NCBI GenBank assembly: GCA_039201605.1
Contig: JBCCRO010000001.1
Coordinates: 162,173 to 226,172 of the forward strand
DNA: 64,000 nt
Origin: Actinomycetota bacterium
GTDB lineage: Bacteria; Actinomycetota; Acidimicrobiia; Acidimicrobiales; SZUA-35
Direction of reading: 5' to 3'
Shown here: positions 1 through 64,000 of the stretch, one piece after another
How the letters are laid out: each line of letters starts with the position of its first letter
How positions within the stretch are numbered: the first letter of the stretch is position 1
The notes under the pieces: generated by a model
Told to the model about the DNA's origin: nothing
What the model saw: the letters and a program-made list of their open reading frames with translations, nothing else
The model's database searches: none
Position numbers and translations under genes: made by a program

Positions 1-430
1 CGAGCCCGAAGCTCGTGTTCAGGATCTCGGTGTCGGGGTCGAGGAGGTCGGCCTGCCACGGCGACACGCCGCCTTCGGCCAGGGGGTCGCCGGAGCTGGC
101 GACCATCGGCAGGTCCAGGGCCAGCAGCACGTCGGTCCACTGGAGGTCGAGCGACACGATCCGCTCCGGGCGTCCCTCGATCGTGGTCGAGCCGTAGCGG
201 TGTTCGATGACGACCGGCTCCGCCGTGTCGGCCTCGTCGTCGTCTCCATCGCCGGCCCCGTCGTCGGCCTCGGCGTCGGGCGTCGTCTCGGGGGAGGCGG
301 TGTCCTCGTCGGTGGCTGCGGGTTCGCTCGCCGTCGAGTCGGCGTCGCCGGCTCCGTCCTCACCACCGCAGGCGGCGAGGAGGATGGCGGCGAGCAGCAG
401 GGCGCACAGCGGGCGGGAGATGTTAGGCAA
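1..430 (-). CDS. iron-siderophore ABC transporter substrate-binding lipoprotein (N-terminal part; gene continues past the left edge)
   Basis: Absent from the ORF track because the window edge truncates it. Manual reverse translation from TTG at 430 gives MPNISRPLCALLLAAILLAACGGED (signal peptide plus lipobox LAAC). An acidic linker follows, then VVIEHRYGSTTIEGRPERIVSLDLQWTDVLLALDLPMVA, typical of FecB/FepB-type binding proteins. It lies on the same strand, 78 nt downstream of the aryl-AMP ligase. Confidence 0.7.
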   Translation of the reverse strand, partial: MPNISRPLCALLLAAILLAACGGEDGAGDADSTASEPAATDEDTASPETTPDAEADDGAGDGDDDEADTAEPVVIEHRYGSTTIEGRPERIVSLDLQWTDVLLALDLPMVASSGDPLAEGGVSPWQADLLDPDTEILNTSFGL

Positions 431-508
431 GCTTATCATTCGGCGGATGCTAGTCCCTTGGTCGGTGATCGATGGGCCGCCCCGGAGTCGATGGGGCGTC
501 TCGTGGGG

Positions 509-2164
509 TCAGGGGCGGGCCTCGGCGGCCACGGTGTCGGCCAGAGCCGCCTTGTCGAGCTTCCCGAAAGCGGTGACCGGCAGCGATCGGGCGATGTGGA
601 TCGAGTCGGGAAGCTTGAACGGCGCCAGTCCCCGGCCGGTGAGAAAGGTGCGGACATCGGCGAGATCGACCGTGGCCCCCGCCGGTTGGGTGGGGGAGAG
701 GACGAGTGCGGCCAAGATCCGCTCGCCCAGCATGTCGTCGGGCACCCCGATGACGGCGCTCTGGAAGACCGACGGGTGGGCGACGAGGTGCTCCTCGATC
801 TCGTCGGCGGCGACGTTCTCCCCGGCTCGGATGATGGTGTCCTTGATCCGACCCGTGACGACGAGCGAACCGTCGGGCTCCCGACGGACCCGGTCGCCCG
901 ACCGGTAGTAGCCGTCGGGGGTGAAGGCCGTGGCGTTGTGCTCCTCGGCGCGGTAGTAGCCGGCGATGGTGTACGGCCCACGGACCAGGAGCTCGCCGTC
1001 GGACCCGTCGGGCACGTCGACATCGTGCTCGTCCACGATCCGCACGTCGTCGTGGCCGCTGATCGGCCGTCCCTGCACCACCTGGACCCGGTCGCGGGGA
1101 TCGTCGGGTCGGGTGTGGCAGATCAGGCCCTCGGCCATGCCGAACACCTGGTGGACCGCCCCCGGAAGGACCTCCTCGAGGGCGGCGGCATCGGCGGGCG
1201 CGAGCTTCGATCCCCCGACCTGCAGCATCCGGAGCGAGGAGATGTCGGCCGGCTCCCATTCGGTGGCCGCACACCAGAGCTGGGCCAGCGCCGGCACGAG
1301 GGCGGACACCGTCACCCCGTGCGCCTCGATGAGGTCGAAGGCGTTGTCGGGGCTGGGGTCGTCGGTGAAGACCGTGTGGCCGCCGACGGCGAGCATGCCG
1401 AGGAGGCCCGGGCAGCACAGGGGGAAGTTGTGTCCGGCGGGCAGGGTGACCAGGTAGACGTCGTCGCCGTCGAGCCCGATCGTCCGAGCACAGTGGCGGG
1501 CGTTGAAGTCGTAGTCGTTGTGGGTCCGGGGGATGAGCTTCGGGAGCCCCGTCGTCCCGCCCGAGATCAGGAACAGGCACGGGTCGTCGGGGTCGATCCC
1601 GGTGGGGAACAGATCCCGGCTCGGGTCGCGCTCGGGGAGCGGGGCCCAGTCGCCGGCCTCACCGGAGACCAGCACCAGACGCAGGGAGTCGACGGCGGGC
1701 ATGATCTCGGCCGCCGTCCGGCGATGATCGAACCCGCGGCGACCGTCCTCGGTGATGTAGGCGGCGGCGCCGGACCGTTCGGCCAGATGGCCGATCTCGG
1801 CGGTCCGGTGGGCGGGCAGGGCCATGACGGGGACGAGGCCGGCCCGGAGGAGGCCGATCAGCGTGACGGCGAATTCGTTGGAGTTGCCGAGCTGGAGGAC
1901 GACCCGCTCGCCGGGTTCCAACCCGGCCGCGAGCAGACCGGCGGCCCGACGCTCGGCGGCGGCGAACAGGGCGGCGTAGGTCAGGGTTGACGGGCCGTCG
2001 ATCGAGGCGTCGGTGACGGCGGGGGCATCGGCGTGCGCCGCCGCCGAGTCGTGGAGCGACCGCCACAGGGTCCGCTGGCGGTAGAGCCCCGCCGAGCGGT
2101 ACGCCTCGACGGCCTCGGCCGGTCGGGGGACGAAGCCGCTAAGGAGTTGGGTTGTGGCCGCCAC
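509..2164 (-). CDS. mbtA: stand-alone aryl-acid adenylating enzyme (salicylate/2,3-DHB-AMP ligase, MbtA/EntE/DhbE family)
   Basis: 551-aa ORF with a GTG start and GAGGAG about 10 nt upstream. Adenylation cores are FLISGGTTGLPKLIPRTH, QVFGMAEG, YRSGDRV, GRIKDTIIRAGENVAADEIE and AFGKLDK. The binding-pocket stretch HNFPLCCPG (1406-1432) has Phe and Cys where DHB-specific enzymes have Tyr and Ser. Confidence 0.9.
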   Translation of the reverse strand: MAATTQLLSGFVPRPAEAVEAYRSAGLYRQRTLWRSLHDSAAAHADAPAVTDASIDGPSTLTYAALFAAAERRAAGLLAAGLEPGERVVLQLGNSNEFAVTLIGLLRAGLVPVMALPAHRTAEIGHLAERSGAAAYITEDGRRGFDHRRTAAEIMPAVDSLRLVLVSGEAGDWAPLPERDPSRDLFPTGIDPDDPCLFLISGGTTGLPKLIPRTHNDYDFNARHCARTIGLDGDDVYLVTLPAGHNFPLCCPGLLGMLAVGGHTVFTDDPSPDNAFDLIEAHGVTVSALVPALAQLWCAATEWEPADISSLRMLQVGGSKLAPADAAALEEVLPGAVHQVFGMAEGLICHTRPDDPRDRVQVVQGRPISGHDDVRIVDEHDVDVPDGSDGELLVRGPYTIAGYYRAEEHNATAFTPDGYYRSGDRVRREPDGSLVVTGRIKDTIIRAGENVAADEIEEHLVAHPSVFQSAVIGVPDDMLGERILAALVLSPTQPAGATVDLADVRTFLTGRGLAPFKLPDSIHIARSLPVTAFGKLDKAALADTVAAEARP

Positions 2165-2213
2165 GTCGATCGGGACTCCTCATGAGAGACATCTGCGGCG
2201 AAGATGCTGGACA

Positions 2214-2229
2214 TTTAGGACCACCTAAA
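2214..2229. promoter_or_regulatory. perfect palindrome TTTAGG-ACCA-CCTAAA in the AT-rich divergent promoter region 2165-2487 (candidate metalloregulator operator)
   Basis: Read directly from the DNA. The arms resemble IdeR/DtxR half-sites (TTAGG / CCTAA), but the spacing is shorter than the 19-bp consensus. It lies between divergently transcribed mbtA-like and mbtI-like genes. A 6-bp-arm palindrome in about 320 bp is only weakly significant. Confidence 0.3.
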
Positions 2230-2487
2230 CAAAAGTGACGCGCGCCACATTTTGTCTCAACAACCTTGCCACATTCAGTATGTTAAGAGTGCCTAGCACA
2301 GCGCTATCGCGATTAAAAGAGACAAAAAGCCATAGCGAGCTATTCACACAATTCGGCTTGCGAACTATGGTTCCAACCACGCCTTCCCCGCCGCTGGCGG
2401 TCCCGTGCGGCCCTTCTTCGGGCGGAGGTCAAAGCCGCCGCGGCCGGTTCTCCTGGCCTGATTAGGCGAGATAGGAGAGTTGGCACG

Positions 2488-3810
2488 ATGTCATTTACGG
2501 CCGATGTGCAGGCCGCCGCAATTCCTGCTGTCACCGGTGTCCAGGCGGCCAAGATCTGCGCCGCCTGGGCCGGATCGGGCCGATTCGGTGACCATGTGGT
2601 CTACGAGCACGCCGACCGTTGGAGCTTCGGAGGCGGCCGCAAGGCGTCGGTCCGACTCACGACCTCCGAGCTCGTGGTCGAGCGCGACGGGGTCGAGGTG
2701 CGGACGCCGTGGGACGGGGATCCGTCAGCCGCCCTGGGCGCCGCCCTCGACGCCATCGACGAGGACGGATGGCGGCTGTACGGCTGGGTGGGTTTCGACT
2801 TCGCCGCCGCCCAGCACGGCCTCCTCGACCGCGTGCCACCGGGGACGACGCTCGCCCATCTGGTGATCCCCGAGTTCGAGGCCACGGTCGGTGTCGCCGG
2901 CATCGACGTCGGCACCGCACCCCCGGAGACCGCAGCCCTGCTCCGGACGCTGGCCGACGAGGTGGAGCCGCTGGCCACCCCCTGCCCGATCTCGGTTCAC
3001 CTCGATCCCTACGGCTACGAGGACATGGTGGCCACCGCCGTCGGGGAGATCGAGCGGGGCGACTACCGGAAGGTGATTCTCTCCCGGGTGGTGGAGGTGC
3101 CCTTCGCCGTCGACCTCCCTCGGACGTACGCCCTCGGTCGCGCCAGGAACAACCCGGCCCGGTCCTACCTCTTCCAGCTGGACGATCTCAGCGCCGTCGG
3201 GTTCAGCCCCGAGCTGGTGCTGGCCGTCGACGCCGACCGCATCGTGCAGACCGAGCCGCTGGCCGGCACCCGGGCCCTCGGCATCGGGGCCGCCGCCGAC
3301 GCCGAAGCCCGACGAGAGCTGCAATCCGACGTCAAGGAGATCGCCGAACACGCCATGTCGGTGCGGGCCTGTTGGGAAGAGGTCGAGTCCGTCTCCCGGC
3401 CCGGCACCACGGCCGTCAGCGAGTACATGGTGGTGAAGGACCGCGGCAGCGTGCAGCATCTGGCGTCGACGGTCCGCGGCCGATTGGCCGACGACCTCAA
3501 CCCGTGGCACTCGTTCGCCGTCGCCTTCCCGTCGATCACCGCCTCGGGAATCCCCAAGACCGAGGCCCTGGAGGCGATCTACCGGTTGGAGCCCCTGCGG
3601 CGGAACCTCTACTCGGGTGCCGTGGTGACGGCGTCGTCCGCCGGCGATCTGGAGGCGGCACTGGTGCTGCGCACCGTCTTCTCCAGCGGCGGCCGAACCT
3701 GGCTGCGGGCCGGGGCCGGGATCGTCGAACAGTCCCGTCCGAGCCGCGAGTTCGACGAGACGTGCGAGAAGCTCGGGAGCATCGCGCCCTTCCTCGTGCC
3801 CGCCCGATGA
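2488..3810 (+). CDS. mbtI: salicylate synthase / isochorismate synthase family enzyme (MbtI-like chorismate-utilising enzyme)
   Basis: 440-aa ORF with GGAGAG upstream of the ATG. Motifs: SPELVLAVDADRIVQTEPLAGTRALG, KEIAEHAMSV, FPSITASGIPK, RNLYSGAVV, GAGIVEQSRPSREFDET. No isochorismatase (EntB-type), EntA-type dehydrogenase or PchB-like lyase is present in the window. Confidence 0.85.
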   Translation: MSFTADVQAAAIPAVTGVQAAKICAAWAGSGRFGDHVVYEHADRWSFGGGRKASVRLTTSELVVERDGVEVRTPWDGDPSAALGAALDAIDEDGWRLYGWVGFDFAAAQHGLLDRVPPGTTLAHLVIPEFEATVGVAGIDVGTAPPETAALLRTLADEVEPLATPCPISVHLDPYGYEDMVATAVGEIERGDYRKVILSRVVEVPFAVDLPRTYALGRARNNPARSYLFQLDDLSAVGFSPELVLAVDADRIVQTEPLAGTRALGIGAAADAEARRELQSDVKEIAEHAMSVRACWEEVESVSRPGTTAVSEYMVVKDRGSVQHLASTVRGRLADDLNPWHSFAVAFPSITASGIPKTEALEAIYRLEPLRRNLYSGAVVTASSAGDLEAALVLRTVFSSGGRTWLRAGAGIVEQSRPSREFDETCEKLGSIAPFLVPAR

Positions 3811-3850
3811 GCCTGGGCGATCCCCGGTCCGACGTCGTCCCCAACCCGCC

Positions 3851-6800
3851 GTGCCGATCCGATCGACGAGCGACCGCACCGGGCCCGATGCCGAGGGTCG
3901 TTCGACCGCTTGCGGGCCGGGCGAACGGGCGGCATCCGTGACCTGGTCGGTCTCCGACGCCGCTGTCGGTGCGGCCGCCGAGCACGGTCCTTCGCTGTCG
4001 GACCAGCAGGAGCGGATCTGGTACCTGTCACGACTGGACCCCGAAGGACCCGGGCTCAACGTCGGTCTGGCCCTGCACCTGGACGGCCCGCTCGATCTCG
4101 ACCGGCTCGATGGCGCCGTGCGGCTCGTCGCCCGCCGCCATCCGCGTCTGACGGCGGTGTTCGGAGTCGACGACCGGGGCGAGCCCCGCTTGCGGAGCAC
4201 CGGCGAGGGCGCAGGCCTGATCGTGTTGGATGAGCTCGACATCGACGCCCCGGCGTGCGGGTCCGTGACCGACGACGCCCTCCAGGTGGTGCTGCGACGC
4301 CGATTCGATCAGAGCTTCGACCTGGCCGGGGAGCCGCCCCTGCGGACAGCCGTCGTGCCGCTAGGCCCGACCGGTCACGTCCTCATCGTGGTCGGCCACC
4401 GCATCGCCATCGATCCCCAGCTCTGGCCCGCTTACCTCGACGAGGTGGCCGTCGCCTACCGGGCCCAGGACCCCGAGCCGGCGGTGGCCGCCGAGACCGG
4501 CCCCGGCTCCTCGTCCGGGACGGTTTCGCCCTCGCCGTCACCGTCGACGAACGGGCAGGCCGCGCCGGCCCCGGCGCCGATCTCACCCCCGCCGTCGGCG
4601 GTCGCGAACGGGCACGCCGCGCCGGCGCCGATCTCACCCCCGCCGTCGGCGGTCGCGAACGGGCACGCCGCGCCCGCGGTGGTGTCGAGGCTTCGACCGG
4701 TCGAGGCCGAGGTACCGCCGCTCGAGTTCCCCGGCGAGTCGCGGAGCCGTCGGCTGCCCGGGTCGGCGGCGGCGATGCTCACTATCGAGCTTGGAGCCGA
4801 TCGACTGGCGACCCTTCGTGACGTGGCGGGCGAGGCCGGGGTCGGTCCGTCGGAGGTGTTCGTCGCCCTGTTCCAGCTCGTCCTGGCCCGGACGTGTTCG
4901 GCCCCCGACCATCTGTTGGAGCTGGCGTCGGCGCCCGGTGCCGATGCCCGCCGCGAGCTGCTGGACGCTCCGGTCGACCGCAGCGTCGTGATCCGGTCCC
5001 TGATCGACGAGGACCGACCGCTGTCCGAGCTGCTCCGGCTGGTGAAGGCCGAGACCTCCCGCGCCCGGGTCACCGGCCCGGGCGGGACGAACGGCGCCCC
5101 GGCCGCCGACGATGAGCTGCTGCCCGATCGCCGGGCCCTCACCCGCGTCCGGTTCGCCGAGCACACCTCCCCGGCCGCCGCCTTCGACCTGCCGGGTGTG
5201 TCGGCCACGGTGCTGGCCGCCGGGACCGGACACGCCTTGGTCCCGCTGACCCTCACCGTCGAGTCCGAGCCGTCGGGCGGCGTCACGCTGCGGCTGGAGT
5301 ACCAGATCGACGTCGTGTCGGACGTGGTGGCCACCGCCGTCGAGTGGCAGCTGCGCGGCGCCGTCGAAGCGCTGTCGCCCGAGCTGCTCGACGAACCGCT
5401 GTCCCGGCTGCCGTCGGTGGCTCCGTCCCGGCGGGACCTCCTCCTCGACTTCGCCCGCGGCGCCCGGTCGCCGGACGGCCCGGCCACCCTGCCCGAGCTG
5501 GTCTCCGCCGCGGCGGCCGAGCGGCCGAACGAGGTGGCGGTGGTGGCCCCGGACGGTGTGCTGCGCTTCGGCCCCCTGCTCGACGATGCCGACCGGCTGG
5601 CCGCCGTACTGGCCGACCAGGGCGTGCGAGCCGGCGACGTGGTGGCCACCCTGCTGGCCCCCTCGGCCGAGCTCGTGGTGACCGCGGTCGCCATCGTCCG
5701 CCTCGGCGCCGTCTACCTCCCCCTCGACCCCGATCTGCCCTCCGGCGAGATCGATCGGCTCCTGGCCGAGACCCGGCCGGTCGGGCTGATCGGCCCGGGC
5801 GCCGCAGGGCGGGCCGATGTGACGGGGCTGTCGACGAAGCGATTGACGGCGACCCCCAACCCGGCCCACCCCGTCGTACCTCGCCACCCCGTCCCCTCGC
5901 CCGAGGATCCCGCCTTCATCGTGGGCTGCGGCGTCGGCGACGAGCTGCGGGGCGTGGTGGTGAGCCACCAGGCGATCTCCGGCTACCTCCGGTGGATCGT
6001 ACGGCTGGGCGACCTGGGTCCGGCCGACTCGGTGCTGCAGGTGGCGCCACCCGGCTTCGACGCCAGCGTGGGTGAGATCTTCGGCTGCCTCATCAGCGGC
6101 GCCCGGCTCGTCATCCCCCGGTCGGGTGGTCTGGCCGACGTCGGCTACCTGGGGTCGCTCCTCGACGAGCAGCACATCACGTCGCTGCACATGGTGCCGT
6201 CGCTCCTCGGGGCCTTCCTCGCCCTCCCCGGAGTCGAGCGGTGGACGACGCTGCGGCGCGTCCCCGTCGGCGGCGAGCCGCTGTCCGGTGATCTGGCCGA
6301 TCGCTTCAACGCCACCTTCGACGCCGAACTGCACAACTTCTACGGCTCGGCCGAGGTCACGCTCGCCGCCTGCCATCAGCAGGTCGGGTTCGGGCAGGGT
6401 CCGGGGGTGGTGCCGATCGGGCGGCCGAAGGCCGACGCCGACGTCCACGTGCTCGACGAACGCCTGCGGCTCGTCGAGGTCGGCGTGGTGGGGGAGATCT
6501 ACGTCGGGGGGTCACAGCTGGCATCGGGCTACCACCGGCGGACGGGCGACACCGCCGCCCGCTTCGTCGCCGACCCCTTCACCGACGGCGGTCGTCTGTT
6601 CCGGACGGGCGACCTCGGTCGATGGTCGGCGGATGGGACCCTCGACTACGTCCGTCGGGCCGATCGGGAGCTGCGCGTCCGCGGTCATCGCCTCGACGCC
6701 GCCGAGGTGGAGGCGGCGGTGGCCAGCGCCGCCGGTTCGACCCAGTGCGTGGTCGACGTCAGCGGGGGCGACGCCGAGGCCCGACTGCTCGCCTATGTGG

Positions 6801-8569
6801 TGCTGCCCGGGGGTGCGACGCTGGCCCCGGAGGTCGAACAGCGGATACGGCAGACGGTGTCGTCCCGACTCCCCGCCCACCTCGTTCCCGAACGCGTCGT
6901 GGCCATAGCGGCGCTGCCCCTCACGACGACGGGGAAGCTCGACCGGTCCCGACTGCGGGCACCGGCCGAGCCGTTCTCCGAGCCGATCCGGGAGGCGGCG
7001 ACCGAGTCCGAGGCCCGGCTGTGCACGATCTTCGGCGATGTCGTCGGCCGTCCGTCGGTGGGGGCAAACGAGTCGTTCTTCGATCTCGGGGGCACGGCGC
7101 TGCTCGCCGCCCGCCTGGCCGGGCGGATCGGCGCTGCGTTCGGCGTCGAACTCTCGATTCCGGTGGTCTTCGAGCGACCGACCCCCGCCGCCCTGGCCGA
7201 GTACCTCGACCTCCACGTGATCGACCTCGGGTCGACGTCCGAGGCGCCTGCGGTCGACAACCGCCCGGGACCGGTCGACCCCCCGATCCCGTCGTCGGCC
7301 GATCCGTCCGGGGCGCCGTCGCCGCTGTCGGCGACCCAGACGCAGCTGCTCGATCGGCTGGCGTCCGGGGGCGTCGCCGACGCCGACCAGGTCGTCTTCG
7401 GGTTCGAGGTCGACGGACCGATCGACGCCGATGTACTGCAGGCGGCGTTGGTCGACGTGGTCGCCCGCCACGAGCTGTTGCACACCGCGTTCCCATCGGT
7501 GGGCGGGGCCGTCGAGCCTCGGAGCGTCGACGAGCCCGACCTGCGGGTGGTCTACGACACGACCGGCGCCGGAGCGGACTCGCTGTTGTGGCGGTCGTGG
7601 CGGGAGGCGCCCCCGGAGCCCGACCTCCGCCCGGTGGCGACCGACCTGATCGTGCGGTCGCCGCAGTGCTCGGTGCTCGTGCTCCGGATCCATGCGTTGT
7701 CGGCCGACCACTGGTCGCTCCCGACCCTCATGGCCGACCTGGCCGTCGCCTACCGGGCCCGGCGCCGCCGGCTGCTCCCCGACTGGCCACCCCGCTACCT
7801 CCAGTACGCCGACGTCGTCGCCTGGCAGCGCGTGAAGGGCGGGCCGCCGACCGATCCCGCCGTCTCCACCGCCTCCGCCTCCGCCGACCCTCGACCGGCC
7901 ACCGACCTGCAGGTGCTCGCCGCCGTCGGCCTCGTCCCGGCGCTCGACCGGCTGGCCGGCATGGCCCGGACCGATCGTCGGGCGGCAGCCGCCGCCGTGG
8001 TCGGTGCCGCCGTCCTCGAGGGCCGCGACACCGACCGGATCGAGGTGTGGGTCCCCGTTCCCGAGGCGGTGCCGGTCGGCATGGACGGCGTGGTCGGACC
8101 CCTCGTCCACGAGCTTCCCGTCACGGTGTCGGGCGCCGCCCTGGCCGACGATCCGGTCGCCGCCGTGGCCGCCGTCGCCGCCGACCTCGACGGTCGGATC
8201 CCCGCCCTCGACCTGCCGGTGCCGACCCCGCACGGCCGCCTCGTGGTCAACGCCGACCTCCCCGAGGTGTTGCCCGTCAGACTCGCCGACGACGCCGGTT
8301 CGCCGGCCACCACGATGCGCGCCCTGGCGCCCCTCCGCCCCGTCCTCTCGGCCGATCTCGCCATCGACCTCGTCTCCGCCGCCGACGGCCCCGCCGTCCG
8401 GGTGACCCAGGGTGCGGGTCACGCCGAGGTGGTTGCCGCCCGGCCTCTGGTCGACCGACTGTCGGCCGTCGCCACCGCCCTGGTGACGCCGCGACGGCCG
8501 GGGTCGGACCCGGCCCAGCCCTCGCCCTCGCCCTCGTCGTCGGCTGCGCCCGACCCGATCCGGAGATGA
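3851..8569 (+). CDS. NRPS-like protein, domain order C-A-T-C, all four domains with degenerate catalytic motifs
   Basis: 1572-aa ORF; the GTG start is uncertain. Recognisable cores are LSDQQERIWYL, FDASVGEIF, NFYGSAEVT, FRTGDLGRW, RADRELRVRGHRLDAAEVE, PLTTTGKLDR, FFDLGG and LSATQTQLLD. The degenerate motifs are:
- HRIAID (4397-4414) in place of HHxxxDG
- VGCGVGDELRG (5912-5953) in place of the TSGSTGxPKG loop
- GGTA (Ala at 7097-7099) in place of GGxS
- HALSAD (7691-7708) in place of HHxxxD. Confidence 0.85.
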   Translation: MPIRSTSDRTGPDAEGRSTACGPGERAASVTWSVSDAAVGAAAEHGPSLSDQQERIWYLSRLDPEGPGLNVGLALHLDGPLDLDRLDGAVRLVARRHPRLTAVFGVDDRGEPRLRSTGEGAGLIVLDELDIDAPACGSVTDDALQVVLRRRFDQSFDLAGEPPLRTAVVPLGPTGHVLIVVGHRIAIDPQLWPAYLDEVAVAYRAQDPEPAVAAETGPGSSSGTVSPSPSPSTNGQAAPAPAPISPPPSAVANGHAAPAPISPPPSAVANGHAAPAVVSRLRPVEAEVPPLEFPGESRSRRLPGSAAAMLTIELGADRLATLRDVAGEAGVGPSEVFVALFQLVLARTCSAPDHLLELASAPGADARRELLDAPVDRSVVIRSLIDEDRPLSELLRLVKAETSRARVTGPGGTNGAPAADDELLPDRRALTRVRFAEHTSPAAAFDLPGVSATVLAAGTGHALVPLTLTVESEPSGGVTLRLEYQIDVVSDVVATAVEWQLRGAVEALSPELLDEPLSRLPSVAPSRRDLLLDFARGARSPDGPATLPELVSAAAAERPNEVAVVAPDGVLRFGPLLDDADRLAAVLADQGVRAGDVVATLLAPSAELVVTAVAIVRLGAVYLPLDPDLPSGEIDRLLAETRPVGLIGPGAAGRADVTGLSTKRLTATPNPAHPVVPRHPVPSPEDPAFIVGCGVGDELRGVVVSHQAISGYLRWIVRLGDLGPADSVLQVAPPGFDASVGEIFGCLISGARLVIPRSGGLADVGYLGSLLDEQHITSLHMVPSLLGAFLALPGVERWTTLRRVPVGGEPLSGDLADRFNATFDAELHNFYGSAEVTLAACHQQVGFGQGPGVVPIGRPKADADVHVLDERLRLVEVGVVGEIYVGGSQLASGYHRRTGDTAARFVADPFTDGGRLFRTGDLGRWSADGTLDYVRRADRELRVRGHRLDAAEVEAAVASAAGSTQCVVDVSGGDAEARLLAYVVLPGGATLAPEVEQRIRQTVSSRLPAHLVPERVVAIAALPLTTTGKLDRSRLRAPAEPFSEPIREAATESEARLCTIFGDVVGRPSVGANESFFDLGGTALLAARLAGRIGAAFGVELSIPVVFERPTPAALAEYLDLHVIDLGSTSEAPAVDNRPGPVDPPIPSSADPSGAPSPLSATQTQLLDRLASGGVADADQVVFGFEVDGPIDADVLQAALVDVVARHELLHTAFPSVGGAVEPRSVDEPDLRVVYDTTGAGADSLLWRSWREAPPEPDLRPVATDLIVRSPQCSVLVLRIHALSADHWSLPTLMADLAVAYRARRRRLLPDWPPRYLQYADVVAWQRVKGGPPTDPAVSTASASADPRPATDLQVLAAVGLVPALDRLAGMARTDRRAAAAAVVGAAVLEGRDTDRIEVWVPVPEAVPVGMDGVVGPLVHELPVTVSGAALADDPVAAVAAVAADLDGRIPALDLPVPTPHGRLVVNADLPEVLPVRLADDAGSPATTMRALAPLRPVLSADLAIDLVSAADGPAVRVTQGAGHAEVVAARPLVDRLSAVATALVTPRRPGSDPAQPSPSPSSSAAPDPIRR
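4571..4672 (+). repeat. perfect 51-bp in-frame tandem duplication (2 copies, plus a diverged partial copy upstream)
   Basis: 4571-4621 and 4622-4672 are identical when compared base by base. Each copy encodes the same 17 residues, which in the protein appear as ISPPPSAVANGHAAPAP repeated twice. The duplication sits in a Pro/Ala/Ser-rich insertion inside the first C-like domain. Confidence 0.95.
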
Positions 8570-9951
8570 CCGTGAGCGATCAGCCCGTACTCGTCTGTAT
8601 CGGCGGCGGCCCCAAGGCCCTCGCCGTGGCCGCCAAGGCCAAGGTCCTCCGTCGGCTCGGCCTTCCCGCACCCCGGGTGGTGATCATCGAGCGCCACTCG
8701 ATCGGCGCCAACTGGACGGCGGCCGGCGGTTGGACCGACGGCACCCACCGGCTCGGGACGAGCCCCGAGAAGGACCTCGGTTTCCCGTATCGCTCGGCCG
8801 AGTTCCGGGGCCACAACCGCCACGTCGATCACGCCATGCTCGCCTTCTCGTGGAACGCCTACCTGGTGGCCGCCGGTGGGCTCGGCGAGTGGGTCGACCG
8901 CGGTCGCCCGGCGCCTCGCCATCGCGAGTGGGCCAGGTACCTCCAGTGGGCGGCCGGCGAGGCCCAGCCGGAGCTGGTGATCGCCGAGGCCCGGACGGCG
9001 ACGATCGCGGGGGAGCGGTGGCGGGTCGAGGCGGTCGGCGACGATGGGCAGCCGCAGTCGATCGAGGCCGACGCCCTGCTGGTGACCGGGCCCGGATCGG
9101 CCACGAGCGAGTGGGAGTCGTCGAGCCCACGGGTGTTCGGACCGGCGCGTTTCTGGCGGGCGGTCACCGAGCGCCGCCTGCCGGTGGTCGAGCGGGCCGC
9201 CGTCATCGGCGCCGGCGAGACCACCGGGGCCATCCTCCACGAGATGTGCGGACACGACGCGCTCGGCGTGTCGATCATCGCCCCGCAGGCCAGCATCTTC
9301 ACCCGGGGCGAGGGGTACTTCGAGAATCGGGCCTTCACCGACAGCGGCCGTTGGCAGGCCCTGTCGCTGGCCCAGCGCCGGGAGCTGATCAGCCGGGCCG
9401 ATCGGGGTGTCATCTCCCAGACCGCCATGGACGAGATCCGTCTCGACAGCCGCTTCGCCCACGTCGAGGGCAAGGTCACCGGGGTGCAGGCCGAGGGCGA
9501 GGAGGTGGTCCTCGGGATCGAGACCGCCACCGGGTTCGTCAGCCGGCGCTATGACCTGGTCATCGACGCCCGCGGCACCCAGGACCTGTGGTTGCTGCGC
9601 TTGCTCGGCGATGTGGCCCGCAGTCGGCTCGAACTCGCCGTCGGTGGTGCGCCGACGCTGGAGCGGGCCCAGATGTCGATCGACCGCACGCTGGCCATCT
9701 CGGGGATGACGCCGCGGCTGTTCGTCCCCGGCCTGGCCGCCCTCCGCCAGGGCCCGGGCTTCCCCAATCTGAGCTGCCTCGGCTCGACCAGCGATCGGAT
9801 CTGCGCCGGGCTGATGCAGGCGACGGTCGACACCCGGGACCCCCACCTCGTTACGGCGGCCTCCGGCCCCACCGCCGGCCGGAGCCGGGCCGTCGAACCG
9901 GCCCCCGGGCGCCGCCCGGCCGCCACCGAACACCAACCAGGAAGCGCATGA
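8566..9951 (+). CDS. mbtG: L-lysine N6-hydroxylase / L-ornithine N5-oxygenase family flavoprotein (MbtG-like)
   Basis: Only the last 461 aa of the 6622-9951 ORF are used. The ATG at 8566 overlaps the upstream stop (ATGA). Motifs: VCIGGGPKALAVAAKA, GANWTAAGGWTDGTHRLGTSPEKDLGFPYRS, VIGAGETTGAIL, QGPGFPNLSCLG. Confidence 0.9.
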   Translation: MTVSDQPVLVCIGGGPKALAVAAKAKVLRRLGLPAPRVVIIERHSIGANWTAAGGWTDGTHRLGTSPEKDLGFPYRSAEFRGHNRHVDHAMLAFSWNAYLVAAGGLGEWVDRGRPAPRHREWARYLQWAAGEAQPELVIAEARTATIAGERWRVEAVGDDGQPQSIEADALLVTGPGSATSEWESSSPRVFGPARFWRAVTERRLPVVERAAVIGAGETTGAILHEMCGHDALGVSIIAPQASIFTRGEGYFENRAFTDSGRWQALSLAQRRELISRADRGVISQTAMDEIRLDSRFAHVEGKVTGVQAEGEEVVLGIETATGFVSRRYDLVIDARGTQDLWLLRLLGDVARSRLELAVGGAPTLERAQMSIDRTLAISGMTPRLFVPGLAALRQGPGFPNLSCLGSTSDRICAGLMQATVDTRDPHLVTAASGPTAGRSRAVEPAPGRRPAATEHQPGSA

Positions 9952-12900
9952 TGACCACCAGAGACGACATCCGGAAGCTGCTGGCCACCGAGCTGGATAT
10001 CGCCGTCGATCAGCTCGAGGACGGGGCCGACCTCTTCACCCAGGGCATCCACTCGCTGCTCCTGATGAAGACGGCCGGTTGGTTGCGTCGCTCCGGTCAC
10101 CGCATCCGCTACGCCGACCTGGTCGAGGTGCCGACGATCGACGCCTGGGTCGCCCTGCTCGACGGCGCAGCCGAGACCGGCACCGCCTCCGACGGCGGCG
10201 CCGACGGTGAGGTCGCCGCCGACGGGTCGGCACCCGAGCCCGACGAGGCCGTGATCGACCTGACCGAGACCGACGATCCCGACTTCGGGCTGGCCACGAT
10301 GCAGCACGCCCTGTGGATCGGTCGCCAGGAGGGCCAGCGCCTGGGCGGCGTGGCCGCCCACCTGTACGTCGAGTTCGACGGGGCGGGGATAGACCCCGAC
10401 CGGCTGCGCCGGGCCCTCGACCGGACGATCGCCCGTCACGACATGCTGCGGGCCGCCTTCGGCGACAACGCCACCCAACGGATCCTGGCCGAGGCACCGG
10501 ATGCGGTGTGGTCGGTGACGGACCTGCGGGACGAGCCGCCCGCCGTCGTCGCCGAGCGCCTGGAGGCGACCCGCCACCAGAAGAGCCACCAGCAGATGGC
10601 GGTCGGCCTGGGCCAGGTGATCGACGTCTCGACCACGCTGTTGCCCGACGGTGCCCACCGCATCCACATCGACGTCGACATGCTGGCCGCCGACGCCATG
10701 AGCTACCGGCGCATCCTCAACGACCTCGCCGTCTACTACAACGAGGACCGCGACGACGCGCTGGCCCCCATCGGCTGCAGCTACCGGCAGTACCTGTCGG
10801 CCCGGGCTCGGCACCGGGACCGGGCGACGGCGGAGATCGAGACCCACCGGCAGTGGTGGGCCGACCGGCTCGCCGATCTGCCCGAGATCCCCGAGCTGCC
10901 GACGATCGGTGAGGCCGAGCGGGCCGACCCCACCGCCAGCGTCCGGCTCCACCACCACCTCGGGGTGACGCAGCGCCGAGGGCTGGAGGAGGCGGCTCGG
11001 ACCCTCGGCCTGACGCCGGCGGCCCTGCTCGCCGCCCTCTTCTCCGAGGTGATCGCCACCTGGTCGGCCTCGCAGCGGTTGCTGCTCAACATCCCGCTGT
11101 TCAACCGGGAGCCGCTGTTCCCCGACGTCGAGCTGCTGGTCGGCGACTTCACCAACTCGGTCCTGGTCGACGTCGACCTGTCGCAGCCGGTGTCGGTGGC
11201 CGAGCGGGCCCGAGGGCTGCAGCGGTCGCTCCACGAGGCGACGGCTCACAGCGCCTACGAGGGCCTCGACGTGCTGCGCGACCTCGGTCGGCTGCGGGGC
11301 AACGCCGTCACCCCCTCGGTGGTGTTCACCTCCGGCCTGAATCTGGGGGAGCTGTTCTCGGCCTCGGTCACCGAGACGCTCGGACGACCGGGCTGGATCC
11401 TGTCCCAGGGCCCTCAGGTCGATCTCGACGCTCAGGTGGTCGAACTCGACGGCGGCATGTTGGTCAACTGGGACCTGCGGCGCGACGCGCTGCCGGCCGG
11501 GATGGGCGAGGCGATGTTCGCCGCATTCACCGAGCTGCTGACCGCAGCCGGGAACGGCGATCTCGACTGGAGCGGCGTGACCTCGGTGGAGCTCGACGAG
11601 GACCAGCGCCGGGGTCGCACGCTGGCCAACCGGGCCCTCGACCGGCGTCCCCCGGTGCGGAACCTGCTCGACCCGTTCTTCGAGTACGTCGGCGCCACCC
11701 CCGACGCCGTGGCCCTGGAGTGGCCGGGTGGCGGCTCGCTGTCGTACCGCCGACTGGCGGACGAGGCCCTGCGTCTCACCGCCGCACTGCGGGCGGCCGG
11801 TGTGGCGCCGGGCGACGACGTGGCCCTGCTCGTGCCCCGAGGCCCGCAGCAGGTGGTGGCCGTGCTCGGGGTCCTGGCCGCCGGAGGCGTGTACGTCCCG
11901 GTCGGCACCGACCTGCCGGTCGCCCGGCAGGCGGCGATCCTCCGACGCTCGGGCGCCTCCGTCCTGGTCACGTCGGGCGGTTCCGGTGGCGAGGAGCTGC
12001 CGAACGACGTCGTCACCGTCGATCTGATGTCGCTCGATGGGGTGGAGCCCGCCGTTCCGTACTCACCCGACCCGGAGTCGCCGGCCTACGTGCTGTTCAC
12101 CTCGGGCTCGACCGGTGAGCCGAAGGGGGTGGAGATCATCCACCAGGCGGCGGCGTCGACCATCGACGCGCTGGCCGGCCACTACGAGCTCAGCGCCGAC
12201 GATCGGGCCATCGGCCTGGCCCCGCTCGGCTTCGACATCTCCGTGCTCGACATCTTCGGAGCCCTGAATTTCGGCGGCTCGCTGGTCTGTCTCGACGAGG
12301 ACACCGCCCGCGATCCCGTGGCCTGGACCCGCCTCATCGCCGCCCACGGGGTGACGGTGGTGGGAGCGGCGCCCGGTCTCATCGCCGCCCTCGACTCGGT
12401 GAGCACCGCCGACGACATCGCCTCGATCCGGCTGATCATGACCGGCGGCGACCGGGTCGATCACGCACTGGGCCGCAGACTGCGGGAGAAGGTGCCGGCG
12501 CTGCGGTTCATCGCCCTCGGCGGCGCCACCGAGGCCGCCATCCACACCACGATCTTCGAGCTCGCCGACACCACTCCGGTCGAGTGGGCCAACCTGCCCT
12601 ACGGCTATCCGATGGACGGTGCCGGGCTACGGGTGGTCAACCAGCGGGGCGAGGACTGCCCCGAGCTGGTGCCGGGCGAGATCTGGATCGGCGGGGCCGG
12701 TGTCGTCGGCTCCGGCTACCGGGGCGACCCGGAGCGCACGGCCGAGAAGTTCCTCGACCTCGACGACGGACGCTGGTACCGGACGGGGGACATCGGGCGG
12801 TACCTGCCCGGCGGGATCCTCGACATCCTCGGACGTCGCGACCACCAGGTGAAGATCCGGGGTCACCGGGTCGAGCTCGGCGAGGTGGAGTCGGCGCTCG

Positions 12901-13475
12901 TCCGCCAGCCCGGCGTCGACGGGGCGTTGGCCACGCTGTTGGGCACCGGCGAGCCGATCCTGGGGGCGGCCGTCGCCGGTCGGGGTCTCGACCCGGAGGC
13001 CTTACGTGAGGGGTTGGCCGCTCTGCTCCCGGCCTACATGGTGCCGACGATCGTGTTGGTCACCGAGACGATGCCGACCACCCGGAACGGCAAACGCGAC
13101 CGGCGGGCGATCGAACAGGCGCTGACCGACGAGCTGGCTCAACGCCAGACGGCACCGGCCTCGCCGGCCAGCGACCTGGAGGCGGCGTTGGCCTTCGTCA
13201 TGGCCGCCATCCTGGAGCGGGACGAGGTGGGGGTCACCGCCGACTTCTTCGAGCTCGGCGGCAACTCGATACACGCCACGCTGTTCGTGGGCCGGGCCCG
13301 ATCCCTGCTGGGGGTGGGCGACCTCGCCGTCGCCGATCTGTTCGAGCTGCGGACACCGCAACGGCTGGCTCCCCGGCTCCTCGAACTCGGCGATGCGCCG
13401 ACGGTCGAGCGCATCGCCACCCTGCTGCTCGACGTCGCCCGGGAGGGCGAGACGTCGGTGCCGGAGCCGGCATGA
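9948..13475 (+). CDS. mbtB: NRPS ArCP-Cy-A-PCP (aryl carrier plus heterocyclisation module, MbtB-like, no C-terminal TE)
   Basis: The ATG at 9948 overlaps the mbtG-like stop (ATGA). The N-terminal carrier motif is FTQGIHSLLLMK. Cy motifs are FGLATMQHALWIGRQ and DVDMLAADAMS (DxxxxDxxS). The A domain is intact (LFTSGSTGEPKG, FDISVLDIFG, LGGATEAAI, YRTGDIGRY, GRRDHQVKIRGHRVELGEVE, NGKRDR). The PCP motif is FFELGGNSIHA. Confidence 0.9.
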   Translation: MMTTRDDIRKLLATELDIAVDQLEDGADLFTQGIHSLLLMKTAGWLRRSGHRIRYADLVEVPTIDAWVALLDGAAETGTASDGGADGEVAADGSAPEPDEAVIDLTETDDPDFGLATMQHALWIGRQEGQRLGGVAAHLYVEFDGAGIDPDRLRRALDRTIARHDMLRAAFGDNATQRILAEAPDAVWSVTDLRDEPPAVVAERLEATRHQKSHQQMAVGLGQVIDVSTTLLPDGAHRIHIDVDMLAADAMSYRRILNDLAVYYNEDRDDALAPIGCSYRQYLSARARHRDRATAEIETHRQWWADRLADLPEIPELPTIGEAERADPTASVRLHHHLGVTQRRGLEEAARTLGLTPAALLAALFSEVIATWSASQRLLLNIPLFNREPLFPDVELLVGDFTNSVLVDVDLSQPVSVAERARGLQRSLHEATAHSAYEGLDVLRDLGRLRGNAVTPSVVFTSGLNLGELFSASVTETLGRPGWILSQGPQVDLDAQVVELDGGMLVNWDLRRDALPAGMGEAMFAAFTELLTAAGNGDLDWSGVTSVELDEDQRRGRTLANRALDRRPPVRNLLDPFFEYVGATPDAVALEWPGGGSLSYRRLADEALRLTAALRAAGVAPGDDVALLVPRGPQQVVAVLGVLAAGGVYVPVGTDLPVARQAAILRRSGASVLVTSGGSGGEELPNDVVTVDLMSLDGVEPAVPYSPDPESPAYVLFTSGSTGEPKGVEIIHQAAASTIDALAGHYELSADDRAIGLAPLGFDISVLDIFGALNFGGSLVCLDEDTARDPVAWTRLIAAHGVTVVGAAPGLIAALDSVSTADDIASIRLIMTGGDRVDHALGRRLREKVPALRFIALGGATEAAIHTTIFELADTTPVEWANLPYGYPMDGAGLRVVNQRGEDCPELVPGEIWIGGAGVVGSGYRGDPERTAEKFLDLDDGRWYRTGDIGRYLPGGILDILGRRDHQVKIRGHRVELGEVESALVRQPGVDGALATLLGTGEPILGAAVAGRGLDPEALREGLAALLPAYMVPTIVLVTETMPTTRNGKRDRRAIEQALTDELAQRQTAPASPASDLEAALAFVMAAILERDEVGVTADFFELGGNSIHATLFVGRARSLLGVGDLAVADLFELRTPQRLAPRLLELGDAPTVERIATLLLDVAREGETSVPEPA

Positions 13476-13592
13476 TGGCATCCGCTCCACCTTCGCCGCC
13501 GACGTCGCCTTCGCCCCCGACGTCGATGCGGCCCCGGTTGCGGCCGCAGGCCGAGGTCGGCCCGTGCGGCGGCGGTCGACGGAGGTCGTTCG

Positions 13593-16500
13593 ATGGCTGA
13601 GTCGAGCATCGCCCGACTGTCGCGTCGGCTGGGCAAGCCGGTGCCGGACTCCTCCACCGACGACGAGCAGGTCCCGGTCACGTTGGCCCAGCAGCTCGTC
13701 GTGCGCCAACACCGAGCCGGGCCGCTCGACGGGCGGGCCGTGGCCGTCGCCGCCTGGTCGATCACTCCCGCCCCGGAACCCGACGCCCTCGCTTCCGCCG
13801 TCGGCCGACTGATGACCGAGTGCGCCGTGCTGCGCACGATCCACCCCGCCGATCGCCCGGTTGTCGAGGGCCGGCTCCTCGATCCCGACGCCGTCGCGGT
13901 CGAGGACGTCCCGCCCGTGCTCGACCACATCGACGCAGTGCTGGCGTACGGGGCTCGCCCGATCGACATCGCCTCGGACGCCCCGTTCCGGGTCGCGGCC
14001 CGCACCGAGGGCGAGCACACGCTCGTGGTGCTGTCGCTCCACGCCGTGGCCGGGGACGAGCTGCTGTTGCGGGCGCTGATCAATCGGCTGGCCGTGCTCC
14101 TCGACGACCCGGGCGCGCCGCATGCCCGCTTCGACGAGGCACACCGGGCTCTGGCCGAGGCGGAGCTGGAGGCGGCCGGCGCCGCCGGCTCCGACCCCGA
14201 CCTGGCGTACTGGCTCGCCGAGCTCGACGGCCTGCCGCCCACCTCGCTCCGGCCGCTGGCCTGGCGGCCCGCCGCCGGAGCCGGTGCCGAAGCGCCGGGA
14301 GGAGCGGCAGGTCCGGGCCGGACAGGGGCCGTGGCCTCCCTCGCGCCCGACCTCGGCGGCGAGGCGGTGGACGTTGCCGCCGTCGTGTCGGCGATCGCCG
14401 CCGCCCTCTACGACGAGTGGGCCCTCGACGATCTGGTGATCGCCGTCGGCGACACCGCCACGTCCGGCGACGAGCCGGCACCCCACGTCAACCGTCTGCT
14501 GTGCCGGATCCGACCCGACGCCGGCTCCACCGCCCGCCGGCTCCGGGTCGAGGTGGAGCGGACGTTGGAGCGGGGACGGGTCCACCGGTCGACCCGCTTC
14601 GAGCAGATCATGTTGCACCCCGCCACCGGGCGGCCGCCGTCGGTCCCGCCCCAGGTGGCCACACTGGCCGCAGTCGGTCCGGATCGGATCGCCGTCGGGC
14701 GCCACCGGCTGGCCTCGGTCGGGCACCTCGACGCACTCCTCCCCGGCGTCGACCTCGGCCTCACCGTCATCGACGGCGCCGACGGCCCGGCTCTGCGGGT
14801 GACGATGGCCGATGAGGTGGCGGCACTGCACGACGTGTCGGCCTGGGCCGGGCGGATCGCAGCCCGAGCCGCGGCACTGGTGACCGCCCCGGAGAACCCG
14901 CTCGGCCAGCACCCCCTGGTGCCCGAGCCCGAGCCCGAGCCCGGTGCCGATGGCGACGAGGGCGAGGCGAGCGCCGCCGCCATCAGCCTTGACGCCGCCG
15001 ACCCCGACCCCGGTACCGCCGACCCTGGCGCAGCCGAGGGCGATGGGGAGTCGATCGTGATGTGGGGCGTGTCGACGACGCCGACCGAGGTTGCGAGCAC
15101 CACCGCAGCCCTGTTCTCGTCCTTGGAGGCCGCCGGTTGGGGGGAGGGCTCCGTCATCGCCTGTCCGGCGGCGGCCCCGTACGCACCGGCGGCGATGGGC
15201 GCCGCTCATCGGCTGGGGGCCGTGATCGCCCTGGTGCCTGACGTCGCCGAGGGAGCGCCCGATCCGCTGCCGGCCGCGCTGGGTGCCGACGTCGCCCTCA
15301 CCGCAGGCCCCTCGCTCGACCCCGCAGCCGATCTCGACGCCACCTTCGACTCCCGCCTTCGGGCCACCGGGGCCGCGATGCTCGACATCGGCGCCGCCGT
15401 CGGGGCCCCGCAGCCCACGCCCTCGTCGACGACGTCGTCCACGGTGTCGGCGGCGATCCCGCCGATCTCCGCCGTAGCGCCCGATCGGACGGCGCTGCTG
15501 GTGCCTGCCGCCGACGGTCGGACCTGGGTCGGCCATTCGTACCGGTCGGTGGCCCGGTATGTCGCCACCGAGCAGGGGCACGATCCGGTGCTGATCGTCA
15601 GCGCCGACCTGGCCGCCGGGCAGACCGCCGTCCGGGTGATCGCCGCCCTGGCGGCGCGACGGCCGCTGCGACTGGTGACCCCCACTGCGGTGACCGAGCG
15701 GGAGACGGCCCTGGTCGTCGCCGCCCACACCGGCGAGCTGGTGGTGGGGTGGCTGGCCCTCGTCGTCGTCGCCGCCTCGGCCGACGCCGCCGACCGATCG
15801 ATATCGGCTCGGCGGATCACCGTCGACGCCGCCACCATCCTCGATCGCCACGTGGTGCCGCCGCCGGCCGTACCGCCGTCGTCGGAGGTGGCGGTGAGCT
15901 TCGCCCCCGACTCGTGCGGCCCGATCGCCGTCGCCCGGCGATCGTCGATCGACGACCTCGGGGACGGCCCCGGTCTCGGCATCGGGTCGGCCGTGGCCGA
16001 CGCTGAGATCCGTGTCGCGCACCCCGACGGCCGCCCGTTGCCCGACGGCATGATCGGCCGGGTCGACGTCGGGCGACGTGACGAGGTCGACCTGCGGCCG
16101 ACCGGGTTCACCGGGTTCCGCGCCGCCGACGGCACCGTCCGTCTGGCGCCCCCGACGCCTCGCCGTCGGCTCCTCCCGAACGGCGAGCAGCTCGATCTCG
16201 ATCGCCTGGAGGAGCGCCTCACCCGCCACCCCGACGTTCTCGTCGCCACCGTGCAGGCCGATGACGACGAGGCGAAGCCGACCCTCGACGTCCACGTGGT
16301 CCCCAACCCGGGCGCCGACGGGGCGATCCTCGAGATCGTGGCCACCGACGAGCTCGGTCTCGCCCTCGGCGACCCGTCGGTGGCCCGAACGGTGACGGTC
16401 GTGGCCGAGGTGCCGCTGACCGCCGTCGGCACGCTCGACGTCGACGCCCTGCCCGACCCCGCCTCCGCCCGGCTCTCGGGCTTCGGTGGCCCGCCCCGCA

Positions 16501-16907
16501 CGCCGACCGAGGAGGCTGTCGTCGAGGCCGTTCGGGCCGCCCTGCTCACCGCCGCCGCCGGTCCCGACATCGCAGGCCTCGACCGACGGACCTCACTCGA
16601 CGAGCTGGCGGCCACCTCGACCGAGATCGGTCGGGAGGACAGCTTCTTCGGGCTCGGGGGCGACAGCCTCGCCGCCCTCCAGGTGATCACCATCCTGCAG
16701 GACGCCGGTCACCCGGCCGAGGTGGAGACGCTCTTCCTCCACCCGATGCTGTCGGCCTTCGCCCGGGAGATCGACGACGCCCGGGCCGCCGGGGTCGGCG
16801 TCGACACCGGGCCGACCGAAGCGGCTCCGCCGATGTCGGCATCGGGTCTCGACGCCGACGGACTGGCCGATCTGCTGGCCAGCCTCAACGCCGAGGCCGA
16901 CGAGTGA
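13593..16907 (+). CDS. NRPS-like protein C-A-PCP with degenerate C and A domains and an intact carrier domain
   Basis: 1104-aa ORF with GGAGG 8 nt upstream of the ATG. The C-like motif is HAVAGD (14040-14057), lacking the second His. The A-like region has VPAADGRTWVG (15501-15533) in place of the TSGSTGxPKG loop and PLTAVGTLDV with no A10 Lys. The PCP motif FFGLGGDSLAAL retains the Ser. Confidence 0.8.
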   Translation: MAESSIARLSRRLGKPVPDSSTDDEQVPVTLAQQLVVRQHRAGPLDGRAVAVAAWSITPAPEPDALASAVGRLMTECAVLRTIHPADRPVVEGRLLDPDAVAVEDVPPVLDHIDAVLAYGARPIDIASDAPFRVAARTEGEHTLVVLSLHAVAGDELLLRALINRLAVLLDDPGAPHARFDEAHRALAEAELEAAGAAGSDPDLAYWLAELDGLPPTSLRPLAWRPAAGAGAEAPGGAAGPGRTGAVASLAPDLGGEAVDVAAVVSAIAAALYDEWALDDLVIAVGDTATSGDEPAPHVNRLLCRIRPDAGSTARRLRVEVERTLERGRVHRSTRFEQIMLHPATGRPPSVPPQVATLAAVGPDRIAVGRHRLASVGHLDALLPGVDLGLTVIDGADGPALRVTMADEVAALHDVSAWAGRIAARAAALVTAPENPLGQHPLVPEPEPEPGADGDEGEASAAAISLDAADPDPGTADPGAAEGDGESIVMWGVSTTPTEVASTTAALFSSLEAAGWGEGSVIACPAAAPYAPAAMGAAHRLGAVIALVPDVAEGAPDPLPAALGADVALTAGPSLDPAADLDATFDSRLRATGAAMLDIGAAVGAPQPTPSSTTSSTVSAAIPPISAVAPDRTALLVPAADGRTWVGHSYRSVARYVATEQGHDPVLIVSADLAAGQTAVRVIAALAARRPLRLVTPTAVTERETALVVAAHTGELVVGWLALVVVAASADAADRSISARRITVDAATILDRHVVPPPAVPPSSEVAVSFAPDSCGPIAVARRSSIDDLGDGPGLGIGSAVADAEIRVAHPDGRPLPDGMIGRVDVGRRDEVDLRPTGFTGFRAADGTVRLAPPTPRRRLLPNGEQLDLDRLEERLTRHPDVLVATVQADDDEAKPTLDVHVVPNPGADGAILEIVATDELGLALGDPSVARTVTVVAEVPLTAVGTLDVDALPDPASARLSGFGGPPRTPTEEAVVEAVRAALLTAAAGPDIAGLDRRTSLDELAATSTEIGREDSFFGLGGDSLAALQVITILQDAGHPAEVETLFLHPMLSAFAREIDDARAAGVGVDTGPTEAAPPMSASGLDADGLADLLASLNAEADE

Positions 16908-18865
16908 GCGGCGCCTCGACGCCGATCGCCGGGACCGGGACCGGAACCGGGGCGGACGACGCCCGTCGGACCGGGGCTGCGTCGACCGCCCACGTGGGTG
17001 CCGCCGCTGGGGTGGGCGGGGGAGCGGACCGGTCGGCGGCCCCGCCGCCCGACCGAATCGCGCTCAAGCGTCAGGCCCAGCGGGACAAGGCGGCGGCCAG
17101 GGAACTGCTCGAACCGGTCGACGGTGCCGTCACGGCCGCCTCGGCCCTGATCGCCTTGGCCGGGGTGGCGGCGGTCGCACCCTTCGTCCTCGTGGCCGAA
17201 CTGTGCCGTCGGGCGCTCCAGGGATCGGTCGACGACGTCGAGGTGCTGGTGATCGCCGCCTTCGTCGTCCTCGTGGGTCGGGGCGTGCTCCAGCTGATCG
17301 CCTTCGCCTGGACCCACACCCTCGACGGACGGTTGCAGCTCGACCTCCGTCGTCGACTGGCGACCAAGCTGTCTCGGATCCCGCTCGGCTGGTTCAGCGA
17401 CCGACGTGCCACCGAGGTTCGACGGTTGCTGGCCGACGACGTCGGCGCCCTCCACTACCTGGTGGCCCACGCCCGCCTGGAGTTCGTCCAGGCCCTCGTC
17501 GTGCCGTTGGTCACGATCGGCTACCTCCTCATCGTCGACTGGCGCCTGACCCTGGCCCTGTTCGTACCGCTGGTGGCCTATGCCGTGGCGCTCGGCCGGA
17601 TGACCGGACCGGCGCACGACGCCCGCCTCCGGGTGTTCAACCAACGACAGCAGGTCGCCGACGACGTCGCCCAGGAGTACATCGACGGGATCGCCGAGGT
17701 CCGGGCCTTCGGCCAGACCGGGCGCTCGTCGGCGGCGTTCGAGGAGGCGGTCGACGCCTATGCCGCGGCTCTCGACGCCTGGAAGTCACCGATCACCCGG
17801 ATCCAGGCCGCGTCGCAGGTGCTGCTCCGCCCGGTCTTCCTGCTGCTGGTGGTGACGACGGCCGCGGTCGGCCTGGCATCGGTCGACCGCCTCGACCCGG
17901 CGGATCTGGTGCCCTTCCTTCTCGTCGGGGTGAGCGTGGGATCAAGCCTCCTCGGTCTGGCCTTCGGATCGGAGGCCATCCGGCAGGCGACGGCGGCCGG
18001 GGGCCGCATCGTCGGCGTCCTCGGGACCGACGAGCTCGCCACCCGGGCCGTCGATGAGGCGTCGTTCGGCGGGGCCCGGCCCGATCCGCAGGCGGCTCGG
18101 GGTGCGGTGCGCTTCATCGACGTCGCCTTCGGCCACGACGACACGCTCGTGCTCGACGGCATCGACGCCGAGCTGGCGCCCGGCACCGTCACCGCCCTCG
18201 TCGGGACCAGCGGGTCGGGGAAGACGACCCTGGCCCGGCTTCTGGCCCGGTTCGACGATGTCGACCGGGGCTCGATCACCGTCGGCGGACGCGACGTCCG
18301 CACCCTGGAACCGACCGAGCTCTACCGGCGGGTGGCGTTCGTGTTCCAGGACGTGCACCTCATCAGGGGCTCGGTGGCTGACAACCTGCGGCTGGCCCGG
18401 CCCGACGCCACGGCGGCGGAGCTGGAGTTCGCCGCCCGCACCGCCCGCATCCACGATCACGTCTCGGCGCTGCCCCGGGGCTATGAGTCCGAGATCGGGG
18501 TCGACGCCTCGTTCTCCGGGGGCGAGGCCCAGCGCCTGGCCATCGCCCGGGTGCTCCTGGCCGACGCCCCGGTGCTCGTCCTCGACGAGGCCACCGCCTT
18601 CGCCGATCCCCACTCGGAGGCGGCCGTCCAGGATGCCTTGGCCGCCCTCCTTCGGGATCGAACCACCCTGGTCATCGCCCATCGCCTCCACACGATCACC
18701 GCGGTCGACCAGATCCTCGTCCTGTCCGAGGGCCGGATCGTCGAGCGGGGCGACCACCGATCGCTGGTGGCGGCCGACGGCCACTACGCCGAGCTGTGGC
18801 GGGCCGACGAGCGGGCCCTCGTCCGGCTCGGCTCGCCGACATCGGAGCCGGAGGTGCAGCAGTGA
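16904..18865 (+). CDS. ABC transporter, fused permease-ATPase half transporter (IrtA/YbtP-type siderophore transporter subunit)
   Basis: The GTG at 16904 overlaps the upstream stop (GTGA); the start is uncertain. A Gly/Ala/Thr-rich N-terminus of about 60 aa is followed by a 6-TM-like region. NBD motifs: GTSGSGKTT, FSGGEAQRLAIAR, VLVLDEAT. Confidence 0.85.
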   Translation: MSGASTPIAGTGTGTGADDARRTGAASTAHVGAAAGVGGGADRSAAPPPDRIALKRQAQRDKAAARELLEPVDGAVTAASALIALAGVAAVAPFVLVAELCRRALQGSVDDVEVLVIAAFVVLVGRGVLQLIAFAWTHTLDGRLQLDLRRRLATKLSRIPLGWFSDRRATEVRRLLADDVGALHYLVAHARLEFVQALVVPLVTIGYLLIVDWRLTLALFVPLVAYAVALGRMTGPAHDARLRVFNQRQQVADDVAQEYIDGIAEVRAFGQTGRSSAAFEEAVDAYAAALDAWKSPITRIQAASQVLLRPVFLLLVVTTAAVGLASVDRLDPADLVPFLLVGVSVGSSLLGLAFGSEAIRQATAAGGRIVGVLGTDELATRAVDEASFGGARPDPQAARGAVRFIDVAFGHDDTLVLDGIDAELAPGTVTALVGTSGSGKTTLARLLARFDDVDRGSITVGGRDVRTLEPTELYRRVAFVFQDVHLIRGSVADNLRLARPDATAAELEFAARTARIHDHVSALPRGYESEIGVDASFSGGEAQRLAIARVLLADAPVLVLDEATAFADPHSEAAVQDALAALLRDRTTLVIAHRLHTITAVDQILVLSEGRIVERGDHRSLVAADGHYAELWRADERALVRLGSPTSEPEVQQ

Positions 18866-20670
18866 TCCTCGCCCGCACCCTGGCGCTGGTACCGGCCGAG
18901 CAACGACCGCTCCTGCCCCGCTTCGGCGCCGCCATGGTGGCCGCCGCCGTGGCCGAGGCGGCCGCCTACGTGCTGTTGGTCCCGCTGCTGCGGGCGCTGC
19001 TGGTGGGCGACAACGGCACGGCGGCGTGGTGGCTGTCGGCGATGACCGTCGCCGTCGCCGTCGCCGCCGTGGCCTCCTACGCCCAGTCGCTGCTCGGGTT
19101 GCGGATCGGGGTGGGCATGCTGCGCGGCCTGTCCCGACGGGTGGGCGAGCACCTCAATGCCCTACCCCTCGGCTGGTTCGATCGTCGCCCGACCACCTCG
19201 GTGGCCGGCGTCCTCGTGGGCGACGTGCGCGAGGTGCTCGGCGTCTTCGCCCACCTGGCCACGGTGTTCGTCGGTTCGCTGCTGGTGCCGATGGCCACTG
19301 CGGTGGGGATCCTGCTGGTCGATTGGCGTCTCGGCCTGGCCTTCGTCGTAGCGTTCCCCGTCCTGTTCGGCGTTCACCTGGCCGCCGGCCGTTCGTACCG
19401 GGCGGCCGACCGGGCCGTGCACGAGGCGGCGGACGAGGCCAACGGTCGTCTGGTCGAGTTCGCCGTGGCCCAGCCGACGTTGCGATCCTTCGGCGCCGTC
19501 GGGTCGACCACCCGCACCCTGGACGAGTCCCTCCGGGGCCTGCTCGGCGCCTCGGCCCGTCGGCTCGCCGCCGGCATCCCCGGCCTCGTCGCCTTCGCCT
19601 TCGCCGTGCAGCTCGGGTTCCTGGCCCTCGTCTACCTGTTGACGGTTCGCTTCACCGACGGGCAGCTCTCGGCGGCGTCGATGGTGGCCCTGATCGTGGT
19701 GGTCGCCCGCTTTGTCGACCCGCTCGATCAGCTCGGCCAGGTCGGCGCCACCGTCCGCTCTGCCGGCGATGCCGTCGACCGCATCGTCGACCTCCTGGCC
19801 GAGCCCGCGATCGTCGATCCCGAGGTCGCCGACGCCCCCGCCGACTGGACCCTCGAATTCGACGGCGTCGGTTTCGCCTACGACCGTGATCCGACAGCGG
19901 GCGATCCCACGGCGGGCCAACCCACCGCGGGCCAACCCCCAGCGGGCGATCCCACGGCGGGGGCGGGATCGGTGCTGCACGACGTGTCCTTCACGGCCCG
20001 GGCGGCGACGATCACGGCCATCGTGGGGCCGAGCGGTGCCGGGAAGACGACCCTGCTCCAGCTGGCGGCCCGGTTCCGCGATCCGACCAGCGGCACCATC
20101 CGGCTCGGGGGCTGCGATCTCCGCCGCCTCGATCTCGATCGGGTGATGGCGGCCATGTCACCGGTGTTCCAGGACGTGTACCTGTTCGACACCTCGATCG
20201 CCGAGAACGTGCGCTTCGGTCGGCCGGGCGCCACCGCGGCCGAGGTGGCCGAGGCCGCCCGACTGTCCGCCCTCGACGAGGTCGTCGAGCGGCTGCCCGA
20301 GGGCTGGGCGACGCGGGTGGGCGATCGCGGCTCCCGGCTCTCGGGCGGGGAACGGCAGCGGGTCGCCATCGCCCGGGCCCTGCTGAAGGACGCACCGATC
20401 GTGCTCCTCGACGAGGTGACCAGCGCCCTCGACCCCCACAACGAGGGCGTGGTGGTCGACGGCATCCGACGGCTGACGAGGGACAAGACGGTGCTGGTGG
20501 TGGCCCACAAGCTGTCGACCGTCGTCGACGCCGACCAGATCCTGGTCCTCGACGGCGGGACGATCGCCGAACGCGGTGATCACGAGGAGCTGGCCGTCGG
20601 CGGCGGGCGGTACGAGGAGTTCGTCGAGCAGCGAAGGAGCGCGGGCGGATGGCGCGTCGTCAGCGGCTGA
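18862..20670 (+). CDS. ABC transporter, fused permease-ATPase half transporter (IrtB/YbtQ-type partner)
   Basis: The GTG at 18862 overlaps the upstream stop (GTGA). A TM region is followed by an NBD with GPSGAGKTT, LSGGERQRVAIAR and IVLLDEVT. Confidence 0.85.
   Translation: MILARTLALVPAEQRPLLPRFGAAMVAAAVAEAAAYVLLVPLLRALLVGDNGTAAWWLSAMTVAVAVAAVASYAQSLLGLRIGVGMLRGLSRRVGEHLNALPLGWFDRRPTTSVAGVLVGDVREVLGVFAHLATVFVGSLLVPMATAVGILLVDWRLGLAFVVAFPVLFGVHLAAGRSYRAADRAVHEAADEANGRLVEFAVAQPTLRSFGAVGSTTRTLDESLRGLLGASARRLAAGIPGLVAFAFAVQLGFLALVYLLTVRFTDGQLSAASMVALIVVVARFVDPLDQLGQVGATVRSAGDAVDRIVDLLAEPAIVDPEVADAPADWTLEFDGVGFAYDRDPTAGDPTAGQPTAGQPPAGDPTAGAGSVLHDVSFTARAATITAIVGPSGAGKTTLLQLAARFRDPTSGTIRLGGCDLRRLDLDRVMAAMSPVFQDVYLFDTSIAENVRFGRPGATAAEVAEAARLSALDEVVERLPEGWATRVGDRGSRLSGGERQRVAIARALLKDAPIVLLDEVTSALDPHNEGVVVDGIRRLTRDKTVLVVAHKLSTVVDADQILVLDGGTIAERGDHEELAVGGGRYEEFVEQRRSAGGWRVVSG
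19888..19962 (+). repeat. five tandem 15-bp in-frame repeats encoding (D/Q)P(T/P)AG x5
   Basis: The units are gatccgacagcgggc, gatcccacggcgggc, caacccaccgcgggc, caacccccagcgggc and gatcccacggcgggg. Together they encode DPTAGDPTAGQPTAGQPPAGDPTAG, inserted between the first NBD strands (VGFAYDR ... SVLHDVSF). Confidence 0.9.
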
Positions 20671-20744
20671 TCACGCGGCTCGTCCGCCGGATGCCGACCC
20701 CGTCTCCGAGGGTGGTGGGGGCCGCAAGGACGGCAGCCCCGAGC

Positions 20745-20767
20745 GTGGCGGCCGCGAGAGCCGCCAC
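20745..20767. terminator. candidate bidirectional terminator hairpin between convergent genes
   Basis: GTGGCGGC-cgcgaga-GCCGCCAC forms a perfect 8-bp stem with a 7-nt loop. It lies between the ABC stop (20670) and the SIP stop (20784). There is no U-tract. Confidence 0.35.
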
Positions 20768-20783
20768 CGGGCGTCGGCCTCGG

Positions 20784-21488
20784 TCAGCGCCAATAGCCCT
20801 TGGCCACCATCCGCGACTTGGGCACGCCGTTGTTGTCGCGCACGCTGCGGCCCATGGCCCGGGTCGAGAGGGCGTCGCAGGCGATCCACACGTAGGCCTC
20901 GGCGTCGCACCGCACCTCGGCCGCCGCCTCCCGCATGAGCTGGCCGTCGTTGGTCCGCTCGAGCCAGGTGACCGGGGTCGAGGCGTTGGCCCGGACGGGC
21001 AGCTCCTGGTCGGTCTCGAACTGCCACTCGAGCCAGATCCGGGTGGGTGTGTCGCCGATGGCGTCGAGCAGGGTGTTGATCGCCGGCAGCGACGCCGTGT
21101 CGCCGAAGAGCAGGAACTCGGGCGGCGTCGGGTCGGGCATCTTGAACTTCGACCCCAGCATCGTGGCCTCGATCTCGTCGCCCGGCTCGGCCCCGGTCGC
21201 CCACTGCGAGGCCGGGCCACCGTGGAGGGCGAACTCGATGTCGAAGGCGTCGTCGTCTGGCCGCTGATTGAGCAGCGTGTAGGCCCGCTGCTGCAGCTTG
21301 CCGTCGCCGCGGGGAAACCACAGGCGCACCCACTGGGTGGGATGGACGGGGTGGTCGGCGAGCAGGCCGCCGGCCTCGAAGCCGAGCCGGAGGTAGCGGT
21401 CGGTCACCTCCTGTTTCGACCGCAGCCGCAGCCGGTAATCCCGACCGCCGAAGGTCTTGGTCAGCAGGCCGTTCACACCTCGGGACAT
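20784..21488 (-). CDS. siderophore-interacting protein (FAD-binding ferric-siderophore reductase, ViuB/YqjH family)
   Basis: The start is taken at the internal ATG 21488 (MSRGVNGLL), which has GGAGAG upstream. Motifs: VTDRYLRLGF, QQRAYTLL (RxYT FAD motif), LLFGDTASLPAINTLL, and a KGYWR C-terminus. Confidence 0.85.
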   Translation of the reverse strand: MSRGVNGLLTKTFGGRDYRLRLRSKQEVTDRYLRLGFEAGGLLADHPVHPTQWVRLWFPRGDGKLQQRAYTLLNQRPDDDAFDIEFALHGGPASQWATGAEPGDEIEATMLGSKFKMPDPTPPEFLLFGDTASLPAINTLLDAIGDTPTRIWLEWQFETDQELPVRANASTPVTWLERTNDGQLMREAAAEVRCDAEAYVWIACDALSTRAMGRSVRDNNGVPKSRMVAKGYWR

Positions 21489-21630
21489 CGTCTCTCCACC
21501 TGTTGCGACGAACGATCGATGGTAGTGGCCGGGTCGGCGAACACTACATGGTAGGTGACACTCACATGCAGCAGAAGGTACTCGTAGCACCCCGGTCCCG
21601 GGCCGGGCTCCACCCGAGCGAGGGGGGCCG

Positions 21631-24600
21631 ATGACCGAGGCACACGCCATGCGGACCTTGGACGACATCGAGGCCGCCCTCCAGGACCGGCTGGCGGCCG
21701 AGGGGATCGAGGTCGTCGGCGCCGTGCCCGAGCGTCGGGCCCGGGATCGAGCTCCGCTGTCCCCCGGGCAACGGGGCGTCTGGACCTACCAGGAGCTGGC
21801 CCCGACGAGCGTGGTCTACAACGTCGGGCTCTGGCTCGATGTCACGGGCCCGGTCGACGTCGAGGCGATGACCGAGGCCTTCCACCGCCTGCAGCGACGG
21901 CATGAGGTGTTGCGCACCACGTATCACGTCGACGACTCGGGATCGCCCTACCAGCGGATCCACGACGAGCTTTCGCTCCCGATCGACCACGTCGGCCTCG
22001 ATCCCGGGCTCGCCCCCGACGGACGACCCGACGACCTCCTCGCCGAGCTGATCGCCGAGCCGTTCGACCTGGCGGCCACCTCGTCGCTCCGGGTGACGCT
22101 GGGTCGGATCGGGTCCGACCGGCTCGGCATCATCCTGGTGATCCACCACATCGCCTGGGACGCCGTGGCCTTCGCCGCCCTGTCCCGCGACCTCGAACGG
22201 TTCTACGACCAGGCGGTCACCGGGGTCGACGGGTCGGAGATCGCCCCGCTCACCCGCCAGGTGGCCGACTTCGCCGAGTGGGAGGTCGATCGGTTGGAGG
22301 CGGCCGACCACGGCGAGGTCGACGGCTACTGGCAGGCGATGTTCGCCGACCTCGATGCCCTCGACCTGCCCTACGATCGACGCCCCAGCCTGGCGTCGGA
22401 GTCGGCGTCCCGTCTCGACCGCGAGCTGTCGGCTCCGGCCGCCGACAATCTGCGGACGTTGGCCGAGGCGCTCGGGGCGACGCGGTTCGAGGTGTTCATG
22501 GCCGCCTACCTGATCGTGCTGCGTCGGATCACCGGGCAGGACGACGCCGTCGTCGGCACGACGGTGGTCAACCGCGAGCAGGCCGGTCAGGAACTCCTCG
22601 TCGGCAACCTCATGAACATGGTCTCGCTGCGGTATCACCCGGCGGCCGACCTCACCTTCGCCCACCTGACCGACCACGTACGTCGGGTCAACGCCGCCAC
22701 CTTCCGGCACAAGTCCCACCCCTACGAGATGGCCGCCCGCGCCGCCCGCCGGGTCAACCCCGATCTCGGGATGGGCCTGTTCGACACCGTTGCCATCTTC
22801 ATCGACGCCGAGATCGACGGCCCCTCGTTCGCCGGGTGCTCCACCCGCTGGGAGCTGATCGACACCCCGGCCGCCCTGGTACCCCTGGCCGTCGAGGGCT
22901 TCGGTCGGGGCGAGCGGGTGGACGTCCACCTCACCTACCAGGAGGATTTCTTCGACCCTGAGACCGTCGAACGGATCCACGAGTACCTCGACCAGGTGCT
23001 GGTGCACGCCTCCGCCACCACCACGGTGGACGACCTGCTCGTGCTGACCCCGGGCGACCGGGAGCGGGTGGCGTCGTGGACCAGTGGTCCCGACATGGAG
23101 ATCACGCCGCCCACCCTCGACGCCATGGCCCGGGAGATCGCCGCCCGATACCCGGATCGGGTGGCCGTGATCTTCGAGGACACCGAGCTCACCTATGCCG
23201 AGGTCGACCGACGGGTCAACCGGTGCGCCCGCCTGCTGCTCGGGGCCGGTCTCCAACCCGGTGATCTCGTCGCCGTCCACGCCGATCGCAGCGAGTGGTT
23301 GCCGATCATGGTGCTGGCGGCGGTGCGGGCCGGCGGCGTCTACGTCCCCGTCGATCCCGACCTCCCCCAGGACCGGGTCGACTTCGTGATCGACGACGCC
23401 CGGCCCGCCGCCGTGCTCCGGGGGCTCACCCCCGATCGGTCCTTCACCGAACCGTCGGTGCCGATGTTCGACTTCGCCCAGCCGGCCACCCTCGACCTGC
23501 TGGCGGCACAGGCCGACGGGCCGATCGGCGACGACGAACTGGTGCGACCGGTCCATCCCGACGACCCGGCCTATCTCGTCTACACCTCGGGTACGAGCGG
23601 GTGGCCCAAGGGCGTGGTGGTCAGCCACCGGGCGGTGGCCAACCACGTGCAATGGCTCACCAACCACTTCGGCCTGATCGAGACCGAGCGGGCCCTGCAG
23701 AAGACCCCGATCGGGTTCGACGTGTCGGTGGCCGAGATCATGGCCGCCCTCTCGTCGGGGGCCGCCGTCGTCATGGGACAGCCCGGCTGGTGGTGGATGG
23801 ACGCCCACGCCCTGGCCGACTGCATCGAGCAGTACGAGATCACCGTCCTGTCGTTCGTCCCCACCCTGCTGCGGGCCTTCCTCGACGCCGGGATCAGCGA
23901 CGAGCGACTGCGGTCGGTGCGCATCGTGGTCTGCGGTGGTGAGTCGGTGTCGCCGTGGCTGGCCGAGGAGGCGGGCAAGGCATTCGACTGCCCCGTCATC
24001 GGCCTCTACGGGCCGAGCGAGGCCACGATGGACATCACCTACGAGGACTTCAGCGACGTCCGCCATCCCTCGGAGTACCGCAGCGCCCTGATCGGAGTGC
24101 CCGAGGCCAATTCGAGCGTGTGGGTGCTGGACGAAAAGCTGCGGCCCTGCCCCCAGGGGGTCACGGGTGAGCTCTACGTGGGCGGGGTGCAACTCGCCCT
24201 CGGCTACCACCAGCGTCCCGGCCTCACGGCGGCCGCCTTCGTCGCCTGCCCGTTCCCCGAACGGCAGGGCGAGCGCATGTACCGCACCGGCGACCTGGCC
24301 CGCTGGAATCGGCGGGGCCGGTTGGAGTTCCTCGGCCGGGCCGACGAGCAGGTCAAGATCCGGGGTCACCGGGTCGAGCTGGGCGAGGTCGGCACCGTGC
24401 TGCGGCAGGTGCCGGGCGTGACCTCGGCCGCCGTCGCCGCCCTGGAGCACGCCGATAATAAGGTGCTGGTCGGGTACTACATCCCCGACCCCGCCGACGA
24501 GCGGAGCGACGACGAACAGGCGGACCTGATCTCGACCTACCTCGGCGAGCGGCTGCCGGGCTACATGGTGCCGCCGTTCCTGATCCGGGTCGGGATGCTC

Positions 24601-27600
24601 CCGACCAACGCCAACGGCAAGCTCGACATCAAGGCCCTGCCCCAACCGGACTTCGACGGCCGGACCGGTGAGGGCCGACCGCTTGCCGGGGAGCGGGAGC
24701 ACCTGGTGGCCCAGGTCCTCAGCACCATCCTCGACCTCCCCGAGGACACCACCCTGGCCGCCGACGACGACTTCCTCCGCCTCGGTGGCGACTCGATCAG
24801 CGCCATCCGCATGGCGGCGGCGCTGAGGAAGCACGGCCTCGAGCTCAGCACCCGCGAGCTGTTCGAAGCCCGCACCATCGCCGCCATGGCCAAGGCGGCG
24901 TCGACGGCTGCGCCGTCGGTGGTCCCCGTGCTCACGGAGGTCGACGGGCCCTACGGCGAGGTTCCCCTCGCCCGAGAGGTGGTCGCCGACCTGACCAGCG
25001 GCCCGCTGCGACCGGCGCCCGCACTGTCGTTGTCGCTGGTCACCCCGCCCGAGGTCACGCCCGCCGCACTCCAGCAGGCGCTCGACCGGGCGGTTCGTCG
25101 CCATCCGGCGCTCTGCGCCCGGCTGGACGACGACGGTGGCGGGAGGCCGACGCTGCGGGCCGACGGCGACAACGCCGCCACGGCGATGGTCTTCACCACC
25201 CGGGTGATCGAGCCCCGGCCGGGCCCGGTTGGCAACGGCGGTAGCGAGGCGGGCGCGGCCGACTCGATCGAGGACGAGCGCCGGACCGAGAGCGAGCGAC
25301 TGGCCGCCCTGCTCGATCCGACCGACGGCCCCCTCGTCGCCGCCTCACTGTTGCAGCGGGCCGACGGCGGCGACGGTCGTCTGGTGCTCGTCGCCGGCGG
25401 GCTCGTGGCCGACCCGCCGTCGCTGGCCCTCCTCGCCGCCGACGTGGCCGAGGCGTGGCGGACCGGTGCCGATCTGCCGCCTTCGACGGCCACCTCCTAT
25501 CGGGCCTGGCAGGTCAGCCGGGCCGAGCGCGAGGGTGACGAACCGGCACCGCCACCTTCCGGGCCCGACACCTCGACCGGCCCTGCGGTGGGAAGGCGGG
25601 CGCCGGATCCAACCGTCGACACCCAGGCCACCCGTCGGGAGGTGAGGGTCTGCCTCGACGGACCTCATGCCGCCCATCTGGCGTCGACCGCCCTCGACGC
25701 CCTGCGGGCCGACGCCGCAACGGTGCAACTCTCCGCCCTCCTACTCGCCCTGTCGAGACAGGGATCGGTGGCTCCGTCGGCCTCGATCGACATCGAGCTG
25801 GTTCGCCACATCCGCGACGGCTCGCCCTTCGCCGACGCCGACGTCGCCGCCACCGTCGGGCGGTTCACCTCGATCGACACCCTGGAGGTTGCGGCATCGG
25901 CGCTGGTACAGGGCAACAGCACCGCCGTGCCCGACGCCGTCGCCGCCGCCAGGGCGGTGAAGACGGCGGAGCTGGCCTCGTTCCCCGCAACCCCGGGCCG
26001 GATCGCCGCCGTGCGGTTCAACGACCTCGGCCGCCTCGAACGGGCCGGGACCGACGAGGGCGCCCGCTGGCGTCCGGCCCCGGACGGGGCCTTCTCCTCG
26101 CCGATCGTCGACCCCGCCGGGCCCATCCCGGCGGTGATCGAGGTGGAGTCCGCCACCTTCGTCGACGGTGACGACGTGACCATCGAGGCCACGTTCCGCT
26201 TCGCCGACGGGTTGATCGACGCCGACACCGCATCGGCGGTGGCGGGCCGATGGGTGCAGGCGATGACCGAGCTGGGTTCGGTGGTCAGCGAGGATCCCGG
26301 GCCCTATCTCACCACCGACGACGTGCTCGCCGGCGGTGTCGATCAGATCGATCTCGACGGGTGGCGGGTGCGCCATGGCCGGGTGGTCGACGTCCACCCG
26401 TTGGCGCCGATGCAGGAGGCCATCTACCTCGCCGGGCTGGCCTCGGCCGGCGGCGACGTCTACAACGCCCAGGTCCTGATCGGGGTGCGGGGCGAGCTCG
26501 ACGCCGCCCGCCTCGACCGCTCGATGCAGCTCGTGGCCAACCGCTACCCCAATCTGCGGGCCTCGATCGGGTTCTCCCGCACCGGGGTGCCGTGTGCCGT
26601 GATCCCGGCGGCCGTCGAGTTCCCCCTGACCGAACTCGATCTGTCCGGCGCCGAGGGTGAGCTCACCGACCAGCTGGCCGAGCTGATCGAGGCCGACCTG
26701 GCCACCCCGTTCGACTACGGCAACGGCCCGCTGCTGCGGGGTCACGTCATCCACCTGCCCGGCGACGAGCACCTGCTCGTGCTCACGGCCCACCACGTGA
26801 TCTCCGACGGCTGGTCCGGCAACCTCATGCCCGGAGAGGTGTTCGCCCACTACGCCGCCGGGGAGGCCACGGCGCCGTTGGTGGAGTCGGACACCTTCGC
26901 CCACTTCCTGGCCGATATCGACGCCCGTCGGCCGTCGGCCCACACCGCCTGGGAGCGGTATCTCGACCGCATCGACGGGGCGACTCTGGTCGCTCCCGAG
27001 CACGAGAGCGGGGTGGACAACCTCCAGGTCGACCACGAGTTCGTCCTCGACGTCGACCTCGTCCGTCGCCTGCACGACGTGGCCGCCGACGCCGGCACCA
27101 CCCTGAGCTCGGTCGTGCAACTGGCCTGGGCCAACGTCCTGCGGACGATCGTGGGTGAGGACGCCGTGGTGTTCGGGGAGGTCGTCGCCGGACGGCCGAC
27201 GTCGATCGAAGGCATCGAGTACGCCGTCGGAGCCTTTGCCAACACCGTGCCCCGGGTGGTGGAACTCGGCCCCGACCGGTCGTGGCGATCGCACCTCGAC
27301 GTCATGCAGGAGGACCGGGTGGCCCTGATGGACTTCGATCAGTATCCGCTGATCGCCGCCCACCGCAGCGCCCAGGTGCGCCGACTGTTCGACACCCTCG
27401 TCGTCTTCCAGTCGGCGCCGTCGGGGGAGTCCGCCTTCGCAGAGCTCCTGGCCACCATGGATCTCGAACTGCTGGCCTTCGACGCCCGCAGCCCGTCCGA
27501 ACACGCCCTGGTGTTGTACGTGTACCCGCAGGACGGCTTCCGGGCCCTGCTGTCGTTCGCGCCGGCCTCGTTCGACGAGGCCGCCATCGCCGTGATCGAG

Positions 27601-27723
27601 AAGGCCTTCGTCGAGAGCCTGCGGGCAATCGGCACCGACCCCGAGGGCCTCCTCGGCGACAGCAGCCCGCTCACCGCGGCCGAGCAGGGCCGACTCGCCG
27701 TTCGACGGCTGTGGCACGGATGA
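21631..27723 (+). CDS. NRPS C-A-PCP-E(degenerate)-C
   Basis: 2030 aa.
- First C domain: LSPGQRGVW, HHIAWDA.
- A domain: LVYTSGTSGWPKG, FDVSVAEIM, LYGPSEAT, YRTGDLARW, GRADEQVKIRGHRVELGEV, NGKLDIK.
- PCP: FLRLGGDSISA.
- E-like domain: the TVGRFTS core is present, but AGGLVAD (25393-25413) replaces HHxxxDG and ELVRHIRDG replaces EGHGRE.
- Terminal C domain: canonical HHVISDGWS (26791-). Confidence 0.9.
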   Translation: MTEAHAMRTLDDIEAALQDRLAAEGIEVVGAVPERRARDRAPLSPGQRGVWTYQELAPTSVVYNVGLWLDVTGPVDVEAMTEAFHRLQRRHEVLRTTYHVDDSGSPYQRIHDELSLPIDHVGLDPGLAPDGRPDDLLAELIAEPFDLAATSSLRVTLGRIGSDRLGIILVIHHIAWDAVAFAALSRDLERFYDQAVTGVDGSEIAPLTRQVADFAEWEVDRLEAADHGEVDGYWQAMFADLDALDLPYDRRPSLASESASRLDRELSAPAADNLRTLAEALGATRFEVFMAAYLIVLRRITGQDDAVVGTTVVNREQAGQELLVGNLMNMVSLRYHPAADLTFAHLTDHVRRVNAATFRHKSHPYEMAARAARRVNPDLGMGLFDTVAIFIDAEIDGPSFAGCSTRWELIDTPAALVPLAVEGFGRGERVDVHLTYQEDFFDPETVERIHEYLDQVLVHASATTTVDDLLVLTPGDRERVASWTSGPDMEITPPTLDAMAREIAARYPDRVAVIFEDTELTYAEVDRRVNRCARLLLGAGLQPGDLVAVHADRSEWLPIMVLAAVRAGGVYVPVDPDLPQDRVDFVIDDARPAAVLRGLTPDRSFTEPSVPMFDFAQPATLDLLAAQADGPIGDDELVRPVHPDDPAYLVYTSGTSGWPKGVVVSHRAVANHVQWLTNHFGLIETERALQKTPIGFDVSVAEIMAALSSGAAVVMGQPGWWWMDAHALADCIEQYEITVLSFVPTLLRAFLDAGISDERLRSVRIVVCGGESVSPWLAEEAGKAFDCPVIGLYGPSEATMDITYEDFSDVRHPSEYRSALIGVPEANSSVWVLDEKLRPCPQGVTGELYVGGVQLALGYHQRPGLTAAAFVACPFPERQGERMYRTGDLARWNRRGRLEFLGRADEQVKIRGHRVELGEVGTVLRQVPGVTSAAVAALEHADNKVLVGYYIPDPADERSDDEQADLISTYLGERLPGYMVPPFLIRVGMLPTNANGKLDIKALPQPDFDGRTGEGRPLAGEREHLVAQVLSTILDLPEDTTLAADDDFLRLGGDSISAIRMAAALRKHGLELSTRELFEARTIAAMAKAASTAAPSVVPVLTEVDGPYGEVPLAREVVADLTSGPLRPAPALSLSLVTPPEVTPAALQQALDRAVRRHPALCARLDDDGGGRPTLRADGDNAATAMVFTTRVIEPRPGPVGNGGSEAGAADSIEDERRTESERLAALLDPTDGPLVAASLLQRADGGDGRLVLVAGGLVADPPSLALLAADVAEAWRTGADLPPSTATSYRAWQVSRAEREGDEPAPPPSGPDTSTGPAVGRRAPDPTVDTQATRREVRVCLDGPHAAHLASTALDALRADAATVQLSALLLALSRQGSVAPSASIDIELVRHIRDGSPFADADVAATVGRFTSIDTLEVAASALVQGNSTAVPDAVAAARAVKTAELASFPATPGRIAAVRFNDLGRLERAGTDEGARWRPAPDGAFSSPIVDPAGPIPAVIEVESATFVDGDDVTIEATFRFADGLIDADTASAVAGRWVQAMTELGSVVSEDPGPYLTTDDVLAGGVDQIDLDGWRVRHGRVVDVHPLAPMQEAIYLAGLASAGGDVYNAQVLIGVRGELDAARLDRSMQLVANRYPNLRASIGFSRTGVPCAVIPAAVEFPLTELDLSGAEGELTDQLAELIEADLATPFDYGNGPLLRGHVIHLPGDEHLLVLTAHHVISDGWSGNLMPGEVFAHYAAGEATAPLVESDTFAHFLADIDARRPSAHTAWERYLDRIDGATLVAPEHESGVDNLQVDHEFVLDVDLVRRLHDVAADAGTTLSSVVQLAWANVLRTIVGEDAVVFGEVVAGRPTSIEGIEYAVGAFANTVPRVVELGPDRSWRSHLDVMQEDRVALMDFDQYPLIAAHRSAQVRRLFDTLVVFQSAPSGESAFAELLATMDLELLAFDARSPSEHALVLYVYPQDGFRALLSFAPASFDEAAIAVIEKAFVESLRAIGTDPEGLLGDSSPLTAAEQGRLAVRRLWHG

Positions 27724-27771
27724 CGACCGCTGAGAAAGGAACGCACATGACGACAGCAAAGGCAGGAAACG

Positions 27772-28011
27772 ATGGCTAGTTCGATCAGCACCGAATTCGA
27801 CGAGATCCTCCGGGAGGAGCTGGCGATCGACACCTCCCGGTTGACCAGGGAGTCGCACCTCATCGACGACGTCGGGCTCGACTCGGTCGCCTTCGCCGTC
27901 GGCATGGTCGCCATCGAGGACAAGCTCGGGGTGGCCCTCACCGAGAGCGAGCTGATGGAGTGCTCGACCGTCGCCGACCTCGAAGACATGGTCTTCGCCA
28001 AGCGGGGTTGA
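27772..28011 (+). CDS. mbtL: acyl carrier protein (MbtL-like)
   Basis: 79 aa with DDVGLDSVAF (DSx phosphopantetheine site). It lies directly upstream of, and overlaps, the FAAL start. Confidence 0.85.
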   Translation: MASSISTEFDEILREELAIDTSRLTRESHLIDDVGLDSVAFAVGMVAIEDKLGVALTESELMECSTVADLEDMVFAKRG

Positions 28012-29672
28012 TGATGGTCGCATCGCCGACGACGCTCCCGCTCAGCGTGCTGGCCGAGGTCACCAGGGACCGGATGACCGCCTCGACCCGGAATCTCGTC
28101 ATCCTCGACCCGGACACCGGGGAGTGGGGCCACGTGTCGTGGCCCGAGGTGCACCGTCGGGCGGAGGAGATCGCGGCCACGCTGCTGGCCGAGGCCGTCG
28201 ACGACACCCCACCGGTGGTCGCCCTGTTCGGCCACCCCACCGTCGACCTGGCCGCCGCCGTCCAGGGCACCTGGCTCGCCGGCGGTGCGATCAGCATCCT
28301 CCCCGGACCGGTCCGCGGCGCCAACGAGGACCGCTGGAGCGAGACCACGATCCGGCGGCTGGCCGAACTGGGTACCACCCGGGTGCTGGCCAACGGCGAA
28401 CAGCTGGCGCTGTTGGCCGATAGCGACGGTTGTCCGGCGCTGGCGCCGCTGGCGACCTACGGCGTCGGCGCCATCGTCGACGGGCCCGTCGGGCGCCGCG
28501 TCGACGATCGGGCGCCGGCCGTCCTCCAGGGCACCGCCGGGTCCACCGGCGAACCGAAGACGGCGGTGTTGTCGACCCGGGCCGTGCTCAACAACTCCCG
28601 CCACCTGGCCCAGAAGTTCGACGCCCGGGAGGAGCGCGACGTCGTCTTCAGCTGGCTGCCGATGTACCACGACATGGGCCTGGCCTTCCTGGTGGCCACG
28701 ATGGTCACCGGCGTCGAATTCTGGGTGGTGCCGAACTCGACGTTCGCCGCCCAACCCTTCAAGTGGCTGACCTGGCTCACCGAGTCGAAGGCGACGTTCA
28801 CCGGGGCGCCCGACTTCGCCTACGCCCTGGTCGGCCGGTTCGGCCACGTGTTCAAGAGCGCCGACCTGTCCCACCTCCGGGTGGCGATCAGCGGCGGGGA
28901 ACCGATCGATCCCGACGGCTACGACCGCTTCATCGACGGCATGGACCGTTTCGACTTCGCCCCGGCGGCGGCGGCGCCGGCCTACGGCATGGCCGAGGCG
29001 ACCTGTGCGGTGACGATGCCCGACGGAGGCGAGGGCGTCCGCTACGACGAGGTCACCGTGACCCCGCCCGAGCCCGGGGCCGAGCCGCGGGTGCGACGCT
29101 ATCCACTGCTCGGCACCCCGCTAGAGGGGATGGAGGTCCGCATTGTGCCCGCCCCCGACCACGCCCCCGTCATCGACGACCGCCGGGTCGGCCTGGTCGA
29201 GATCCGGGGAACGTCGATGATGAACGGGTACCTGGGTCAGGAGCCGCTGGCCCCCGACGAGTGGTTCCCAACCGGCGACATCGGGTACCTGGTCGACGGT
29301 CGACTCGTGGTCTGCGGGCGGGCCAAGGAGCTGGTGATCGTTGCCGGCCGCAACCTGTTCCCGGTCGAGATCGAACGGGCGGTGGCCACCGTGCCCGGTG
29401 TTCGGGGCGGCCGGGTGGCGGCCATGGGGTGCGGCGAGGGTTCGAACCGACCCGGCCTGGCCATCGTGGCCGAGTACAAGGGTCGCAAGCCCGACGCCGC
29501 CCGATCGGCGATCATGTCGGCCGTGGCCTCCGAGACCGGGGTCGTGCCCAGCGACGTGGTGCTCGTCGGGTCGGGCTCGCTTCCGATCACCACCTCGGGC
29601 AAGCTGCGGCGGCTCGCCATCCGGGATCTGCTGGAATCGGGCTCGCTCGACGAGGTGGGGGTGGCGACATGA
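28011..29672 (+). CDS. mbtM: fatty acyl-AMP ligase (MbtM-like FAAL)
   Basis: The ATG at 28011 overlaps the ACP stop. Motifs: [56 protein letters not shown]. Confidence 0.85.
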
Positions 29673-30826
29673 CCGACACCACCGACCTCGACGCCTATCG
29701 GGCGCTGCTCGACGATCTGTTCGACGACAAGGTGCGGGCCTGGACGGCCGAAGCCGAGCAGACCGAGAAGTTCCCCCGGCCCCTGCTGGAGCACCTGGGA
29801 CGGGGCGGGGCCTTCGCCCACAAGTGGTCGGATCGGTCGATGCCCGACATCGCCAAGATGTGCGAGCTGTCCTTCGCCCTCGGTCGGCTGGGTTCGGGCG
29901 GCATCAGCGTCGGGGTGAGCCTGCACGACTCCGGCATCGCCCTGCTGCGCCGCTTCGGTCGCAGCGACGTGCTCAAGGACCTGGCCGACCGGGCCATCGC
30001 CTGCGACGCCGTGCTGTGCCTGGCCGCCTCGGAATCGAGCGGTGGGTCCGATCTGCAGCTGGTGGGCACCGAGATGCGCGAGAGCGACGACGGCTATGCG
30101 GTCACCGGCCGCAAGAAGTACGTGTCGCTGTCGCCGATCGCCGACTACATCCTCGTCGTGGCCCGCAGCGTCGACCGCGACACGACGAGCGCCCACGGCA
30201 ACGTGGCCATGGTCGCCGTGCCGACGTCGCAGGTGACCGTCCTGCCGTCCTACAACAAGGCCGCCGCCGGTCCGCTCGACACCGCGCCGGTGGAGATCGA
30301 CACCTGGGTGCCGGCCGACCACCTGATCGCCCGGGCCGGCACTGGTCTGGCCGCCGTCAGCTGGGCCCTGGCCCACGAGCGGCTCTCGATCGCGGCCCAG
30401 GTGGCGGCGTCGTGCGACAAGGTGCTCGCCATCACGGTGGCCCGCATGCACGACCGTTCCCAGTTCGGCAAGACCCTGTTCGAGCACCAGGCGCTCCGGT
30501 TGCGGGTCGCCGATCTGCAGGCCCGGGTCGACATGCTCCGGCACGCCCTGACCGGGATCGCCGTGGGGGGCCGGCTCGATCTCCGTACCGCGGCGGCGAT
30601 GAAGGTGTCGGCCGCTCGCCTCGGTGAGGAGGTGATCGGGGAGTGCATGCACATCTTCGGCGGCTCGGGCTTCCTCATCGACGAGACGCCCCTGTCACGG
30701 TGGTGGCGCGACATGAAGCTGGGCCGGGTCGGCGGCGGCACCGACGAGGTGCTGTGGGAGCTGGTGGCGGCCTCGATGGTGCCCGACGAGGACGGCTACC
30801 GCCAGTTCGCCGACGCCATCAGCTGA
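29669..30826 (+). CDS. mbtN: acyl-ACP/acyl-CoA dehydrogenase (MbtN-like)
   Basis: The ATG at 29669 overlaps the FAAL stop (ATGA). 385 aa with an ACAD fold pattern ([27 protein letters not shown]). Confidence 0.85.
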
Positions 30827-30939
30827 TGGGCCACCGGTCGCACCACGGCACCGCCCTCAGGACGACGCCATCGCCATCGCCATCGCCATCGCCGGCCCGG
30901 CCCCGGCCGCAGCCCGGGGCCGGAGCCGGGACCGGCGGA

Positions 30940-31575
30940 TCAGACCGGCGGGGGATAGGCCGGCAGGTCGTCGGGCGTGCGGGGCACGACGTAGAGCGCC
31001 ACCTTGCGGTCGGGGCGCATCCAGTGCTCGCCCAGGAAGATGCCACCGCCGAAGGCCGACAGACGACGCATCACGGTGTTGCGGTAGTCGGGCTCGAAGA
31101 TGATGCGTCGGCACTGCGGATCGAGTCGCCAGATGCTCTCGATCAGGCGGGGGAGGAGGCGGGCCCCGGCGCCCTTGTTGACCGCGGACAGTTCGCCGAT
31201 GGCGGCGTGCATGCCGATGTCGTGGGGGTGGGTCTCGTAGGAGCCGGCGATCTGGTCCCGGGCGGCCCGGTAGATCTCGAGGTAGCCCATCGGCTGGTCG
31301 TTGTACTCGCCGATCAAGGGTCGGGAGTAGGCGCCATCGACCTGAGCCCGCAGGTAGGCGCCCCAGCGTTGCTCGGGCCAGGCGTACTCCCAGGTCTCGG
31401 CCAGGTGCGGCTGGTTCATCCACTCGGTGATCAGCGCCGTGTCGTCGCTGTCGGGGTCGGCCACCCGCAGACCGTAGGGCGCCTCGACCTCCGGGATCGG
31501 GGGAGGGGGCACCGCTCGGATCTCGTCGGGGAGGTCGGTGAGTTCTCGCGCCAGGATCGGCTGGTCGGTTGGCAT
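30940..31575 (-). CDS. mbtK: N-hydroxy-lysine N-acyltransferase (MbtK/IucB family GNAT-like)
   Basis: Only the last 211 aa of the 701-aa ORF 30940-33045 are used, starting at ATG 31575 (MPTDQPIL). Motifs: ITEWMNQPHLAETWEYAWP, GYLEIYRAARD, RRIIFEPDYRN. Confidence 0.85.
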   Translation of the reverse strand: MPTDQPILARELTDLPDEIRAVPPPPIPEVEAPYGLRVADPDSDDTALITEWMNQPHLAETWEYAWPEQRWGAYLRAQVDGAYSRPLIGEYNDQPMGYLEIYRAARDQIAGSYETHPHDIGMHAAIGELSAVNKGAGARLLPRLIESIWRLDPQCRRIIFEPDYRNTVMRRLSAFGGGIFLGEHWMRPDRKVALYVVPRTPDDLPAYPPPV

Positions 31576-31676
31576 CGGCGTCCGTTCGGGGTTCGGAAGG
31601 CTCGACGCCGCCAGCCGTGGCCCGGACACGCAGCGTGACCCGGGAAGCGTGGGATAACGCAAGCCTTGTGTCACTT

Positions 31677-31704
31677 GTAGGTGGCAATACCTGCTGGCGT
31701 TAGC
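31677..31704. promoter_or_regulatory. AT-rich promoter island motif GTAGGTGGCAATACCTGC...GTTAGC between mbtK-like and mbtH-like genes
   Basis: An imperfect 6-6-6 inverted repeat, GTAGGT-GGCAAT-ACCTGC. The 9-mer GCAATACCT (31684-31692) and hexamer GTTAGC (31699-31704) recur at 36813-36841. The decamer GTAGGTG(G/A)CA recurs at 21551-21560. A TAATAT -10-like hexamer sits at 31711-31716. Confidence 0.3.
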
Positions 31705-31739
31705 ATATCTTAATATCGGAAGTAAGGAAGGCTGTAACC

Positions 31740-31964
31740 ATGAATCCGTTCGATGATGAGGACGCTCGATTTCTCGTCCTGCGGAACGTCCAGGGCCAGT
31801 ACTCGTTGTGGCCGGTGTTCGCCGACGTCCCGGGCGGCTGGGACGTCGTTTTGGCCGAGACCGACCGGGCGACGTGCCTGGCCTACGTGGACGAGCACTG
31901 GACCGATCTGCGCCCAGCCCAACTGGCCTCGGCCGAGACCGCACCCGATCACGCCGCACCGTGA
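31740..31964 (+). CDS. mbtH: MbtH-like protein
   Basis: 74 aa: MNPFDDEDARFLVLRNVQGQYSLWPVFADVPGGW...YVDEHWTDLRP. An AAGGAAGG RBS lies upstream. Confidence 0.95.
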   Translation: MNPFDDEDARFLVLRNVQGQYSLWPVFADVPGGWDVVLAETDRATCLAYVDEHWTDLRPAQLASAETAPDHAAP

Positions 31965-32040
31965 CGGGGGCGAACACCGGGCCTGCGGCTGCCGGACCCG
32001 GGCCGTGCGAGGGCGTCGGCGACGGCCCCGGTGGCGGCTG

Positions 32041-32808
32041 ATGGAGGGATCGCTTCGGATCGGTCACCGGCCCGGCGGGCTTGAGAGCCGCCCCGGCACC
32101 GTCGACCTGCTCTGTGTGACCGAGGGCCGCCCCGGCACCGTCGACCTTCTCTGTGTGACCGAGCGGTGTCTGGCGGTCGAGCCGGGTCCCGACGCCTACG
32201 CCCTGCTCGACGAGTCCGAGCGCCTCCGGGCCCGGCGGTACCACCGGGTGGCCGATCGGGCCCGGTTCGTGGCCGCCGCAGGCCTGGTGCGACGGGTGGC
32301 TGCCCGATTGGCGGGCTGCGCTCCGCACGAGATCGCGCTCGATCGCCGCTGCGACTCCTGCGGTCGGCCGCACGGCAAGCCCCGCCTGAGAGACCGGTCG
32401 ATCGAGGTGTCGATCTCCCACGCCGGTGACCATGTGGCCGCCGCCGCCAGCGCCGTCGGCCCGGTCGGGGTGGACGTGGAGCAGGTCGGCGGGGTGGGCG
32501 ACGACCGGGCGGGCCTGCTCGACCTCGTCTGCGGGCCCGGCGAGCGCACCGTGGCCGAGACCCCGCTGGGGTTCTACCGGCTCTGGACCGACAAGGAAGC
32601 CGTGCTGAAGGCGACCGGCGACGGGCTTCGGGTGCCGATGAGCGAGGTCGTGGTAGCCGGGCCCCGCTCGGAGCCGGGCTGGGTCACGGTCGAGGGATCC
32701 CGCCACCCGCTCGTCCTGCAGACCTTCACCCCGGGGCCGGACCACGTCGGGAGTATCGCCGTGCTGGCCCCGGGGCCGGTCCACACCAGGGTGGAGGTCA
32801 GAGGGTGA
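32041..32808 (+). CDS. Sfp-type 4'-phosphopantetheinyl transferase
   Basis: Motifs: CGRPHGKPRL, VSISHAGD, GVDVE, FYRLWTDKEAVLKATG. The start is uncertain (ATG 32041 or GTG about 32003). Confidence 0.85.
   Translation: MEGSLRIGHRPGGLESRPGTVDLLCVTEGRPGTVDLLCVTERCLAVEPGPDAYALLDESERLRARRYHRVADRARFVAAAGLVRRVAARLAGCAPHEIALDRRCDSCGRPHGKPRLRDRSIEVSISHAGDHVAAAASAVGPVGVDVEQVGGVGDDRAGLLDLVCGPGERTVAETPLGFYRLWTDKEAVLKATGDGLRVPMSEVVVAGPRSEPGWVTVEGSRHPLVLQTFTPGPDHVGSIAVLAPGPVHTRVEVRG
32087..32164 (+). repeat. 39-bp in-frame tandem duplication (2 copies, 2 mismatches) at the PPTase N-terminus
   Basis: 32087-32125 and 32126-32164 encode (S)RPGTVDLLCVTE(G)RPGTVDLLCVTE. Confidence 0.9.
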
Positions 32809-33545
32809 TGACGACGAAGTCGCTCGACGCCTCGTGGTTCCGGCCGGCGGCGACCGGGTCCGGCCGCCGGACGGTGGTGCTGTTCCCACCGGCCGGGGGC
32901 GGGTCCTCCGGGTTTCGTCGGTGGGCCGACGTCGGCACCGACAACGACGTCGACATCTACGTCGTGACGGCACCCGGTCGCGAACACCGGGTGCGGGAGA
33001 CCCCCTACCACCACGTCGACTCCGTCCTGCGGGTGGTCGTCCCACAGCTCGAAGCCCTCCCGACCCCGCTGGTGCTGTTCGGCCACAGCATGGGGGGTCT
33101 ACTGGCGGCCGAGACCGCGGCCCGCCTCAGTCGCAGCGTGGACCATGTGGTCGTGGCCGCCAGTCCCGCCCCGGCCCAGGTCGTCCCCACCCTGGTCAAC
33201 GCCTCCGACGCCGACCTGGTGGCCGCCATGCGCTCGTGGGGAGGCACCCCCGATGCCGTGCTCGACGACGAGGAGATGCTGGCCCTGCTGCTGCCCTGCC
33301 TCCGGGGCGACATCGCCGTCGGCTATTCGTGCCTGCAGGCCATGGTCCACCGTCGGCTGCCGGTCCCGTTCACGGCGCTGGCCGGCCGCAACGACGCCAC
33401 CGTCCCGGTGGCGAGCATGCGGGGCTGGGAGGAGCACACCTCGGCCGGTTTCCGCTTCACCGAGGTCAGTGGCGGGCACTTCTTCCCCTTCGCCGCATCG
33501 ACCCCGGTGGTCGACGTCGTGCTCGACGCCTTCACCTCCGCCTGA
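32805..33545 (+). CDS. type II thioesterase
   Basis: 246 aa with LFPPAGGG and GHSMGG, and a conserved His near the C-terminus (SGGHFF). The start overlaps the PPTase stop. Confidence 0.9.
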   Translation: MMTTKSLDASWFRPAATGSGRRTVVLFPPAGGGSSGFRRWADVGTDNDVDIYVVTAPGREHRVRETPYHHVDSVLRVVVPQLEALPTPLVLFGHSMGGLLAAETAARLSRSVDHVVVAASPAPAQVVPTLVNASDADLVAAMRSWGGTPDAVLDDEEMLALLLPCLRGDIAVGYSCLQAMVHRRLPVPFTALAGRNDATVPVASMRGWEEHTSAGFRFTEVSGGHFFPFAASTPVVDVVLDAFTSA

Positions 33546-33551
33546 CGTCCG

Positions 33552-33567
33552 GCCCCGACGACGGGGC
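33552..33567. terminator. small GC hairpin between convergent TEII and NRPS genes
   Basis: GCCCCG-acga-CGGGGC; 6-bp stem, 4-nt loop, no U-tract. Confidence 0.25.
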
Positions 33568-33593
33568 GTCCCCGGCCGGCGGCGCGGACCGGC

Positions 33594-36500
33594 TCAATCG
33601 GCGAGTACGGCGGTGTCGGCCCGGGCGCTGTCGAGCAGGTGGGCGAGCTCCCGCAGGTCGGCGGCGCTCATCACGTCGGCCGGGCCCACCGTCCACGACA
33701 GCGTGCGCAGCCGGGCGACCAGATCCATGGTGGCGAGGCTGTCGAGCCCGGCCTCGACCAGCGGGGCGTCGAGGGCGATGCCGGTCAGCTCGGCCAGGAG
33801 GGCCTCGGTGGGCGACGCCGGCTGCGGCCCGGCGCCGGAGGGGCGGGCGGCGTCGAGCAGGGCTCGGGCCGCCGGCGCGTCGAGCTTGTCGTTGCGGTTG
33901 AGGGGGATGGCCTCGACCTCGGCGATCAAGGCCGGAATCATGAAGTGGGGCAGGCGGTCGGCGAGGAGGGACCGGATCCGGGCGGCCGAGATGTCGGCCA
34001 CGACGAGGGCGGCCAGGCGGGTGCGGCCCTTCCGAACATCGACCAGCACCTCGGCCCGATGGACCCCGGGCAGCAGGCCGATGGCCGAAGCCACCTCGCT
34101 CGGCTCCACCCGGTAGCCGTTGATCTTGGTCTGGTCGTCGGCCCGGCCGCAGAACTCGACCCCGCTGTCCGCCACCGAGCAGACGAGGTCGCCGGTGCGG
34201 TAGCGGCGCCCGCCGTCGGGGCCGGCGACGAACGACGAGGCGGTCAGGCCCGCCTGGCCGACGTATCCCGTCGCCAGCTGGGGGCCCGACAGGTAGAGCT
34301 CGCCGATCCCGCCGCCGGGCACCGGACGGAGGCGATGGTCGAGTATCTCGGCCCCGCTGCGCAGCGTCGGCTGGCCGATCGAGGCCCGGTCGTGGTCGGC
34401 CACGTCGGCCATGAAGGCCTCGACGGTCGCCTCGGTCGGGCCGTAGAAGTTGAGCACCCGGGTGCCGTCGAGGGCCTGGAGGCGCTGCCAGACGTCGTCG
34501 TGGATGGCCTCGCCGCCGAGGGCCTGGATCGGTAGCAGGCAGCGTTCGTCCTCGGGCGGCCCGTGCAACAGGCCGGCGTCGGCCAGTCTCAGGAACATCG
34601 ATGGCGAGGTGTCGAGCATGTCGACGTCGTTGTCGGCCATGAACGCCACCAACCGCCCGGGGTCGACCCGCACGTCGTCGGGCACCACGACCAGGGTGTG
34701 TCCGCTCAGCAGCGCCACCGTCGGCTGCCAGGCGGCGTCGAACCCGGTCGACCAGGCGTGGGCCACCCGCAGGCTGCGGCCGAGCTGGTCGACGGCGGGC
34801 GACAGGACCTGTCGTTCGTGGTGGGCCCACAGGGCGAGCAGGGCTCGATGGGAGACGATCACGCCCTTGGGTTGGCCGGTGGTGCCGGAGGTGAACACCC
34901 CGTAGAGGGGCCGGTCGGGGTCGGCGGCCCCCGGTGCGGACCCGTGACCGGCCTCGGTCTCGGCGCCGGTCGCCGGGGGCAGGCCGCCGTCGTCGGCCGG
35001 GGTCAGCGCTCGCAGCGATCGACCGGCGGCGCCTGCCGCCTCGACGACGGCCACCTCCGAGAGATCGGCCAGGACGAGGTCGATCTCGGCGCCGGCGGCG
35101 ATCGTGGCCAGGCGCCCGGCCGGGGTGTCGGGATCGAGGTGGATGCAGATCGCACCCGCTTCGGCCACGGCGAACGGGGCCTGGATCACCCGCCGGTCCC
35201 GGCGCAGCATCACCCCGACGCGATCGCCGGGGCGGACGCCGTGGGCGGTGAGGCCGGCCGCCAGCCGGGATACCGCAGCCCGGAACGCCGCCATGGTCTG
35301 GCTGCCGGTCTGGTCGACGACGGCGTCGGCGTCGCCACGATCGTCGGCGATGGCGTCGAGCCGCTCGGCCAGCGTCGTCGGGGCGGTGGCGTCGGAGCCG
35401 GCGGCTCGATGGTGGGTGACCGCCCGCTCCTCGGGCAGGAGCACGTCGACGTCGGCCAGGGAGTCGGCGTCGACCAGGCGGCGGACGACGGCGAGGAAGC
35501 GGCGGGCCAGGTCGACGGGCGGGAAGCGGGCGGCGAGGTCGGGTCGGACCTCGGTGCGGGTCAGGAGCCGATCGCCGTCCACCACCGGCACCACCGCCAT
35601 GGGAAAGTGGGTGAGGGAACCGATGCGCTGGGTCACCACCGACCCGCCCGTCGGCAGTTCCACCTCGATGTCGGCGCCGATGGCGGGACTGTGTTCGACG
35701 ACGAGGAGGGTGTCGAACAGCGGGTCGACGCCGCAGGCGGTGGCGATCTCGTTGATGCCGATGTGCTCGAAGGGCCGCAGTTGCGACCCCGCCTGCTGCA
35801 GAGGTGTGCCGATGGCGGCCGGGGCCTCGTCGGTGACGACGACCCGCACCGGGGCGGTGGCGATCAGGGCCCCGACCAGTCGCTCGACGTCGGGGATGCT
35901 CGGGTGGCGGCCGGTGGTGGTCTGCCCGAACACCACGTCGTCGCTCGACAGCAGACCCGACAGGATGCGGGCCCACGCCAGCTGGAAGACCGTGCTCATG
36001 GTGAGACCGTTGCGGCGGGCCCACTCGATCACCGGAGCCGATTCCTCGGCGGTGAGGGCGGCATCACCCTCGATCGGCAGGTCGACCTCGGGCGGCGGCG
36101 GGGGAGCGACCGTGGCGCCCTCGGCCACGCCGTCCAGGGCCGCCCGCCACGCTTCGAGGGCATCGTCGATCGGCCGCTTGGCGAGCCACTCGGCGTGGAT
36201 CCGGATCGGGGTGGGGGAGGGCAACCCCTCCGGCCCGGCGGTGAGGATGGTGAGGAGATCGCCGAAGAGCACCGGGAACGACGCGCCGTCGATAACGATG
36301 TGGTGCATGGTGAAGACGAGCTGATACTCGGTGTCGCTGATGCGCCCGGCCACCACCCGGGACAGGGGCCCGGCGTGCACGTCGAGCGGGCGCCGCAACT
36401 CCTCCTCGTACAGTTCGTCGGCCCGCTGTTCGGCGTCTCCGGGCCGGTCTCGACGGTCGATCTCCTCCCAGTGGAGCGTCGGCTCGCCCGGCACCAGCAG

Positions 36501-36725
36501 GACCGGGTGCGGCACCCCGTCGGTGTGGACCCGCCCGGCGAGGTGGGGATGGCGGCGGAGGGCGGCGGCCACGGCGGAGCGGATCGCGCCCAGGTCCGGA
36601 ACGGCGCGGAGGCGGAGCGAAGCGGTGACGTTGTAGGGGTCGATACCGAGCCGACTGGCGCTGACGAGGTACATGCTCCGCTGGATGGGGGAGAGCGCAA
36701 CGATGTCGACGATGTCTGCGGGCAT
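33594..36725 (-). CDS. NRPS C-A-PCP (canonical module)
   Basis: C domain: LSPIQRSMYL, HHIVIDGAS. A domain: VFTSGTTGQPKG, FDAAWQPT, NFYGPTEAT, YRTGDLV, GRADDQTKINGYRVEPSEV, NDKLD. PCP: EAGLDSLATM. The start is taken at ATG 36725 (alternative GTG 36773). Confidence 0.9.
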   Translation of the reverse strand: MPADIVDIVALSPIQRSMYLVSASRLGIDPYNVTASLRLRAVPDLGAIRSAVAAALRRHPHLAGRVHTDGVPHPVLLVPGEPTLHWEEIDRRDRPGDAEQRADELYEEELRRPLDVHAGPLSRVVAGRISDTEYQLVFTMHHIVIDGASFPVLFGDLLTILTAGPEGLPSPTPIRIHAEWLAKRPIDDALEAWRAALDGVAEGATVAPPPPPEVDLPIEGDAALTAEESAPVIEWARRNGLTMSTVFQLAWARILSGLLSSDDVVFGQTTTGRHPSIPDVERLVGALIATAPVRVVVTDEAPAAIGTPLQQAGSQLRPFEHIGINEIATACGVDPLFDTLLVVEHSPAIGADIEVELPTGGSVVTQRIGSLTHFPMAVVPVVDGDRLLTRTEVRPDLAARFPPVDLARRFLAVVRRLVDADSLADVDVLLPEERAVTHHRAAGSDATAPTTLAERLDAIADDRGDADAVVDQTGSQTMAAFRAAVSRLAAGLTAHGVRPGDRVGVMLRRDRRVIQAPFAVAEAGAICIHLDPDTPAGRLATIAAGAEIDLVLADLSEVAVVEAAGAAGRSLRALTPADDGGLPPATGAETEAGHGSAPGAADPDRPLYGVFTSGTTGQPKGVIVSHRALLALWAHHERQVLSPAVDQLGRSLRVAHAWSTGFDAAWQPTVALLSGHTLVVVPDDVRVDPGRLVAFMADNDVDMLDTSPSMFLRLADAGLLHGPPEDERCLLPIQALGGEAIHDDVWQRLQALDGTRVLNFYGPTEATVEAFMADVADHDRASIGQPTLRSGAEILDHRLRPVPGGGIGELYLSGPQLATGYVGQAGLTASSFVAGPDGGRRYRTGDLVCSVADSGVEFCGRADDQTKINGYRVEPSEVASAIGLLPGVHRAEVLVDVRKGRTRLAALVVADISAARIRSLLADRLPHFMIPALIAEVEAIPLNRNDKLDAPAARALLDAARPSGAGPQPASPTEALLAELTGIALDAPLVEAGLDSLATMDLVARLRTLSWTVGPADVMSAADLRELAHLLDSARADTAVLAD

Positions 36726-36812
36726 GGGGGTCCGTTCTCTGCTCAGGAGGCCGGCGCCAGCGGAGCCGAACACTTCACGGCCCGACAGGTGTCAAGGAGG
36801 TACCAAGAAGGT

Positions 36813-36841
36813 GTTAGCAATACCTACAGAGCAATGTTAGC
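36813..36841. promoter_or_regulatory. AT-rich promoter island motif GTTAGCAATACCTAC...GTTAGC between the NRPS (-) and ABC exporter (+)
   Basis: Shares GCAATACCT (36817-36825) and GTTAGC (36813, 36836) with the island at 31677-31704. The 19-mer AGGTGTTAGCAATACCTAC matches an IdeR/DtxR-type consensus at only about 11 of 19 positions by my hand alignment. Confidence 0.3.
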
Positions 36842-36980
36842 TACTGTTATCACTACCGTGGCAAGGGCTGATCGAGCGATAAAGGTCACGTCCCCGGAGG
36901 CGGGGAGGCGGCCCGTCGGCGCCGGGGGAAACCCGACACCGGTTGGCTGGATTGTCGGAGGCCCGTGGTAGACACCCGGA

Positions 36981-37940
36981 ATGGGGTCACCGATCGCAGC
37001 AGAGGGCTTGCAACGACACTTCGGCGAGGTCGAGGCCGTCCGTCGAGTCGATCTCGAGGTGTCCCAGGGCGAGATCTACGGCTTCCTCGGGCCCAACGGC
37101 GCCGGTAAGTCCACCACCGTGCGCATGCTCACCACGCTGCTCAAACCGACGGCGGGCCGGGCCACCGTCGCCGGGTTCGACGTCGCCACCTCGGCCCACC
37201 AGGTGCGGCGACGGATCGGGGTCGCCCTGCAGGACGCCGCCATCGACCCGCTGATGACGGGCAACGAGCTGCTCCGCCTCCAGGCCACCCTGCACGGCAT
37301 CGGCAGGCGGGCGGGCCGTGTCCGAGGGGCGGAGCTGTTGGAGCGTGTCGGGCTCACCGAGGCCGGTGACCGTCGGGTCGGCACCTACTCCGGCGGCATG
37401 CGCCGCCGTCTCGATCTCGCCCTGTCGCTGATCCACGAGCCTGAGGTGCTCTTCCTCGACGAGCCGACCACCGGCCTCGATCCCAGCAGCCGGCAGAACC
37501 TGTGGTCGGAGGTTCGGCGGCTCAACGCCGAGGGCACCACCGTCTTCCTCACAACCCAGTACCTGGAGGAGGCCGACGAGCTGGCCCACCGGGTGGGGAT
37601 CATCGACGGCGGCCTCATCGTGCGCGAGGGCACGCCGATCGCCCTGAAGGAGGCCGTCGGTTCGCCGACCCTCCGCCTCGATGTGCTCGCCACCGACCTC
37701 GACGAGGCCCGGACGGTGATGGCCGCCTTCGGTGAGGCCCGCCCGGCTCGGGAGGGGCGCATCGCCATCGGCCTGGAGAACGGGGCCAACCGGCTGGCCG
37801 AGGTGGTCAGAGCCCTCGACGAGCGGAACATCGAGGTGTTGACGATGGAGCTCGACGCCCCCTCGCTCGACGACGTGTTCGCCGATGCCACCGGCCGTCG
37901 CCTCGAGGGCGCCGACGAGCAGGGCGAGGCCGGCCCATGA
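36981..37940 (+). CDS. ABC transporter ATP-binding protein (DrrA-like, ABC-2 exporter)
   Basis: GPNGAGKST, YSGGMRRRLDLA, LFLDEPTTGLD. Confidence 0.9.
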   Translation: MGSPIAAEGLQRHFGEVEAVRRVDLEVSQGEIYGFLGPNGAGKSTTVRMLTTLLKPTAGRATVAGFDVATSAHQVRRRIGVALQDAAIDPLMTGNELLRLQATLHGIGRRAGRVRGAELLERVGLTEAGDRRVGTYSGGMRRRLDLALSLIHEPEVLFLDEPTTGLDPSSRQNLWSEVRRLNAEGTTVFLTTQYLEEADELAHRVGIIDGGLIVREGTPIALKEAVGSPTLRLDVLATDLDEARTVMAAFGEARPAREGRIAIGLENGANRLAEVVRALDERNIEVLTMELDAPSLDDVFADATGRRLEGADEQGEAGP

Positions 37941-38764
37941 CCGTCGGGATCGAGCCCCACCGGACGGCGTCCGCCGATCTGCACCCGGTCAGGCACCTCG
38001 ACGCCTTCGTGGTCATGGCCCGCAGGTCGGTCATCGGGTTCTTCCGTCAGCCGGCCAGCTGGATCTTCGGCGCCGCCTTCCCCCTGCTGATCGCCGCCGT
38101 GTCGGCGTCGGCTTTCGCCCGGGCCACCTCGCTGCAGGACTTCCCCGACTCCAGGAGCTTCCTGCAGTTCCTGCTGGCCGGCACCATCCTGCAGGGCACG
38201 CTGTTCGGCTCGATCAACGCCTCCACCGACCTCGCCCTCGACATCGAGAACGGTTTCATGGACCGCCTGCTCGCCTCGCCGGTGTCCCGGGTGTCGATCC
38301 TGGTCTCGAGGCTGGCCGGCGCCGCAACCTACGGCGCCGGGGTCACCCTCTTCTACGTCGTGGTCTTCCGACTGTTCGGCGCCCCGGTCGAGGGCGGCAT
38401 CCCCGGCATCGTGGTGATGGTCGTGCTGGCGATGGTGATGGCGATCGGCGTCGGGGGTTACGGCGCAGCCGTCGGCCTGCGCACCGGGTCGGCCGAGGCC
38501 GTCGGCAACTCGTTCCCGCTGCTGTTCATCCTGCTCTTCATCTCCAGCGCTTTCTTCCCCGTCGAGCTGATGTCGGGCGCCTACCGGCGGGTGGCCGAAC
38601 TCAACCCGATCACCTACGTGATCGACGCCTGCCGCCACCAGGTGCTCGAAGGCTTCAGCCTCGGTGAGGCCGTCGTCGGCCTACTGGTCGCCGTCGCCTT
38701 CGCCGCCTCCACGATCGCCTTCGCCCTGCTCCAGTTGCGCAGGAAACTGGCGGACGTGTCATGA
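37937..38764 (+). CDS. ABC-2 type transporter permease
   Basis: The ATG overlaps the upstream stop (ATGA). 275 aa with a multi-TM hydrophobic profile. Confidence 0.85.
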   Translation: MTVGIEPHRTASADLHPVRHLDAFVVMARRSVIGFFRQPASWIFGAAFPLLIAAVSASAFARATSLQDFPDSRSFLQFLLAGTILQGTLFGSINASTDLALDIENGFMDRLLASPVSRVSILVSRLAGAATYGAGVTLFYVVVFRLFGAPVEGGIPGIVVMVVLAMVMAIGVGGYGAAVGLRTGSAEAVGNSFPLLFILLFISSAFFPVELMSGAYRRVAELNPITYVIDACRHQVLEGFSLGEAVVGLLVAVAFAASTIAFALLQLRRKLADVS

Positions 38765-39576
38765 CCGCCACACCGGTGACGGCGTCGACCGAGCGGGCCG
38801 CGCCCCGGTCGGTGCCCCTGTTTCCGGTGATCGTCGAGCTGGTGCAGCGCAACATGCTGGCGATCACCCGGGTGCCGGCCGCCGTCGGCCCCATCCTGGT
38901 CATGCCGATCTTCTTCATGATCGCCTTCGCCGGCTCCTACTCGGCCATCACGGCGATCCCGGGGTTCCCGACCGACAACATCTACAACTGGTTCGTCCCC
39001 TACGCCTGTATCCAGGGGGCGGCGTTCGGAGGGATCGGCATCGGGTTCGGTACCGCACGCGATCTGGAGAACGGCTTCTACGACCGGCTCCTGCTCGCCC
39101 CGGCCGGACGTCGGGCCCTGGTGCTCGGCCCACTCGGCACCTCGCTGGTCCGCTCGACGTTCCCCCTCGTCACCGTGCTGCCCCTGGGCATCGTCCTCGG
39201 GGCCGACTGGCCGGGCTTCACCGGGCTGGCGATGCTGATCCTCACCGGTGGCATCTTCGCCTGCTGCACCGGCCTGTGGGCGCTCGGCGTGGTGTATCGA
39301 CTGCGGAACCAGCGATCGTTGGGCCTGGTCCAGGTCGGCATCTTCGCCACCCTCTTCCTGTCGATCGGTCAGGTGCCCCTGGCCGTCATGGAGGGGTGGT
39401 TGCACGGTGCGGCCCGGTTCAACCCGACCACCAACCTGCTGCGCATGGCCCGACAGGGCTTCCTCGACGACGGTGTGACATGGACGCTCACCTGGCCCGG
39501 CCTGGTGGCGTCGGCCGCGATGCTGGCCGGTCTCGGGCTGTTCGCCCTGACGGGGCTTCGCCGCCTCGACGACTGA
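38761..39576 (+). CDS. ABC-2 type transporter permease (second subunit)
   Basis: The ATG overlaps the upstream stop (ATGA). 271 aa, multi-TM. Confidence 0.85.
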   Translation: MTATPVTASTERAAPRSVPLFPVIVELVQRNMLAITRVPAAVGPILVMPIFFMIAFAGSYSAITAIPGFPTDNIYNWFVPYACIQGAAFGGIGIGFGTARDLENGFYDRLLLAPAGRRALVLGPLGTSLVRSTFPLVTVLPLGIVLGADWPGFTGLAMLILTGGIFACCTGLWALGVVYRLRNQRSLGLVQVGIFATLFLSIGQVPLAVMEGWLHGAARFNPTTNLLRMARQGFLDDGVTWTLTWPGLVASAAMLAGLGLFALTGLRRLDD

Positions 39577-39654
39577 CCAGGGCACAACGGGAAGGAGCCG
39601 AGGACGCCGTTCGGCGTGCCCCGGCCCCTGCGGTGGAGAGTCTCGGGTTGGCGG

Positions 39655-40251
39655 CTAGGCCAGTTCGGCCTCGCCGAAGCCGACGCCGAAGCGCACGCAC
39701 CAGATCTCGACGGTGTTGAACCGCTCGAGGTCGACGTCGACCGGGATCTCGTAGTTCTGGTCGCCGATGTTGCCCTTGAGGTCACCCAGGTCGATGAACT
39801 CGCCGTCCTCGGCCCGTAGGTACACGTTGAGGTCGGGGCCGTTCGTCGACTCGAAGCCCTCGAGGCGCAGGAAGCGCTGCTCGGTGCCGTCGTTGAGCAC
39901 GGTGGCCGTGCCGGTCACGTTGTAGCGGGAGAGGCTGGTGAAGCTGCCCTCGGCCAGGCTGATGATCTCGTTGGCCGCCTCAGCCTCCTCGGCCTCGGCG
40001 GTCGGCTCCTCGGTGGCGGCGTCGGCGTCCGCCGCCGCAGCGCCGTCATCGGCGGCATCGGCGGTGGCGCCATCGCCGTCGTCGCTCACGGTGGCGGTCT
40101 CGCCGGAGGCGAAGACCGGGCCGCCCTCGTCGACGGTGGTGTTGGTGAAGAGGGTCTGGATGCCGAACACGCCGAAGGCCAGGAAGGCGGCGAGGGCGGC
40201 CGCCACGGCGCCCACGCCGATGACGACAGGTTTGTTCTGGAGAAGACTCAT
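39655..40251 (-). CDS. DM13 domain-containing membrane-anchored protein
   Basis: The start is taken at ATG 40251 (MSLLQNKPVVIGVGAVAAALAAFLAF, a TM anchor). An acidic linker follows, then the C-terminal pattern GSFTSLSRYNVTGTATVL...FLRLEGFESTNGPDLNVYL...IWCVRF, typical of DM13. Confidence 0.7.
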   Translation of the reverse strand: MSLLQNKPVVIGVGAVAAALAAFLAFGVFGIQTLFTNTTVDEGGPVFASGETATVSDDGDGATADAADDGAAAADADAATEEPTAEAEEAEAANEIISLAEGSFTSLSRYNVTGTATVLNDGTEQRFLRLEGFESTNGPDLNVYLRAEDGEFIDLGDLKGNIGDQNYEIPVDVDLERFNTVEIWCVRFGVGFGEAELA

Positions 40252-40402
40252 AGCTCTGCACCCTAGATGGGCTGGACGAAAGCCGCCGTCAACCAGATGT
40301 GTCCGACTCCTGAACGGCGCAGGTCCGGCCGATGCGGGGGCCGAGGCCGGTGGGTGGGTACAGAATCGCTTCAGGTCCCGCCTCCGATCTACGTTGGAGG
40401 CC

Positions 40403-41662
40403 ATGCAACCGACCTATCCGGCCGAGACCGACGCCTATCGCCTGAAGATCAACGCCTTTCTCGATGAGCACCTCCCGGATGGGTGGTCCGGTATCGGCGC
40501 GCTGGAGGGCGACGAGCGGACACGGTTCCACGACGAGTGGCGGACGACGCTCCACGACGCCAAGCTGCTCGCCCCCAACTGGCCGGCCGAGTACGGCGGT
40601 GGCGGTCTCTCGCACCTGGAGCAGGTGGTGCTCAACGAGGAGTTCGCCAAGCGGGGCGTCCCCACCTCGGGCCCCAACGACGGCTTCTCCATCGGCATGG
40701 TGGGCAACACGATCCTGCACTGGGGCTCCGAGGAGCAGAAGCAACACCTGATCCCCCGGATCCTGTCGGGTAAGGACGTGTGGTGCCAGGGCTACTCGGA
40801 GCCCAACTCCGGCTCCGATCTGGCCAACCTCGGCTGCAAGGCCGAGCTCGACGGCGACGAGTGGGTGATCAACGGTCAGAAGATCTGGACCTCGAGCGGC
40901 CACACCGCCAACATGATCTTCACCCTGGCCCGCACCGAGCCCGACGTGCCGAAGCACAAGGGCATCTCGTTCCTGTTGGTGCCGATGGACCAGCCCGGTG
41001 TCGAGCTGCGGCCGATCACCAACATCGCCCGGCACGACCACTTCAACGAGGTGTTCTTCACCGACGCCCGGTGCCCCAAGGACAACGTCCTCGGCGGGCT
41101 CAACAACGGCTGGGCCGTCGGCAACACCCTCCTCGGCTTCGAGCGGGGGGTGGGCGCCACCACCACCGCCCTCGGCTTTGGGGCCGAGTACGAGAGCTTC
41201 GTCGATCTGGCCCGCCGCTACGACAAGCTCGACGACCCCCTGGTCCGCCAGGACATCGCCCGGTTCTACACCAAGATCCAGATCATGAGGTACCGCGGGA
41301 TGCAGGCCCTCACCCGCTACCTCGCCGGTCAGCAGCCGGGCCCCGAGTCGTCGATCGGCAAGCTGTTCTGGAGCCACTACCACCAGGAGGTGACCGAGGC
41401 GGCCATGAACATGGTGGGGCCCGACGGCATGGTCGGCTTCGGCGAGGAGACCCGCTCGGGCCTCAGCGCCCCCGCCGTCGGCGTGGAGAACTCGGTGGCC
41501 AACTGGATGTGCAGTTTCTTCATCGCCCGCCCGGGCACGATCTACGCCGGCACCTCCGAGGTGCAGCGCAACATCGTGGGGGAGCGGGTGCTCGGTCTGC
41601 CCAAGGAACCTCGGGCCGACACCGGTAGCTGGCGGGAGAGCCAGGCCGCCTACAAGAGCTAG
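40403..41662 (+). CDS. acyl-CoA dehydrogenase family protein
   Basis: ATG at 40403 with GGAGG 3-7 nt upstream; the longer ORF starting at 39938 is rejected. Motifs: WPAEYGGGGL, CQGYSEPNSGSDLA, GQKIWTS, YAGTSEVQRNI. Confidence 0.85.
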   Translation: MQPTYPAETDAYRLKINAFLDEHLPDGWSGIGALEGDERTRFHDEWRTTLHDAKLLAPNWPAEYGGGGLSHLEQVVLNEEFAKRGVPTSGPNDGFSIGMVGNTILHWGSEEQKQHLIPRILSGKDVWCQGYSEPNSGSDLANLGCKAELDGDEWVINGQKIWTSSGHTANMIFTLARTEPDVPKHKGISFLLVPMDQPGVELRPITNIARHDHFNEVFFTDARCPKDNVLGGLNNGWAVGNTLLGFERGVGATTTALGFGAEYESFVDLARRYDKLDDPLVRQDIARFYTKIQIMRYRGMQALTRYLAGQQPGPESSIGKLFWSHYHQEVTEAAMNMVGPDGMVGFGEETRSGLSAPAVGVENSVANWMCSFFIARPGTIYAGTSEVQRNIVGERVLGLPKEPRADTGSWRESQAAYKS

Positions 41663-41716
41663 CCGGCGCTCAGGGCCGCCGGCCCCGTGCCGCCGCCGGG
41701 AATCGGTGATCTCGTG

Positions 41717-41730
41717 ACCCCGGCCGGGGT
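41717..41730. terminator. palindrome ACCCCGG/CCGGGGT between convergent genes
   Basis: Perfect 14-nt palindrome between stops at 41662 (+) and 41746 (-). There is no U-tract and the loop would be very short. Confidence 0.2.
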
Positions 41731-41745
41731 TCCTCGATCGGTGGG

Positions 41746-43248
41746 CTAAAGCGCCTGGCTCTGGGGGAAGTCCGGCTCGTCGTCATCGACGGCGGCGTCG
41801 AGGGCCGGTGTCTCGGCGCGCTCGGGGCCGGTGGTCATGGCCACGGGCGGGGTGAAGACGTCGACCCCGCCCAGCTCCAGACCGGAGTTGTCTCCGTCGA
41901 CGGTGCCCCCGGCGGCCAGGATCTTGCGCAGCTCGCTCGAGGTGAAGGCCACGTAGACCATCGTCCGCACGTCGCGATCGGTGATCGGCCCCTCGGTGGT
42001 GAGCATGCCCTGCTCGATCAGCGAGGCGATCACGCCGTACTCGCCGGAGCGGATGGCGCTCTCGATCCCGGTGGTGGGGGCGGTCGAGGCCGGACGCAGA
42101 TCGATGATGGGGGCGATACCGGCGGAGGTGTAGGTGTCGGCCCCGGTGGCGGCCGGGAGGGTGGGCAGCTCGGCGGTGAGACGGGCCAGGGCGCCGACGT
42201 CGCTCTCGTCGTCGGCCGCTAGGGCCGGCTCGGCCGTCGACGGCCCGGTGGGCGCCAGCTCGGCCCGTGGGGCCGACTCGGCCGGGGTCATGGCCATGGT
42301 CGATGTCGACTCGTCGGCAACCGGAACCCCACCATTGGTGATGGCGTCAACACCTTCCGTGGACATCTCCATTTCGGTGGTCACGTCGTCACCCTTTGTG
42401 GGCAATTCGGCCTCATCGTCTTCGACGTTCTCGACCCGATCCTCTTCGGCCATCTCGACCTCGTCATCGCCACCGCCGGCGCCGAAGTCGGTGTCGTAGG
42501 ACGACGGCGCATCGCCGCTCCGACCTGCGCCGACGGTGTGGCCGGCCAGGGTCAGGGTCTTGTTCTCCGACAGCTGCTGCTCGGTCTGCTTGGCGAACAT
42601 GGCGACCAGGCCGTCGACGTCATCGAGTTCGGCCAGGTCCGACTTGGAGGGCTCCATCTCGGCATCGTTGAAGGGCCACAGGGTGGCCTCGTCGTCACCG
42701 TCGTCGTAGGGGGAGGCCGGGGCCTCCATGGTGGCGTCGGGGTCGAGATCGGCGGTGCCGAGCGACGACAGCGAACCGATGGCGATGACGTTGCGCTCGG
42801 CCGGCTCCGGGCGGACCGGCGTGGCCGCTGCGGCGGTGTGCAGGGCGACCTCGGGCTCGATGGAGAGGGCGGCCGGTGCGGGCTCGGGGGTGGACCTCTG
42901 GCGGGCGCTGGAGAGGGAGATCGCATCCACCGTCTTGGATTTCTTGCCGGTCACGGTGGCCATGAAGGCGGCGGTGCTGTTCGGCGGGTGCTCCTCGCCG
43001 GTGGTGATCCGGGGGGCGGGGACCGTGGCCCGGGCGGTGGCGGCGGCCGCCGCCTCGTCGCTGGCCTGCAGCCGCAAATCGCTGATCACGTAGAGTGCCA
43101 GCGCCGCCACAATGATTGCGGTCAAGAACCGCACCACCAGCTGCTCCCCGCTGGTGAGGGCGCCGGCGATGATTACGCCAAGAACGCCGAGTGCGATGAG
43201 TAGGAATACACCTGAAACAATACGACGGGTCATTGCTGAGGCCTCCAT
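41746..43248 (-). CDS. hypothetical membrane-anchored acidic low-complexity protein
   Basis: 500-aa ORF. Two N-terminal hydrophobic helices are followed by a long D/E/A/T-rich, probably disordered region and a more ordered C-terminal part of about 110 aa. I recognise no family. An AT-rich promoter-like region lies upstream (43249-43338). Confidence 0.5.
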   Translation of the reverse strand: MEASAMTRRIVSGVFLLIALGVLGVIIAGALTSGEQLVVRFLTAIIVAALALYVISDLRLQASDEAAAAATARATVPAPRITTGEEHPPNSTAAFMATVTGKKSKTVDAISLSSARQRSTPEPAPAALSIEPEVALHTAAAATPVRPEPAERNVIAIGSLSSLGTADLDPDATMEAPASPYDDGDDEATLWPFNDAEMEPSKSDLAELDDVDGLVAMFAKQTEQQLSENKTLTLAGHTVGAGRSGDAPSSYDTDFGAGGGDDEVEMAEEDRVENVEDDEAELPTKGDDVTTEMEMSTEGVDAITNGGVPVADESTSTMAMTPAESAPRAELAPTGPSTAEPALAADDESDVGALARLTAELPTLPAATGADTYTSAGIAPIIDLRPASTAPTTGIESAIRSGEYGVIASLIEQGMLTTEGPITDRDVRTMVYVAFTSSELRKILAAGGTVDGDNSGLELGGVDVFTPPVAMTTGPERAETPALDAAVDDDEPDFPQSQAL

Positions 43249-43338
43249 TCAAACAACAATAGATGGAATAGCCCGAATGCGCATCCCCCAATTTAGAGTT
43301 ATCGATACATCCTTGTTGAAGGAATTCAGGTATTTGGC

Positions 43339-43842
43339 TCAGGCAGTGGTCTTCGGCTCGAGGATCGGGGGCTCTGTTGACCAGGGAAAATTGATCCAGA
43401 GGTCGGTCTTCTTCCAAACAAAGTCGCACTTGACAAGTGAGTGAGACTTCTCATACAGCACCGCGGTTTGGGATTCTGCTACGACATCTTGGCAGAACTC
43501 ATGGACTACCTTGAGGGTGTGCCCGGTATCGGCCACATCATCAACGATCAAGATCCGTGCATCTGTGAGATCAACCTTGTCCAGGTAGGGCGGCAGCATC
43601 ACCGGTACGTCGAGTCGCTCGCCAACCCCGGTGTAGAACTCGAGGTTCATCACGTAGAGGTTCTTCACCGACAGGGCGTAGCCGAGCGAGCCGGCGGCGA
43701 AGAGCCCGCCCCGGGCGATGGCGAGGATGATGTCGGGATCGAACCCGCTGTCGGCCACCTGCTGGGCCAACTCCCGGGCGGCCCGTCCGTAGCCGTCCCA
43801 GGTCAGGGTTTCCCGGTTCGGGTCGGTCGTCGCTTCGCTCAT
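43339..43842 (-). CDS. purine phosphoribosyltransferase (Gpt/XGPRT-like)
   Basis: 167 aa with LAIARGGL and the PRPP loop ILIVDDVADTGHT. The C-terminus is WINFPWS. Confidence 0.8.
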   Translation of the reverse strand: MSEATTDPNRETLTWDGYGRAARELAQQVADSGFDPDIILAIARGGLFAAGSLGYALSVKNLYVMNLEFYTGVGERLDVPVMLPPYLDKVDLTDARILIVDDVADTGHTLKVVHEFCQDVVAESQTAVLYEKSHSLVKCDFVWKKTDLWINFPWSTEPPILEPKTTA

Positions 43843-44042
43843 GGTCGTTCCTCGCTGGATGTCTGTCGCTGGGTGGTGTTCCTTCGGCCCGCCCCATGGG
43901 TTAGAGTTCCCTGTCGAGTTGCCACGCCTTGGCGGACTCGATGGGGCAAGCTCGTTCAGAACATCTCGGCGGAGAATACGTGCAAATTCGAGACGCCCGA
44001 CCCTTTGACGACGATTCCCCGCGATCCGATGCCGACCGACCG

Positions 44043-45314
44043 ATGAGACGACTGGGACGAGTCGCCGTCGGCCTCGCAGCCGTCGGGGCTCTTGCGCTCA
44101 CCGGTCTGCCCGCAGGCGCGGTCGAGGAGTCGTCGACGACCACAGTCGCCCCAACCACGACCACGGCGGCGCCGACGACCACCACGCCGAGCACCACGGC
44201 CGCCCCGACGACGGCACCCGGTTCGACCGCCTCCACGGCCTCGCCACCGACCACCGCCGCCACCAGCACGACGCTGAGCGCCGAGCAGGAGGCGGAGAAG
44301 CAGCAGGCCGCAGGCAACCTGAACGCGGCCAAGGCGGCCGACGCCGACATCCAGCGGGCGTTGAGCTCGATCAACACCGAGACCCAGGCCACCCAGTCCA
44401 AGATCGACAAGGTGCAGGCGCAGCTCGAGGCGGCCCGTAACAGCATGGAGACGGCCCGCACCGAGATGGTCGAGTCCTCCAGCGAGCAGACCCAGGTCGA
44501 GGAGCAGCTGCGCAACAAGGCCATCGAGGGCTTCAAGTCGGGGCTCAACGATCCGGGGCCGTTCTTCAGCGACCGCAACATCAACCAGTCGCTGCGCCAG
44601 ACCCAGCTGCTCCAGCAGGCCAACAAGAGCACGGCCGAGCTGCTCGAGGAGCTCCGCATCATCCGCGAGGATCAGGAGGTGGCGGAGGCCGAGGCCAGCC
44701 AGGCGGTCGAGGACGCCGAGGCCCTGGAGCTGGCGCTGGTCGAGGAGCTGGACAAGCTGCAGGCCCAGCAGACCATCCAGCTCGGGCTCAAGGCCGAGGC
44801 CGAGTCCCGCATCGCCCGCTGGGCCGCCGACCTCACCGCCTACGCCGCCGAGGACGACAGTATTCGCGACCTGATCGCCGGCTCGGCGCCGGCCCCGATC
44901 TCGATCCCGGAACCCTCCGAGCCGTCGGCCCTGGGCTATCAGTGGCCGCTACCGGGCACGGTGACCAGCCCCTACGGCTACCGCATCCACCCGGTGTTCG
45001 GCACCCGCAAGCTCCACGCCGGCATCGACGTCGGCGCCGGTCGGGGCACGCCGATCGCCGCCACCAGCGGCGGCGTGGTCATCTACACCGGCTACCGAGG
45101 CGGCTACGGCAACACCGTCATCGTCGATCACGGGGGCGGCTTCACCAGCCTCTACGCCCACATGTCGGAGATCGGTGTGAACAACGGACAGGGCGTCGAC
45201 CGGGGCGACATCGTCGGCCTCGTCGGTGCCACCGGCACCGCCACCGGCAACCACCTCCACTTCGAGATTCGGCTCAACGGCACCGCCGTCGACCCCGCTC
45301 CCTACCTGCCGTAG
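44043..45314 (+). CDS. secreted M23 family metallopeptidase with coiled-coil N-terminal region
   Basis: The start is taken at ATG 44043 (MRRLGRVAVGLAAVGALALTGLPAGA, a signal peptide). A Thr/Pro linker and a coiled-coil region precede the M23 core HAGIDV...GNTVIVDHGGGF...GNHLHFE. Confidence 0.85.
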   Translation: MRRLGRVAVGLAAVGALALTGLPAGAVEESSTTTVAPTTTTAAPTTTTPSTTAAPTTAPGSTASTASPPTTAATSTTLSAEQEAEKQQAAGNLNAAKAADADIQRALSSINTETQATQSKIDKVQAQLEAARNSMETARTEMVESSSEQTQVEEQLRNKAIEGFKSGLNDPGPFFSDRNINQSLRQTQLLQQANKSTAELLEELRIIREDQEVAEAEASQAVEDAEALELALVEELDKLQAQQTIQLGLKAEAESRIARWAADLTAYAAEDDSIRDLIAGSAPAPISIPEPSEPSALGYQWPLPGTVTSPYGYRIHPVFGTRKLHAGIDVGAGRGTPIAATSGGVVIYTGYRGGYGNTVIVDHGGGFTSLYAHMSEIGVNNGQGVDRGDIVGLVGATGTATGNHLHFEIRLNGTAVDPAPYLP

Positions 45315-45406
45315 CCGACACCGGCCCCGGCAGGGCATCCACCGTCGGCCGGGCACCCCCGCGGCGTCGGTGCGTCGGTGGGCGTCGGTGGCGTGATGGC
45401 GGGCGC

Positions 45407-46324
45407 TCAGCGACCCCGCAGCGCCTCGACGACCGGTGCGAACCCCTCGGCGTCCCGCACGACGTAGTGCGAGATGCCGAGCATGGTTCGGAGACGCTCC
45501 AGCTTGTCGACCACCTCCTCGACCGAGCCGAACAGGGCGAAGGGGCAGTCGACGAGATCCTCCGCCGTCAGCCCCCACCGCTCGACCAACTCGTCGCGGG
45601 CGGCGTCGGCCGCCGGACCGAGCGCCGTCCGCTGGGCCAGGGCCGAGCGTTCGATGGTGGCGAGACGATCGCCGGCGCCGTCCTCCAACCACGATGCCCG
45701 TAGCCGGAGGTCGGCCAGGCGGAACCCGCCGGGGCTGAGCGCACCACCGGGGCCATGGGTGAGACCGGTGAACTGGTAGATGTCGGCGTGTCGGGCGGCC
45801 AGGCCGACCACCCGCCGGCCGTGACCGCCGATCAGGAACGGCACCCGCTCCTGGACCGGGCGGATACCGAGATCGTCGACGGCCACCCGTCGGTGGTCGC
45901 CGTCGAGCCGGGAGGCGCCGTCGTCGAGGAGCTGTCGCAGCACCTGCAGCGACTCGGCGAACTGCGCCACCCTCGGGCCCGGCGGGGGCAGGTCGATGTC
46001 GGCGGCGTCGTGCTCGGCCTGGGCGTAGCCGGTGCCGAGGCCGAGCACGAGGCGGCCGTCGGTCAGGCGATCGACGGTGGCCGCCGTGCGAGCCAGGAGG
46101 ACGGGATTGTGGAGGGCGTTGTTGATCACCAGCGGCCCGACCCGGACCTCGGGCGCCTCGGCCGCCGCCACCAGAAGCGGAGCGAACGGGTCGGCGGCCC
46201 CCAGGTGGTCGGCGGTGAAGAACTCGTCGTACCCGTGCTCGGCGCAGGCCCGGGCGGTGGTGCGCACGGTCTCCGGGTCGCCGAAGCCGAAGCACTGCAC
46301 GCCGAAGCGGAACGGTCGGTTCAT
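45407..46324 (-). CDS. LLM-class (luciferase-like) F420-dependent oxidoreductase
   Basis: 305 aa: MNRPFRFGVQ...DEFFTADHLG...GRLVLGLGTGY. Confidence 0.8.
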   Translation of the reverse strand: MNRPFRFGVQCFGFGDPETVRTTARACAEHGYDEFFTADHLGAADPFAPLLVAAAEAPEVRVGPLVINNALHNPVLLARTAATVDRLTDGRLVLGLGTGYAQAEHDAADIDLPPPGPRVAQFAESLQVLRQLLDDGASRLDGDHRRVAVDDLGIRPVQERVPFLIGGHGRRVVGLAARHADIYQFTGLTHGPGGALSPGGFRLADLRLRASWLEDGAGDRLATIERSALAQRTALGPAADAARDELVERWGLTAEDLVDCPFALFGSVEEVVDKLERLRTMLGISHYVVRDAEGFAPVVEALRGR

Positions 46325-46456
46325 GGGTCCGACGCTAGCGACGCAGGCCGCCCGAGAGGGGGCGGCCGACGATGGCCCGGCGATCGCCGTCGGCGACGGC
46401 CGCCGGGCCGAGGGTGGCGGAGAGGTGGCGCAGGGTCGGCCGCCCGTGGGGTGCCG

Positions 46457-48118
46457 CTAGGCGGTGACGATGACCTCGTGCCAGCCCGAGGCGCCGTTGG
46501 GGGCGGGCGGAGCCATGACCGAGGTCTGCGTCTCACCCGAGCCGTCGGTGGCCCGCACCTTGATCGTGTGGCGGCCCTCGGTCGGTGACCAGACAACCCG
46601 CCACTGGCGCCAGGCGTTGATACCGAGCGAATCGCCCAGCTCGGCCTCGACCCACTCGTCCTCGTCGAACTGCACCTCGACCTTGTCGATACCGAGGTTC
46701 GGGGCCCACGCGACCCCGGCCACCGCCACATCGACGCCGGCCGCCAGGGTGGTGCCCCGGCGCGGGGTGTCGATACGGGACTGGGTCTTGACCGGACCGT
46801 TCTTCGACCAGCCGCGGGGGATCCAGTAGCCGTCGAAGTCCTCCAGGGTGGTCAGCTCGATCTCGGACAGCCACTTGGTGGCCGACACGTAGCCGTAGAG
46901 GCCGGAGACGACGAGGCGGGCGGGGAAGCCGTGGCGGAGGGGGAGGGGCTCGTCGTTCATGGCGATGGCCACCATCGCCGTCCGGCCGTCGTAGGCGACG
47001 TCGGTGGGGAAGCCGCACGACCAGCCGTCGACCGATCGGCTGGCGATCTGGGTTGCGCCCTCCTGTACCCCGGCCTCGTCGAGGAGCTCGGTGAGGGCGA
47101 TGCCCTGCCACACGGCGTTGCCGACCAGGTTGCCGCCGACCTCGTTCGACACGCACGAGAGGGTGACCGGCTCGATCATGTCGGCCCGGTCGAGCAGCTC
47201 GTCGTAGGTGATGACGAGCTCGTTGTCGACCATGCCCTTGATCGTGAGCTGCCAGTTGGTCGGGTCGACCTGGGGGGTGAGGATGGCGGTGTCGATCAGG
47301 TAGAACTCGTCGTTGGGGACGACCAGCGGGCTGATTCCGGGGGTGGAGCCGATGTCGCCCAGGTCGGCGGCCGTGATCCGGGCCTCCAGCTCGGTCTCCG
47401 ACAGGGCGGAGTCGAGCTGCACGGCGTCGCGGGCGTCGTTGGCCGACGAGCGGGAGCGCAGCAGGCTGGCGGAGGCGGTGGCCACGGCGGCCGAGGCCCC
47501 GATGGCGCCGGCGGTGTTGAGAAAGGCCCGGCGCGAGTAGTTGGGATCGACGGGGGAGTCGATGACGACGGCCCGGCCCCCCTCGCCCTCGGTGGAGATG
47601 GTCTGCCTGGTGGCTCCGGTCCCGACGAGGGAGAAGCCGGCCTGGTTGCGGAGCCACATCAGCACGCCGACCCCGGCGACGACGGCGATCAACGACACCG
47701 GGATTCCCACGGCGACGCCGCCCTGGCTGTCGGTGATGATGGCGACGAGGCCGATGAACCCGAAGGCGGCGATGCCGGCGACGCCGGGCATCGGGTTGCG
47801 GCGGGAGGCGATACCGAGCCCGGCGGCGATCAGCAGCGAGATGATCACCGTGCCGATCACGAGGGCGGTCTTGTCGGAGAGTCCGAACACCGCCTTGCCG
47901 AAATCGACGAACCAGCCCGGGGCCAGATCGATAACCCGGTTGGCCACGGCGATCACCGGGCCGGGCCGGGGTGCGGCGAAGGCGGCGCTCAGCTCGCCGG
48001 CGGCCAGCGCCGCCGCACCGGCGAGCACACCGACGAGGGCGGCGCGGGCGATCCCGCCGACATCGCGGTCGTTGGCGGGCCCGGGGGTGGCGCTGGTGAT
48101 CGTCGTTGCGTCGTTCAT
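46457..48118 (-). CDS. membrane-anchored molybdopterin-dependent oxidoreductase (sulfite oxidase/SUOX family)
   Basis: The start is taken at ATG 48118, with AAGGAG about 10 nt upstream. The N-terminal part has multiple TM helices. The catalytic part contains LSCVSNEVGGN (Moco Cys), GFPARLVVSGLYGYVSATKW and an Ig-like dimerisation C-terminus. Confidence 0.85.
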   Translation of the reverse strand: MNDATTITSATPGPANDRDVGGIARAALVGVLAGAAALAAGELSAAFAAPRPGPVIAVANRVIDLAPGWFVDFGKAVFGLSDKTALVIGTVIISLLIAAGLGIASRRNPMPGVAGIAAFGFIGLVAIITDSQGGVAVGIPVSLIAVVAGVGVLMWLRNQAGFSLVGTGATRQTISTEGEGGRAVVIDSPVDPNYSRRAFLNTAGAIGASAAVATASASLLRSRSSANDARDAVQLDSALSETELEARITAADLGDIGSTPGISPLVVPNDEFYLIDTAILTPQVDPTNWQLTIKGMVDNELVITYDELLDRADMIEPVTLSCVSNEVGGNLVGNAVWQGIALTELLDEAGVQEGATQIASRSVDGWSCGFPTDVAYDGRTAMVAIAMNDEPLPLRHGFPARLVVSGLYGYVSATKWLSEIELTTLEDFDGYWIPRGWSKNGPVKTQSRIDTPRRGTTLAAGVDVAVAGVAWAPNLGIDKVEVQFDEDEWVEAELGDSLGINAWRQWRVVWSPTEGRHTIKVRATDGSGETQTSVMAPPAPNGASGWHEVIVTA

Positions 48119-48201
48119 TGCCTCGCTGCTCCTTTGACGGTTACCCACTCAACCAGCACCGGTCGGCAGGTCTTCGCCCCCGGAGCCGATATCGGCCCGG
48201 T

Positions 48202-48227
48202 TTCAGCAGATGTTCAGATGATTTCAG
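48202..48227. promoter_or_regulatory. three phased TTCAG direct repeats in a divergent promoter region
   Basis: tTTCAGcagatgTTCAGatgatTTCAGcc, with repeat starts at 48202, 48213 and 48223 (11- and 10-bp spacing), flanked by CCCGG(G)TTT on both sides. It lies between the Mo-oxidoreductase (-) and the thioredoxin-like gene (+). Confidence 0.25.
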
Positions 48228-48293
48228 CCCGGGTTTGGGCATGGTCTACCGATGGAAGGAATGCCAACCCCTGGCGGCCGGTTGACGTCTGCC

Positions 48294-48920
48294 ATGCCCA
48301 TGAGACTACGCCCCCGGCGCGTCCCGACCCTGGTCGGGGTCATGGCGGCCCTGGCCCTGGCGGTCGCCGCGTGCGGATCGGGTGCCACCGACGACGCCGA
48401 CACCGCCGCCGAGGCCACCACCGCCCCCGCCAACACACCGTCGGCGGCCGATACCACCGACGAGGCGGCCGAACCGGTCGGCCCCGAGGTGCCCGCACCG
48501 GCCGAGAACCTGTTCGCCCCCGTCGACGTGGTGAACATCGCCGACGGCAGCACCCTCAACCTGGCCGAGGAGCTGGCGGGCGACGATCGCCCCGTGCTGC
48601 TCTGGTTCTGGGCACCTCATTGACCCTTCTGTCGGGCCGAGGGCCCGGCCGTTGAGCAGTTCGCTCAGCAGAACGCAGACGTGATCCGTGTCGTCGGTAT
48701 GGGGGCTCAGGACTCGCTGGCCCAGGCTCAGGAGTTCGTCCAGAGCACCGGGACGGCCACGCCGCTCATGATCTGGGACGAGAGCTTCGCCAGTTGGGAC
48801 TACTACGGCGTACGTGGCCAGCCCACCGCCATCCTCGTCGACGCCACCGGCAACCCCATCCAGGGATGGTCCGGGCCGTTCGACCAGCAGGAGGTTCTCG
48901 ACCTCGCCGCTGCGGCCTGA
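48294..48920 (+). CDS. TlpA/ResA-family thioredoxin-fold lipoprotein with one in-frame TGA at the first Cys of CxxC (candidate selenocysteine codon; otherwise a pseudogene)
   Basis: Track ORFs 48252-48623 and 48681-48920 are in the same frame, and the only stop between them is TGA 48621-48623. Read-through gives ...RPVLLWFWAPH[TGA]PFCRAEGPAVEQF...VRGQPTAILVDATGNPI..., a WxxW-CxxC-type redoxin with the cis-Pro motif intact. The signal/lipobox is MPMRLRPRRVPTLVGVMAALALAVAAC. Confidence 0.6.
48631..48649 (+). other. GC hairpin 8 nt downstream of the in-frame TGA (possible bacterial SECIS-like element)
   Basis: gtCGGGCC-gag-GGCCCGgc: six perfect G:C pairs, plus a U:G pair and a G:C pair extending the stem. 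The loop is GAG. Hairpins are common in GC-rich DNA, so this is not diagnostic. Confidence 0.3.
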
Positions 48921-49024
48921 TCGGCGGCCTCTGACTAAGCTGCGGCGCACGCCGATCGAGCGACGGAGCCGGGCGATGCGGCCCGGCCGCCGGGCTCGAT
49001 GCGGACGAACCGTAGGAGAAGGTC

Positions 49025-49219
49025 ATGAAGATTGTCGTCGATTTCGATCTCTGTGAGAGCAACGCCGTCTGCATGGGGATCGCCCCCGACGTGTTCGAAG
49101 TGCGCGACGACGACTTCCTCTACGTCCTGAACGAGACACCACCCGACGAACTGCACGAGATGGTGCGGGAGTCGGCCGAGCGCTGCCCCAAGCAGGCGAT
49201 CACGTTCGAGGACGCCTGA
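49025..49219 (+). CDS. small ferredoxin (3Fe-4S type, P450-partner-like)
   Basis: 64 aa: VDFDLCESNAVCMGIAPDVF...AERCPKQAI (CxxxxxC...CP pattern). Confidence 0.85.
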   Translation: MKIVVDFDLCESNAVCMGIAPDVFEVRDDDFLYVLNETPPDELHEMVRESAERCPKQAITFEDA

Positions 49220-49256
49220 GCCGGACCGACCGACGAGCATCGGAGAGGACCACGAC

Positions 49257-50480
49257 ATGACCCGATTGGTCGTCGTCGGCGCGTCGCTGGCCGGGTTGCA
49301 CGCCGCCGTCGCCGCCCGCAGGGCCGGCTTCGAGGGCGACATCTCCCTGGTGGGCGACGAGCCGCACTATCCCTACGACCGGCCCCCGTTGTCGAAGAAC
49401 TACCTGGCCGGCACCATCGAGGCCGAGGCCCTCCGGCTCCGGCCGGCGGCCGACCCGGCCGAGACCGGCGTCGACTGGGAGCTGGGGCGTACGGCCACCG
49501 GCTTCGAGCCGTCGCCCGACGGCGGCGGCACGGTCACCCTGGACGACGGTCGCCGGTTGGCGGGCGACGGCGTGGTGATCGCCACCGGATGTCGGGTCCG
49601 CACCCTGCCCGGGACCGATCGGCTGGCCGGGGTACACGTGATCCGCACCCTCGACAACGCCACCGCCCTGCGTGCCGCCCTGGCCGACGGCCCCCGTCGG
49701 GTCGTCGTGATCGGCTGCGGGTTCATCGGGGGCGAGGTGGCGGCCACCGCCCGCCAGGCCGGTCACGACGTCACCATCGTGGAGGCCGCATCGGCTCCGC
49801 TGCAGCGGGTGCTCGACACCGAGTCGGGGCTGGCCGTGGCCGAGCTGCACCGGTCCCACGGGGTCGAGGTCCACCTCGGCGTCGGCGTGGCCCGACTCGA
49901 CGACGCCGATGGTGTCGTGCGGACGGTCGTGCTCGACGACGGCACCGAGTTGGCGGCCGACGTGGTGGTGATCGGTATCGGCGTGGTGCCCAACACCGAG
50001 TGGCTGGCCGACTCCGGCCTCCTGCTCGACGACGGCGTGGTCACCGATGCGTACTGCGTGGCCGCCCCCGGCGTCGTGGCCGCCGGCGACGTGGCCCGGT
50101 GGCCCCATCGGGGCTCGGGCGAGGCCCTGACGCGGATCGAGCAGTGGGACAACGCGGTGGAGATGGGGCGCTACGTCGGCACCCGCCTGGTCCACCTGCT
50201 GACCGGGGACGGCGCCGAGGAGGCCGAGCCGTTCGATCCGGTGCCCTGGTTCTGGTCGGACCAGTACGACCGCAAGATCCAGCTCGCCGGCGCGGCGGCC
50301 GACGGCCACGAGACGGTCCAGGGCACGGTCGCCGAGCAACGGTTCGTGCGGCTGTTCCTCGACGACGGCGGCCGGGTGACCGGCACCCTGTGCTGGAACC
50401 GACCTCGTCAGGCCATTCTGGCCCGCAGGCTCCTGGCCACCGGGGCCGACGCCGACGAGTTCCGCCAGAAGCTGGCCTGA
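49257..50480 (+). CDS. FAD-dependent ferredoxin reductase (pyridine nucleotide-disulfide oxidoreductase)
   Basis: 407 aa with VVVGASLAGL and VVVIGCGFIGGEVA, and a C-terminal reductase dimerisation region (PWFWSDQYD). Confidence 0.85.
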   Translation: MTRLVVVGASLAGLHAAVAARRAGFEGDISLVGDEPHYPYDRPPLSKNYLAGTIEAEALRLRPAADPAETGVDWELGRTATGFEPSPDGGGTVTLDDGRRLAGDGVVIATGCRVRTLPGTDRLAGVHVIRTLDNATALRAALADGPRRVVVIGCGFIGGEVAATARQAGHDVTIVEAASAPLQRVLDTESGLAVAELHRSHGVEVHLGVGVARLDDADGVVRTVVLDDGTELAADVVVIGIGVVPNTEWLADSGLLLDDGVVTDAYCVAAPGVVAAGDVARWPHRGSGEALTRIEQWDNAVEMGRYVGTRLVHLLTGDGAEEAEPFDPVPWFWSDQYDRKIQLAGAAADGHETVQGTVAEQRFVRLFLDDGGRVTGTLCWNRPRQAILARRLLATGADADEFRQKLA

Positions 50481-50483
50481 ACC

Positions 50484-51059
50484 GTGGGCCCGACCGACCC
50501 GACCGCCGTCTCCCCGAGCGACCCGGCCGCCGAGTTGGTGGAGTGGGTGGATGCGGATGGCTCGGTGATCGACGTGGTCACCCGGGAACGGGTCCGGGCC
50601 GAGACCCTTCGCCACCGCTGCACGTACGTGGCCGTGCTGACCACCGACGACGACCTGATCGTCCATCAACGGGCCGACTGGAAGGACGTGTACCCCTCGT
50701 ACTGGGACCTGGCCTTCGGCGGGATCACCGGGGTGGGGGAGCCGTGGGACGAGGCCGCCCGGCGGGAGTTGGCCGAGGAGGCCGGGGTGGAGGGGACCGA
50801 GCTCGTGCCGCTCGGCCCGGTGCGCTACGACGCCGACGACGGTCACATCGTGGGCCGGGTGTACCTCACCCGCCACGACGGCCCGCTCAGCTGCCCCGAC
50901 GGCGAGGTGGTGGCCACCGGCCGGGTGCCCCTGGCCGGGATCGACCGCTGGCTGGAGGGTCGCAGGGTCTGCCTCGACTCCCTCCAGCTGGTGTTGCCCC
51001 TGGTCAGGGCGGCGGTGGAAGGCGCAGGGAATGGCGCCGACGAGGCCCCGGGTTCGTAA
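50484..51059 (+). CDS. Nudix hydrolase
   Basis: GTG start. The Nudix box is GGITGVGEPWDEAARRELAEEAGV. Confidence 0.8.
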   Translation: MGPTDPTAVSPSDPAAELVEWVDADGSVIDVVTRERVRAETLRHRCTYVAVLTTDDDLIVHQRADWKDVYPSYWDLAFGGITGVGEPWDEAARRELAEEAGVEGTELVPLGPVRYDADDGHIVGRVYLTRHDGPLSCPDGEVVATGRVPLAGIDRWLEGRRVCLDSLQLVLPLVRAAVEGAGNGADEAPGS

Positions 51060-51118
51060 CAGGTGATGAACTTCGCCGCCATCGACACGGTCGACCCCCT
51101 CTCTGTGGTTCGGTGGTC

Positions 51119-51862
51119 ATGATGAACGGCTCCGCTATCAACGGGATCGACGACACCCCGGGCCGGTCCCCGTCGCCGACCACCTACGACGTCCTCGTGG
51201 TCGACGACGAACCCCAGGTCCGCGAGGTGGTGGCCACCTACCTCCAGCGGGAGGGCTTCGACGTGCGGGTGGCGGCCGACGGCCGGGAGGCCATGGCCGA
51301 GATCGCCCGAAAACGGCCCGACGCCGTTGTCCTCGACCTGATGTTGCCCGAGCTCAGCGGGATCGAGGTGCTGCAGCGGCTGCGCCAGACGGGCGACGAG
51401 GTGCCGGTGATCGTCCTCAGCGCCCGAGGGGCCGAGCCCGACCGGGTGGCCGGCCTGGAGCTGGGGGCCGACGACTACGTCGGCAAGCCCGCCTCGCCCC
51501 GCGAGGTGGCGGCCCGGGTGCGGGCCGTGCTCCGTCGGGCCAAGACCACGGGCCCCACCACGATCACCTTCGCCGAGGTGGTGGTCGACGTCGCCGCCCG
51601 CACCGTCGAGCGGGCGGGGGCCACCGTCGAGCTGCGGCCCAAGGAGTTCGACCTCCTGGTCCGACTCGCCTCCTCGCCCGGCGAGGTGCTCAGCCGCCAG
51701 GACCTCCTGCGGGAGGTGTGGGGTTCGAGCGCCGAATGGCAGGATCCGGGCACGGTCACCGTGCACGTGCGCCGCCTCCGTCGGGCCATCGAGGACGACC
51801 CGGCCCGCCCCCGACACGTGGTCACCGTGTACGGCATCGGCTACCGATTCGATCCGGACTGA
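51119..51862 (+). CDS. OmpR-family response regulator
   Basis: Only the last 247 aa of ORF 49589-51862 are used. Motifs: VLVVDDEP, VVLDLMLP, and the winged-helix end TVYGIGYRF. Confidence 0.9.
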   Translation: MMNGSAINGIDDTPGRSPSPTTYDVLVVDDEPQVREVVATYLQREGFDVRVAADGREAMAEIARKRPDAVVLDLMLPELSGIEVLQRLRQTGDEVPVIVLSARGAEPDRVAGLELGADDYVGKPASPREVAARVRAVLRRAKTTGPTTITFAEVVVDVAARTVERAGATVELRPKEFDLLVRLASSPGEVLSRQDLLREVWGSSAEWQDPGTVTVHVRRLRRAIEDDPARPRHVVTVYGIGYRFDPD

Positions 51863-53052
51863 TGGACGTGCTCCTGCCCTTCCTGCCGCTGGTCGGCGAC
51901 AGCGACGGGTCGCTGGAGAGCGCCATGATGGACGACGGTCCATCGGCGGTTCTCTTCGTCAGCCTCATCGCCGTGGTGTCGGTGGTCGCCGTCCTGCTCG
52001 CCCATCCGCTGCTGGCCCGTCTGCCCTTGCGGCGGGCGGTGCCGGCCCTGGCCCTGGTCGGGCCCTCCCTCGCCATCCTCGGGGGCCTCATCGGCACCGC
52101 GGCGATGACGCTGTCGGGTCGGGACATGTGGTACGCCCTCCTCGTCGCGGTGTGTACGGGGACGGCGGCCATCGTCGTCGGGCTCCGCCTGGCCCGCCCG
52201 GTCGCCCGCGATCTCGACGCCGTGGCCTCGACGGTGGAGGCGGTGGCCGCCGGCGATCGCCAGACCCGCACCGGGATCGAACGGACCGACGAGATCGGCC
52301 AGTTGGCCGCCGCCGTCGACGAGCTGAGCCGCAACCTGGCCCGGGCCGAAGCCGAGCGGTCGGCGGCCGACGCCGAGCGCCGCAGCGTCGTCAGCGCCCT
52401 CAGCCACGACCTCCGCACACCGCTGGCTTCGTTGCTGGTCTCGGTCGACGCCCTGCAGGACGGCGTCGGCGACGCCGACGACCACCTGCGGGCCATGCGG
52501 GGCAACGTGCTCGCCCTCGAATCGCTGGTCGGCGACCTGTTCCTCCTGGCCCGGGCCGATTCGGGCTCGCTCAGCCTGTGCTCGGAGGACCTCGACCTGG
52601 CCGAGCTGATCGACGAGGCCTTGGAGGCGGTCCAGCCGGTGGCCGACGCCGCCGGGGTCAGCCTGGTGGCCGACGTCGCCGGACCGGTGCCGATCCAGGG
52701 CGACGACCGGGCCCTGGGCCGGGTTCTGCGCAACCTGCTCGACAATGCGATCCGCTACTCGCCGATCCAGGGCACCGTGCGGGTGGCCGACGTCTCGGCC
52801 TGCGATCGGCTGGTCCGCATCGAGGTGACCGACGAGGGTCCGGGCTTCGCCACGTCGTTCCTGCCCCGGGCCTTCGACCGCTTCACCCAGGCCGACGGGG
52901 CCCGCAGCCAGCAGGGCGGCGCCGGGTTGGGGCTCGCCATCTCCCGGACCCTCCTGGCCGCCCACGACGGTGCGGTGACGGCCGAGGCCGGGCCGGGGGG
53001 ACTGGTGCGGGTCGAGCTGCCGGCCGCTGGCGTCAGCCGGGTGCTCGAGTAG
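51862..53052 (+). CDS. sensor histidine kinase
   Basis: The ATG at 51862 overlaps the RR stop (TGATG). Two TM segments and a HAMP-like region precede the H-box SHDLRTPL, N-box DNAIRYS and G-box GAGLGLAI. Confidence 0.9.
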   Translation: MDVLLPFLPLVGDSDGSLESAMMDDGPSAVLFVSLIAVVSVVAVLLAHPLLARLPLRRAVPALALVGPSLAILGGLIGTAAMTLSGRDMWYALLVAVCTGTAAIVVGLRLARPVARDLDAVASTVEAVAAGDRQTRTGIERTDEIGQLAAAVDELSRNLARAEAERSAADAERRSVVSALSHDLRTPLASLLVSVDALQDGVGDADDHLRAMRGNVLALESLVGDLFLLARADSGSLSLCSEDLDLAELIDEALEAVQPVADAAGVSLVADVAGPVPIQGDDRALGRVLRNLLDNAIRYSPIQGTVRVADVSACDRLVRIEVTDEGPGFATSFLPRAFDRFTQADGARSQQGGAGLGLAISRTLLAAHDGAVTAEAGPGGLVRVELPAAGVSRVLE

Positions 53053-53094
53053 CCGATCGGCGGGGCCGGTGAGGCCACCGTCGGCGTCGGCGGG

Positions 53095-53832
53095 TCAGCC
53101 GGCGAGCAGTGCGGGCTCCAGCCAGTCGGCGTTGGGCAGGGGGATGACCTCGCTGAGCATGTCGGTCGGCTCGTGGCCCAGGGCCGAGCGCAGCATCTGC
53201 TGGTACACGTCGAGCTGGCGCTGGGCTTCGATCCGATTGCCGGCGGCGAGGTGGGCGTCGATCACGAGGCGGTGCGAGCTCTCCCGGATCGGCTCGATGG
53301 CGACCGCGGCCAACGCCAGCTGGACGGCGGCGTTGTGGTGGCCCTCGACCAGGGCGTGACGGGCGGCGTCCTCCAGGGTGCCGAGCCGGAACTGCCGCAG
53401 CCGCTCCCGCTCGATGGTCAGCCAGTCGTCGTACCAGTCGGGCAGCAGGTCGTGGTCGAGAGCCTGCATCGGGCGGACGGTCTCCAGCGTGGTCTGGGGC
53501 TCGGCCTCGGTCAGCTCGTCGAGCCCGTGGCGCACGTCGATCCACACGCCGTCGGCCAGTCGGAGCCGCGACTTGGTGGCCTCGATCAGCACGGCGTCGA
53601 CCTTGCCCAGACGCCACAGGGCGGAGCGAAGGTTGGCCTTGGCCCGGCGCTCGTCGTGCTCCGGCCAGAGCTGGAAGGCGGTGTAGGACCGCTCGGCCCC
53701 ACGCGGCGTCAGCGCCACGAAGGCCAGGAGTCGTTGGGCGGCCGGAGTGACGTCTACCGTCTGGCCTCCCACCTGCAATCCGAAGCCGCCAAGCAGCCGT
53801 AGTTCAACCTGCTGGGTGTGCACGCTCGTCAT
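53095..53832 (-). CDS. SARP-family (AfsR/DnrI/RedD-like) transcriptional regulator, winged helix plus BTAD
   Basis: The start is taken at ATG 53832 with GAGGGGA upstream. Sequence: VELRLLGGFGLQVGGQTV...AQRLLAFVAL...LRSALWRL, followed by a BTAD-like helical repeat (EGHHNAAVQLALAAVAIEPIRESSHRLVIDAHLAAGN). Confidence 0.75.
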   Translation of the reverse strand: MTSVHTQQVELRLLGGFGLQVGGQTVDVTPAAQRLLAFVALTPRGAERSYTAFQLWPEHDERRAKANLRSALWRLGKVDAVLIEATKSRLRLADGVWIDVRHGLDELTEAEPQTTLETVRPMQALDHDLLPDWYDDWLTIERERLRQFRLGTLEDAARHALVEGHHNAAVQLALAAVAIEPIRESSHRLVIDAHLAAGNRIEAQRQLDVYQQMLRSALGHEPTDMLSEVIPLPNADWLEPALLAG

Positions 53833-53876
53833 CGATGTCCCCTCAATTTCGGTGTCGGTCTCTCGGTGGCGGTCGG

Positions 53877-53910
53877 CGGCCCTCCGTACCCACATGAGTC
53901 GGGAGGGCCG
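53877..53910 (-). terminator. hairpin downstream of the lipoprotein gene
   Basis: CGGCCCTCC-16 nt-GGAGGGCCG forms a perfect 9-bp stem. It lies 41 nt after the stop of the 53951-55099 gene on the minus strand. There is no U-tract. Confidence 0.35.
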
Positions 53911-53950
53911 ACGGAAATACGCCGAATTTCGAATGTCGTCCTTTTGGCGA

Positions 53951-55099
53951 TCAGCTCAGCTCGATCCGGTACACCAGCCCCTGGACCGCCTCCGACGACT
54001 CGCCGTCGGGCAGTTCCTGGGCCAGGCCGCCGACGAGCCACAGGGCGCCGTCGTCGGCCTCGGTGAGGTCGTTGAACCAGAGGATGTCGAGGCCGACCAG
54101 CTCCTGCAGGTCGACCAGCCCCAGCTGCGAGCCGTCGGCGGGGTCGAGGATGTGCATCTCCCGGAAGTTCGAGTCGACGACGCAGGCGAAGCCGCCGCAG
54201 GGGGCGATGGCGCTGATCGTGCCGAAGCCGGTGTCGGCGTCGAGGGCGCTCCCGCCCACCTGCCAGCTCTCGCCGCCGGACCGGTCGAGGCGGGTGACCC
54301 CGGCCCCTTCCTCCAGGAAGCCACCGATGATGTAGGTGCCATCGTCGATCCAGCCACCCGCCGTCGGGTTGCCCTGGGTGGCGAGGGCCACGGCGTCGGG
54401 GGTGCCGGTGCAGGCGCCCTCCGCGATGTCGAAGCGGTCGATCTCGTTGGAGCCGGGGAAGTGGTCCCAGGCCACGGTGCCATCGGGCGACAGATCGATC
54501 CGGTTGCCGCCGCTGCCGCAGTCGATCGACTCGCCGCTCTCGGCGTCGACCAGCCAGGTGCCGAAGATCTCGTTGCTCGCCATCACCAGACCGGTGTCGC
54601 TGGCGGTCACGTACTCGATGCCGTCCTCGAAGCCGAGGACTCCTCCCGAGCCGAAGGTGGCGTCGGGGGTGAGGGTGCAGCCGTCGGCCCCGTCGAACTG
54701 GAACTTCAACAGGTCGGCGGCCTCGTCGCCCTCCTGGCCGGCGAGGAAGACGCCGGTGCCGACGACGGCGACGGAGTGGAAGTGCTCGGGGGAGTCCTCG
54801 CCGATGAACTCACCCTCGGGGAAGGCGCACTGGGTGGCGGTCCAGGTGATGCCGGCGGCGCCGGCCGTACCCCCGGTGCCCTCGTAGGGGATGGGGGCGG
54901 CGGCGTCGACGGTCGACTCGGTGGTCGTCGGCGCCTCGGTCGTCGTGGTGGTCGGGGCGGCCGTGGTGGTCGTCTCCTCGGCGGTCTCCTCGATCGTGGT
55001 CTCGGCCGACGTGTCGTCGCCCGATCCGCACCCGGCGGCGAACAGGCACAACACGACGGCGGCGGCCAGGCGGGGTAGCGCGCGTGATCCAAATGACAT
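53951..55099 (-). CDS. hypothetical secreted lipoprotein (Thr-rich linker, Gly/Asp-rich beta-rich body)
   Basis: 382 aa. The signal/lipobox is MSFGSRALPRLAAAVVLCLFAAGCGS, followed by a TTTT linker. I recognise no family. Confidence 0.6.
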   Translation of the reverse strand: MSFGSRALPRLAAAVVLCLFAAGCGSGDDTSAETTIEETAEETTTTAAPTTTTTEAPTTTESTVDAAAPIPYEGTGGTAGAAGITWTATQCAFPEGEFIGEDSPEHFHSVAVVGTGVFLAGQEGDEAADLLKFQFDGADGCTLTPDATFGSGGVLGFEDGIEYVTASDTGLVMASNEIFGTWLVDAESGESIDCGSGGNRIDLSPDGTVAWDHFPGSNEIDRFDIAEGACTGTPDAVALATQGNPTAGGWIDDGTYIIGGFLEEGAGVTRLDRSGGESWQVGGSALDADTGFGTISAIAPCGGFACVVDSNFREMHILDPADGSQLGLVDLQELVGLDILWFNDLTEADDGALWLVGGLAQELPDGESSEAVQGLVYRIELS

Positions 55100-55245
55100 C
55101 AGGTGAGTTCCCTCCAGAGTGCTGGTGGTATCGAACCAGAACGAGGTTGCACCGATGTTGCGTTCGTACCGGCCGGTACTGGGCGGTTGTGCTCACGGCG
55201 CCCCGTCGGCCCGATGCCCGGGGCCGGAGCGGGCGGTGTCGGCCC

Positions 55246-55884
55246 TCAGTCGGTGGCGGTGAAGACGTGACGCCGACTCATCTCGGCGAAGCTGGCCACG
55301 ATGGCGTCGGCCTCCTCGTCGTCGACGAGCGACACCAGGCGGATCACGCTCTCCAGCAGCTCGATCACGACGAGCAGCCGGAGTTCGAGATCGGGTCCGA
55401 AGGCGTCGCCGTCGGCGGCGCGCAGGTGGTCGGCCAACGTCTTGGCGTTGAGACGGCTGTCGGCGAGGTCGAGGTGGGCCAGCTCGGGGTCGGCGCGGAT
55501 GGCGGATCGCAACTGCACCCGATAGGGCTCCGAGCGATGCAGCTCGACGTAGGCCGCGAGGAGCTCCTCTTGGGCCCTCTCGACGTCGTCGGTGGAGGCC
55601 AGCTTGTCGGCGATCAGGGTCCGGTACTCCTCGAGCACCCGCAGGGCGAGCTCGCGCAACACCGCCGCCTTGGTCGGGAAGTAGCGGTAGACGGCCGCCT
55701 TGGACAGACCGGCCTCGGCGGCGATGGCGGTCATCGTGAGCTGGTCGACCCCGATGTCGTTGAGCAGGGTGGCGGTGGCATCGAGGATGGCGTGCACACC
55801 GGCCCTGCTGCGCTCCTGCTCGGGGGATCGGCGGCGTTCGACGGAACGGCCATCGGGCATGGCCTTGACACTACCGGGAGACAT
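55246..55884 (-). CDS. TetR family transcriptional regulator
   Basis: The HTH region is ILDATATLLNDIGVDQLTMTAIAAEAGLSKAAVYRYFPTK. An alternative start at ATG 55860 would leave the TTGACA box at 55865 intergenic. Confidence 0.85.
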   Translation of the reverse strand: MSPGSVKAMPDGRSVERRRSPEQERSRAGVHAILDATATLLNDIGVDQLTMTAIAAEAGLSKAAVYRYFPTKAAVLRELALRVLEEYRTLIADKLASTDDVERAQEELLAAYVELHRSEPYRVQLRSAIRADPELAHLDLADSRLNAKTLADHLRAADGDAFGPDLELRLLVVIELLESVIRLVSLVDDEEADAIVASFAEMSRRHVFTATD

Positions 55885-55894
55885 GACGCATAGT
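55865..55894 (+). promoter_or_regulatory. candidate promoter of the FMO-SDR operon (TTGACA - 18 nt - CATAGT)
   Basis: TTGACA at 55865-55870 and CATAGT at 55889-55894. The -10 overlaps the first operator-like inverted repeat. Confidence 0.3.
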
Positions 55895-55956
55895 CACGTC
55901 ATTAACGTGACGACCAGTCACGTTCACGAGGTGACCAGTCACGTTCACGAGGTGAC
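55893..55956. promoter_or_regulatory. operator array: three 19-bp inverted repeats including a perfect 21-bp tandem duplication (probable TetR binding sites)
   Basis: The three inverted repeats are GTCACGTCATTAACGTGAC (55893-55911), GTCACGTTCACGAGGTGAC (55917-55935) and an identical copy at 55938-55956. The 21-bp unit ACCAGTCACGTTCACGAGGTG is repeated exactly at 55913-55933 and 55934-55954. Confidence 0.55.
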
Positions 55957-55976
55957 GACGAGCGGAAGGGGCCCCG

Positions 55977-57323
55977 ATGGGCCGAAGAGCAGCGGACATC
56001 GACACCGGAGCCGAGGCGTCGACCCTCGATGTGGCCGTCATCGGCGCCGGACCGGCCGGCTTGCTGCTGGCTCGGCGGCTCGCCGCGTCGGGGGCGAACT
56101 TCCGCCTGTTCGAACGCCACAGCGACGTCGGTGGCATCTGGGACATCGACGCCCCCGGCTCGCCGATGTACGAGTCGGCCCATTTCATCTCGTCGCGCAC
56201 GCTGTCCGGATTCCCCGACTTCCCGATGCCGAGCGACTACCCGGACTACCCGAACCACCGGCAGCTGCTGGCCTACATCCGATCCTTCGCCGACGAGTTC
56301 GACCTCCGCCGCCACATCACCTTCGACACCGCGGTCGACCACGCCCGGTGGACACCCGAGGGTGACTGGCTCATCGAGCTCGGCGACGGCTCGCAGCGAC
56401 GGGCTCGCTACCTGATCTGCGCCAACGGCGTCACCTGGGTGCCCAACATCGTGACCTGGCCCGGCGACTTCGACGGTGAGGTGCGCCACTCGGTCACCTA
56501 CCGGTCGCCCGAGGAGTTCCGGGGCAAGCGGGTGCTGGTCGTCGGGGCCGGCAACTCCGGCGTCGACATCGCCTGCGATGCGGCCTTCGCCGCCGACCAG
56601 GCCTTCCTCAGCGTGCGCCGCGGCTACCACTTCATCCCCAAGCACATCATGGGCAAACCGGCCGACGTGTTCGCCACCGAGGGGCCGCACCTGCCCTTCA
56701 AGGTGGCCCAGCGGGTGTTCGGCGGTCTCCTCCGGCTGATCAACGGCGATCTGCGCCGCTACGGACTCCCCAAGCCCGACCATCGGGTCTTCGAGTCGCA
56801 TCCGATCATGAACACCCAGATCCTCCACTACCTCGGTCACGGCGACGCCATCGCCAAGGGCGACGTCGACCGCCTCGACGGTGACGAGGTGGTCTTCGCC
56901 GACGGGACCCGGGAGAAGGTCGATCTCGTCATCACCGCCACCGGCTACCAGCACGCCAGCCCCTTCCTCGACGACGGCGTGATCGAGACCAGGGGCGGTC
57001 GACCCGACCTCTACCTCGGACTCTTCCCCCGCAACCAGCCGAATCTCGCCGTGCTCGGCTTCATCGAGTTCGCCAGCGCCGCCTACGCCAACTTCGATTC
57101 GATGGCCGAGCTGATCGTGGCCGACGCCACCGGTGACGACGCCGTGGTCACCGCACTCGCCGATCGGAAACAGCACCACCGTCCCGACCTGACCGCCGGC
57201 CACGCCTACGTCGACTCGGAGCGGATGGCCAACTACGTCGACGTCGACACGTATCTTCCGGTGCTGGCCGAGGTCAAGGACGAGATCGGCCTCGACCGGG
57301 CGCGGGAGCGGGTCGGCCGATGA
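55977..57323 (+). CDS. class B flavin-containing monooxygenase (FMO-type)
   Basis: The FAD motif is VAVIGAGPAGL...GGIWD. The FMO fingerprint is FDGEVRHSVTY (FxGxxxHxxxY). The NADPH motif is VLVVGAGNSGVDIA. Confidence 0.85.
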   Translation: MGRRAADIDTGAEASTLDVAVIGAGPAGLLLARRLAASGANFRLFERHSDVGGIWDIDAPGSPMYESAHFISSRTLSGFPDFPMPSDYPDYPNHRQLLAYIRSFADEFDLRRHITFDTAVDHARWTPEGDWLIELGDGSQRRARYLICANGVTWVPNIVTWPGDFDGEVRHSVTYRSPEEFRGKRVLVVGAGNSGVDIACDAAFAADQAFLSVRRGYHFIPKHIMGKPADVFATEGPHLPFKVAQRVFGGLLRLINGDLRRYGLPKPDHRVFESHPIMNTQILHYLGHGDAIAKGDVDRLDGDEVVFADGTREKVDLVITATGYQHASPFLDDGVIETRGGRPDLYLGLFPRNQPNLAVLGFIEFASAAYANFDSMAELIVADATGDDAVVTALADRKQHHRPDLTAGHAYVDSERMANYVDVDTYLPVLAEVKDEIGLDRARERVGR

Positions 57324-58147
57324 GCGCCGGTTCGACCACCGAGCCGATCGCGCTGGTGACCGGTGCGGCATCGGGGATCGGCGCCGAGGTGGCGCAGCGA
57401 CTTCGGCGCCGCGGGTACGCCGTCGTCGCCGTCGACCGGACCGAGGAACTCGCCGCCGTCGCCGCAGCGGCCGTCGACGGCGAGTCGGTGGCCTGCGACC
57501 TGGCCGACCGGGCGGCGTTGGCCGAGCTGTGCGAACGGATCGAGGGTGGATGGGGTCGTCGGCTCGAGGTGGTGGTGGCCAACGCCGGTGTGGTGTCGAT
57601 CGGGACGGTGGAGGAGGGGAGCGGGCAGGAGCTCGATCTCACCATCGAGGTGAACCTGCGAGCCGCCACCCACGTGATCCGCTCCGCCGTGCGGGCCTTC
57701 TCGCCGGGCGGCCGGGGGCACGCACTGGCGACGGTGTCGATGGGGGGCATCCTCGCCATGCCGGGTTCGGCCGCCTACGCCGCATCCAAGGCCGGTCTCC
57801 GAGCGTTCCTCGCCTCCCTCAACGCCGAGCTCGGGGGCACCGACATCCGGGTGAGCGGCATCTACCCCAGCGCCGTCGACACGCCGATGCTGCGACACGA
57901 GGCCCGCAACGGCGGCAGCCCGCTCAACTTCGTGGGCGACGTGCTTACCGTCGACGCCATCGCCGACGCCTACGAGAAGGCCCTCGACACCGGTCGGCTC
58001 GAGGTCTACGCCCCGTACTCCGACAGCGTCCTCAGCCGTCTGGCGATGCTGCGGCCCGCCGTTCTCCCCCGACTGCTCGGTCCGCTCAACCGCATCGGCG
58101 AGCGGGGTCGACGCGCCTTCCTGGCCGAGATCGGCGACGGCGCCTGA
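57320..58147 (+). CDS. short-chain dehydrogenase/reductase
   Basis: The ATG overlaps the FMO stop (ATGA). Motifs: TGAASGIG, NAGV, SAAYAASKAG (YxxxK). Confidence 0.85.
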   Translation: MSAGSTTEPIALVTGAASGIGAEVAQRLRRRGYAVVAVDRTEELAAVAAAAVDGESVACDLADRAALAELCERIEGGWGRRLEVVVANAGVVSIGTVEEGSGQELDLTIEVNLRAATHVIRSAVRAFSPGGRGHALATVSMGGILAMPGSAAYAASKAGLRAFLASLNAELGGTDIRVSGIYPSAVDTPMLRHEARNGGSPLNFVGDVLTVDAIADAYEKALDTGRLEVYAPYSDSVLSRLAMLRPAVLPRLLGPLNRIGERGRRAFLAEIGDGA

Positions 58148-58224
58148 CGCCGGGCGGAGGCCGCGGTCGTCGCCAGGTGCGCAGCCGATGGCCGGAGCGG
58201 CCGACCGGGCCGACGGCTGGGGCC

Positions 58225-58276
58225 AGCGGCTCAGACGAGCGGCTCAGATGAGCGGCTCAGATGAGCGGCTCAGAAG
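58225..58276. repeat. four tandem copies of a 13-bp unit (AGCGGCTCAGAYG)
   Basis: The four copies are agcggctcagacg, agcggctcagatg, agcggctcagatg and agcggctcagaag. The last copy contains the stop codon of the minus-strand yqeY-like gene. Confidence 0.9.
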
Positions 58277-58716
58277 AGCTTGGACTTGACCAGGTCGGCC
58301 ACGGTCCGCCCGTCGGCCCGACCCGCCACCTCGGCGTTGATCGCCTTCATCGCCTTGCCCATGTCGGCCTTGGCCGCCCAGCCGTTGGCGGCCAGCGTCT
58401 CGTCGACCAGCGCCTCCAGCTCCTCGGGGGTGAGGGCGGCGGGGAGGTAGGTCTCGAGCACGGCCTGCTCCTCCCGCTCCGCCTCGGCCCGCTCCGGGCG
58501 GCCGCCGGCCTCGAAGGCCTCGGCCGCCTCCACCCGGCGCTTGACCTGGGAGGTGATCACGGCCTGGACCTCGTCGTCGGAGAGGGTGGTAGCGGCATCG
58601 CCGGCCACCTCGGCCTCCTTCACCGCGGCCAGTATGGCGCGCAGGGAGCGGAGGCGGACGGCGTCCTTGGCCTTCATGGCCGCCGTCAGGTCTTCACGGA
58701 TGGTGTCGATCAGCAT
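58270..58716 (-). CDS. GatB/YqeY domain-containing protein
   Basis: 148 aa: MLIDTIREDLTAAMKAKD...LRAILAAVKEAEV...YLPAALTPEELEALV. Confidence 0.85.
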   Translation of the reverse strand: MLIDTIREDLTAAMKAKDAVRLRSLRAILAAVKEAEVAGDAATTLSDDEVQAVITSQVKRRVEAAEAFEAGGRPERAEAEREEQAVLETYLPAALTPEELEALVDETLAANGWAAKADMGKAMKAINAEVAGRADGRTVADLVKSKLF

Positions 58717-58776
58717 GGGTCGTCCTCGCCTGCGGGTGGTGGCGGTCGTCGTGCGGTGGTGCGGGCCCGGCCGGAC

Positions 58777-59601
58777 TCAGCTCGGGTAGATCCAGGCAAG
58801 GTAGAACGAGGCGATCAAGATCGCCAGGGAGAATAGGGCGATGACGCCACCCCAGAACCAGTACGGCAGCAGGAGCACGTTGGCGATGGTCTGGGTGTCG
58901 GAGTCGGTCAGGGTGCCGTCGCTGCGGATGAAGTTCTTGGTGAACATGTAGTTGAGGCTGCCCCAACTGGCCACGCAGAACTGGATGCCGACCAGCTGGG
59001 CCACGAACACCTTGATCAGCACCGGGGCCTGCCAGGCCAGCGGCACCAGGGCCAGGCCGATCAGGCCGAGCACGACCCACCCGAACGTGTTGCGGACGAA
59101 GAGCACCACCGACAGCAGCACCGCCGCCGCCAGACCGGTGAGGATCCACGGGGCCGTGGCCTCCCGGGAGCCGAGCACGATGAACAGTCCGCCGACGACG
59201 GCGGGGGCCAGGAGGCCGCCGGCGGCCACGATGGCCCGACCCAGCCCGCCGAGGCCGCTGGAGAAGGCGAGACCGTCGAGGTTGCGATGGACCTCCAGCC
59301 GCTTGAAGCGGCCGCCGACGGCGATGGCGGTGAGCCCGTGGCCCAGCTCGTGGACCCAGGTGCCCAGCAGGGCGAAGGGGTAGAGCAGCATCCGCCCGTA
59401 CGGCAGGCGGGGCAGGATCAGGCTGACGGCGACGGCGGCCCAGAACAGCTGGATCAGCTGGCCGTCGGCCATGTCGGAGAATTCGGGGAGGCGGTCGAGC
59501 ACACCGCTCTGGAAGCCCTCGGGCAACCCGATCGGCAACGGCTGCAGCCCGCCGAAGGTCGCAGCCACTTGTCGTCCCGCCCACTCGGTCACGGTGCCCA
59601 C
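58777..59601 (-). CDS. M50-like membrane metallopeptidase
   Basis: 274 aa, multi-TM, with the HExxH motif WVHELGHGLTA. Confidence 0.7.
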   Translation of the reverse strand: MGTVTEWAGRQVAATFGGLQPLPIGLPEGFQSGVLDRLPEFSDMADGQLIQLFWAAVAVSLILPRLPYGRMLLYPFALLGTWVHELGHGLTAIAVGGRFKRLEVHRNLDGLAFSSGLGGLGRAIVAAGGLLAPAVVGGLFIVLGSREATAPWILTGLAAAVLLSVVLFVRNTFGWVVLGLIGLALVPLAWQAPVLIKVFVAQLVGIQFCVASWGSLNYMFTKNFIRSDGTLTDSDTQTIANVLLLPYWFWGGVIALFSLAILIASFYLAWIYPS

Positions 59602-59660
59602 CGTAGTGCGCGCCGGACCGCCGTTGGTTCCGGTCGGGGGCGCTGTCCTACGATGCGCCC

Positions 59661-60437
59661 GTGGAGGAGATCTGCCGAGACCTGCAGGGGGAGCACGACG
59701 CCCTCGATGCCGTCGTCGCCGACCTGACCGAGGAGGAGTGGTCGGGGCCGACCCTGGCCGAGGGGTGGGACGTCAAGGAGACGATCGTCCATCTCATCCA
59801 GGCCGACCATGCCGCCTTCCTGTCCGCCACCGACCCCGACGCCTTCGCCGCCGCCCTCGAGGCGGCCATGCGGGGGGAGGGGCTCGAGGTGTTCGGGAGC
59901 TCCGAGGGAAAGTCCGGCGCCGACGTGTTGGCCTGGTGGCGACAGCAGCGGACCGACATGGTGGACGCCCTGGCCGCCCGGGGCCCGAAGGATCGCCTGC
60001 CGTGGTTCGGGCCCGACATGGGCGCCAAGTCGTTCGCCACCGCCCGCCTCATGGAGACCTGGGCCCACGGCCGGGACATCGCCGATGCCGTCGGAGCCGA
60101 CATCCCCCCGTCGGACCGGCTGCGCCACGTGGCCGACATCGGGGTCCGCACCCGGGGCTGGAGCTACATCAACCGTCGGCTGACTCCGCCCGAGGCCGAG
60201 GTCCGGGTCGAGCTGGCGGCACCGTCTGGCGACCGCTGGGACTGGGGCCCGGCCGAGGCCGCCGATCGGGTGACCGGCACCGCCCTCGACTTCTGCCTCG
60301 TCGTCACTCAGCGCCGCCACGTCGACGACACGGCGCTGGTCGCCAGCGGGCCCGCCGCCACCGAATGGCTGGAGCTGGCCCAGGCTTTCGCCGGTCCGCC
60401 GACCGACGTCGACACCGCCCGACGACAGGCCGATTGA
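59661..60437 (+). CDS. DinB/MDMPI-type (mycothiol-dependent maleylpyruvate isomerase N-terminal domain) family protein
   Basis: 258 aa with a GTG start. Sequence: DLTEEEWSGPTLAEGWDVKETIVHL...METWAHGRDIADA. Confidence 0.7.
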   Translation: MEEICRDLQGEHDALDAVVADLTEEEWSGPTLAEGWDVKETIVHLIQADHAAFLSATDPDAFAAALEAAMRGEGLEVFGSSEGKSGADVLAWWRQQRTDMVDALAARGPKDRLPWFGPDMGAKSFATARLMETWAHGRDIADAVGADIPPSDRLRHVADIGVRTRGWSYINRRLTPPEAEVRVELAAPSGDRWDWGPAEAADRVTGTALDFCLVVTQRRHVDDTALVASGPAATEWLELAQAFAGPPTDVDTARRQAD

Positions 60438-60562
60438 CGGCTCTCGAGGCCCCACCGGACCCGCTGCGATACGGGCGGTGAGGCTCGACCGCGGGCCGTG
60501 GTTACGACCTCGGGAAACTTCACCCGTCGAGTGGCGCGGGACTGTCGAGCGGTCCAGATTGG

Positions 60563-62428
60563 TTGGTGGGGCAAACGCCGGCGGACTTCCGTCGGCGGTG
60601 GCGAACAGGAGAGCGGAGCGGTTCGGTGACGGACGAGAGCGGGCGTAGAGATCTTCCGATCTGGACGCGTGCCTATGCGGCCGAGGTGTTTCCCGGCCCC
60701 GTCATGCCCCTCGACGCCGACCTGCTCCTGCACCGCATCGCCGGTCCCGCCTGGCGGGCCGAGCTGATCGGCCGCCTCGGGTTCCGCCCCGACGAGCTGC
60801 CCCCGTCGGCCCCGCCCGTGATCGCCGTGATCGACGGCTACGCCTACCTCAACGCCTCGCTACTCCGGGTGTGGGCCCACCGCACCCCGGTGCTGGCCGC
60901 CAACCACATCGACGCCGCCTACCTCGGCCCCGGGCTGCCCGCCCACCAGGTCATGGGGTGGCACGACCACCCGGCGGCCACCGGGGGCTCGCTGCACCAG
61001 TGGCTCCGACGGCTCCTGGTCGAGGGCGACCTGGGCGACGTCGACGAGCTGTGGGCCGAGGCCCGCCGCCTGCAGAACGAGCGGCCCGACATCGCCACCC
61101 TGCTCGACACCGAGGTCCACCGTCGCATCGCCGATCTGGCCCCGCTCCTGGCCCGGGTGCTCGCTCGCCAGCTCCACATCATGTTGGCCGCCTCGATCGG
61201 ACCCGGGATCCTGTCGGCGATCTGCGTCGAGCGGGGCCTGCCCACCGAGGCCGTCCACCTCATCGCCGGCCTCGGCGGGGTGCCGACCGCAGCGCCGGTA
61301 CCGGCGCTGTGGACGCTGTCGCGTCTGGCCGCCCACTCCGCCACCGCCGCCGACGCTTTCAACCTCGGTCCCGCCGGGCTCGAGGGCCGCCTCCGGGCCT
61401 CGGGCGCCGGCGATGTGCGAGGTCTCATCGCCGGCGTCGACGCCCTGGCCGCCGAGGTGGGTGCGCTCGGCGCTGGCACGTGGGAGTTGACGGCGCCGAG
61501 CGACGCCGGGGTCACCGGCGCCGTGCTGGCCGCCGTCGACCGCCTCCGCCGCCTCCCCGACACCCTCGATCCGGCGCCGGCCATGGCCGCCGTCGCCGCC
61601 AACCGGGCCGAGCTCGTCACCGAGTTCGACGACACCCTCGACACCGAGCGCGATGTCGAGGAACGCGCCGCCCGCAACCAGTTCCTGGTGGCGGTCCGGG
61701 CCACCGAGTCGGTGGTGCGGGCCCGGGAGCGGATCAGCCTCGCCCTCGGTCTGGTGCTCGACGAGATGCGAGTCGCCGTCCGGGAGCTCGGGCTCCGGGC
61801 CACCGCCCGCAACGACGTGTCGCACCCCGACGACCTCCGCCTGCTCAACGCCGACGAGTTCGCCTACTACGCCGATGGCGGCCTGGCCGACGTCGGCGCC
61901 ATCGTGTCGGCCCGACGGATCGCCCTGGCCGAGCGGCGGCGGACACCGCCGCCCGTCGTCGACGTCGAGACCGGGGCCGGCCGCACGATCCGACCGGCCA
62001 CCGACGCCGACGCCGCCTCGCCGATGCCGCTGGAGGCCGGTGGCATCGTGATGGGCTGGCCGGTGGCGTCGGCCGTCGGCCGCGGTCGGGCCCGGATCGT
62101 CACCGATCTCACCGCCGGCCCGCCCGCCGACCTGGAGCCGGGCGAGGTGCTGGTGGCCTCCACCATCCCCACCTCGTGGTTGCCGTACCTGATCGGTATC
62201 GGCGGCGTGGTGACCGAGGCCGGCAGCCTGTTGAGCCACCTGTCGGTGCTCTGCCGAGAGCTGTCGGTGCCCCTGGTGGCCGGTATCGAGCACGCCACCG
62301 GGGTGTTCGTCGAGGGGTCGGTGCTGTCGGTCGACGGACTCACCGGGATCGTGTCGGTGATGGAGGACCCGCCGGTCGAGACCGCATCCGAGGCCGTGAT
62401 GATCCTCGACCCGTGGGGCGTGTCCTGA
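60563..62428 (+). CDS. PEP-utilising enzyme mobile-domain protein
   Basis: The C-terminal swivel domain is GRGRARIV...PGEVLVASTIPTSWLPYLIGIGGVVTEAGSLLSHLSVLCRELSVPLVAG. The N-terminal 450 aa are unassigned. The start is uncertain (TTG 60563 or GTG about 60626). Confidence 0.6.
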   Translation: MVGQTPADFRRRWRTGERSGSVTDESGRRDLPIWTRAYAAEVFPGPVMPLDADLLLHRIAGPAWRAELIGRLGFRPDELPPSAPPVIAVIDGYAYLNASLLRVWAHRTPVLAANHIDAAYLGPGLPAHQVMGWHDHPAATGGSLHQWLRRLLVEGDLGDVDELWAEARRLQNERPDIATLLDTEVHRRIADLAPLLARVLARQLHIMLAASIGPGILSAICVERGLPTEAVHLIAGLGGVPTAAPVPALWTLSRLAAHSATAADAFNLGPAGLEGRLRASGAGDVRGLIAGVDALAAEVGALGAGTWELTAPSDAGVTGAVLAAVDRLRRLPDTLDPAPAMAAVAANRAELVTEFDDTLDTERDVEERAARNQFLVAVRATESVVRARERISLALGLVLDEMRVAVRELGLRATARNDVSHPDDLRLLNADEFAYYADGGLADVGAIVSARRIALAERRRTPPPVVDVETGAGRTIRPATDADAASPMPLEAGGIVMGWPVASAVGRGRARIVTDLTAGPPADLEPGEVLVASTIPTSWLPYLIGIGGVVTEAGSLLSHLSVLCRELSVPLVAGIEHATGVFVEGSVLSVDGLTGIVSVMEDPPVETASEAVMILDPWGVS

Positions 62429-62455
62429 GAGACGGCGTCCCGTCGGCGGCGACGC

Positions 62456-63964
62456 TCAGTCGCCGGCGCTCGGGCGGGTGGCGATCGTCGGCGCCGTCGA
62501 CTGCGCGGCGATGCGGGGGAACAGCAGCCCGAAGATGACGACCTGCCCGGCGAAGAGCACGGCGCACACCAGCCACACCTGACGCAGCGCCGCGAGATGG
62601 TCGGCCGGTCCGTCGGGTCGGCCCACGATCGCCACGCCGACGGCGATGGCCAGAGCGATGGCGAGCTGGAACACGGTCGTGCGGCCGGCGCCGGCCATGG
62701 CGAACCGGGCCGGTGGGATGTCGCGCATCGTGGCCCCGACCAGCATGGCGAAGCTGCAGCCGGCGGCGATGCCGACGAAGAGGCCGGGGAGGATCACGCC
62801 GAGGAAGGGCTCGGGGTCGGTCGAGGTGGTGATCCGGTGGATGATCATCGCCAGCAGGCCCGACAACCCGCCGACGGTCAGGATCGGGGCCGTCCCGATC
62901 CGGTCGGCCAGGCGACCGACCGGTGGCGAGGTGAGCGCCGCCAGCAGCGGTCCGGGGACGAGCACGAGGCCGGTGCGCACCGCCGACCAGCCCCACACCT
63001 CCTGGATGTAGGTGGGCAGGGGAACGAAGTAGGCGAAGAAGGCGACGACGAAGAAGATCGAGCCCACGTTGCCCAGGCTGAAGCTGGGGATGGCGAACAG
63101 ATCGAGATCGAACAGCGGACGGGGGTGGCGACGGGAGCGGAAGACGAAGGCCAGGATCAGCACGACGGCCACGGCGAAGGTGGTGAGGGCGGCGGTCGAG
63201 GTCCAGCCCCACTCCTCGGCCCGGACGATGGCGGCAACGATGGCGCCGACCCCGATGGTGCCCAGCGGGATCGAGATCAGGTCGACCCGCCCGTCCGGCA
63301 CGTCACCCCGACTCTCGTGGATCCACAGCACGGTGCCGACGGCGGCCAGGGCGGCGACCGGCACGTTGATCAGGAACACCGATGGCCAGCCGAACAGCCC
63401 GACCAGGAACCCGCCGATCGGGGGACCGACGGCGGCGGCCAGGCCACCCATGGCCCCCCACACCCCGATGGCCATCTGTCGGCGTTGCGGGGGGAAGGCG
63501 GTGAGCAGCAGGGCCAGGCCGCTGGGGAACTGCATCGCGCCACCGATCGACTGGAGGATGCGGGCCGCGATCAGGGTCTCGATCGAGGGGGCCAGTCCGG
63601 CGAGGAGCGAACCGACGGCGAAGACGATCAGGCCGGTGGTGAACACCCGGCGGCGGCCGTATCGGTCGGCGGCCCAGCCCGCCACCAGCAGGAGTGACGC
63701 CAGGCCGATGTTGTAGGCGGTGATGATCCACGAGATCGTCGACTCGGCGGCGTCGTCGAACGAGGCGCGGATCTCGGGCAGGGCGAGCGAGATCACCGTG
63801 ATCTCCAGGCTGACCATGAACCCGACGACGGCGGTCATCGCCAACGTCAGCCAGGCGGTGCGGTCGATGATCGGTGGCGCCTCGGCTGCCTCCGAGGTGG
63901 TCACGTGTCCCACCGGTGGCTGAAGCAGCGCTGATCGATCGGGCCGACCGACCACCACCCCCAC
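62456..63964 (-). CDS. MFS transporter (14-TM drug:H+ antiporter DHA2-like)
   Basis: 502-aa ORF with about 14 hydrophobic segments. An MFS motif-A-like sequence is WAADRYGRRRVF. The start is uncertain. Confidence 0.85.
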   Translation of the reverse strand: MGVVVGRPDRSALLQPPVGHVTTSEAAEAPPIIDRTAWLTLAMTAVVGFMVSLEITVISLALPEIRASFDDAAESTISWIITAYNIGLASLLLVAGWAADRYGRRRVFTTGLIVFAVGSLLAGLAPSIETLIAARILQSIGGAMQFPSGLALLLTAFPPQRRQMAIGVWGAMGGLAAAVGPPIGGFLVGLFGWPSVFLINVPVAALAAVGTVLWIHESRGDVPDGRVDLISIPLGTIGVGAIVAAIVRAEEWGWTSTAALTTFAVAVVLILAFVFRSRRHPRPLFDLDLFAIPSFSLGNVGSIFFVVAFFAYFVPLPTYIQEVWGWSAVRTGLVLVPGPLLAALTSPPVGRLADRIGTAPILTVGGLSGLLAMIIHRITTSTDPEPFLGVILPGLFVGIAAGCSFAMLVGATMRDIPPARFAMAGAGRTTVFQLAIALAIAVGVAIVGRPDGPADHLAALRQVWLVCAVLFAGQVVIFGLLFPRIAAQSTAPTIATRPSAGD

Positions 63965-64000
63965 AGGCCGAGGAGGGCCCGTCGGCTGTACTCGTGCCAG

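Follow-up and report, generated by a model that had tools for sequence, protein, structure and literature searches.

Among the relatives compared, the loci of Rhodococcus, Rhodococcoides and two metagenome contigs share a block in which an NRPS of ~2010-2023 aa is followed by TE-KS-(AT-KR-ACP)-ACP-FAAL-ACAD-MbtK, and NRPS-TE-KS is also seen on a third metagenome contig. In Dactylosporangium, a thioesterase follows the NRPS, the same contig carries an MbtC-like KS, and MbtK adjoins the core genes; the NRPS-TE-KS start of the block is visible before the contig ends, and no ACP-FAAL-ACAD genes were found in the contig portion examined. Core and tail genes are also found in one locus in Mycolicibacter sinensis. 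A small PKS was present in every relative examined.

The window analysed here is a stretch of 64,000 nucleotides from an uncultured actinobacterium, in which the original prediction had placed a locus for a mycobactin-type lipo-siderophore that combines mbt-1-like with mbt-2-like genes. This description was upheld, and each gene that had been listed was recovered at, or a few codons from, its predicted position. Adjacent genes have overlapping start and stop codons at 8566/8569, 9948/9951, 16904/16907, 29669/29672, 32805/32808, 37937/37940 and 38761/38764. The single locus had also been regarded as remarkable. However, the same layout occurs in Rhodococcus, Rhodococcoides, metagenome contigs and M. 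sinensis, and these comparisons indicate that it is normal among the non-mycobacterial relatives, not special. The features are as follows.

1-439, minus strand: siderophore-binding lipoprotein, N-terminal part (Peripla_BP_2); gene continues past the left window edge
509-2164, minus strand: aryl (salicyl)-AMP ligase, MbtA-like (AMP-binding domain by Pfam)
2488-3810, plus strand: salicylate synthase, MbtI-like (TIGR03494 equivalog)
3851-8569, plus strand: NRPS-like C-A-T-C protein of 1572 aa, motifs inactivated (motif inspection)
8566-9951, plus strand: L-lysine N6-hydroxylase, MbtG/NbtG-like (Pfam Lys_Orn_oxgnase and PDB 4D7E)
9948-13475, plus strand: ArCP-Cy-A-T loading and heterocyclisation module, MbtB/NbtF-like (Pfam T-Cy-A-T)
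13593-16907, plus strand: C-like domain, A-domain remnant and T, 1104 aa (Pfam: PP-binding and weak AMP-binding_C only)
16904-18865, plus strand: IrtA-like ABC permease/ATPase without N-terminal SIP domain (PDB match IrtA)
18796-20670, plus strand: IrtB/YbtQ-like ABC permease/ATPase; start possibly 18862
20784-21488, minus strand: siderophore-interacting (ferric reductase) protein (Pfam SIP and FAD_binding_9)
21631-27723, plus strand: NRPS of 2030 aa, C-A-T-(E, predicted dead)-C (Pfam)
27772-28011, plus strand: acyl carrier protein, MbtL-like (NCBIfam PRK05883 equivalog; DS motif)
28008-29672, plus strand: fatty acyl-AMP/acyl-ACP ligase, MbtM-like (NF004510 MbtM equivalog)
29669-30826, plus strand: acyl-ACP dehydrogenase, MbtN-like (NF037942 MbtN model)
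30940-31575, minus strand: N6-hydroxylysine N-acyltransferase, MbtK-like (Rv1347c match)
31740-31961, plus strand: MbtH-like protein (signature NPFDD...SLWP...PGGW)
32041-32808, plus strand: Sfp-type phosphopantetheinyl transferase (Pfam ACPS and AASDHPPT_N)
32805-33545, plus strand: type II thioesterase (Pfam Thioesterase; GHSMG motif)
33594-36773, minus strand: NRPS C-A-T (Pfam); alternative start 36725
36981-39576, plus strand: DrrA-like ATPase and two ABC-2 permeases (Pfam)

The salicylate synthase passed its equivalog model at 470 bits (cut-off 325), while the top NCBIfam model for the aryl-AMP ligase, DHB-AMP ligase, scored 535 bits, under its cut-off of 723.55. The sole PDB match of the hydroxylase was NbtG, the L-Lys monooxygenase (4D7E, E=2e-134). 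Catalytic motifs were intact in the Cy module (Cy DMLAADAMS, ArCP GIHS, T GGNS), in the two modules proposed for lysine, in the thioesterases and in the carrier proteins. The pocket codes were conserved between the window and its PKS-containing relatives, and they matched those of mycobacterial MbtA, MbtB-like and MbtF-position proteins at 9/10, 7/10 and 9/10 positions, respectively, for the aryl ligase (PLPAQGVICK versus PLPAQGVLCK in Mycolicibacter MbtA), the Cy module (DILGMGLIHK versus DMLNLGLIHK in the Mycolicibacter MbtB-like protein) and 33594-36773 (DAQDAGFVEK versus DAQDAGCVEK in the mycobacterial gene immediately upstream of mbtG). The hydroxylase and the last of these codes fit N-hydroxylysine chemistry. 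The MbtH-like protein is 52-61% identical to the products of mbtH-position genes in mycobacterial loci, the phosphopantetheinyl transferase may start at 32005 or 32041, and the type II thioesterase is only 24-29% identical to NbtA-like thioesterases.

The order and orientation of the MbtL/M/N/K-like genes are the same as in the mbt-2 locus. The ACP passed PRK05883 (108 bits versus 72), and the MbtM-like ligase, with candidate start codons at 28008-28014, passed NF004510 (679 bits versus 621). NF037942 spanned the MbtN-like protein at full length, with a score of 654.5 bits (E=4e-197) that is just below the cut-off of 700. The MbtK-like protein matched Rv1347c, the MbtK of M. tuberculosis (PDB 1YK3), at E=9e-64; its identity was 69% to the Dactylosporangium protein, 64-65% to those of Rhodococcus and Rhodococcoides, and at most 60% to those of mycobacteria.

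For uptake, the top PDB match of 16904-18865 was IrtA (E=3.5e-134), aligned over IrtA residues 251-894, the membrane and ATPase parts only. Read from the ATG at 21488, the SIP reductase has 234 aa, and its Dactylosporangium orthologue is equally long. The trio at 36981-39576 is probably a DrrABC-like exporter by its domains, and the same DrrA/ABC-2 trio occurs in the Dactylosporangium and Rhodococcoides clusters. A canonical IdeR box was not found, which counts against the pathway proposed below. Both the Peripla_BP_2 gene and the cluster continue beyond the left edge of the window: the partial ORF at 1-439 is 100% identical over 146 aa to a 363-aa Peripla_BP_2 gene of the sibling locus L001.

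Two canonical C-A-PCP modules had been predicted, and this count was half correct. The protein of 33594-36773, our proposed module for the terminal N6-hydroxylysine, is C-A-T, with HHIVIDG, A3 and GLDS all intact and 61% identity to its Dactylosporangium orthologue. In contrast, 21631-27723, proposed as the module for an internal acyl-N-hydroxylysine, is C-A-T-(inactive E-like)-C. Its motifs C1 HHIAWD, A3, T GGDS and C3 HHVISDG are intact, while its middle domain reads LVAGGLVADPPS where the orthologues have HHLVVDGVS. The middle domain is 33% identical to that of the Dactylosporangium orthologue, versus 57-69% for the remaining domains, and the sibling MAG carries the same dead motif. Judged by these residues, the E-like domain is inactive. 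The C domain that follows it would be expected to prefer a D-configured donor, which could stall the line and counts against the pathway proposed below.

The prediction that the window contains no KS or AT was borne out. Pfam scans covering nearly all long ORFs of coding-type codon bias in the first 60.4 kb detected none, and tblastn with the relatives' MbtC/MbtD-like proteins found nothing, even at E<=1, in the window, the two ORFs at 60.5-64.0 kb included, nor in a left flank of 5.4 kb. The flanking sequence comes from a sibling MAG with 99.6% identity, whose contig ends there. Just 48 nt separate the NRPS stop (27723) from the ACP start (27772), and no remnant of TE-KS-(AT-KR-ACP) was present between these genes in the window. 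In two further MAG assemblies, the GenBank accession numbering leaves no room for more genes at this junction. The three available assemblies are ~99.6% identical to one another.

In the sibling MAG sequence, the cluster crosses the left window edge into an overlapping operon encoding a stand-alone A domain (505 aa), an ACP (96 aa), a thioesterase and an SHMT. The thioesterase is 54-58% identical to the relatives' KS-adjacent thioesterase and 24% identical to the type II thioesterase of the window; by this comparison, it is the surviving orthologue of the former. No orthologue of the A domain or of the ACP was found in any related locus compared. It is possible that this free-standing, amino-acid-loading pair replaced the PKS. 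We consider the chances about even that the locus derived from the conserved single-locus mycobactin/nocobactin-type NRPS-PKS cluster by loss of the PKS, and that an amino-acid spacer took the place of the polyketide spacer. [quoted passage not shown]

In the pathway that we propose, a salicyl-(Ser/Thr)-oxazoline would be assembled on the 9948-13475 module and extended by the 2030-aa NRPS with N6-acyl-N6-hydroxy-L-lysine, which would keep its L configuration for lack of a working E domain. Next, the C domain at the C-terminus of this NRPS would link the chain to a small amino acid carried by the 96-aa ACP, onto which the stand-alone A domain would have loaded it; this A domain and the ACP are both encoded just left of the window. 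The 33594-36773 module would add N6-hydroxylysine, and the chain would be released, probably as a caprolactam, with the retained NbtA-like thioesterase as a candidate for this step. The MbtL/M/N/K machinery would make the fatty acyl-ACP and acylate N6-hydroxylysine.

The original prediction was of an acylated bis-hydroxamate without a spacer. For the hydroxamate part, both the 4D7E match and the 9/10 pocket code fit N-hydroxylysine chemistry; the spacer-less form is disfavoured by the left-flank operon. In such a product of an active cluster, salicyl-oxazoline, N6-acyl-N6-hydroxylysine and N6-hydroxylysine (as a lactam) would be directly amide-linked, and the left-flank operon would only supply precursors or edit the assembly line. 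Apart from the Cy module, catalytic motifs are intact in just two NRPS modules, and a PKS is absent from the window and the 5.4 kb flank. The operon could indeed serve another purpose, such as precursor supply, and the SHMT, which passes the ordinary SHMT subfamily model, could simply provide serine or glycine. However, two intact C domains, the C-terminal one of the 2030-aa NRPS and that of 33594-36773, would compete for one condensation. The NbtA-like thioesterase was also kept and moved beside a lineage-specific A-ACP pair, which is hard to explain without a replacement PKS carrier. We regard this alternative as unlikely: with the A-ACP-TE-SHMT operon left of coordinate 1, a simple spacer-less product is less likely than one with a substitute spacer.

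The predicted module inventory had omitted two NRPS-like genes, 3851-8569 (1572 aa) and 13593-16907 (1104 aa), and the inactivation of several domains. In the product of 3851-8569, which is identical in the sibling MAG, the first C motif is HRIAID and the C-terminal one HALSAD, A3 is lost (GCGVGDELRG), A5 reads GSAE, and Ala replaces the T-domain serine (LGGTAL); the protein is probably non-catalytic. The product of 13593-16907 is related to the discrete C-T didomain proteins found in nocobactin-like clusters; it keeps the T-domain serine, the PMSASGLD tail and two residues invariant in the family, H150 and D155. Its C-T didomain relatives in a full HMMER search include the Dactylosporangium cluster gene P0103 (39%), and P0188 (1074 aa, C-A-T) is another relative. 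The inactivated domains suggest relaxed selection: 3851-8569 is affected in A3/A5 and the terminal C histidine, 13593-16907 retains a remnant of its A domain, and the 2030-aa NRPS has a dead E.

Could the cluster be a decaying remnant, in which domains were inactivated successively after PKS loss and which now yields no siderophore, or shunt products only? Relative to the Dactylosporangium and metagenome orthologues, several changes are specific to this lineage: HH to GG in the E domain, loss of A3, A5 and the terminal C histidine in 3851-8569, an inserted Pro/Ala-rich repeat, and an unrecognisable A domain in 13593-16907. These two NRPS-like genes also diverge most from Dactylosporangium (~40% identity versus 54-61% for the other NRPS genes). 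Yet ~45 kb are free of frameshifts and premature stops, all ORFs are intact, and every gene retains coding-type GC3 (0.85-0.92). Every motif required by the minimal pathway is intact, and the A-ACP pair was gained in this lineage. The Dactylosporangium orthologue of 3851-8569 (~42% identity) keeps A3, A5 and HHVAAD, but it too is missing the T-domain serine in a PKS-containing cluster; thus, that defect predates PKS loss and was tolerated. Decay also seems unlikely to us. That an MbtC/MbtD-like PKS encoded elsewhere acts in trans, giving an ordinary mycobactin-type depsipeptide, seems very unlikely. In its favour, split pathways have solid precedent in mycobacteria (mbt-1/mbt-2) and for nocobactin (clusters I and II, separated by 180 kb), the MAGs probably lack part of the genome, and the view to the left spans 5.4 kb. 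Against it, every relative of this layout has KS and AT-KR-ACP embedded between NRPS and ACP, the partner thioesterase is re-housed beside the A-ACP pair, and an MbtC-like KS profile search of 5.8 billion proteins gave, among its best 120 matches (at least 707 bits), none labelled 'MAG: ... [Actinomycetota bacterium]', as this organism's other proteins are in the same database.

The proposed replacement of the polyketide spacer by an amino acid can be set directly beside the related clusters. In the relatives, the C-terminal C domain of the ~2020-aa NRPS would pass the chain to a PKS-bound beta-hydroxy acid. The window corresponds to the relatives' block minus TE-KS-(AT-KR-ACP), and its product is predicted to be a salicyl-oxazoline bis-hydroxamate that bears a fatty acyl tail and has an amino-acid spacer instead of the polyketide spacer, which should be a novel form within a well-known siderophore class.

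Coding frames were picked by a screen of third-codon-position G+C, which gave one frame for most genes of the window (~72% G+C). In an exact protein look-up, the window proteins matched MEM9889352-372, labelled 'Actinomycetota bacterium', for which two sibling assemblies exist. The locus of one sibling MAG (L001; GCA_039196935.1, JBCCUJ010000006.1) is 99.65% identical to the window over 13.8 kb and continues for 5,383 bases leftward of window position 1; because there are only 19 mismatches in these 13.8 kb, a dN/dS comparison of the two was given up. Family models, PDB matches and motifs located every gene that the original prediction had listed for a mycobactin-type cluster, and its description of the genes as translationally coupled agreed with the overlap of stop and start codons between neighbors. 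Its inventory of modules was right for the Cy module and for the gene at 33594-36773; the NRPS-like genes at 3851-8569 and 13593-16907 had been missed, and the 2030-aa NRPS at 21631-27723, which had been read as plain C-A-PCP, is C-A-T-X-C, where X is a dead E domain.

Genes of the cluster in window coordinates, with the evidence for each assignment
left edge, minus strand: siderophore-binding lipoprotein, partial ORF; the whole gene is in L001
509-2164, minus strand: aryl-AMP ligase, MbtA/NbtT-like; best family, aryl-AMP ligase of the DHB/salicyl type
2488-3810, plus strand: salicylate synthase, MbtI/NbtS-like; TIGR03494 equivalog passed, 470 bits vs. a cut-off of 325
3851-8569: NRPS-like C-A-T-C protein, 1572 aa
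8566-9951, plus strand: lysine N6-hydroxylase, MbtG/NbtG-like; sole PDB match NbtG (4D7E), E=2e-134, full length
9948-13475, plus strand: ArCP-Cy-A-T, MbtB/NbtF-like; Pfam domains, DxxxxDxxS Cy motif, 45-46% identity to a Mycolicibacter MbtB-like protein
13593-16907: NRPS-like protein, 1104 aa
16904-18865, plus strand: IrtA-like ABC protein; top PDB match IrtA, aligned over residues 251-894 only, no N-terminal reductase domain
18796-20670, plus strand: IrtB/YbtQ-like ABC protein; scores for IrtB and YbtQ about equal
20784-21488, minus strand: SIP protein, a separate gene; SIP domain by Pfam
21631-27723, plus strand: 2030-aa NRPS
27772-30826, plus strand, first gene: ACP, MbtL-like; ACP equivalog passed
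27772-30826, plus strand, second gene: fatty acyl-ACP ligase MbtM; equivalog passed, 679 bits vs. 621
27772-30826, plus strand, third gene: acyl-ACP dehydrogenase, MbtN-like; full-length model match, 654.5 bits, under the cut-off of 700
30940-31575, minus strand: divergent GNAT, MbtK-like; Rv1347c (M. tuberculosis MbtK), E=9e-64
31740-31961: MbtH-like gene, followed by genes for a PPTase and a type II thioesterase
33594-36773, minus strand: C-A-T NRPS
36981-39576, plus strand: DrrA-type ATPase and two ABC-2 permeases; Pfam

Judged from its context, the aryl ligase would favor salicylate over DHB. The ACP, ligase and dehydrogenase genes and the divergent GNAT gene have the order and orientation of 35 other surveyed mbtK loci. 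AT-rich palindromes in the two divergent promoters of the cluster (31678-31720 and 36809-36855) may be candidate operators of an iron regulator; no canonical IdeR iron box occurs in the window at up to 3 mismatches. The only three occurrences of GTTAGCW in the 64 kb all lie in these two promoters, beside AGGT...ACCT palindromes, a count that by itself is not above chance. Rfam and tRNA scans of the window gave no match. By Pfam, the right flank encodes ordinary enzymes and regulators. There, a DM13-domain protein (minus strand) and an acyl-CoA dehydrogenase ORF (plus strand) at 39655-41662 overlap by ~470 bases as maximal ORFs; since the domains of the latter start only at residue 163, its real start probably lies far downstream. 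Two ORFs, 41746-43248 (500 aa) and 53951-55099 (382 aa), both on the minus strand, have coding-type codon bias and no Pfam family at E≤0.001. At 55246-58147, a TetR regulator adjoins an FMO-like flavin monooxygenase, which weakly matches Lys/Orn oxygenase, and a short-chain dehydrogenase; this group looks unrelated to the siderophore cluster.

Mycobactins and nocobactins form a textbook family of siderophores that is a tuberculosis drug target. To our knowledge, every described member uses a small PKS for the hydroxy-acid bridge between its two hydroxamate arms, and a small PKS was also present in every relative compared, provided that its contig covers this stretch of the cluster. The original prediction that the window has no KS or AT gene was upheld, and the left flank proved equally empty. 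Pfam detected no ketoacyl-synt or Acyl_transf domain in nearly all long coding-biased ORFs up to 60.4 kb, and tblastn with the relatives' MbtC-like KS and MbtD-like AT-KR-ACP returned nothing at E≤1 from the whole window, including the two ORFs at 60.5-64.0 kb outside the Pfam scan, or from the 5.4 kb of left flank. At this threshold, the empty result also indicates that neither region holds PKS pseudogene remnants. The stop of the 2030-aa NRPS (27723) lies 48 nt from the start of the ACP gene (27772), and this direct junction of NRPS and ACP without PKS genes is the special feature of the window. In the two sibling assemblies, the GenBank accession numbers allow for just these genes and no others, which argues against mis-assembly.

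In L001, the cluster extends to the left of the window on the strand of the aryl ligase, with genes for the binding protein, a 505-aa stand-alone A domain, a 96-aa ACP, a 250-aa NbtA-like thioesterase and SHMT. The last four form an A-ACP-TE-SHMT operon (L001 561-4397, 2.1 to 5.4 kb left of window position 1) whose reading frames overlap or nearly abut; a convergent panD follows SHMT, and the contig then ends. The ACP keeps its DSL serine, the thioesterase keeps GHSMG, and SHMT passes the ordinary SHMT model. The thioesterase is 54-58% identical to the one that stands beside KS in the relatives, as compared to 24% identity with the type II thioesterase of the window. No orthologue of the 505-aa A domain or the 96-aa ACP was found in any related locus compared, and the A domain gave no match as a query against genome and metagenome contigs. 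An identity that rested on a score summed over two A domains was rejected; per domain, it was no better than DltA or CytC1. The simplest reading of this arrangement is that an ancestral TE-KS-(AT-KR-ACP) unit lost both PKS genes, and that the thioesterase would now accompany an A-ACP pair able to supply a carrier-bound unit.

The integrity of the assembly-line domains is uneven. In the Cy module and both proposed lysine modules, the A3, A5 and A10 motifs, the T-domain serine and the HHxxxD motifs are intact. In the 2030-aa NRPS, the middle domain has LVAGGLVADPPS in place of the HHLVVDGVS of the Dactylosporangium and metagenome orthologues, and it is 33% identical to the Dactylosporangium orthologue vs. 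57-69% for the other domains; the dead motif is common to the sibling MAG. In the C-A-T-C protein at 3851-8569, A3 (GCGVGDELRG) and A5 (GSAE) are lost, and so is the second histidine in the C domain at its C-terminus, whereas the Dactylosporangium orthologue keeps all of these. The window protein has also gained a Pro/Ala-rich direct repeat at 4526-4678, inside its N-terminal C-like domain, made of two overlapping, 86% identical copies and absent from the Dactylosporangium orthologue. The T-domain serine is missing both here (GGTA) and in that orthologue (GGHP); the departure of this protein from a normal module thus predates the loss of the PKS. For 13593-16907, Pfam gave only a T domain and a weak signal for the C-terminal part of an A domain, BLAST detected no A domain, and a word-based homologue search returned only the protein itself. 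A full HMMER search found ~550-aa C-T didomain proteins, including a gene of the Dactylosporangium cluster, and one 1074-aa C-A-T protein. The window protein retains the family-invariant H150 and D155, the T-domain serine and the C-terminal PMSASGLD tail. This tail, which follows the T domain (window 16830-16904), is invariant in all relatives of the C-T family, and may be a docking element; the C motif of the family, VHPVAADD, is non-canonical and lacks the second histidine.

Pocket residues were read by alignment to a GrsA sequence, which reproduced the published PheA code DAWTIAAICK.

Codes of the adenylating domains
aryl ligase: PLPAQGVICK; Mycolicibacter MbtA, PLPAQGVLCK
Cy module: DILGMGLIHK; relatives, DLLNLGLIHK and DLFNLGLIHK; Mycolicibacter MbtB-like protein, DMLNLGLIHK
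2030-aa NRPS: DVASVGLMDK, shared by the orthologues; no substrate assigned
33594-36773: DAQDAGFVEK; mycobacterial gene just upstream of mbtG (MbtF position), DAQDAGCVEK (9/10); orthologues, DAQEGGFVDK
stand-alone A domain: DLLPLGCVYK; no substrate assigned

These codes, together with the NbtG-type hydroxylase and MbtK, would agree with salicylate and Ser/Thr as substrates, along with two derivatives of N6-hydroxylysine; the lysine assignments presume the published specificities of MbtE and MbtF. For the mycobacterial NRPS upstream of the MbtF-position gene, pairwise alignment gave LEMTVGNGAK, which is without the usual Asp235 and could be real or an alignment artefact; it was left out of the comparison.

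In the pathway that we propose, salicylate would be made, adenylated, loaded, and then condensed and cyclized with Ser/Thr. Lysine would be N6-hydroxylated, and MbtK would add a fatty acyl group from the acyl-ACP made by the MbtL/M/N-like proteins. The 2030-aa NRPS would build in this acylated residue, which would stay L because the E domain is dead, and its C-terminal C domain would transfer the chain to a building block that the 505-aa A domain has loaded onto either the 96-aa ACP or the T domain of 13593-16907. The module at 33594-36773 would add N6-hydroxylysine, and the product would be released as a lactam. A DrrABC-like pump would export it, the ferric complex would return via the binding protein and the IrtAB-like transporter, and the SIP protein would reduce the iron. 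The product chemistry is predicted, not observed.

Our reading of the missing PKS is a tentative one that could well prove wrong: KS and AT-KR-ACP were swapped in evolution for a free-standing A enzyme and carrier beside the ancestral NbtA-like thioesterase, and an amino acid, possibly Gly or Ser, replaces the β-hydroxy-acid spacer. The co-transcribed SHMT is a weak hint at glycine or serine, and the replacement has a precedent in kasichelin, where a small amino acid bridges the aryl-oxazoline and the cyclic hydroxamate without a PKS. The original prediction envisaged a product with no polyketide spacer at all. A spacer-less product would agree with the empty KS and AT searches, but appears unlikely beside an A-ACP pair able to supply a carrier-bound unit. 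Domain decay brings a real chance that the pathway is impaired; that the cluster as a whole is decaying and inactive, with the motifs of its Cy and lysine modules still in place, strikes us as distinctly unlikely. Very doubtful is a PKS acting in trans, a reading that is lowered, not removed, by a profile search in which none of the best 120 matches to MbtC-like KS (at least 707 bits) had the label of this MAG, although its other proteins are present under that label. If the proposed substitution of an amino acid-loading pair for the PKS is true, the product would be the first 'aza-mycobactin', fatty-acylated and all-peptide, and the cluster a natural PKS-to-NRPS module substitution within one scaffold. 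It would also be a clean natural experiment in how a hybrid assembly line is re-wired after module loss, with domains decayed vs. kept, and would give parts for engineering mycobactin analogues, namely a C domain that normally feeds a PKS carrier and a trans-acting A-ACP pair.

The M. tuberculosis genes are laid out in mbt-1 (mbtA-J) and mbt-2 (mbtK-N) loci. A single locus for core and tail had been considered remarkable, but is normal outside Mycobacterium, as in Rhodococcoides, Rhodococcus and metagenome contigs. We surveyed 80 mbtK loci from GTDB species representatives and classed them by the genes within 10 kb of mbtK. Tail genes without NRPS or KS, the classical split mbt-2, occurred in 28 loci and mbtK alone in 36, while nine had an NRPS and no tail genes. 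Tail genes stood beside KS or AT-KR-ACP in five, and beside MbtA, MbtB, IrtAB and salicylate synthase without KS in two, both from Mycolicibacter sinensis. In four mycobacterial loci (L028, L037, L043 and L051), an mbtK paralogue directly follows mbtG-mbtH. The MbtK-like protein of the window is closest to those of Dactylosporangium sp. NPDC005572 (69%), Rhodococcus sp. (65%) and Rhodococcoides kyotonense (64%), with mycobacterial MbtK at 60% or less.

Uncharacterized single-locus clusters with orthologues of 47-73% protein identity were found in Dactylosporangium sp. NPDC005572 (JBEXCY010000083.1), Rhodococcoides kyotonense JCM 23211 (FZOW01000028.1), Rhodococcus sp. 14-2483-1-2 and metagenome contigs. 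They share largely one gene order with the window (aryl ligase, salicylate synthase, C-A-T-C, hydroxylase, T-Cy-A-T, C-A-T, C-T, IrtAB and the ~2020-aa C-A-T-E-C NRPS), and also ACP-FAAL-ACAD, MbtK, SIP, the binding protein, DrrABC and the pocket codes, although some contigs end inside the cluster and not every gene is visible in each. In Rhodococcoides, the order is NRPS(2010 aa)-TE-KS-(AT-KR-ACP)-ACP-FAAL-ACAD, divergent MbtK, binding protein, DrrABC and IrtAB; the same block from NRPS to MbtK, with the PKS, occurs in Rhodococcus and two metagenome contigs, and NRPS-TE-KS in a third. The Dactylosporangium contig runs C-A-T-C protein, hydroxylase, Cy module, C-A-T, C-T, IrtAB, 2023-aa NRPS and thioesterase, with an MbtC-like KS on the same contig. 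This mycobactin-like NRPS-PKS cluster (L003/L085) belongs to a genus of the Micromonosporaceae, and no report of mycobactin-type siderophores from Dactylosporangium was found in the literature searched. In contrast to the window, the relatives have KS, and AT-KR-ACP where the contig extends, after the large NRPS and thioesterase. Their E domain and the A domain of their C-A-T-C protein are not inactivated as in the window, and the A(505 aa)-ACP(96 aa) pair beside the thioesterase occurs in the window lineage alone.

With the mycobactin system of M. tuberculosis and M. smegmatis, the window shares the salicylate synthase, salicyl-AMP ligase, Cy module, lysine N6-hydroxylase, MbtH, MbtL-M-N in mbt-2 order with divergent MbtK, and an IrtA/IrtB-like importer. 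It differs in the missing MbtC/MbtD, the single locus for core and tail, a SIP gene that is not fused to IrtA, the extra NRPS-like genes and an exporter of the ABC-2 type. Because the PKS, one of the defining features of that family, is missing, the cluster is not a strict mycobactin/nocobactin member, though it is orthologous to them and predicted to be mycobactin-like in its working. Nocobactin NA and the Nocardia nocobactin-like subfamilies II, VI, VIII and IX have in common with it T-Cy-A-T (NbtF), an NbtG-type hydroxylase, an NbtA-like thioesterase, a discrete C-T-type protein and a C-A-T-E-C NRPS (PMC7413640). Discrete C-T proteins and C-A-T-E-C NRPSs are recurrent extras of nocobactin-like clusters that leave the core scaffold unchanged, and one such Nocardia cluster has a discrete A domain and SHMT (PMC7413640). 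In nocobactins, the hydroxylysine bears an acetyl or formyl group and the long chain is PKS-derived (nbtB/nbtC), whereas the window has fatty-acylation genes and no PKS.

Kasichelins, amychelin, gobichelin, cahuitamycin and madurastatin resemble the proposed product in their aryl-oxazoline head, cyclic N-hydroxy amino acid tail and synthesis by NRPS alone, and in kasichelins a small (β-)amino acid rather than a hydroxy acid joins two chelating groups (PMC12305651). Such PKS-free phenolate-oxazoline systems use N-hydroxyornithine and have neither MbtK-N lipidation genes nor IrtAB; in contrast, the window has an NbtG lysine-type hydroxylase and MbtK-N. Its proteins are orthologous to the mycobactin/nocobactin lineage and probably not to the kas genes. 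No PKS-free cluster with mbtK-N was found in the literature searched, which is no proof that none exists. The mbtK-N genes acylate the internal hydroxylysine of mycobactin; M. tuberculosis and M. smegmatis place the lipid on lysine and keep a short PKS spacer, while M. abscessus, M. marinum and Nocardia place it on the PKS-derived acid and have no mbt-2 (PMC9505556). Lipid on lysine with no PKS would be a third arrangement beside these two, and a PKS-less cluster in which head group, lysine hydroxamates and mbt-2 lipidation are all retained would define a third structural solution within the family. The cluster is no new kind of system; it is a case of assembly-line remodelling in an uncultured actinobacterium.

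Follow-up and report, generated by a model that had tools for sequence, protein, structure and literature searches.

A predicted MbtE-family NRPS subunit without catalytic signatures is probably retained as a pseudo-enzyme in a siderophore cluster

The ORF at positions 3851 to 8569 of the window (the whole 64-kb stretch of DNA that was analysed) encodes a four-domain NRPS-like protein in which the catalytic residues of every domain have been lost. The best explanation of the evidence as a whole is that the product is probably an MbtE-derived, dead NRPS subunit that selection has retained as a pseudo-enzyme and whose role may be that of a scaffold or adaptor. An earlier note on this DNA had concluded that the ORF is not an assembly-line module but a decaying relic or, alternatively, a non-catalytic scaffold that has been retained. 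This was borne out by the analysis described below, in which all four signatures were absent in the correct register.

Reading frame and domain order

Translated from GTG 3851, the ORF gives a product identical to protein P0122, whereas NCBI calls the start at GTG 3938, which yields 1543 aa (MEM9889354.1). The GC content at codon positions 1, 2 and 3 is 0.79, 0.54 and 0.90, respectively. The strong third-codon G/C bias reported earlier is thus upheld in all 300-nt windows, and codon periodicity persists even across stretches with eroded homology. A scan of the 1572 codons found no frameshifts and no premature stops in the single high-GC3 frame, and none of the other reading frames restores the P-loop or any other motif. 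Pfam hits to Condensation (residues 48-204 and a second stretch), AMP-binding (553-895), AMP-binding_C (952-1029) and PP-binding (1056-1119) give the order C-A-T-C, as previously proposed; against TIGR01733 the A domain reaches 286 bits, under the 317-bit cut-off.

Features of the ORF and of the surrounding cluster

3851..8569, + strand: whole ORF, C-A-T-C with catalytic residues lost in each domain, 1572 aa from GTG 3851
3989..5485, + strand: first condensation-like domain (C1), residues ~47-545; Pfam Condensation 48-204
4397..4414, + strand: HRIAID for HHxxxD, second (catalytic) His to Arg and next Gly to Pro; alignments A1 and A2
4487..4696, + strand: lineage-specific Pro/Ala/Ser insert of ~70 aa, residues ~213-282; alignments A1 and A2
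4571..4672, + strand: exact tandem duplication of 51 bp (17 codons)
5486..6970, + strand: adenylation-like domain (A) of the MbtE clade, residues 546-1040, the best-conserved large domain
5921..5953, + strand: A3 phosphate loop replaced, VGCGVGDELRG for TSGSTGxPKG, with a one-residue deletion; structure, homologue and orthologue alignments
6056-6067, + strand: A4 FDAS, retained including Asp
6335..6355, + strand: A5 NFYGSAE for NFYGPTE, Pro to Ser and Thr to Ala, Glu kept; alignments A1 and A2
6599-6613, + strand: A7 FRTGD, retained including Asp
6653..6712, + strand: A8 RRADRELRVRGHRLDAAEVE for GRxDxQVKIRGxRIELGEVE, Gly to Arg, Gln to Glu and Lys to Arg
6917..6946, + strand: A10 PLTTTGKLDR, retained including Lys
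6983..7225, + strand: carrier-like domain (T), residues 1045-1125; PP-binding 49.9 bits
7097..7099, + strand: Ala codon at the phosphopantetheinyl-Ser site, GGTAL for GGHSL; structure, homologue and orthologue alignments
7226..8485, + strand: second condensation-like domain (C2), residues 1126-1545, N-lobe recognisable; alignments A1 and A2
7691..7708, + strand: HALSAD for HHxxxD, in the DHWS context typical of MbtE-type second C domains; alignments A1 and A2
8486..8566, + strand: Pro/Ser-rich C-terminal tail without orthologue counterpart
8566..9951, + strand: MbtG-like lysine N6-hydroxylase gene, whose ATG overlaps the ORF stop (ATGA 8566-8569)
9948-13475: MbtB-like protein with intact motifs DxxxxD, TSGSTGEPKG and GGNS
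13593-16907: protein with an intact carrier domain and a PMSASGL tail, separate from the ORF product
21631-27723: 2030-aa NRPS with canonical motifs
33594-36773, - strand: C-A-T NRPS with canonical motifs

Three sets of references served to check the motif registers: solved structures of LgrA, a set of nine MbtE-like homologues (alignment A1) and the syntenic orthologues (alignment A2). This combination of profile-HMM annotation and structure-guided alignment, which the earlier note had called for, found the four catalytic signatures absent in the correct register, and the possibility that the motifs had been misregistered was thereby answered: the registers are correct and the catalytic residues are truly missing. 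Since the source is a MAG, an assembly or sequencing artefact also had to be considered. The same gene is present, however, in two other independently assembled MAGs, from which it differs by 5 and 10 substitutions, with a length of 4719 nt and identical motifs in all three, which argues against an assembly artefact. Together with two of the same losses in a cultured Dactylosporangium strain, this effectively refutes the artefact reading, whose probability is close to nil.

The condensation-like domains

C1 is most closely related to the first C domain found in MbtE-type NRPSs, and its BLAST identity to MbtE-like proteins is 27-39%. HRIAID stands in register with HHIAWD of the relatives (HRIAIDP with HHIAWDD), and HALSADHWS of C2 with HHIA(A/G)DHWS, where the orthologues read HHVAADRWS and HHIACDSWS. 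The earlier reading that the catalytic His of the first motif has become Arg, and that the second motif again lacks its second His, therefore held in both alignments. With this residue missing in both C domains, the product would perform no canonical condensation. The deletions and erosion of the C2 C-lobe are common to all syntenic orthologues and are not particular to the present genome.

The insert in C1 (16 A, 16 P, 12 S) is placed after the helix that trails the His motif and is predicted to be disordered, with a pLDDT of 29-39 in the AlphaFold model; it was sought in every aligned homologue and orthologue and found in none. Its length and the perfect duplication inside it agree with what had been described, the copies lying at 4571-4621 and 4622-4672, and because the copies are perfect the duplication is probably very recent. 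A conserved N-terminal helix of MbtE-type proteins, which the 2030-aa NRPS also has, was not found in the ORF product, and this absence argues against ordinary in-line docking.

AlphaFold models of the product, built from a 10-sequence alignment, have a mean pLDDT of 50-58. The N-lobe of C1 reaches 70-89 and its C-lobe is low, while C2 averages 50.5, with only the N-lobe at 64-86. Given this low confidence, the models do not establish that the C-lobes fold. In Foldseek, the nominal best matches of the low-confidence C2 model are two structures of X-domains, 6m7l and 4tx3 (E ~1e-13), but the scores of ordinary C domains are no different and both classes match equally at TM 0.34-0.41.

The adenylation-like and carrier-like domains

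In domain-wise BLAST, the adenylation-like domain is 42-46% identical to MbtE-like A domains, and of the positions conserved at 90% or more across 140 A domains it retains 75%, against a minimum of 82.5% among the active domains. Its replacement loop, V-GCGVGDELRG (11 residues), is in register with YTSGSTGLPKG: the conserved Thr, Ser and Lys are all gone and two acidic residues have been added, and the loop is still Gly-rich. The loss of this motif, claimed previously, is thus confirmed, with the correction that the span had been started at 5912, three residues too early. It is not a frameshift artefact, because no alternative frame restores the P-loop. In A8, the part RRADRELRVRG is in register with GRADEQVKIRG, and the Dactylosporangium orthologue is altered there too (GRAEEQVRLHG). 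At the positions that we take to govern specificity, tentatively mapped by GrsA numbering, the residues equal those of Dactylosporangium, and 9 of 10 equal those of Rhodococcus. With the P-loop replaced and A5 and A8 altered, canonical ATP-dependent adenylation would not be expected.

The carrier-like domain is up to 55% identical to active T domains and, among nine highly conserved positions, only L to V and S to A are lost. The second of these is the Ala that the earlier note had assigned to the phosphopantetheinyl Ser position, an assignment that proved correct in register; the Dactylosporangium orthologue reads GGHPL, with Pro, and Rhodococcus keeps Ser. A protein without this Ser would carry no substrate.

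A non-canonical partial catalysis might still be imagined, in which the GCGVGD loop lets the A domain bind or activate a derivative of lysine and load a carrier in trans, or in which the C-like domains act on other carriers, such as the MbtL-like ACP or the intact T domain of the 13593-16907 protein. The retained A4 Asp, A7 Asp and A10 Lys, the putative specificity residues, the Gly content of the replacement loop and the intact stand-alone carriers in the cluster would fit such an activity, and certain C domains can do without the second His. Partial catalysis is nevertheless unlikely in view of the replaced A3 residues and the acidic ones introduced there, the changes of the A5 Thr and the A8 Lys, the lack of the second His in both C domains and the conserved C-lobe segments lost in C2. 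Moreover, a search among 117 homologues found no described A domain with a GCGVGD-like loop.

The siderophore cluster and the junction with mbtG

Judged by its gene content, the cluster is a mycobactin-like siderophore cluster without a PKS in the window. It encodes salicylate synthase, salicyl-AMP ligase, MbtG, ABC exporters, a siderophore-interacting protein, an ACP, a PPTase and a TE, as well as FadD33-like, MbtN-like, MbtK-like and MbtH-like proteins; mbtA-, I-, G-, B-, H-, K-, L-, M- and N-like genes all lie within the window. The rest of the cluster being intact, the pathway does not appear to have died together with the ORF. A second degenerate NRPS gene is located 5 kb downstream of the ORF.

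The genes mbtI, the ORF, mbtG, mbtB, 13593-16907 and two ABC genes are tightly packed, with overlaps at 8566-8569, ~9948-9953 and 16904-16907. The first of these is the ATGA overlap with the MbtG-like gene that had been pointed out before, and the stop/start overlap of the C-A-T-C gene with mbtG is conserved in five of five loci. The MbtG-like protein shares 66% identity with its counterparts in Rhodococcus and Dactylosporangium. The conserved overlap is consistent with an X-domain-like docking of the hydroxylase or acyltransferase, which the earlier note had thought conceivable, but it does not itself point to a non-catalytic role, because it also occurs in those orthologues whose motifs are intact.

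Orthologues and phylogeny

By sequence, the ORF product is a member of the MbtE family. Among the 117 homologues from the protein search (several hundred domain instances), the loss of four motifs occurs only in the ORF product and its two near-identical MAG copies, the others showing only isolated single-motif deviations. In clusters of the same type, syntenic orthologues that lie upstream of mbtG and overlap it were found in three other genomes and on one additional metagenomic contig; the orthologue searches found none above 45% identity. The Rhodococcus and Dactylosporangium genes resemble the ORF in lying between the salicylate genes and mbtG, in having the same overlap, in length class (1434-1572 codons across all lineages), in a reduced C2 C-lobe and in a raised rate of evolution. 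They differ in the state of the motifs. All are intact in Rhodococcus sp. 14-2483-1-2 and Rhodococcoides kyotonense (the Rhodococcus C1 motif being HHIAWDD), whereas Dactylosporangium sp. NPDC005572 has HR in C1 (HRIAWDE), Pro for the carrier Ser and an altered A8, with the P-loop and the C2 HH kept, and the ORF product has lost them all. A literature search for the syntenic C-A-T-C orthologues of Rhodococcus and Dactylosporangium found no description of them.

With MbtE proteins as outgroups, an NJ tree pairs the ORF product with its Dactylosporangium orthologue as sisters (100% of 200 bootstraps) in a C-A-T-C clade that also has 100% support and is placed next to Nocardia MbtE-like proteins. 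This grouping suggests that the HR and Ser-less states probably predate the split of both lineages, although the sister relationship could be due to long-branch attraction and the common change of His to Arg could be convergent.

Constraint on the gene

Three-taxon branch lengths of the ORF relative to mbtB, computed from protein distances, which saturate, are 1.68 in the present genome, 1.63 in Dactylosporangium and 1.59 in Rhodococcus. On each of the three lineages the gene has thus evolved at about 1.6 times the rate of mbtB, and the present genome shows no added acceleration. Changes on the present lineage were counted at sites where the two orthologues agree. Outside A3 and A8, 62 of 259 sites of the A domain have changed (24%), compared with 173 of 685 (25%; P = 0.74) in active MbtB and 130 of 612 (21%) in the active C-A-T NRPS. 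In the P-loop, by contrast, eight of nine sites have changed (Fisher P = 1e-4 vs the rest of the domain). Such uneven constraint, with the body kept and the P-loop changed, is as expected for a protein that would still fold.

Among the three MAGs, the ORF has four non-synonymous and seven synonymous differences (pN/pS 0.23, from 11 sites), and so few non-synonymous differences have P = 0.018 under a random fall over NG86 sites, a test of limited power with 11 sites; the intact neighbour genes have a ratio of 8:14. The dN/dS comparison with canonical modules that had been suggested for the orthologues gave 0.22 for the Rhodococcus pair, well below 1, against 0.13-0.16 for active NRPSs. The C-like domains behave differently: the branch of C1 is 0.79 in the present genome vs 0.42-0.65 in the orthologues, and that of C2 is 0.90 vs 0.57-0.59. 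These faster branches, together with the disordered C1 insert and its recent duplication, are signs of relaxation.

These signs could also be those of a decaying relic, an MbtE-type gene recently inactivated whose frame is open only for want of time. The disappearance of all four catalytic signatures, C-like domains that are the fastest-evolving parts, the low-complexity insert with its fresh duplication, the loss of the docking-like helix and the lack of any orthologue found above 45% identity are all compatible with decay. Uniform neutral decay, however, cannot explain about ten nucleotide changes in the 30-nt P-loop while change in the remaining A domain did not exceed that in active MbtB. 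Nor does it account for the low pN/pS, the rate no higher than that of orthologues with intact motifs, or the 4.7 kb without stops or frameshifts in which codon periodicity is kept; and the HR and Ser-less states common to the Dactylosporangium sister make an old inactivation probable. A relic is therefore improbable. In the choice between relic and scaffold that the earlier note had left, retention is favoured over decay, because the orthologues are syntenic, the rate is not raised further, the A domain is as constrained as MbtB and the variation among MAGs is mostly synonymous.

A different way to keep the frame open would be a spacer ORF, whose protein is useless but in which stops would be polar on the downstream mbtG, mbtB and exporter genes. 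The tightly packed operon with its stop/start overlaps, including the one with mbtG in all five loci, would suit this explanation. Stop avoidance alone leaves the amino acids free to drift, yet A and T are as conserved as in active enzymes, and variation among the MAGs and between the Rhodococcus species is mostly synonymous. A 4.7-kb spacer would also be expected to shrink by in-frame deletion, yet the gene has kept its length class in all lineages. This origin is very doubtful, and selective retention of the protein itself is preferred.

Comparison with known systems

In sequence, the closest known system is the MbtE-type NRPS (M. tuberculosis Rv2380c family), which provides the nearest relatives of both C1 and A and has the same C-A-T-C core, a DHWS-type second C domain and a salicylate/oxazoline/hydroxylysine siderophore cluster setting. 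Its architecture is C-A-T-C-(A remnant)-T plus a PMSASGL tail, whereas the ORF product ends after the second C, and the terminal T and the tail are found on the 13593-16907 protein. The ORF product further differs in lacking the N-terminal helix and any catalytic signature, and its cluster in lacking a PKS in the window. An extra MbtE-type gene is known from the mbt-like locus of Mycobacterium abscessus, where deletion of MAB_2122 caused no low-iron growth defect (PMC9927159). It provides a precedent for a non-essential MbtE-type copy but, unlike the ORF, no loss of catalytic motifs has been reported for it (PMC9927159).

The X-domain of glycopeptide NRPSs has a condensation fold without a functional HHxxxDG and recruits trans-acting oxygenases (PMC8949500). 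Both C-like domains of the ORF product share this trait. The X-domain, however, is a single domain of an active final module, located between the last carrier and the TE, and binds cytochrome P450s; the ORF product is separate, has no TE and is dead in all four domains. Clusters with X-domains encode P450 (Oxy) partners, and no P450 gene was found among the annotated genes of the 64-kb window. In albicidin, ramoplanin and enduracidin biosynthesis, a degenerate A domain is retained in the NRPS and the chemistry is supplied by another enzyme (PMC8949500). There the adjacent carrier and condensation domains are active and the module is in line, in contrast to the ORF product, which has neither the carrier Ser nor the two catalytic His. 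Finally, in the "siderosomes" of pyoverdine synthesis, PvdA, an ornithine hydroxylase, forms physical complexes in cells with the four NRPSs of the pathway (bioRxiv 10.1101/438713). These complexes are a precedent for the docking of an N-hydroxylase on siderophore NRPSs, although the pyoverdine NRPSs are catalytically active.

Proposed role and implications

The ORF product would be kept by purifying selection as a translated, folded pseudo-enzyme and may serve as a structural part or an adaptor in the complex that assembles the siderophore. The conserved body and pocket of the A domain and the conserved surface of the carrier domain would be the means by which the protein acts, and it would be made together with the lysine N-hydroxylase MbtG through the conserved stop/start overlap. 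Chain assembly would then fall to the MbtB-like protein, the 2030-aa NRPS, the C-A-T NRPS and the carrier of the 13593-16907 protein. A more speculative proposal, put forward tentatively, is that the mbtG-overlapping C-A-T-C proteins form an undescribed MbtE-derived family of mainly organisational function in which catalysis was lost stepwise (Rhodococcus intact, Dactylosporangium half dead, the present genome fully dead). They might anchor the lysine N-hydroxylase to the assembly line, perhaps along with the acyltransferase, or pass a modified lysine through a binding-only A domain.

Inactive single NRPS domains are known, namely the X-domain and A domains complemented in trans. To our knowledge, however, there is no described case of a whole four-domain NRPS subunit that has no catalytic signature and yet is constrained like its relatives with intact motifs. 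Rule-based genome mining would either count the module, predicting one residue too many, or discard it as a pseudogene, and either outcome misleads structure prediction for the mycobactin-like siderophores of the present family. The finding also bears on whether siderophore hydroxylases dock on NRPS scaffolds. The graded series from Rhodococcus through Dactylosporangium to the present genome is a testable natural experiment on the roles of NRPS domains beyond catalysis and, as two of the three organisms are cultured, the question is open to experiment. If the stepwise-loss reading is true, the series would represent an enzyme module in the course of turning into a scaffold.

Organisation of the siderophore cluster

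The window carries a complete, PKS-less siderophore cluster of the mycobactin-like type, arranged as follows:

509-2164 (−), salicyl-AMP ligase
2488-3810, salicylate synthase
3851-8569 (+), C-A-T-C protein
8566-9951, MbtG-like hydroxylase
9948-13475, MbtB-like ArCP-Cy-A-T protein with intact DxxxxD, TSGSTGEPKG and GGNS
13593-16907 (+), degenerate NRPS protein of 1104 aa
16904-20670, two IrtAB-like ABC genes
20784-21668 (−), siderophore-interacting reductase
21631-27723 (+), 2030-aa NRPS
27751-31560, ACP, FadD33-like ligase, MbtN-like dehydrogenase and MbtK-like acyltransferase
31740-31955 (+), MbtH-like gene (86.8 bits)
31753-32808 (+), PPTase ORF
32805-33545, thioesterase
33594-36773 (−), C-A-T NRPS

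Apart from the 13593-16907 protein and an internal C-like domain of the 2030-aa NRPS, the other NRPSs of the cluster keep canonical motifs, so the siderophore pathway did not die with the C-A-T-C protein. No P450 gene is present among the annotated genes of the 64-kb window, and the canonical IdeR iron box has no match in the window at up to three mismatches. The salicyl-AMP ligase and salicylate synthase genes diverge from an unusually AT-rich promoter region (2165-2487), which holds the palindrome TTTAGGACCACCTAAA at 2214-2229; its half-sites are DtxR/IdeR-box-like and their spacing is different. The MbtH-like gene overlies the start of the annotated PPTase ORF in a different frame, and the true PPTase start is probably downstream of it, near 31950. 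In the MbtB-like gene, the linker between ArCP and Cy shows a 30-bp in-frame indel polymorphism (10160-10189), present in the window and missing from MAG GCA_039196935.1. The cluster extends upstream past the window start (locus L002, 150-5822), with genes for an aspartate decarboxylase, a PLP enzyme, a thioesterase, a 96-aa protein, a stand-alone 505-aa AMP-binding enzyme and a periplasmic siderophore-binding protein.

Loss of the catalytic signatures

The C-A-T-C ORF comprises 1572 codons; NCBI annotates it in the Actinomycetota MAG from a GTG start at 3938, as an "AMP-binding protein" of 1543 aa. Profile-HMM annotation (Pfam Condensation, AMP-binding, AMP-binding_C and PP-binding) gave the same domain order that the earlier note had read from the sequence alone, with the A domain scoring 286 bits, below the NCBI amino-acid adenylation cut-off of 317 bits. 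Motif register was checked in three ways: with HMMER against solved LgrA structures, in an alignment with nine MbtE-like homologues, and in an alignment with the syntenic orthologues. In all three, the losses that the note had described in the first C domain (C1), the A3 P-loop, the carrier and the second C domain (C2) were in register. Its coordinates were right as well, except that the 11-residue P-loop starts at 5921 and not at 5912.

Motifs of the window protein and of its homologues (motif: window protein; homologues)
C1 His motif: HRIAIDP; HHIAWDD
A3 P-loop: V-GCGVGDELRG; YTSGSTGLPKG
A5: NFYGSAE; NFYGPTE
A8: RRADRELRVRG; GRADEQVKIRG
Carrier Ser: GGTAL; GGHSL
C2 His motif: HALSADHWS; HHIA(A/G)DHWS

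The A4 (FDAS), A7 (FRTGD) and A10 (PLTTTGKLDR) motifs are kept. Among 117 homologues the window protein alone misses all four signatures, the others showing isolated single deviations at most. A compensated local frameshift does not explain the missing P-loop or the other missing motifs, none of which is encoded in an alternative frame. An assembly artefact is excluded because two further MAGs carry the gene at the same length, with 10 and 5 substitutions. Other features noticed earlier from the sequence also held: C1 contains a Pro/Ala/Ser insert of about 70 residues with an exact 51-bp duplication inside it; an ATGA overlap links the ORF to the MbtG-like gene; and third codon positions are G/C-biased. 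The insert is unique to this protein, its two 51-bp copies lie in tandem (4571-4621 and 4622-4672), and the ATGA is at 8566-8569. GC at codon positions 1/2/3 is 0.79/0.54/0.90, a pattern shared by neighbouring genes, and stays at 0.80-0.96 for the third position in all 300-nt windows. The protein lacks residues needed for adenylation and condensation of the canonical kind, and it is unable to carry a substrate because the carrier Ser is missing. That it retains some residual, non-canonical catalysis is improbable given the number of catalytic residues replaced.

A graded series of orthologues

Domain-by-domain comparison places MbtE-type proteins of mycobacteria and Nocardia as the closest relatives of C1 and the A domain. 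The A domain is 42-46% identical to MbtE-type A domains, and the protein shares 26-35% identity with the other NRPSs of its own cluster, which ruled it out as a recent paralogue of one of them. As read from the alignment with the nine homologues, MbtE-type proteins are organised as C-A-T-C-(A remnant)-T with a PMSASGL tail, whereas the window protein ends after the second C, and the final T and tail sit on the 13593-16907 protein. In the MbtE-like proteins of 1690-1830 aa from mycobacteria and Nocardia (homologues P0022, P0023, P0024, P0027, P0036, P0076 and P0084), the second A domain is cut to a remnant of about 100 aa (A6-A8 region) that lies between the second C and an intact second carrier, so degenerate second modules seem to be a family trait. 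Homologues P0004 and P0005, at 2180 aa, could accommodate a complete second module.

In a whole-protein homologue search only the protein itself exceeded 40% identity, and its orthologues (38-43%) fell outside the best 120 because multi-module NRPSs crowded the ranking. Genome and metagenome contig sets returned generic NRPSs only (21-38% identity), and a search of 1.84 billion representatives with the T and C2 domains was filled by giant NRPSs through summed scores. The orthologues were reached through the MbtG-like protein, whose relatives, 59-66% identical, lie on contigs with the same cluster type. A C-A-T-C gene encoding 1434-1438 aa is flanked by the salicylate genes and by mbtG, which it overlaps at an ATGA or TGATG stop/start junction, in Rhodococcus sp. 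14-2483-1-2, Rhodococcoides kyotonense and Dactylosporangium sp. NPDC005572; the same C-A-T-C/mbtG junction recurs in a fifth locus, which is partial and comes from a sequencing run. Neighbouring genes are 48-70% identical across the three lineages, and the C-A-T-C gene 38-45% in all pairs. An NJ tree with MbtE-like proteins as the root unites the four C-A-T-C proteins in one clade (100%), within which the window and Dactylosporangium proteins are sisters in 100% of 200 bootstraps, possibly through long-branch attraction.

The Rhodococcus orthologues carry HHIAWDD in C1, TSASTGPPKG in A3, GRVDQQVKIRG in A8, GGHSL at the carrier and HH in C2. The Dactylosporangium orthologue (locus L031, 5688-10004), with HRIAWDE, TSASTGQPKG, GRAEEQVRLHG, GGHPL and HH at the same positions, is a half-dead intermediate from a cultured strain: its carrier Ser is replaced by Pro, and its P-loop and C2 HH are kept. 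In the window protein C1, A3, A8, carrier and C2 are all lost. These motif states form a natural series from intact through partial to complete loss that includes cultured strains. Deletions in the C-terminal lobe of C2 are common to all members of the orthologue group and represent a family trait rather than genome-specific decay.

Other degenerate NRPS parts

The 13593-16907 gene is a second NRPS gene, more degenerate than the C-A-T-C gene. Its product has a C-like domain with HAVAGDE, an A-like stretch of about 500 aa whose sole recognisable A motif is PLTAVGTLD (Lys→Thr), and an intact carrier (GGDS) followed by a PMSASGLD tail resembling the MbtE-type C-terminus. A homologue search with this protein returned only its self-match. 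The orthologues in Rhodococcus and Dactylosporangium are "C-T" proteins of 583-646 aa, all without the second His (HRIAADE, HRVAGDL, HQLAADD), and the A remnant of this family is long in the window; in Rhodococcus it is short, and in Dactylosporangium almost nothing of it is left. As a speculation, the intact carrier of the 13593-16907 protein could be loaded in trans by the stand-alone 505-aa adenylating enzyme. The 2030-aa NRPS has HHIAWDA in its C domain, TSGTSGWPKG in A, GGDS in T and HHVISDG in the terminal C; it is otherwise intact, but AGGLVADPPS replaces HHxxxDG in its internal C-like domain (residues ~1100-1570, ~nt 24930-26340), which is therefore a further non-catalytic C-type domain of the cluster.

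Relic or retained subunit

The earlier note had seen in the C-A-T-C protein either a decaying relic or a retained scaffold, and in neither case an assembly-line module. The loss of every catalytic signature agrees with the latter point, and the constraint data favour retention. In a three-taxon comparison of this genome, Dactylosporangium and Rhodococcus, branch lengths were 0.63, 0.37 and 0.50 for the C-A-T-C gene and 0.375, 0.227 and 0.315 for mbtB, with ratios of 1.68, 1.63 and 1.59. Full motif loss brought no extra acceleration beyond that of the intact-motif orthologues, which speaks against a recent relic. Changes in the lineage of this genome were counted wherever Dactylosporangium and Rhodococcus share a residue; they affected 173/685 positions in MbtB (25%), 130/612 in the C-A-T NRPS (21%) and 62/259 in the dead A domain with A3 and A8 set aside (24%), but 8/9 in the P-loop (89%). 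The A domain did not differ from MbtB (P = 0.74), and the P-loop differed from the remainder of the A domain (P = 1e-4). Uniform neutral decay is ruled out, because the obliterated P-loop adjoins an A domain conserved like an active enzyme. C1 (69/166, 42%) and C2 (74/156, 47%) changed faster, and their intact-motif Rhodococcus counterparts were likewise raised (36-37%).

The three MAGs differ in this gene by four non-synonymous and seven synonymous changes (pN/pS 0.23, a small sample; P = 0.018 for so few non-synonymous changes under random placement over NG86 sites), compared with 8:14 in intact neighbours. For the Rhodococcus species pair, dN/dS was 0.22 in the C-A-T-C orthologue, 0.16 in mbtB, 0.13 in the C-A-T NRPS and 0.07 in mbtG. 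Neither value for the C-A-T-C gene is near 1. The C-A-T-C family is somewhat relaxed throughout, with the dead member at the same level. All four comparisons, together with the losses that the protein has in common with Dactylosporangium, contradict a recent relic, which is unlikely. That the ORF stays open solely to spare the downstream genes polarity is also unlikely, as it leaves the amino-acid-level constraint unexplained. Family-level constraint, an open frame and kept codon periodicity together favour a gene still selected for a non-catalytic purpose.

Possible role

The protein probably acts as a structural or adaptor subunit. In favour of this role, the body of the A domain is conserved, and its specificity-conferring positions, which we take from GrsA numbering, are identical to those of Dactylosporangium and match Rhodococcus at 9/10. 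Around the missing Ser the carrier has hardly changed, both Ser-less proteins reading SFFDLGGxxLLAARL. The lysine hydroxylase is co-translated in a conserved manner, and in pyoverdine synthesis an ornithine hydroxylase binds NRPSs (bioRxiv 10.1101/438713). Against an adaptor role, the protein does not have the N-terminal helix that MbtE-type proteins typically carry, the C1 insert is predicted to be disordered and is still expanding, and the mbtG coupling is equally present in intact-motif orthologues. AlphaFold models built from 10-sequence alignments without the syntenic orthologues reached a mean pLDDT of 58 for C1 and 50 for C2, with the N-lobes alone confident, and Foldseek with the low-confidence C2 model matched X-domains and ordinary C domains alike. 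Position, partners and context differ from those of the X-domain, and the analogy is one of resemblance only.

Non-catalytic NRPS domains are already known, namely the X-domain and inactive A domains complemented in trans (PMC8949500), and a second mbtE copy is dispensable in M. abscessus (PMC9927159). The present case, with a function that we infer and a source organism that is uncultured, would surprise a specialist and lends itself to testing. A whole four-domain subunit that lacks every catalytic signature, yet is as conserved as its active-looking orthologues, seems to add a new variation to the theme of non-catalytic domains.

Follow-up and report, generated by a model that had tools for sequence, protein, structure and literature searches.

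A worn-down nonribosomal peptide synthetase module with a conserved carrier domain in an Actinomycetota siderophore cluster

What is left for a nonribosomal peptide synthetase (NRPS) to do when its condensation (C) and adenylation (A) domains have lost their catalytic residues and its carrier (T) domain is kept? The gene at 13593–16907 (plus strand) raises this question. It lies in a 64-kb (64,000-nucleotide) stretch of an Actinomycetota MAG, the whole of which is referred to here as the window. Its 1104-aa product is a worn-down NRPS module in the order C-like domain (C*), acidic linker, fossil adenylation part (A*), carrier and tail. The gene is one single coding frame with an ATG start, GGAGG 8 nt 5' of the ATG, and a GC3 of ~0.9 over its full length; its GC content at the three codon positions (0.80/0.56/0.90) resembles that of genes nearby. 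Translation bears out every motif that the first-pass annotation of this DNA had quoted from the protein, each at the coordinates given below. The GTGA overlap that it reported is likewise present (16904–16907, plus strand), the stop codon overlapping the GTG with which the first ABC exporter gene begins; the same stop/start coupling to an ABC gene is seen in a Dactylosporangium locus (L004). A Pfam scan of the entire protein gave only PP-binding above its cutoff.

The N-terminal 440 aa and the carrier with its tail match a conserved family of C–T didomain proteins of 530–640 aa. The first ~24 aa (13593–13664, plus strand) form a family-conserved short helix, M-x-E-S-x-I-x-x-L, in which M1 and S4 are invariant in the family alignment (A1) and for which AF2 places a helix at aa 4–12 with low pLDDT; this element may serve in docking. 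The C* domain proper (13665–14912, plus strand, aa ~25–440) has the condensation fold without the catalytic His. In an exhaustive HMMER search all matches to aa 1–460 were C–T proteins or C domains; the best match for aa 1–440 was P0002 (E 3e-31, 35% identity), then P0003, P0004 and P0009, all of them Condensation plus PP-binding proteins by Pfam. The 1104-aa protein itself has no match to Pfam Condensation, even at E<=10, and its homology to this superfamily is established via homologues that match PF00668. AF2 gives a pLDDT of ~80–90 over C*, Foldseek with this region matched C-A-T modules, and the C–T family profile matched solved C domains (E 1e-55) and an X domain too.

The C3 motif of this domain is HAVAGD (14040–14057, plus strand). 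BLASTP and MAFFT agree with the earlier reading that the second, catalytic His of HHxxxDG has become Ala (A151), the first His (H150) and the Asp being kept. This is not the local decay for which it might be taken: the catalytic His is absent from all 14 family members inspected, whose C3 motif reads H-[P/Q/R/A]-x-A-x-D-[DE] with Pro in most; in the family alignment neither the first His nor the Asp varies. The family also has a C* signature of its own, ILRT[VI][YF]PxDRR[IVL]PYQ, of which the DRR-PYQ part is gone from the present protein. At near-invariant family positions its C* retains 31 of 58 residues (53%), compared with 43/49 in P0002, 85–88% in P0002 and P0003, and 85–99% in other members. 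Conservation of C* across the family implies that C* has some function, which need not be mere docking.

Between C* and the carrier lies first the acidic linker (14913–15050, plus strand, aa 441–486), rich in Pro, Asp, Glu and Gly. It is predicted to be disordered, AF2 pLDDT being below 50 over aa 445–486, and its stretch PEPEPEPGADGDEGE is found at 14922–14966, in keeping with the linker described earlier between the C-like and A-like parts. The adenylation remnant beyond it falls into two sections of unequal standing. The first (15051–15914, plus strand, aa 487–774) is presumed to be the fossil of the N-terminal A core, covering the A1–A4 region; the support is positional, in that its length suits an A core and in the MAFFT alignment it runs collinear with real modules. 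Within it VPAADGRTWVG (15501–15533) sits where A3 would fall and is presumed to be the A3 remnant from its position and the collinear, unscored MAFFT alignment. When aa 486–790 were compared with an A profile by hhalign, the best local match lay on A1–A2 and was collinear and not significant, being equalled by 6 of 100 shuffles with a small profile and by 40 of 60 with a deeper one. An exhaustive search with aa 460–870 found no homologues, and Pfam AMP-binding (PF00501) has no match anywhere in the protein, even at E<=10.

The second section (15915–16463, plus strand, aa ~775–957) is a detectable adenylation remnant running from A5/A6 to A10, that is, the end of the A core and A-sub. Here hhalign matched adenylation with Prob 92.6% and E 4.6e-7 (small profile) or Prob 95.2% and E 2.9e-8 (deeper profile), BLASTP matched the A domains of neighbouring NRPSs, and AMP-binding_C (PF13193) reached 18.9 bits, below threshold. 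The A-like domain of the first-pass annotation is therefore statistically supported for aa ~775–957 only, aa 486–790 having done no better than shuffles. None of the A3 P-loop, A7 and A10 Lys was found in A* by MAFFT and hhalign. The A3 equivalent, PAADGRT, is shortened and has neither S/T-G nor K; ~28 aa are deleted between A6 and A7; A7 has gone from TGD to TGF (RPTGFTGF); and A8 is degenerate. The Thr previously read in place of the A10 Lys is T947, aligned to that position by hhalign in PLTAVGTLDV (16413–16442), which reads GTLD. With no recognisable P-loop, the A6–A7 deletion and the A10 Lys gone, A* is predicted to have no adenylation activity. Nor does it look like a maintained fold, as had been supposed: AF2 pLDDT is 45–60 with an MSA and 38 without, and the stretch is deleted in relatives. 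A* is best read as a fossil.

The carrier (T/PCP; 16479–16790, plus strand, aa ~963–1066) scores 28.6 bits in PP-binding (PF00550), whose cutoff is 20.8, and matches to PCP structures in the PDB were found. Its motif FFGLGGDSLAALQ (16644–16682) holds the GGDS that is invariant across the C–T family, with the phosphopantetheine Ser, Ser1025, encoded at 16665–16667; the Ser is intact, as originally claimed. A loop insertion of ~20 aa (16545–16604, alignment A1) is specific to this lineage, and AF2 pLDDT is low at aa 992–1002 in the loop region. The C-terminal tail PMSASGLD-x3-L-x2-L (16830–16886, plus strand), predicted to be helical (AF2, aa 1088–1098), is family-conserved: alignment A1 shows no variation at P1080, M1081, S1084, G1085, L1086, D1087, L1091 or L1094, and PMSASGLD, common to P0002, P0003, P0004 and P0009, is present in most members inspected. 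The tail may be a docking element for a downstream partner. Carrier and tail together are the conserved part of the protein, keeping 37 of 41 near-invariant positions, Ser1025 included (P0002, 40/41). Since C* has no catalytic His and A* neither A10 Lys nor P-loop, the carrier, if it is used, must be loaded or served in trans, and on this point the earlier proposal holds up.

The loaders then suggested, the aryl-AMP ligase (509–2164, minus strand) and the FAAL-like ligase (~28011–29672), fare less well. Both are encoded in the cluster, and one could imagine that the carrier is the acyl carrier of the FAAL/ACAD lipid branch, equivalent to MbtL, or a second aryl carrier. We hold this to be highly improbable, for each ligase appears to be provided for. 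An MbtL-like ACP of 79 aa with the motif GLDSV (27772–28011) lies directly upstream of the FAAL gene; next come an ACAD and an MbtK-like GNAT, so that the MbtK-N-type set is complete. The MbtB-like NRPS (9948–13475) has its own N-terminal ArCP. Furthermore, the motif GGDS[LI] is of the PCP type and not the G[LI]DS of ArCPs and ACPs, and the C*-T family is also present at Nocardia loci in which a FAAL was not observed within 10 kb.

The protein is no isolated oddity or one-off relic. It belongs to a family of at least 90 protein clusters, mostly from Nocardia, that sits at an equivalent position in syntenic nocobactin/mycobactin-like clusters of Nocardia, Rhodococcus and Dactylosporangium. A "discrete C-T didomain" has already been noted in Nocardia subfamilies II, VI, VIII and IX (Männle et al. 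2020, mSystems, PMC7413640). That the present gene is the MAG's orthologue of this protein is well supported: C*, the carrier and the tail PMSASGLD-x3-L are all homologous, with identities of 33% (C*) and 48% (carrier plus tail) to P0002, and of 26% and 36%, respectively, to the Nocardia member P0004. The context agrees as well. The window holds a salicylate/oxazoline/hydroxylysine siderophore cluster with NbtF-like and C-A-T-E-C synthetases adjoining, and its gene order (Lys N-oxygenase, ArCP-Cy-A-T NRPS, C*-T, ABC pair, ~2020-aa NRPS) recurs in Dactylosporangium and Rhodococcus. In Nocardia the operon runs C*-T, NRPS4-like, NbtF-like, C-A-T-E-C.

What sets the protein apart is the ~500–520 aa of linker and A remnant where a direct C-then-T architecture would be expected. 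Among the members compared it alone keeps ~500 aa between C and T; in nine further members the spacing is 17–28 aa, and the A part is absent from at least 90 other family clusters. P0003 of Rhodococcus has an A-sub remnant only (hhalign 98%, E 3e-14), with the A10 Lys replaced by Asp. Taken together, these alignments suggest a series of erosion from C-A-T to C*-T in which the present protein and P0003 would be intermediates. Descent of the C–T family from a complete C-A-T elongation module is well supported.

Is the entire gene, then, simply decaying, without a role in siderophore synthesis? If so, its frame would persist only through the scarcity of stop codons at 73–76% G+C. Pfam Condensation and AMP-binding go unmatched, C* has kept about half of the near-invariant residues of which P0002 and P0003 keep far more, and a spurious ORF of 1097 aa on the opposite strand indicates that long ORFs come cheaply here. 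Decay specific to the MAG is also seen elsewhere in a cluster that had been called otherwise intact: the 3851–8569 protein has lost its carrier Ser (GGTAL) and has GCGVGDELRG as its P-loop, and the E domain of the 21631–27723 synthetase is without HH (AGGLVAD versus IHHLVVDG in relatives). With other domains of the cluster decayed, this protein as a whole could likewise be disappearing from the lineage. An identical or near-identical protein with an intact ORF is found in six assemblies or haplotypes, five besides the window; the seven population variants include four nonsynonymous ones. On the other side, the six haplotypes contain not one frameshift or stop, the GC3 periodicity is uniform, the Shine-Dalgarno sequence is good and translation is coupled to the exporter gene. 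Carrier and tail, GGDS and PMSASGLD included, are as well preserved as in relatives, and the family is conserved across genera. We regard general decay as unlikely, if with a share of probability that has to be reckoned with.

We favor, with somewhat better than even confidence, the reading that the protein is an orthologue of the C–T didomain family with a fossil A*, whose carrier functions in trans between two synthetases. The first of these would be the C-A-T-E*-C synthetase (21631–27723, plus strand), whose terminal C domain (26383–27723) has an intact HHVISDG and, by Pfam and domain scans, no T after it. A C-A-T-E-C architecture accompanies the C–T didomain (PMC7413640). The second would be the C-A-T synthetase (33594–36773, minus strand; Pfam C, A and T), whose product is 47–49% identical to those of the Nocardia genes that directly follow C*-T; the Nocardia orthologue starts at the C*-T stop codon, and in L004 and L005 the orthologue is adjacent and divergent. 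Constraint is uneven as well: carrier and tail keep 37 of 41 near-invariant positions and C* 31 of 58, and of the four nonsynonymous population changes three lie in A* and none in C*. The window contains five carriers with Ser (the ArCP and T of 9948–13475, the T of 21631–27723, and those of 13593–16907 and 33594–36773), four condensation-competent domains (a Cy, two HH C domains in 21631–27723 and one in 33594–36773) and one stand-alone TE. By such domain bookkeeping a single C is left that has no carrier, and a single carrier for which neither a working C nor a working A is present; these two would complement each other, and the carrier is probably the link between the two synthetases.

In the pathway that we envisage the carrier would be the working part. 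Ser1025 would be converted to the holo form by the Sfp-type PPTase of the cluster (31753–32808, plus strand; Pfam ACPS and AASDHPPT_N), its likely activator to judge from the gene content. The carrier, served in trans and in line between the two synthetases, would act as acceptor for the partner-less terminal C of C-A-T-E*-C and then as donor for the N-terminal C of C-A-T, with C* and the short N- and C-terminal helices as scaffold or docking elements rather than catalysts. Its position would correspond to T2 of NbtD (C-A-T-C-T), which in nocobactins and mycobactins would carry the hydroxy-acid unit between the two lysines. The A domain would have become dispensable because such a unit is no amino acid. 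Against this explanation one may set the loss of about half of the near-invariant C* residues and of any Pfam Condensation match, the 20-aa insertion in the carrier loop, the N-terminal 290 aa of A*, which are not demonstrably derived from an A domain, and the lack of a hydroxy-acid source, no PKS or other being found in the 64-kb window.

Alternatively C* might still be catalytic through a non-canonical site, possibly forming the ester bond to the hydroxy acid, so that the protein would substitute for C2–T2 of NbtD. This idea is modelled on the role proposed for the terminal C of NbtD, and the C–T didomain has been put forward as a functional substitute for the terminal C–T of that enzyme (PMC7413640). 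Strong family conservation with a signature of its own argues for a selected function, and the first His and Asp of C3 never vary. Yet where the catalytic His should stand the family has varying, chemically inert residues, the DRR-PYQ signature is missing from this very protein, and a canonical carrier-less C is available at the end of C-A-T-E-C. A word-index search with P0004 gave C–T didomain proteins, then weak generic NRPS matches, and no protein of NbtD length, which gives no obvious indication that the family is a detached C2–T2. We consider a catalytic C* distinctly unlikely.

A further suggestion, which strikes us as quite improbable, is that C* is a recruitment platform for the Lys N-oxygenase or the GNAT, comparable to the X domain or to siderophore interface domains. 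The Tcp12 X domain (PDB 4tx2) is alike in being a C fold whose HHxxxDG is mutated and which does not catalyse condensation, C* likewise adjoins a carrier, and tailoring genes are present in the cluster. With the family profile this X domain scores about like bona fide C domains, and it is itself thought to be the remnant of an eroded extra module (PMC8949500). C* is, however, no closer to it than to the C domains of DhbF or FscG. The glycopeptide X domain follows the last T, precedes the TE and recruits cytochrome P450s, whereas C* is N-terminal to its carrier and neither a P450 (among the annotated genes of the 64-kb window) nor a TauD-type partner accompanies it. Compared with the family, this protein has a poorly conserved C* surface, and nothing in the pathway points to tailoring of carrier-bound Lys.

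A carrier acting in trans has its counterparts among trans-complemented modules, such as the C-T-TE of SyrE with SyrB1 and those of the albicidin, ramoplanin and enduracidin systems (PMC8949500). These are alike in that the carrier receives its cargo from elsewhere. They differ in that the adjacent C is intact and a dedicated stand-alone A-T or A is encoded nearby; in the present case the C is inactivated too, and no dedicated stand-alone A-T was seen in the window.

The terminal C–T of NbtD (C-A-T-C-T, nocobactin NA) has the same proposed role, its carrier standing after the central lysine module, and the protein described here differs from it in being separate. MbtE is the presumed NbtD equivalent of M. 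tuberculosis. The step proposed for the NbtD terminal C–T is the joining of the hydroxy acid (PMC7413640), as we propose for the carrier of 13593–16907. Because the family shows remnants of A separating C from T, it seems, as far as sequence can tell, to have arisen from a C-A-T module and not by splitting of NbtD.

The closest counterpart remains the discrete C–T didomain. Our protein has 1104 aa compared with 530–640 aa, retaining ~500 aa of linker and decayed A; its C* is far more diverged (53% versus 85–99%), its carrier loop bears the 20-aa insertion, and it comes from an Actinomycetota MAG whose cluster includes lipid genes of the mycobactin type, no PKS being seen in the window. Common to both are the homologous C* and carrier, the tail and the C3 motif H-x-x-A-x-D, and their clusters share a Lys N-oxygenase, an NbtF/MbtB-like NRPS, C-A-T-E-C, an ABC exporter pair and a SIP. 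The gene at 13593–16907 thus presents an unusually complete "fossil" version of a known small C–T protein.

The gene at 13593–16907 (+) specifies a protein of 1104 amino acids (MEM9889357.1) with the layout C*-acidic linker-A*-T-conserved tail, where C* stands for a condensation fold lacking the second His of HHxxxDG, A* for a decayed adenylation part and T for the carrier. It begins with ATG, preceded 8 nt upstream by GGAGG. GC3 in its frame is approximately 0.9 over the full gene, and GC at the three codon positions (0.80/0.56/0.90) is the same as in the adjoining genes; a 1097-aa ORF on the opposite strand shows no coding pattern by codon-position GC. All of the motifs quoted in the first-pass annotation translate exactly at their coordinates, and the stop does overlap the start of the ABC exporter gene in GTGA. 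Six independent assemblies carry the gene intact, and MAG contig JBCCUJ010000006.1 (GCA_039196935.1) is 99.8% identical to the window, that is, a near-identical strain.

The window encodes a mycobactin/nocobactin-type cluster. Upstream of the target lie an aryl-AMP ligase (509–2164, −), a chorismate-binding salicylate synthase (2488–3810), a C-A-T-C NRPS (3851–8569, +), a Lys/Orn N-oxygenase (8566–9951) and an MbtB-like ArCP-Cy-A-T NRPS (9948–13475), in which the linker after ArCP has a 30-bp in-frame indel polymorphism (10160–10189) between the window and JBCCUJ010000006.1. Downstream are two ABC exporter genes (16904–20670), a SIP reductase (~20784–21488, −), a C-A-T-E*-C NRPS (21631–27723, +), a 79-aa MbtL-like ACP (27772–28011, +; GLDSV) whose stop abuts the start of a FAAL-like ligase (~28011–29672), an ACAD (29672–30826), a 211-aa GNAT of the IucB/MbtK type (~30940–31575, −; PF13523, E 7e-41), a PPTase (31753–32808), a stand-alone thioesterase (32805–33545) and a C-A-T NRPS (33594–36773, −). 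The ACP and GNAT genes are small and easily missed; adding them to the FAAL and ACAD genes completes a lipidation set of the MbtK-N type. No PKS (MbtC/D or NbtB/C; KS, AT-KR-ACP genes) was found within the 64-kb window. At the Rhodococcus locus (L005) KS and AT-KR-ACP genes stand directly after the thioesterase.

The product had been described as a degenerate NRPS-like protein with dead C and A domains and a retained carrier, and this description holds: C* has no catalytic His, A* has neither the A10 Lys nor a recognizable P-loop, and the carrier Ser is conserved. Pfam recognizes the carrier alone (28.6 bits versus a cutoff of 20.8) and neither C nor A; AMP-binding_C reaches 18.9 bits, which is below threshold, and Condensation and AMP-binding give no match even at E≤10. 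Over the first 860 residues the Pfam and NCBIfam scans were uninformative, the signals being those of the carrier and a weak A-sub. When a word index was searched with the full-length protein, the target itself was the sole match; a mixed alignment used in the same way returned generic NRPSs.

Exhaustive HMMER searching of residues 1–870 against 1.84 billion representatives (E≤1e-3) gave 22 hits in all, every one on residues 1–460. The best match was a 583-aa Dactylosporangium protein (P0002, E 3e-31), and among the best were proteins of Rhodococcus (P0003, 641 aa), Nocardia cyriacigeorgica (P0004, 573 aa) and N. veterana (P0009, 568 aa). All four bear Pfam Condensation and PP-binding and share with the target a conserved N-terminus. 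The carrier core R-E/A-D-T/S-F-F-x-L-G-G-D-S and a distinctive C-terminal tail, PMSASGLD-x3-L-x2-L, are likewise common to the target and its best HMMER relatives. These belong to the C*-T family, the discrete C-T didomain proteins of nocobactin/mycobactin-type clusters. A search seeded with the N. cyriacigeorgica protein recovered at least 90 clusters of 530–630-aa members, nearly all from Nocardia and others from Gordonia, Antrihabitans and a Stackebrandtia MAG, and a scan of species-representative genomes yielded nine further members.

Since the family profile matches solved C folds (DhbF 5u89, FscG 7kw2 and the Tcp12 X domain 4tx2 score about equal) and AF2 models residues 25–435 of the target at a pLDDT of ~80–90, C* can be assigned as a condensation-fold domain. 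Its C3 motif reads H-[P/Q/R/A]-x-A-x-D-[D/E] in the 14 members inspected: every one keeps the first His and the Asp and lacks the catalytic second His. Judged from the aligned sequences, the "dead" active site is a trait of the whole family, not a local accident. Were the phrase "functional substitute of NbtD C-T" to be read literally, C* would be catalytic with a non-canonical site; the catalytic position is occupied by a variable residue, mostly Pro, which makes this improbable. A recruitment role for C*, like that of X or interface domains, has nothing specific in its support and strikes us as more doubtful still.

The A* region is best recognized in its C-terminal part. Comparison of residues 480–960 with six A domains by hhalign gave Prob 92.6% (E 4.6e-7) and with 121 A domains Prob 95.2% (E 2.9e-8), with residues ~775/791–957 aligned to A5/A6 to A10. 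In these alignments the A6-A7 segment has a deletion of ~28 aa, A7 TGD has become TGF, A8 is unrecognizable and A10 GK(L)D is GTLD, in agreement with the earlier statement that Thr replaces the A10 Lys. Residues 487–774 had no homologue in the search of 1.84 billion representatives. The best local hhalign match of residues 486–790 falls on A1-A2 and is collinear with both profiles, at a score not above that of shuffled sequences (6/100 reach it with the small profile, 40/60 with the deep one). With real modules included in the MSA, AF2 gave the 487–774 region a pLDDT of 45–60, and C-A-T-like Foldseek matches to such a model are not independent evidence for an A core; single-sequence AF2 of A* was uninformative (mean pLDDT 37.9). 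Given its right length, its collinear MAFFT alignment and its position between C* and A5-A10, it is reasonable to regard residues 487–774 as the remains of A1-A4. The first-pass annotation had VPAADGRTWVG standing in place of the P-loop; sequence and coordinates are correct, and its putative equivalence to the former P-loop is a positional reading.

At near-invariant columns (≥90% agreement among 23 other family members) the target retains 37/41 in T plus tail and 31/58 in C*, compared with 40/41 and 43/49 for the Dactylosporangium protein and 37/41 and 41/48 for that of Rhodococcus. The DRR-PYQ family signature is lost in the target, and its carrier has a lineage-specific insertion of ~20 aa in the loop that leads into the GGDS helix. 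On these counts the carrier and tail of the target are as well preserved as in its relatives and its C* has drifted. Such drift is what one would expect of a pure relic in the MAG lineage, as are other lineage-specific losses in this cluster, namely the carrier and terminal C of the 3851–8569 protein and the E domain of the 21631–27723 protein, but the conservation of the target carrier and tail renders a pure relic unlikely.

The 3851–8569 NRPS is degenerate in this MAG: C1 is HRIAID, the A3 P-loop GCGVGDELRG, the carrier core GGTAL, without Ser, and the terminal C HALSAD. Its homologues have GGHSL and HHIACD in Rhodococcus, and GGHPL and HHVAAD in Dactylosporangium; GGTAL and GGHPL thus point to carrier loss in two lineages. 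In the 21631–27723 protein the E domain (residues ~1240–1260, about 25350–25410) has AGGLVAD versus IHHLVVDG in the homologues from these two genera, and epimerization has probably been lost in the MAG. Outside the window, a 1820-aa protein of Streptomyces sp. NPDC002825 (P0023; three Condensation, three PP-binding and one AMP-binding_C, without an AMP-binding core) offers a further case of several modules in one protein with A missing or eroded.

Seven sites vary in the target gene among the six MAG assemblies or haplotypes. Three are synonymous (L159, H753 and S1082) and four nonsynonymous: V695M, A802T and E831D in the A-like part, and S1017N in the carrier, adjoining the core motif and outside the motif itself. 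A relaxation of constraint on the A-like part would fit this pattern, the sites being too few for a test. As to dN/dS, the nearest relatives are 26–38% identical with saturated sites, and the six haplotypes differ at only these seven.

The Rhodococcus protein has an A-sub remnant of ~90 aa between C* and T, which matches A8-A10 (hhalign Prob 98.2%, E 3e-14; A10 Lys replaced by Asp) and aligns well with the target A-sub. The nine genome-scan members (eight Nocardia, one Antrihabitans) have a C*-T gap of 17–28 aa, the Dactylosporangium protein likewise has no A part, and the target is the only member found that retains the whole A fossil. Together the two remnants and the A-less members suggest that the family goes back to a C-A-T module in which the A domain lost its activity before the domain itself was lost. 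The remnants also argue against the family being simply a split-off NbtD C2-T2; among 80 genome loci there was no NbtD-type C-A-T-C-T protein. Origin from the minus-strand C-A-T gene that adjoins the C*-T gene in Dactylosporangium and Rhodococcus was rejected, as BLASTP found no relationship.

Dactylosporangium and Rhodococcus share with the window the order of the genes that flank C*-T. In Nocardia its stop overlaps the start of the 33594–36773 orthologue, and NbtF-like and C-A-T-E-C genes then follow. This Nocardia arrangement with its C-T gene has already been described by Männle et al. 2020 (PMC7413640), with products in which the nocobactin core is retained. Four Nocardia loci (L009, L011, L013 and L017) have an ORF of ~330 aa as the gene immediately preceding C*-T, ~1 kb upstream; in both loci tested (L011 and L013) this ORF encodes a periplasmic siderophore-binding protein (PF01497). 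A TerH-like formyltransferase follows the Lys N-oxygenase in L011, where this was tested.

There are five Ser-bearing carriers in the cluster (ArCP and T of 9948–13475, T of 21631–27723, the target T and T of 33594–36773), four condensation-competent domains (Cy, HHIAWD and HHVISDG in 21631–27723, and HHIVIDG in 33594–36773) and one TE in the window. The terminal C of 21631–27723 has no carrier after it, and the target carrier is not preceded by a working C or A. From these counts, the simplest wiring would place the target carrier between the terminal C of 21631–27723 and the N-terminal C of 33594–36773. This would be the position of NbtD T2, the one that in nocobactins and mycobactins bears the hydroxy acid lying between the two lysines (PMC7413640). 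A non-amino-acid unit on the carrier would make adenylation unnecessary, and we propose this as the reason why A decayed and was lost; a scaffolding or docking role might fall to C* and the conserved helices at the termini. The FAAL had been named as a possible loader of the target carrier, but it has its own 79-aa ACP adjoining it, and a FAAL or aryl carrier function for the target is very unlikely.

Tentatively, then, C*-T may be an obligatory non-catalytic adaptor-plus-carrier between two synthetases, leading from the carrier-less terminal C of the C-A-T-E-C protein to the next C, with the MAG, Rhodococcus and Nocardia proteins as three surviving stages of a series from C-A-T through C*-A*-T and C*-Asub-T to C*-T. 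If true, this would be a natural record of an NRPS module reduced to its carrier once the substrate needs no adenylation. For NRPS engineering it would offer a natural example of module parts that are dispensable while the carrier keeps working.

The nocobactin/mycobactin pathways of Nocardia and its relatives include a little-known C-T protein, and these siderophores are relevant to iron acquisition and virulence. What appears to be new here is the lack of a catalytic His throughout the family (14 members inspected), the A-domain fossil which, with the Rhodococcus A-sub remnant, would reveal the origin of the family, and the hypothesis joining an orphan terminal C to an orphan carrier. Earlier work had recorded the C-T family and its context at the level of annotation; there is precedent both for trans complementation of inactive A domains and for C-fold domains without activity (PMC8949500). 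The target is not a new type of system, and is of moderate interest to specialists in NRPSs and siderophores.
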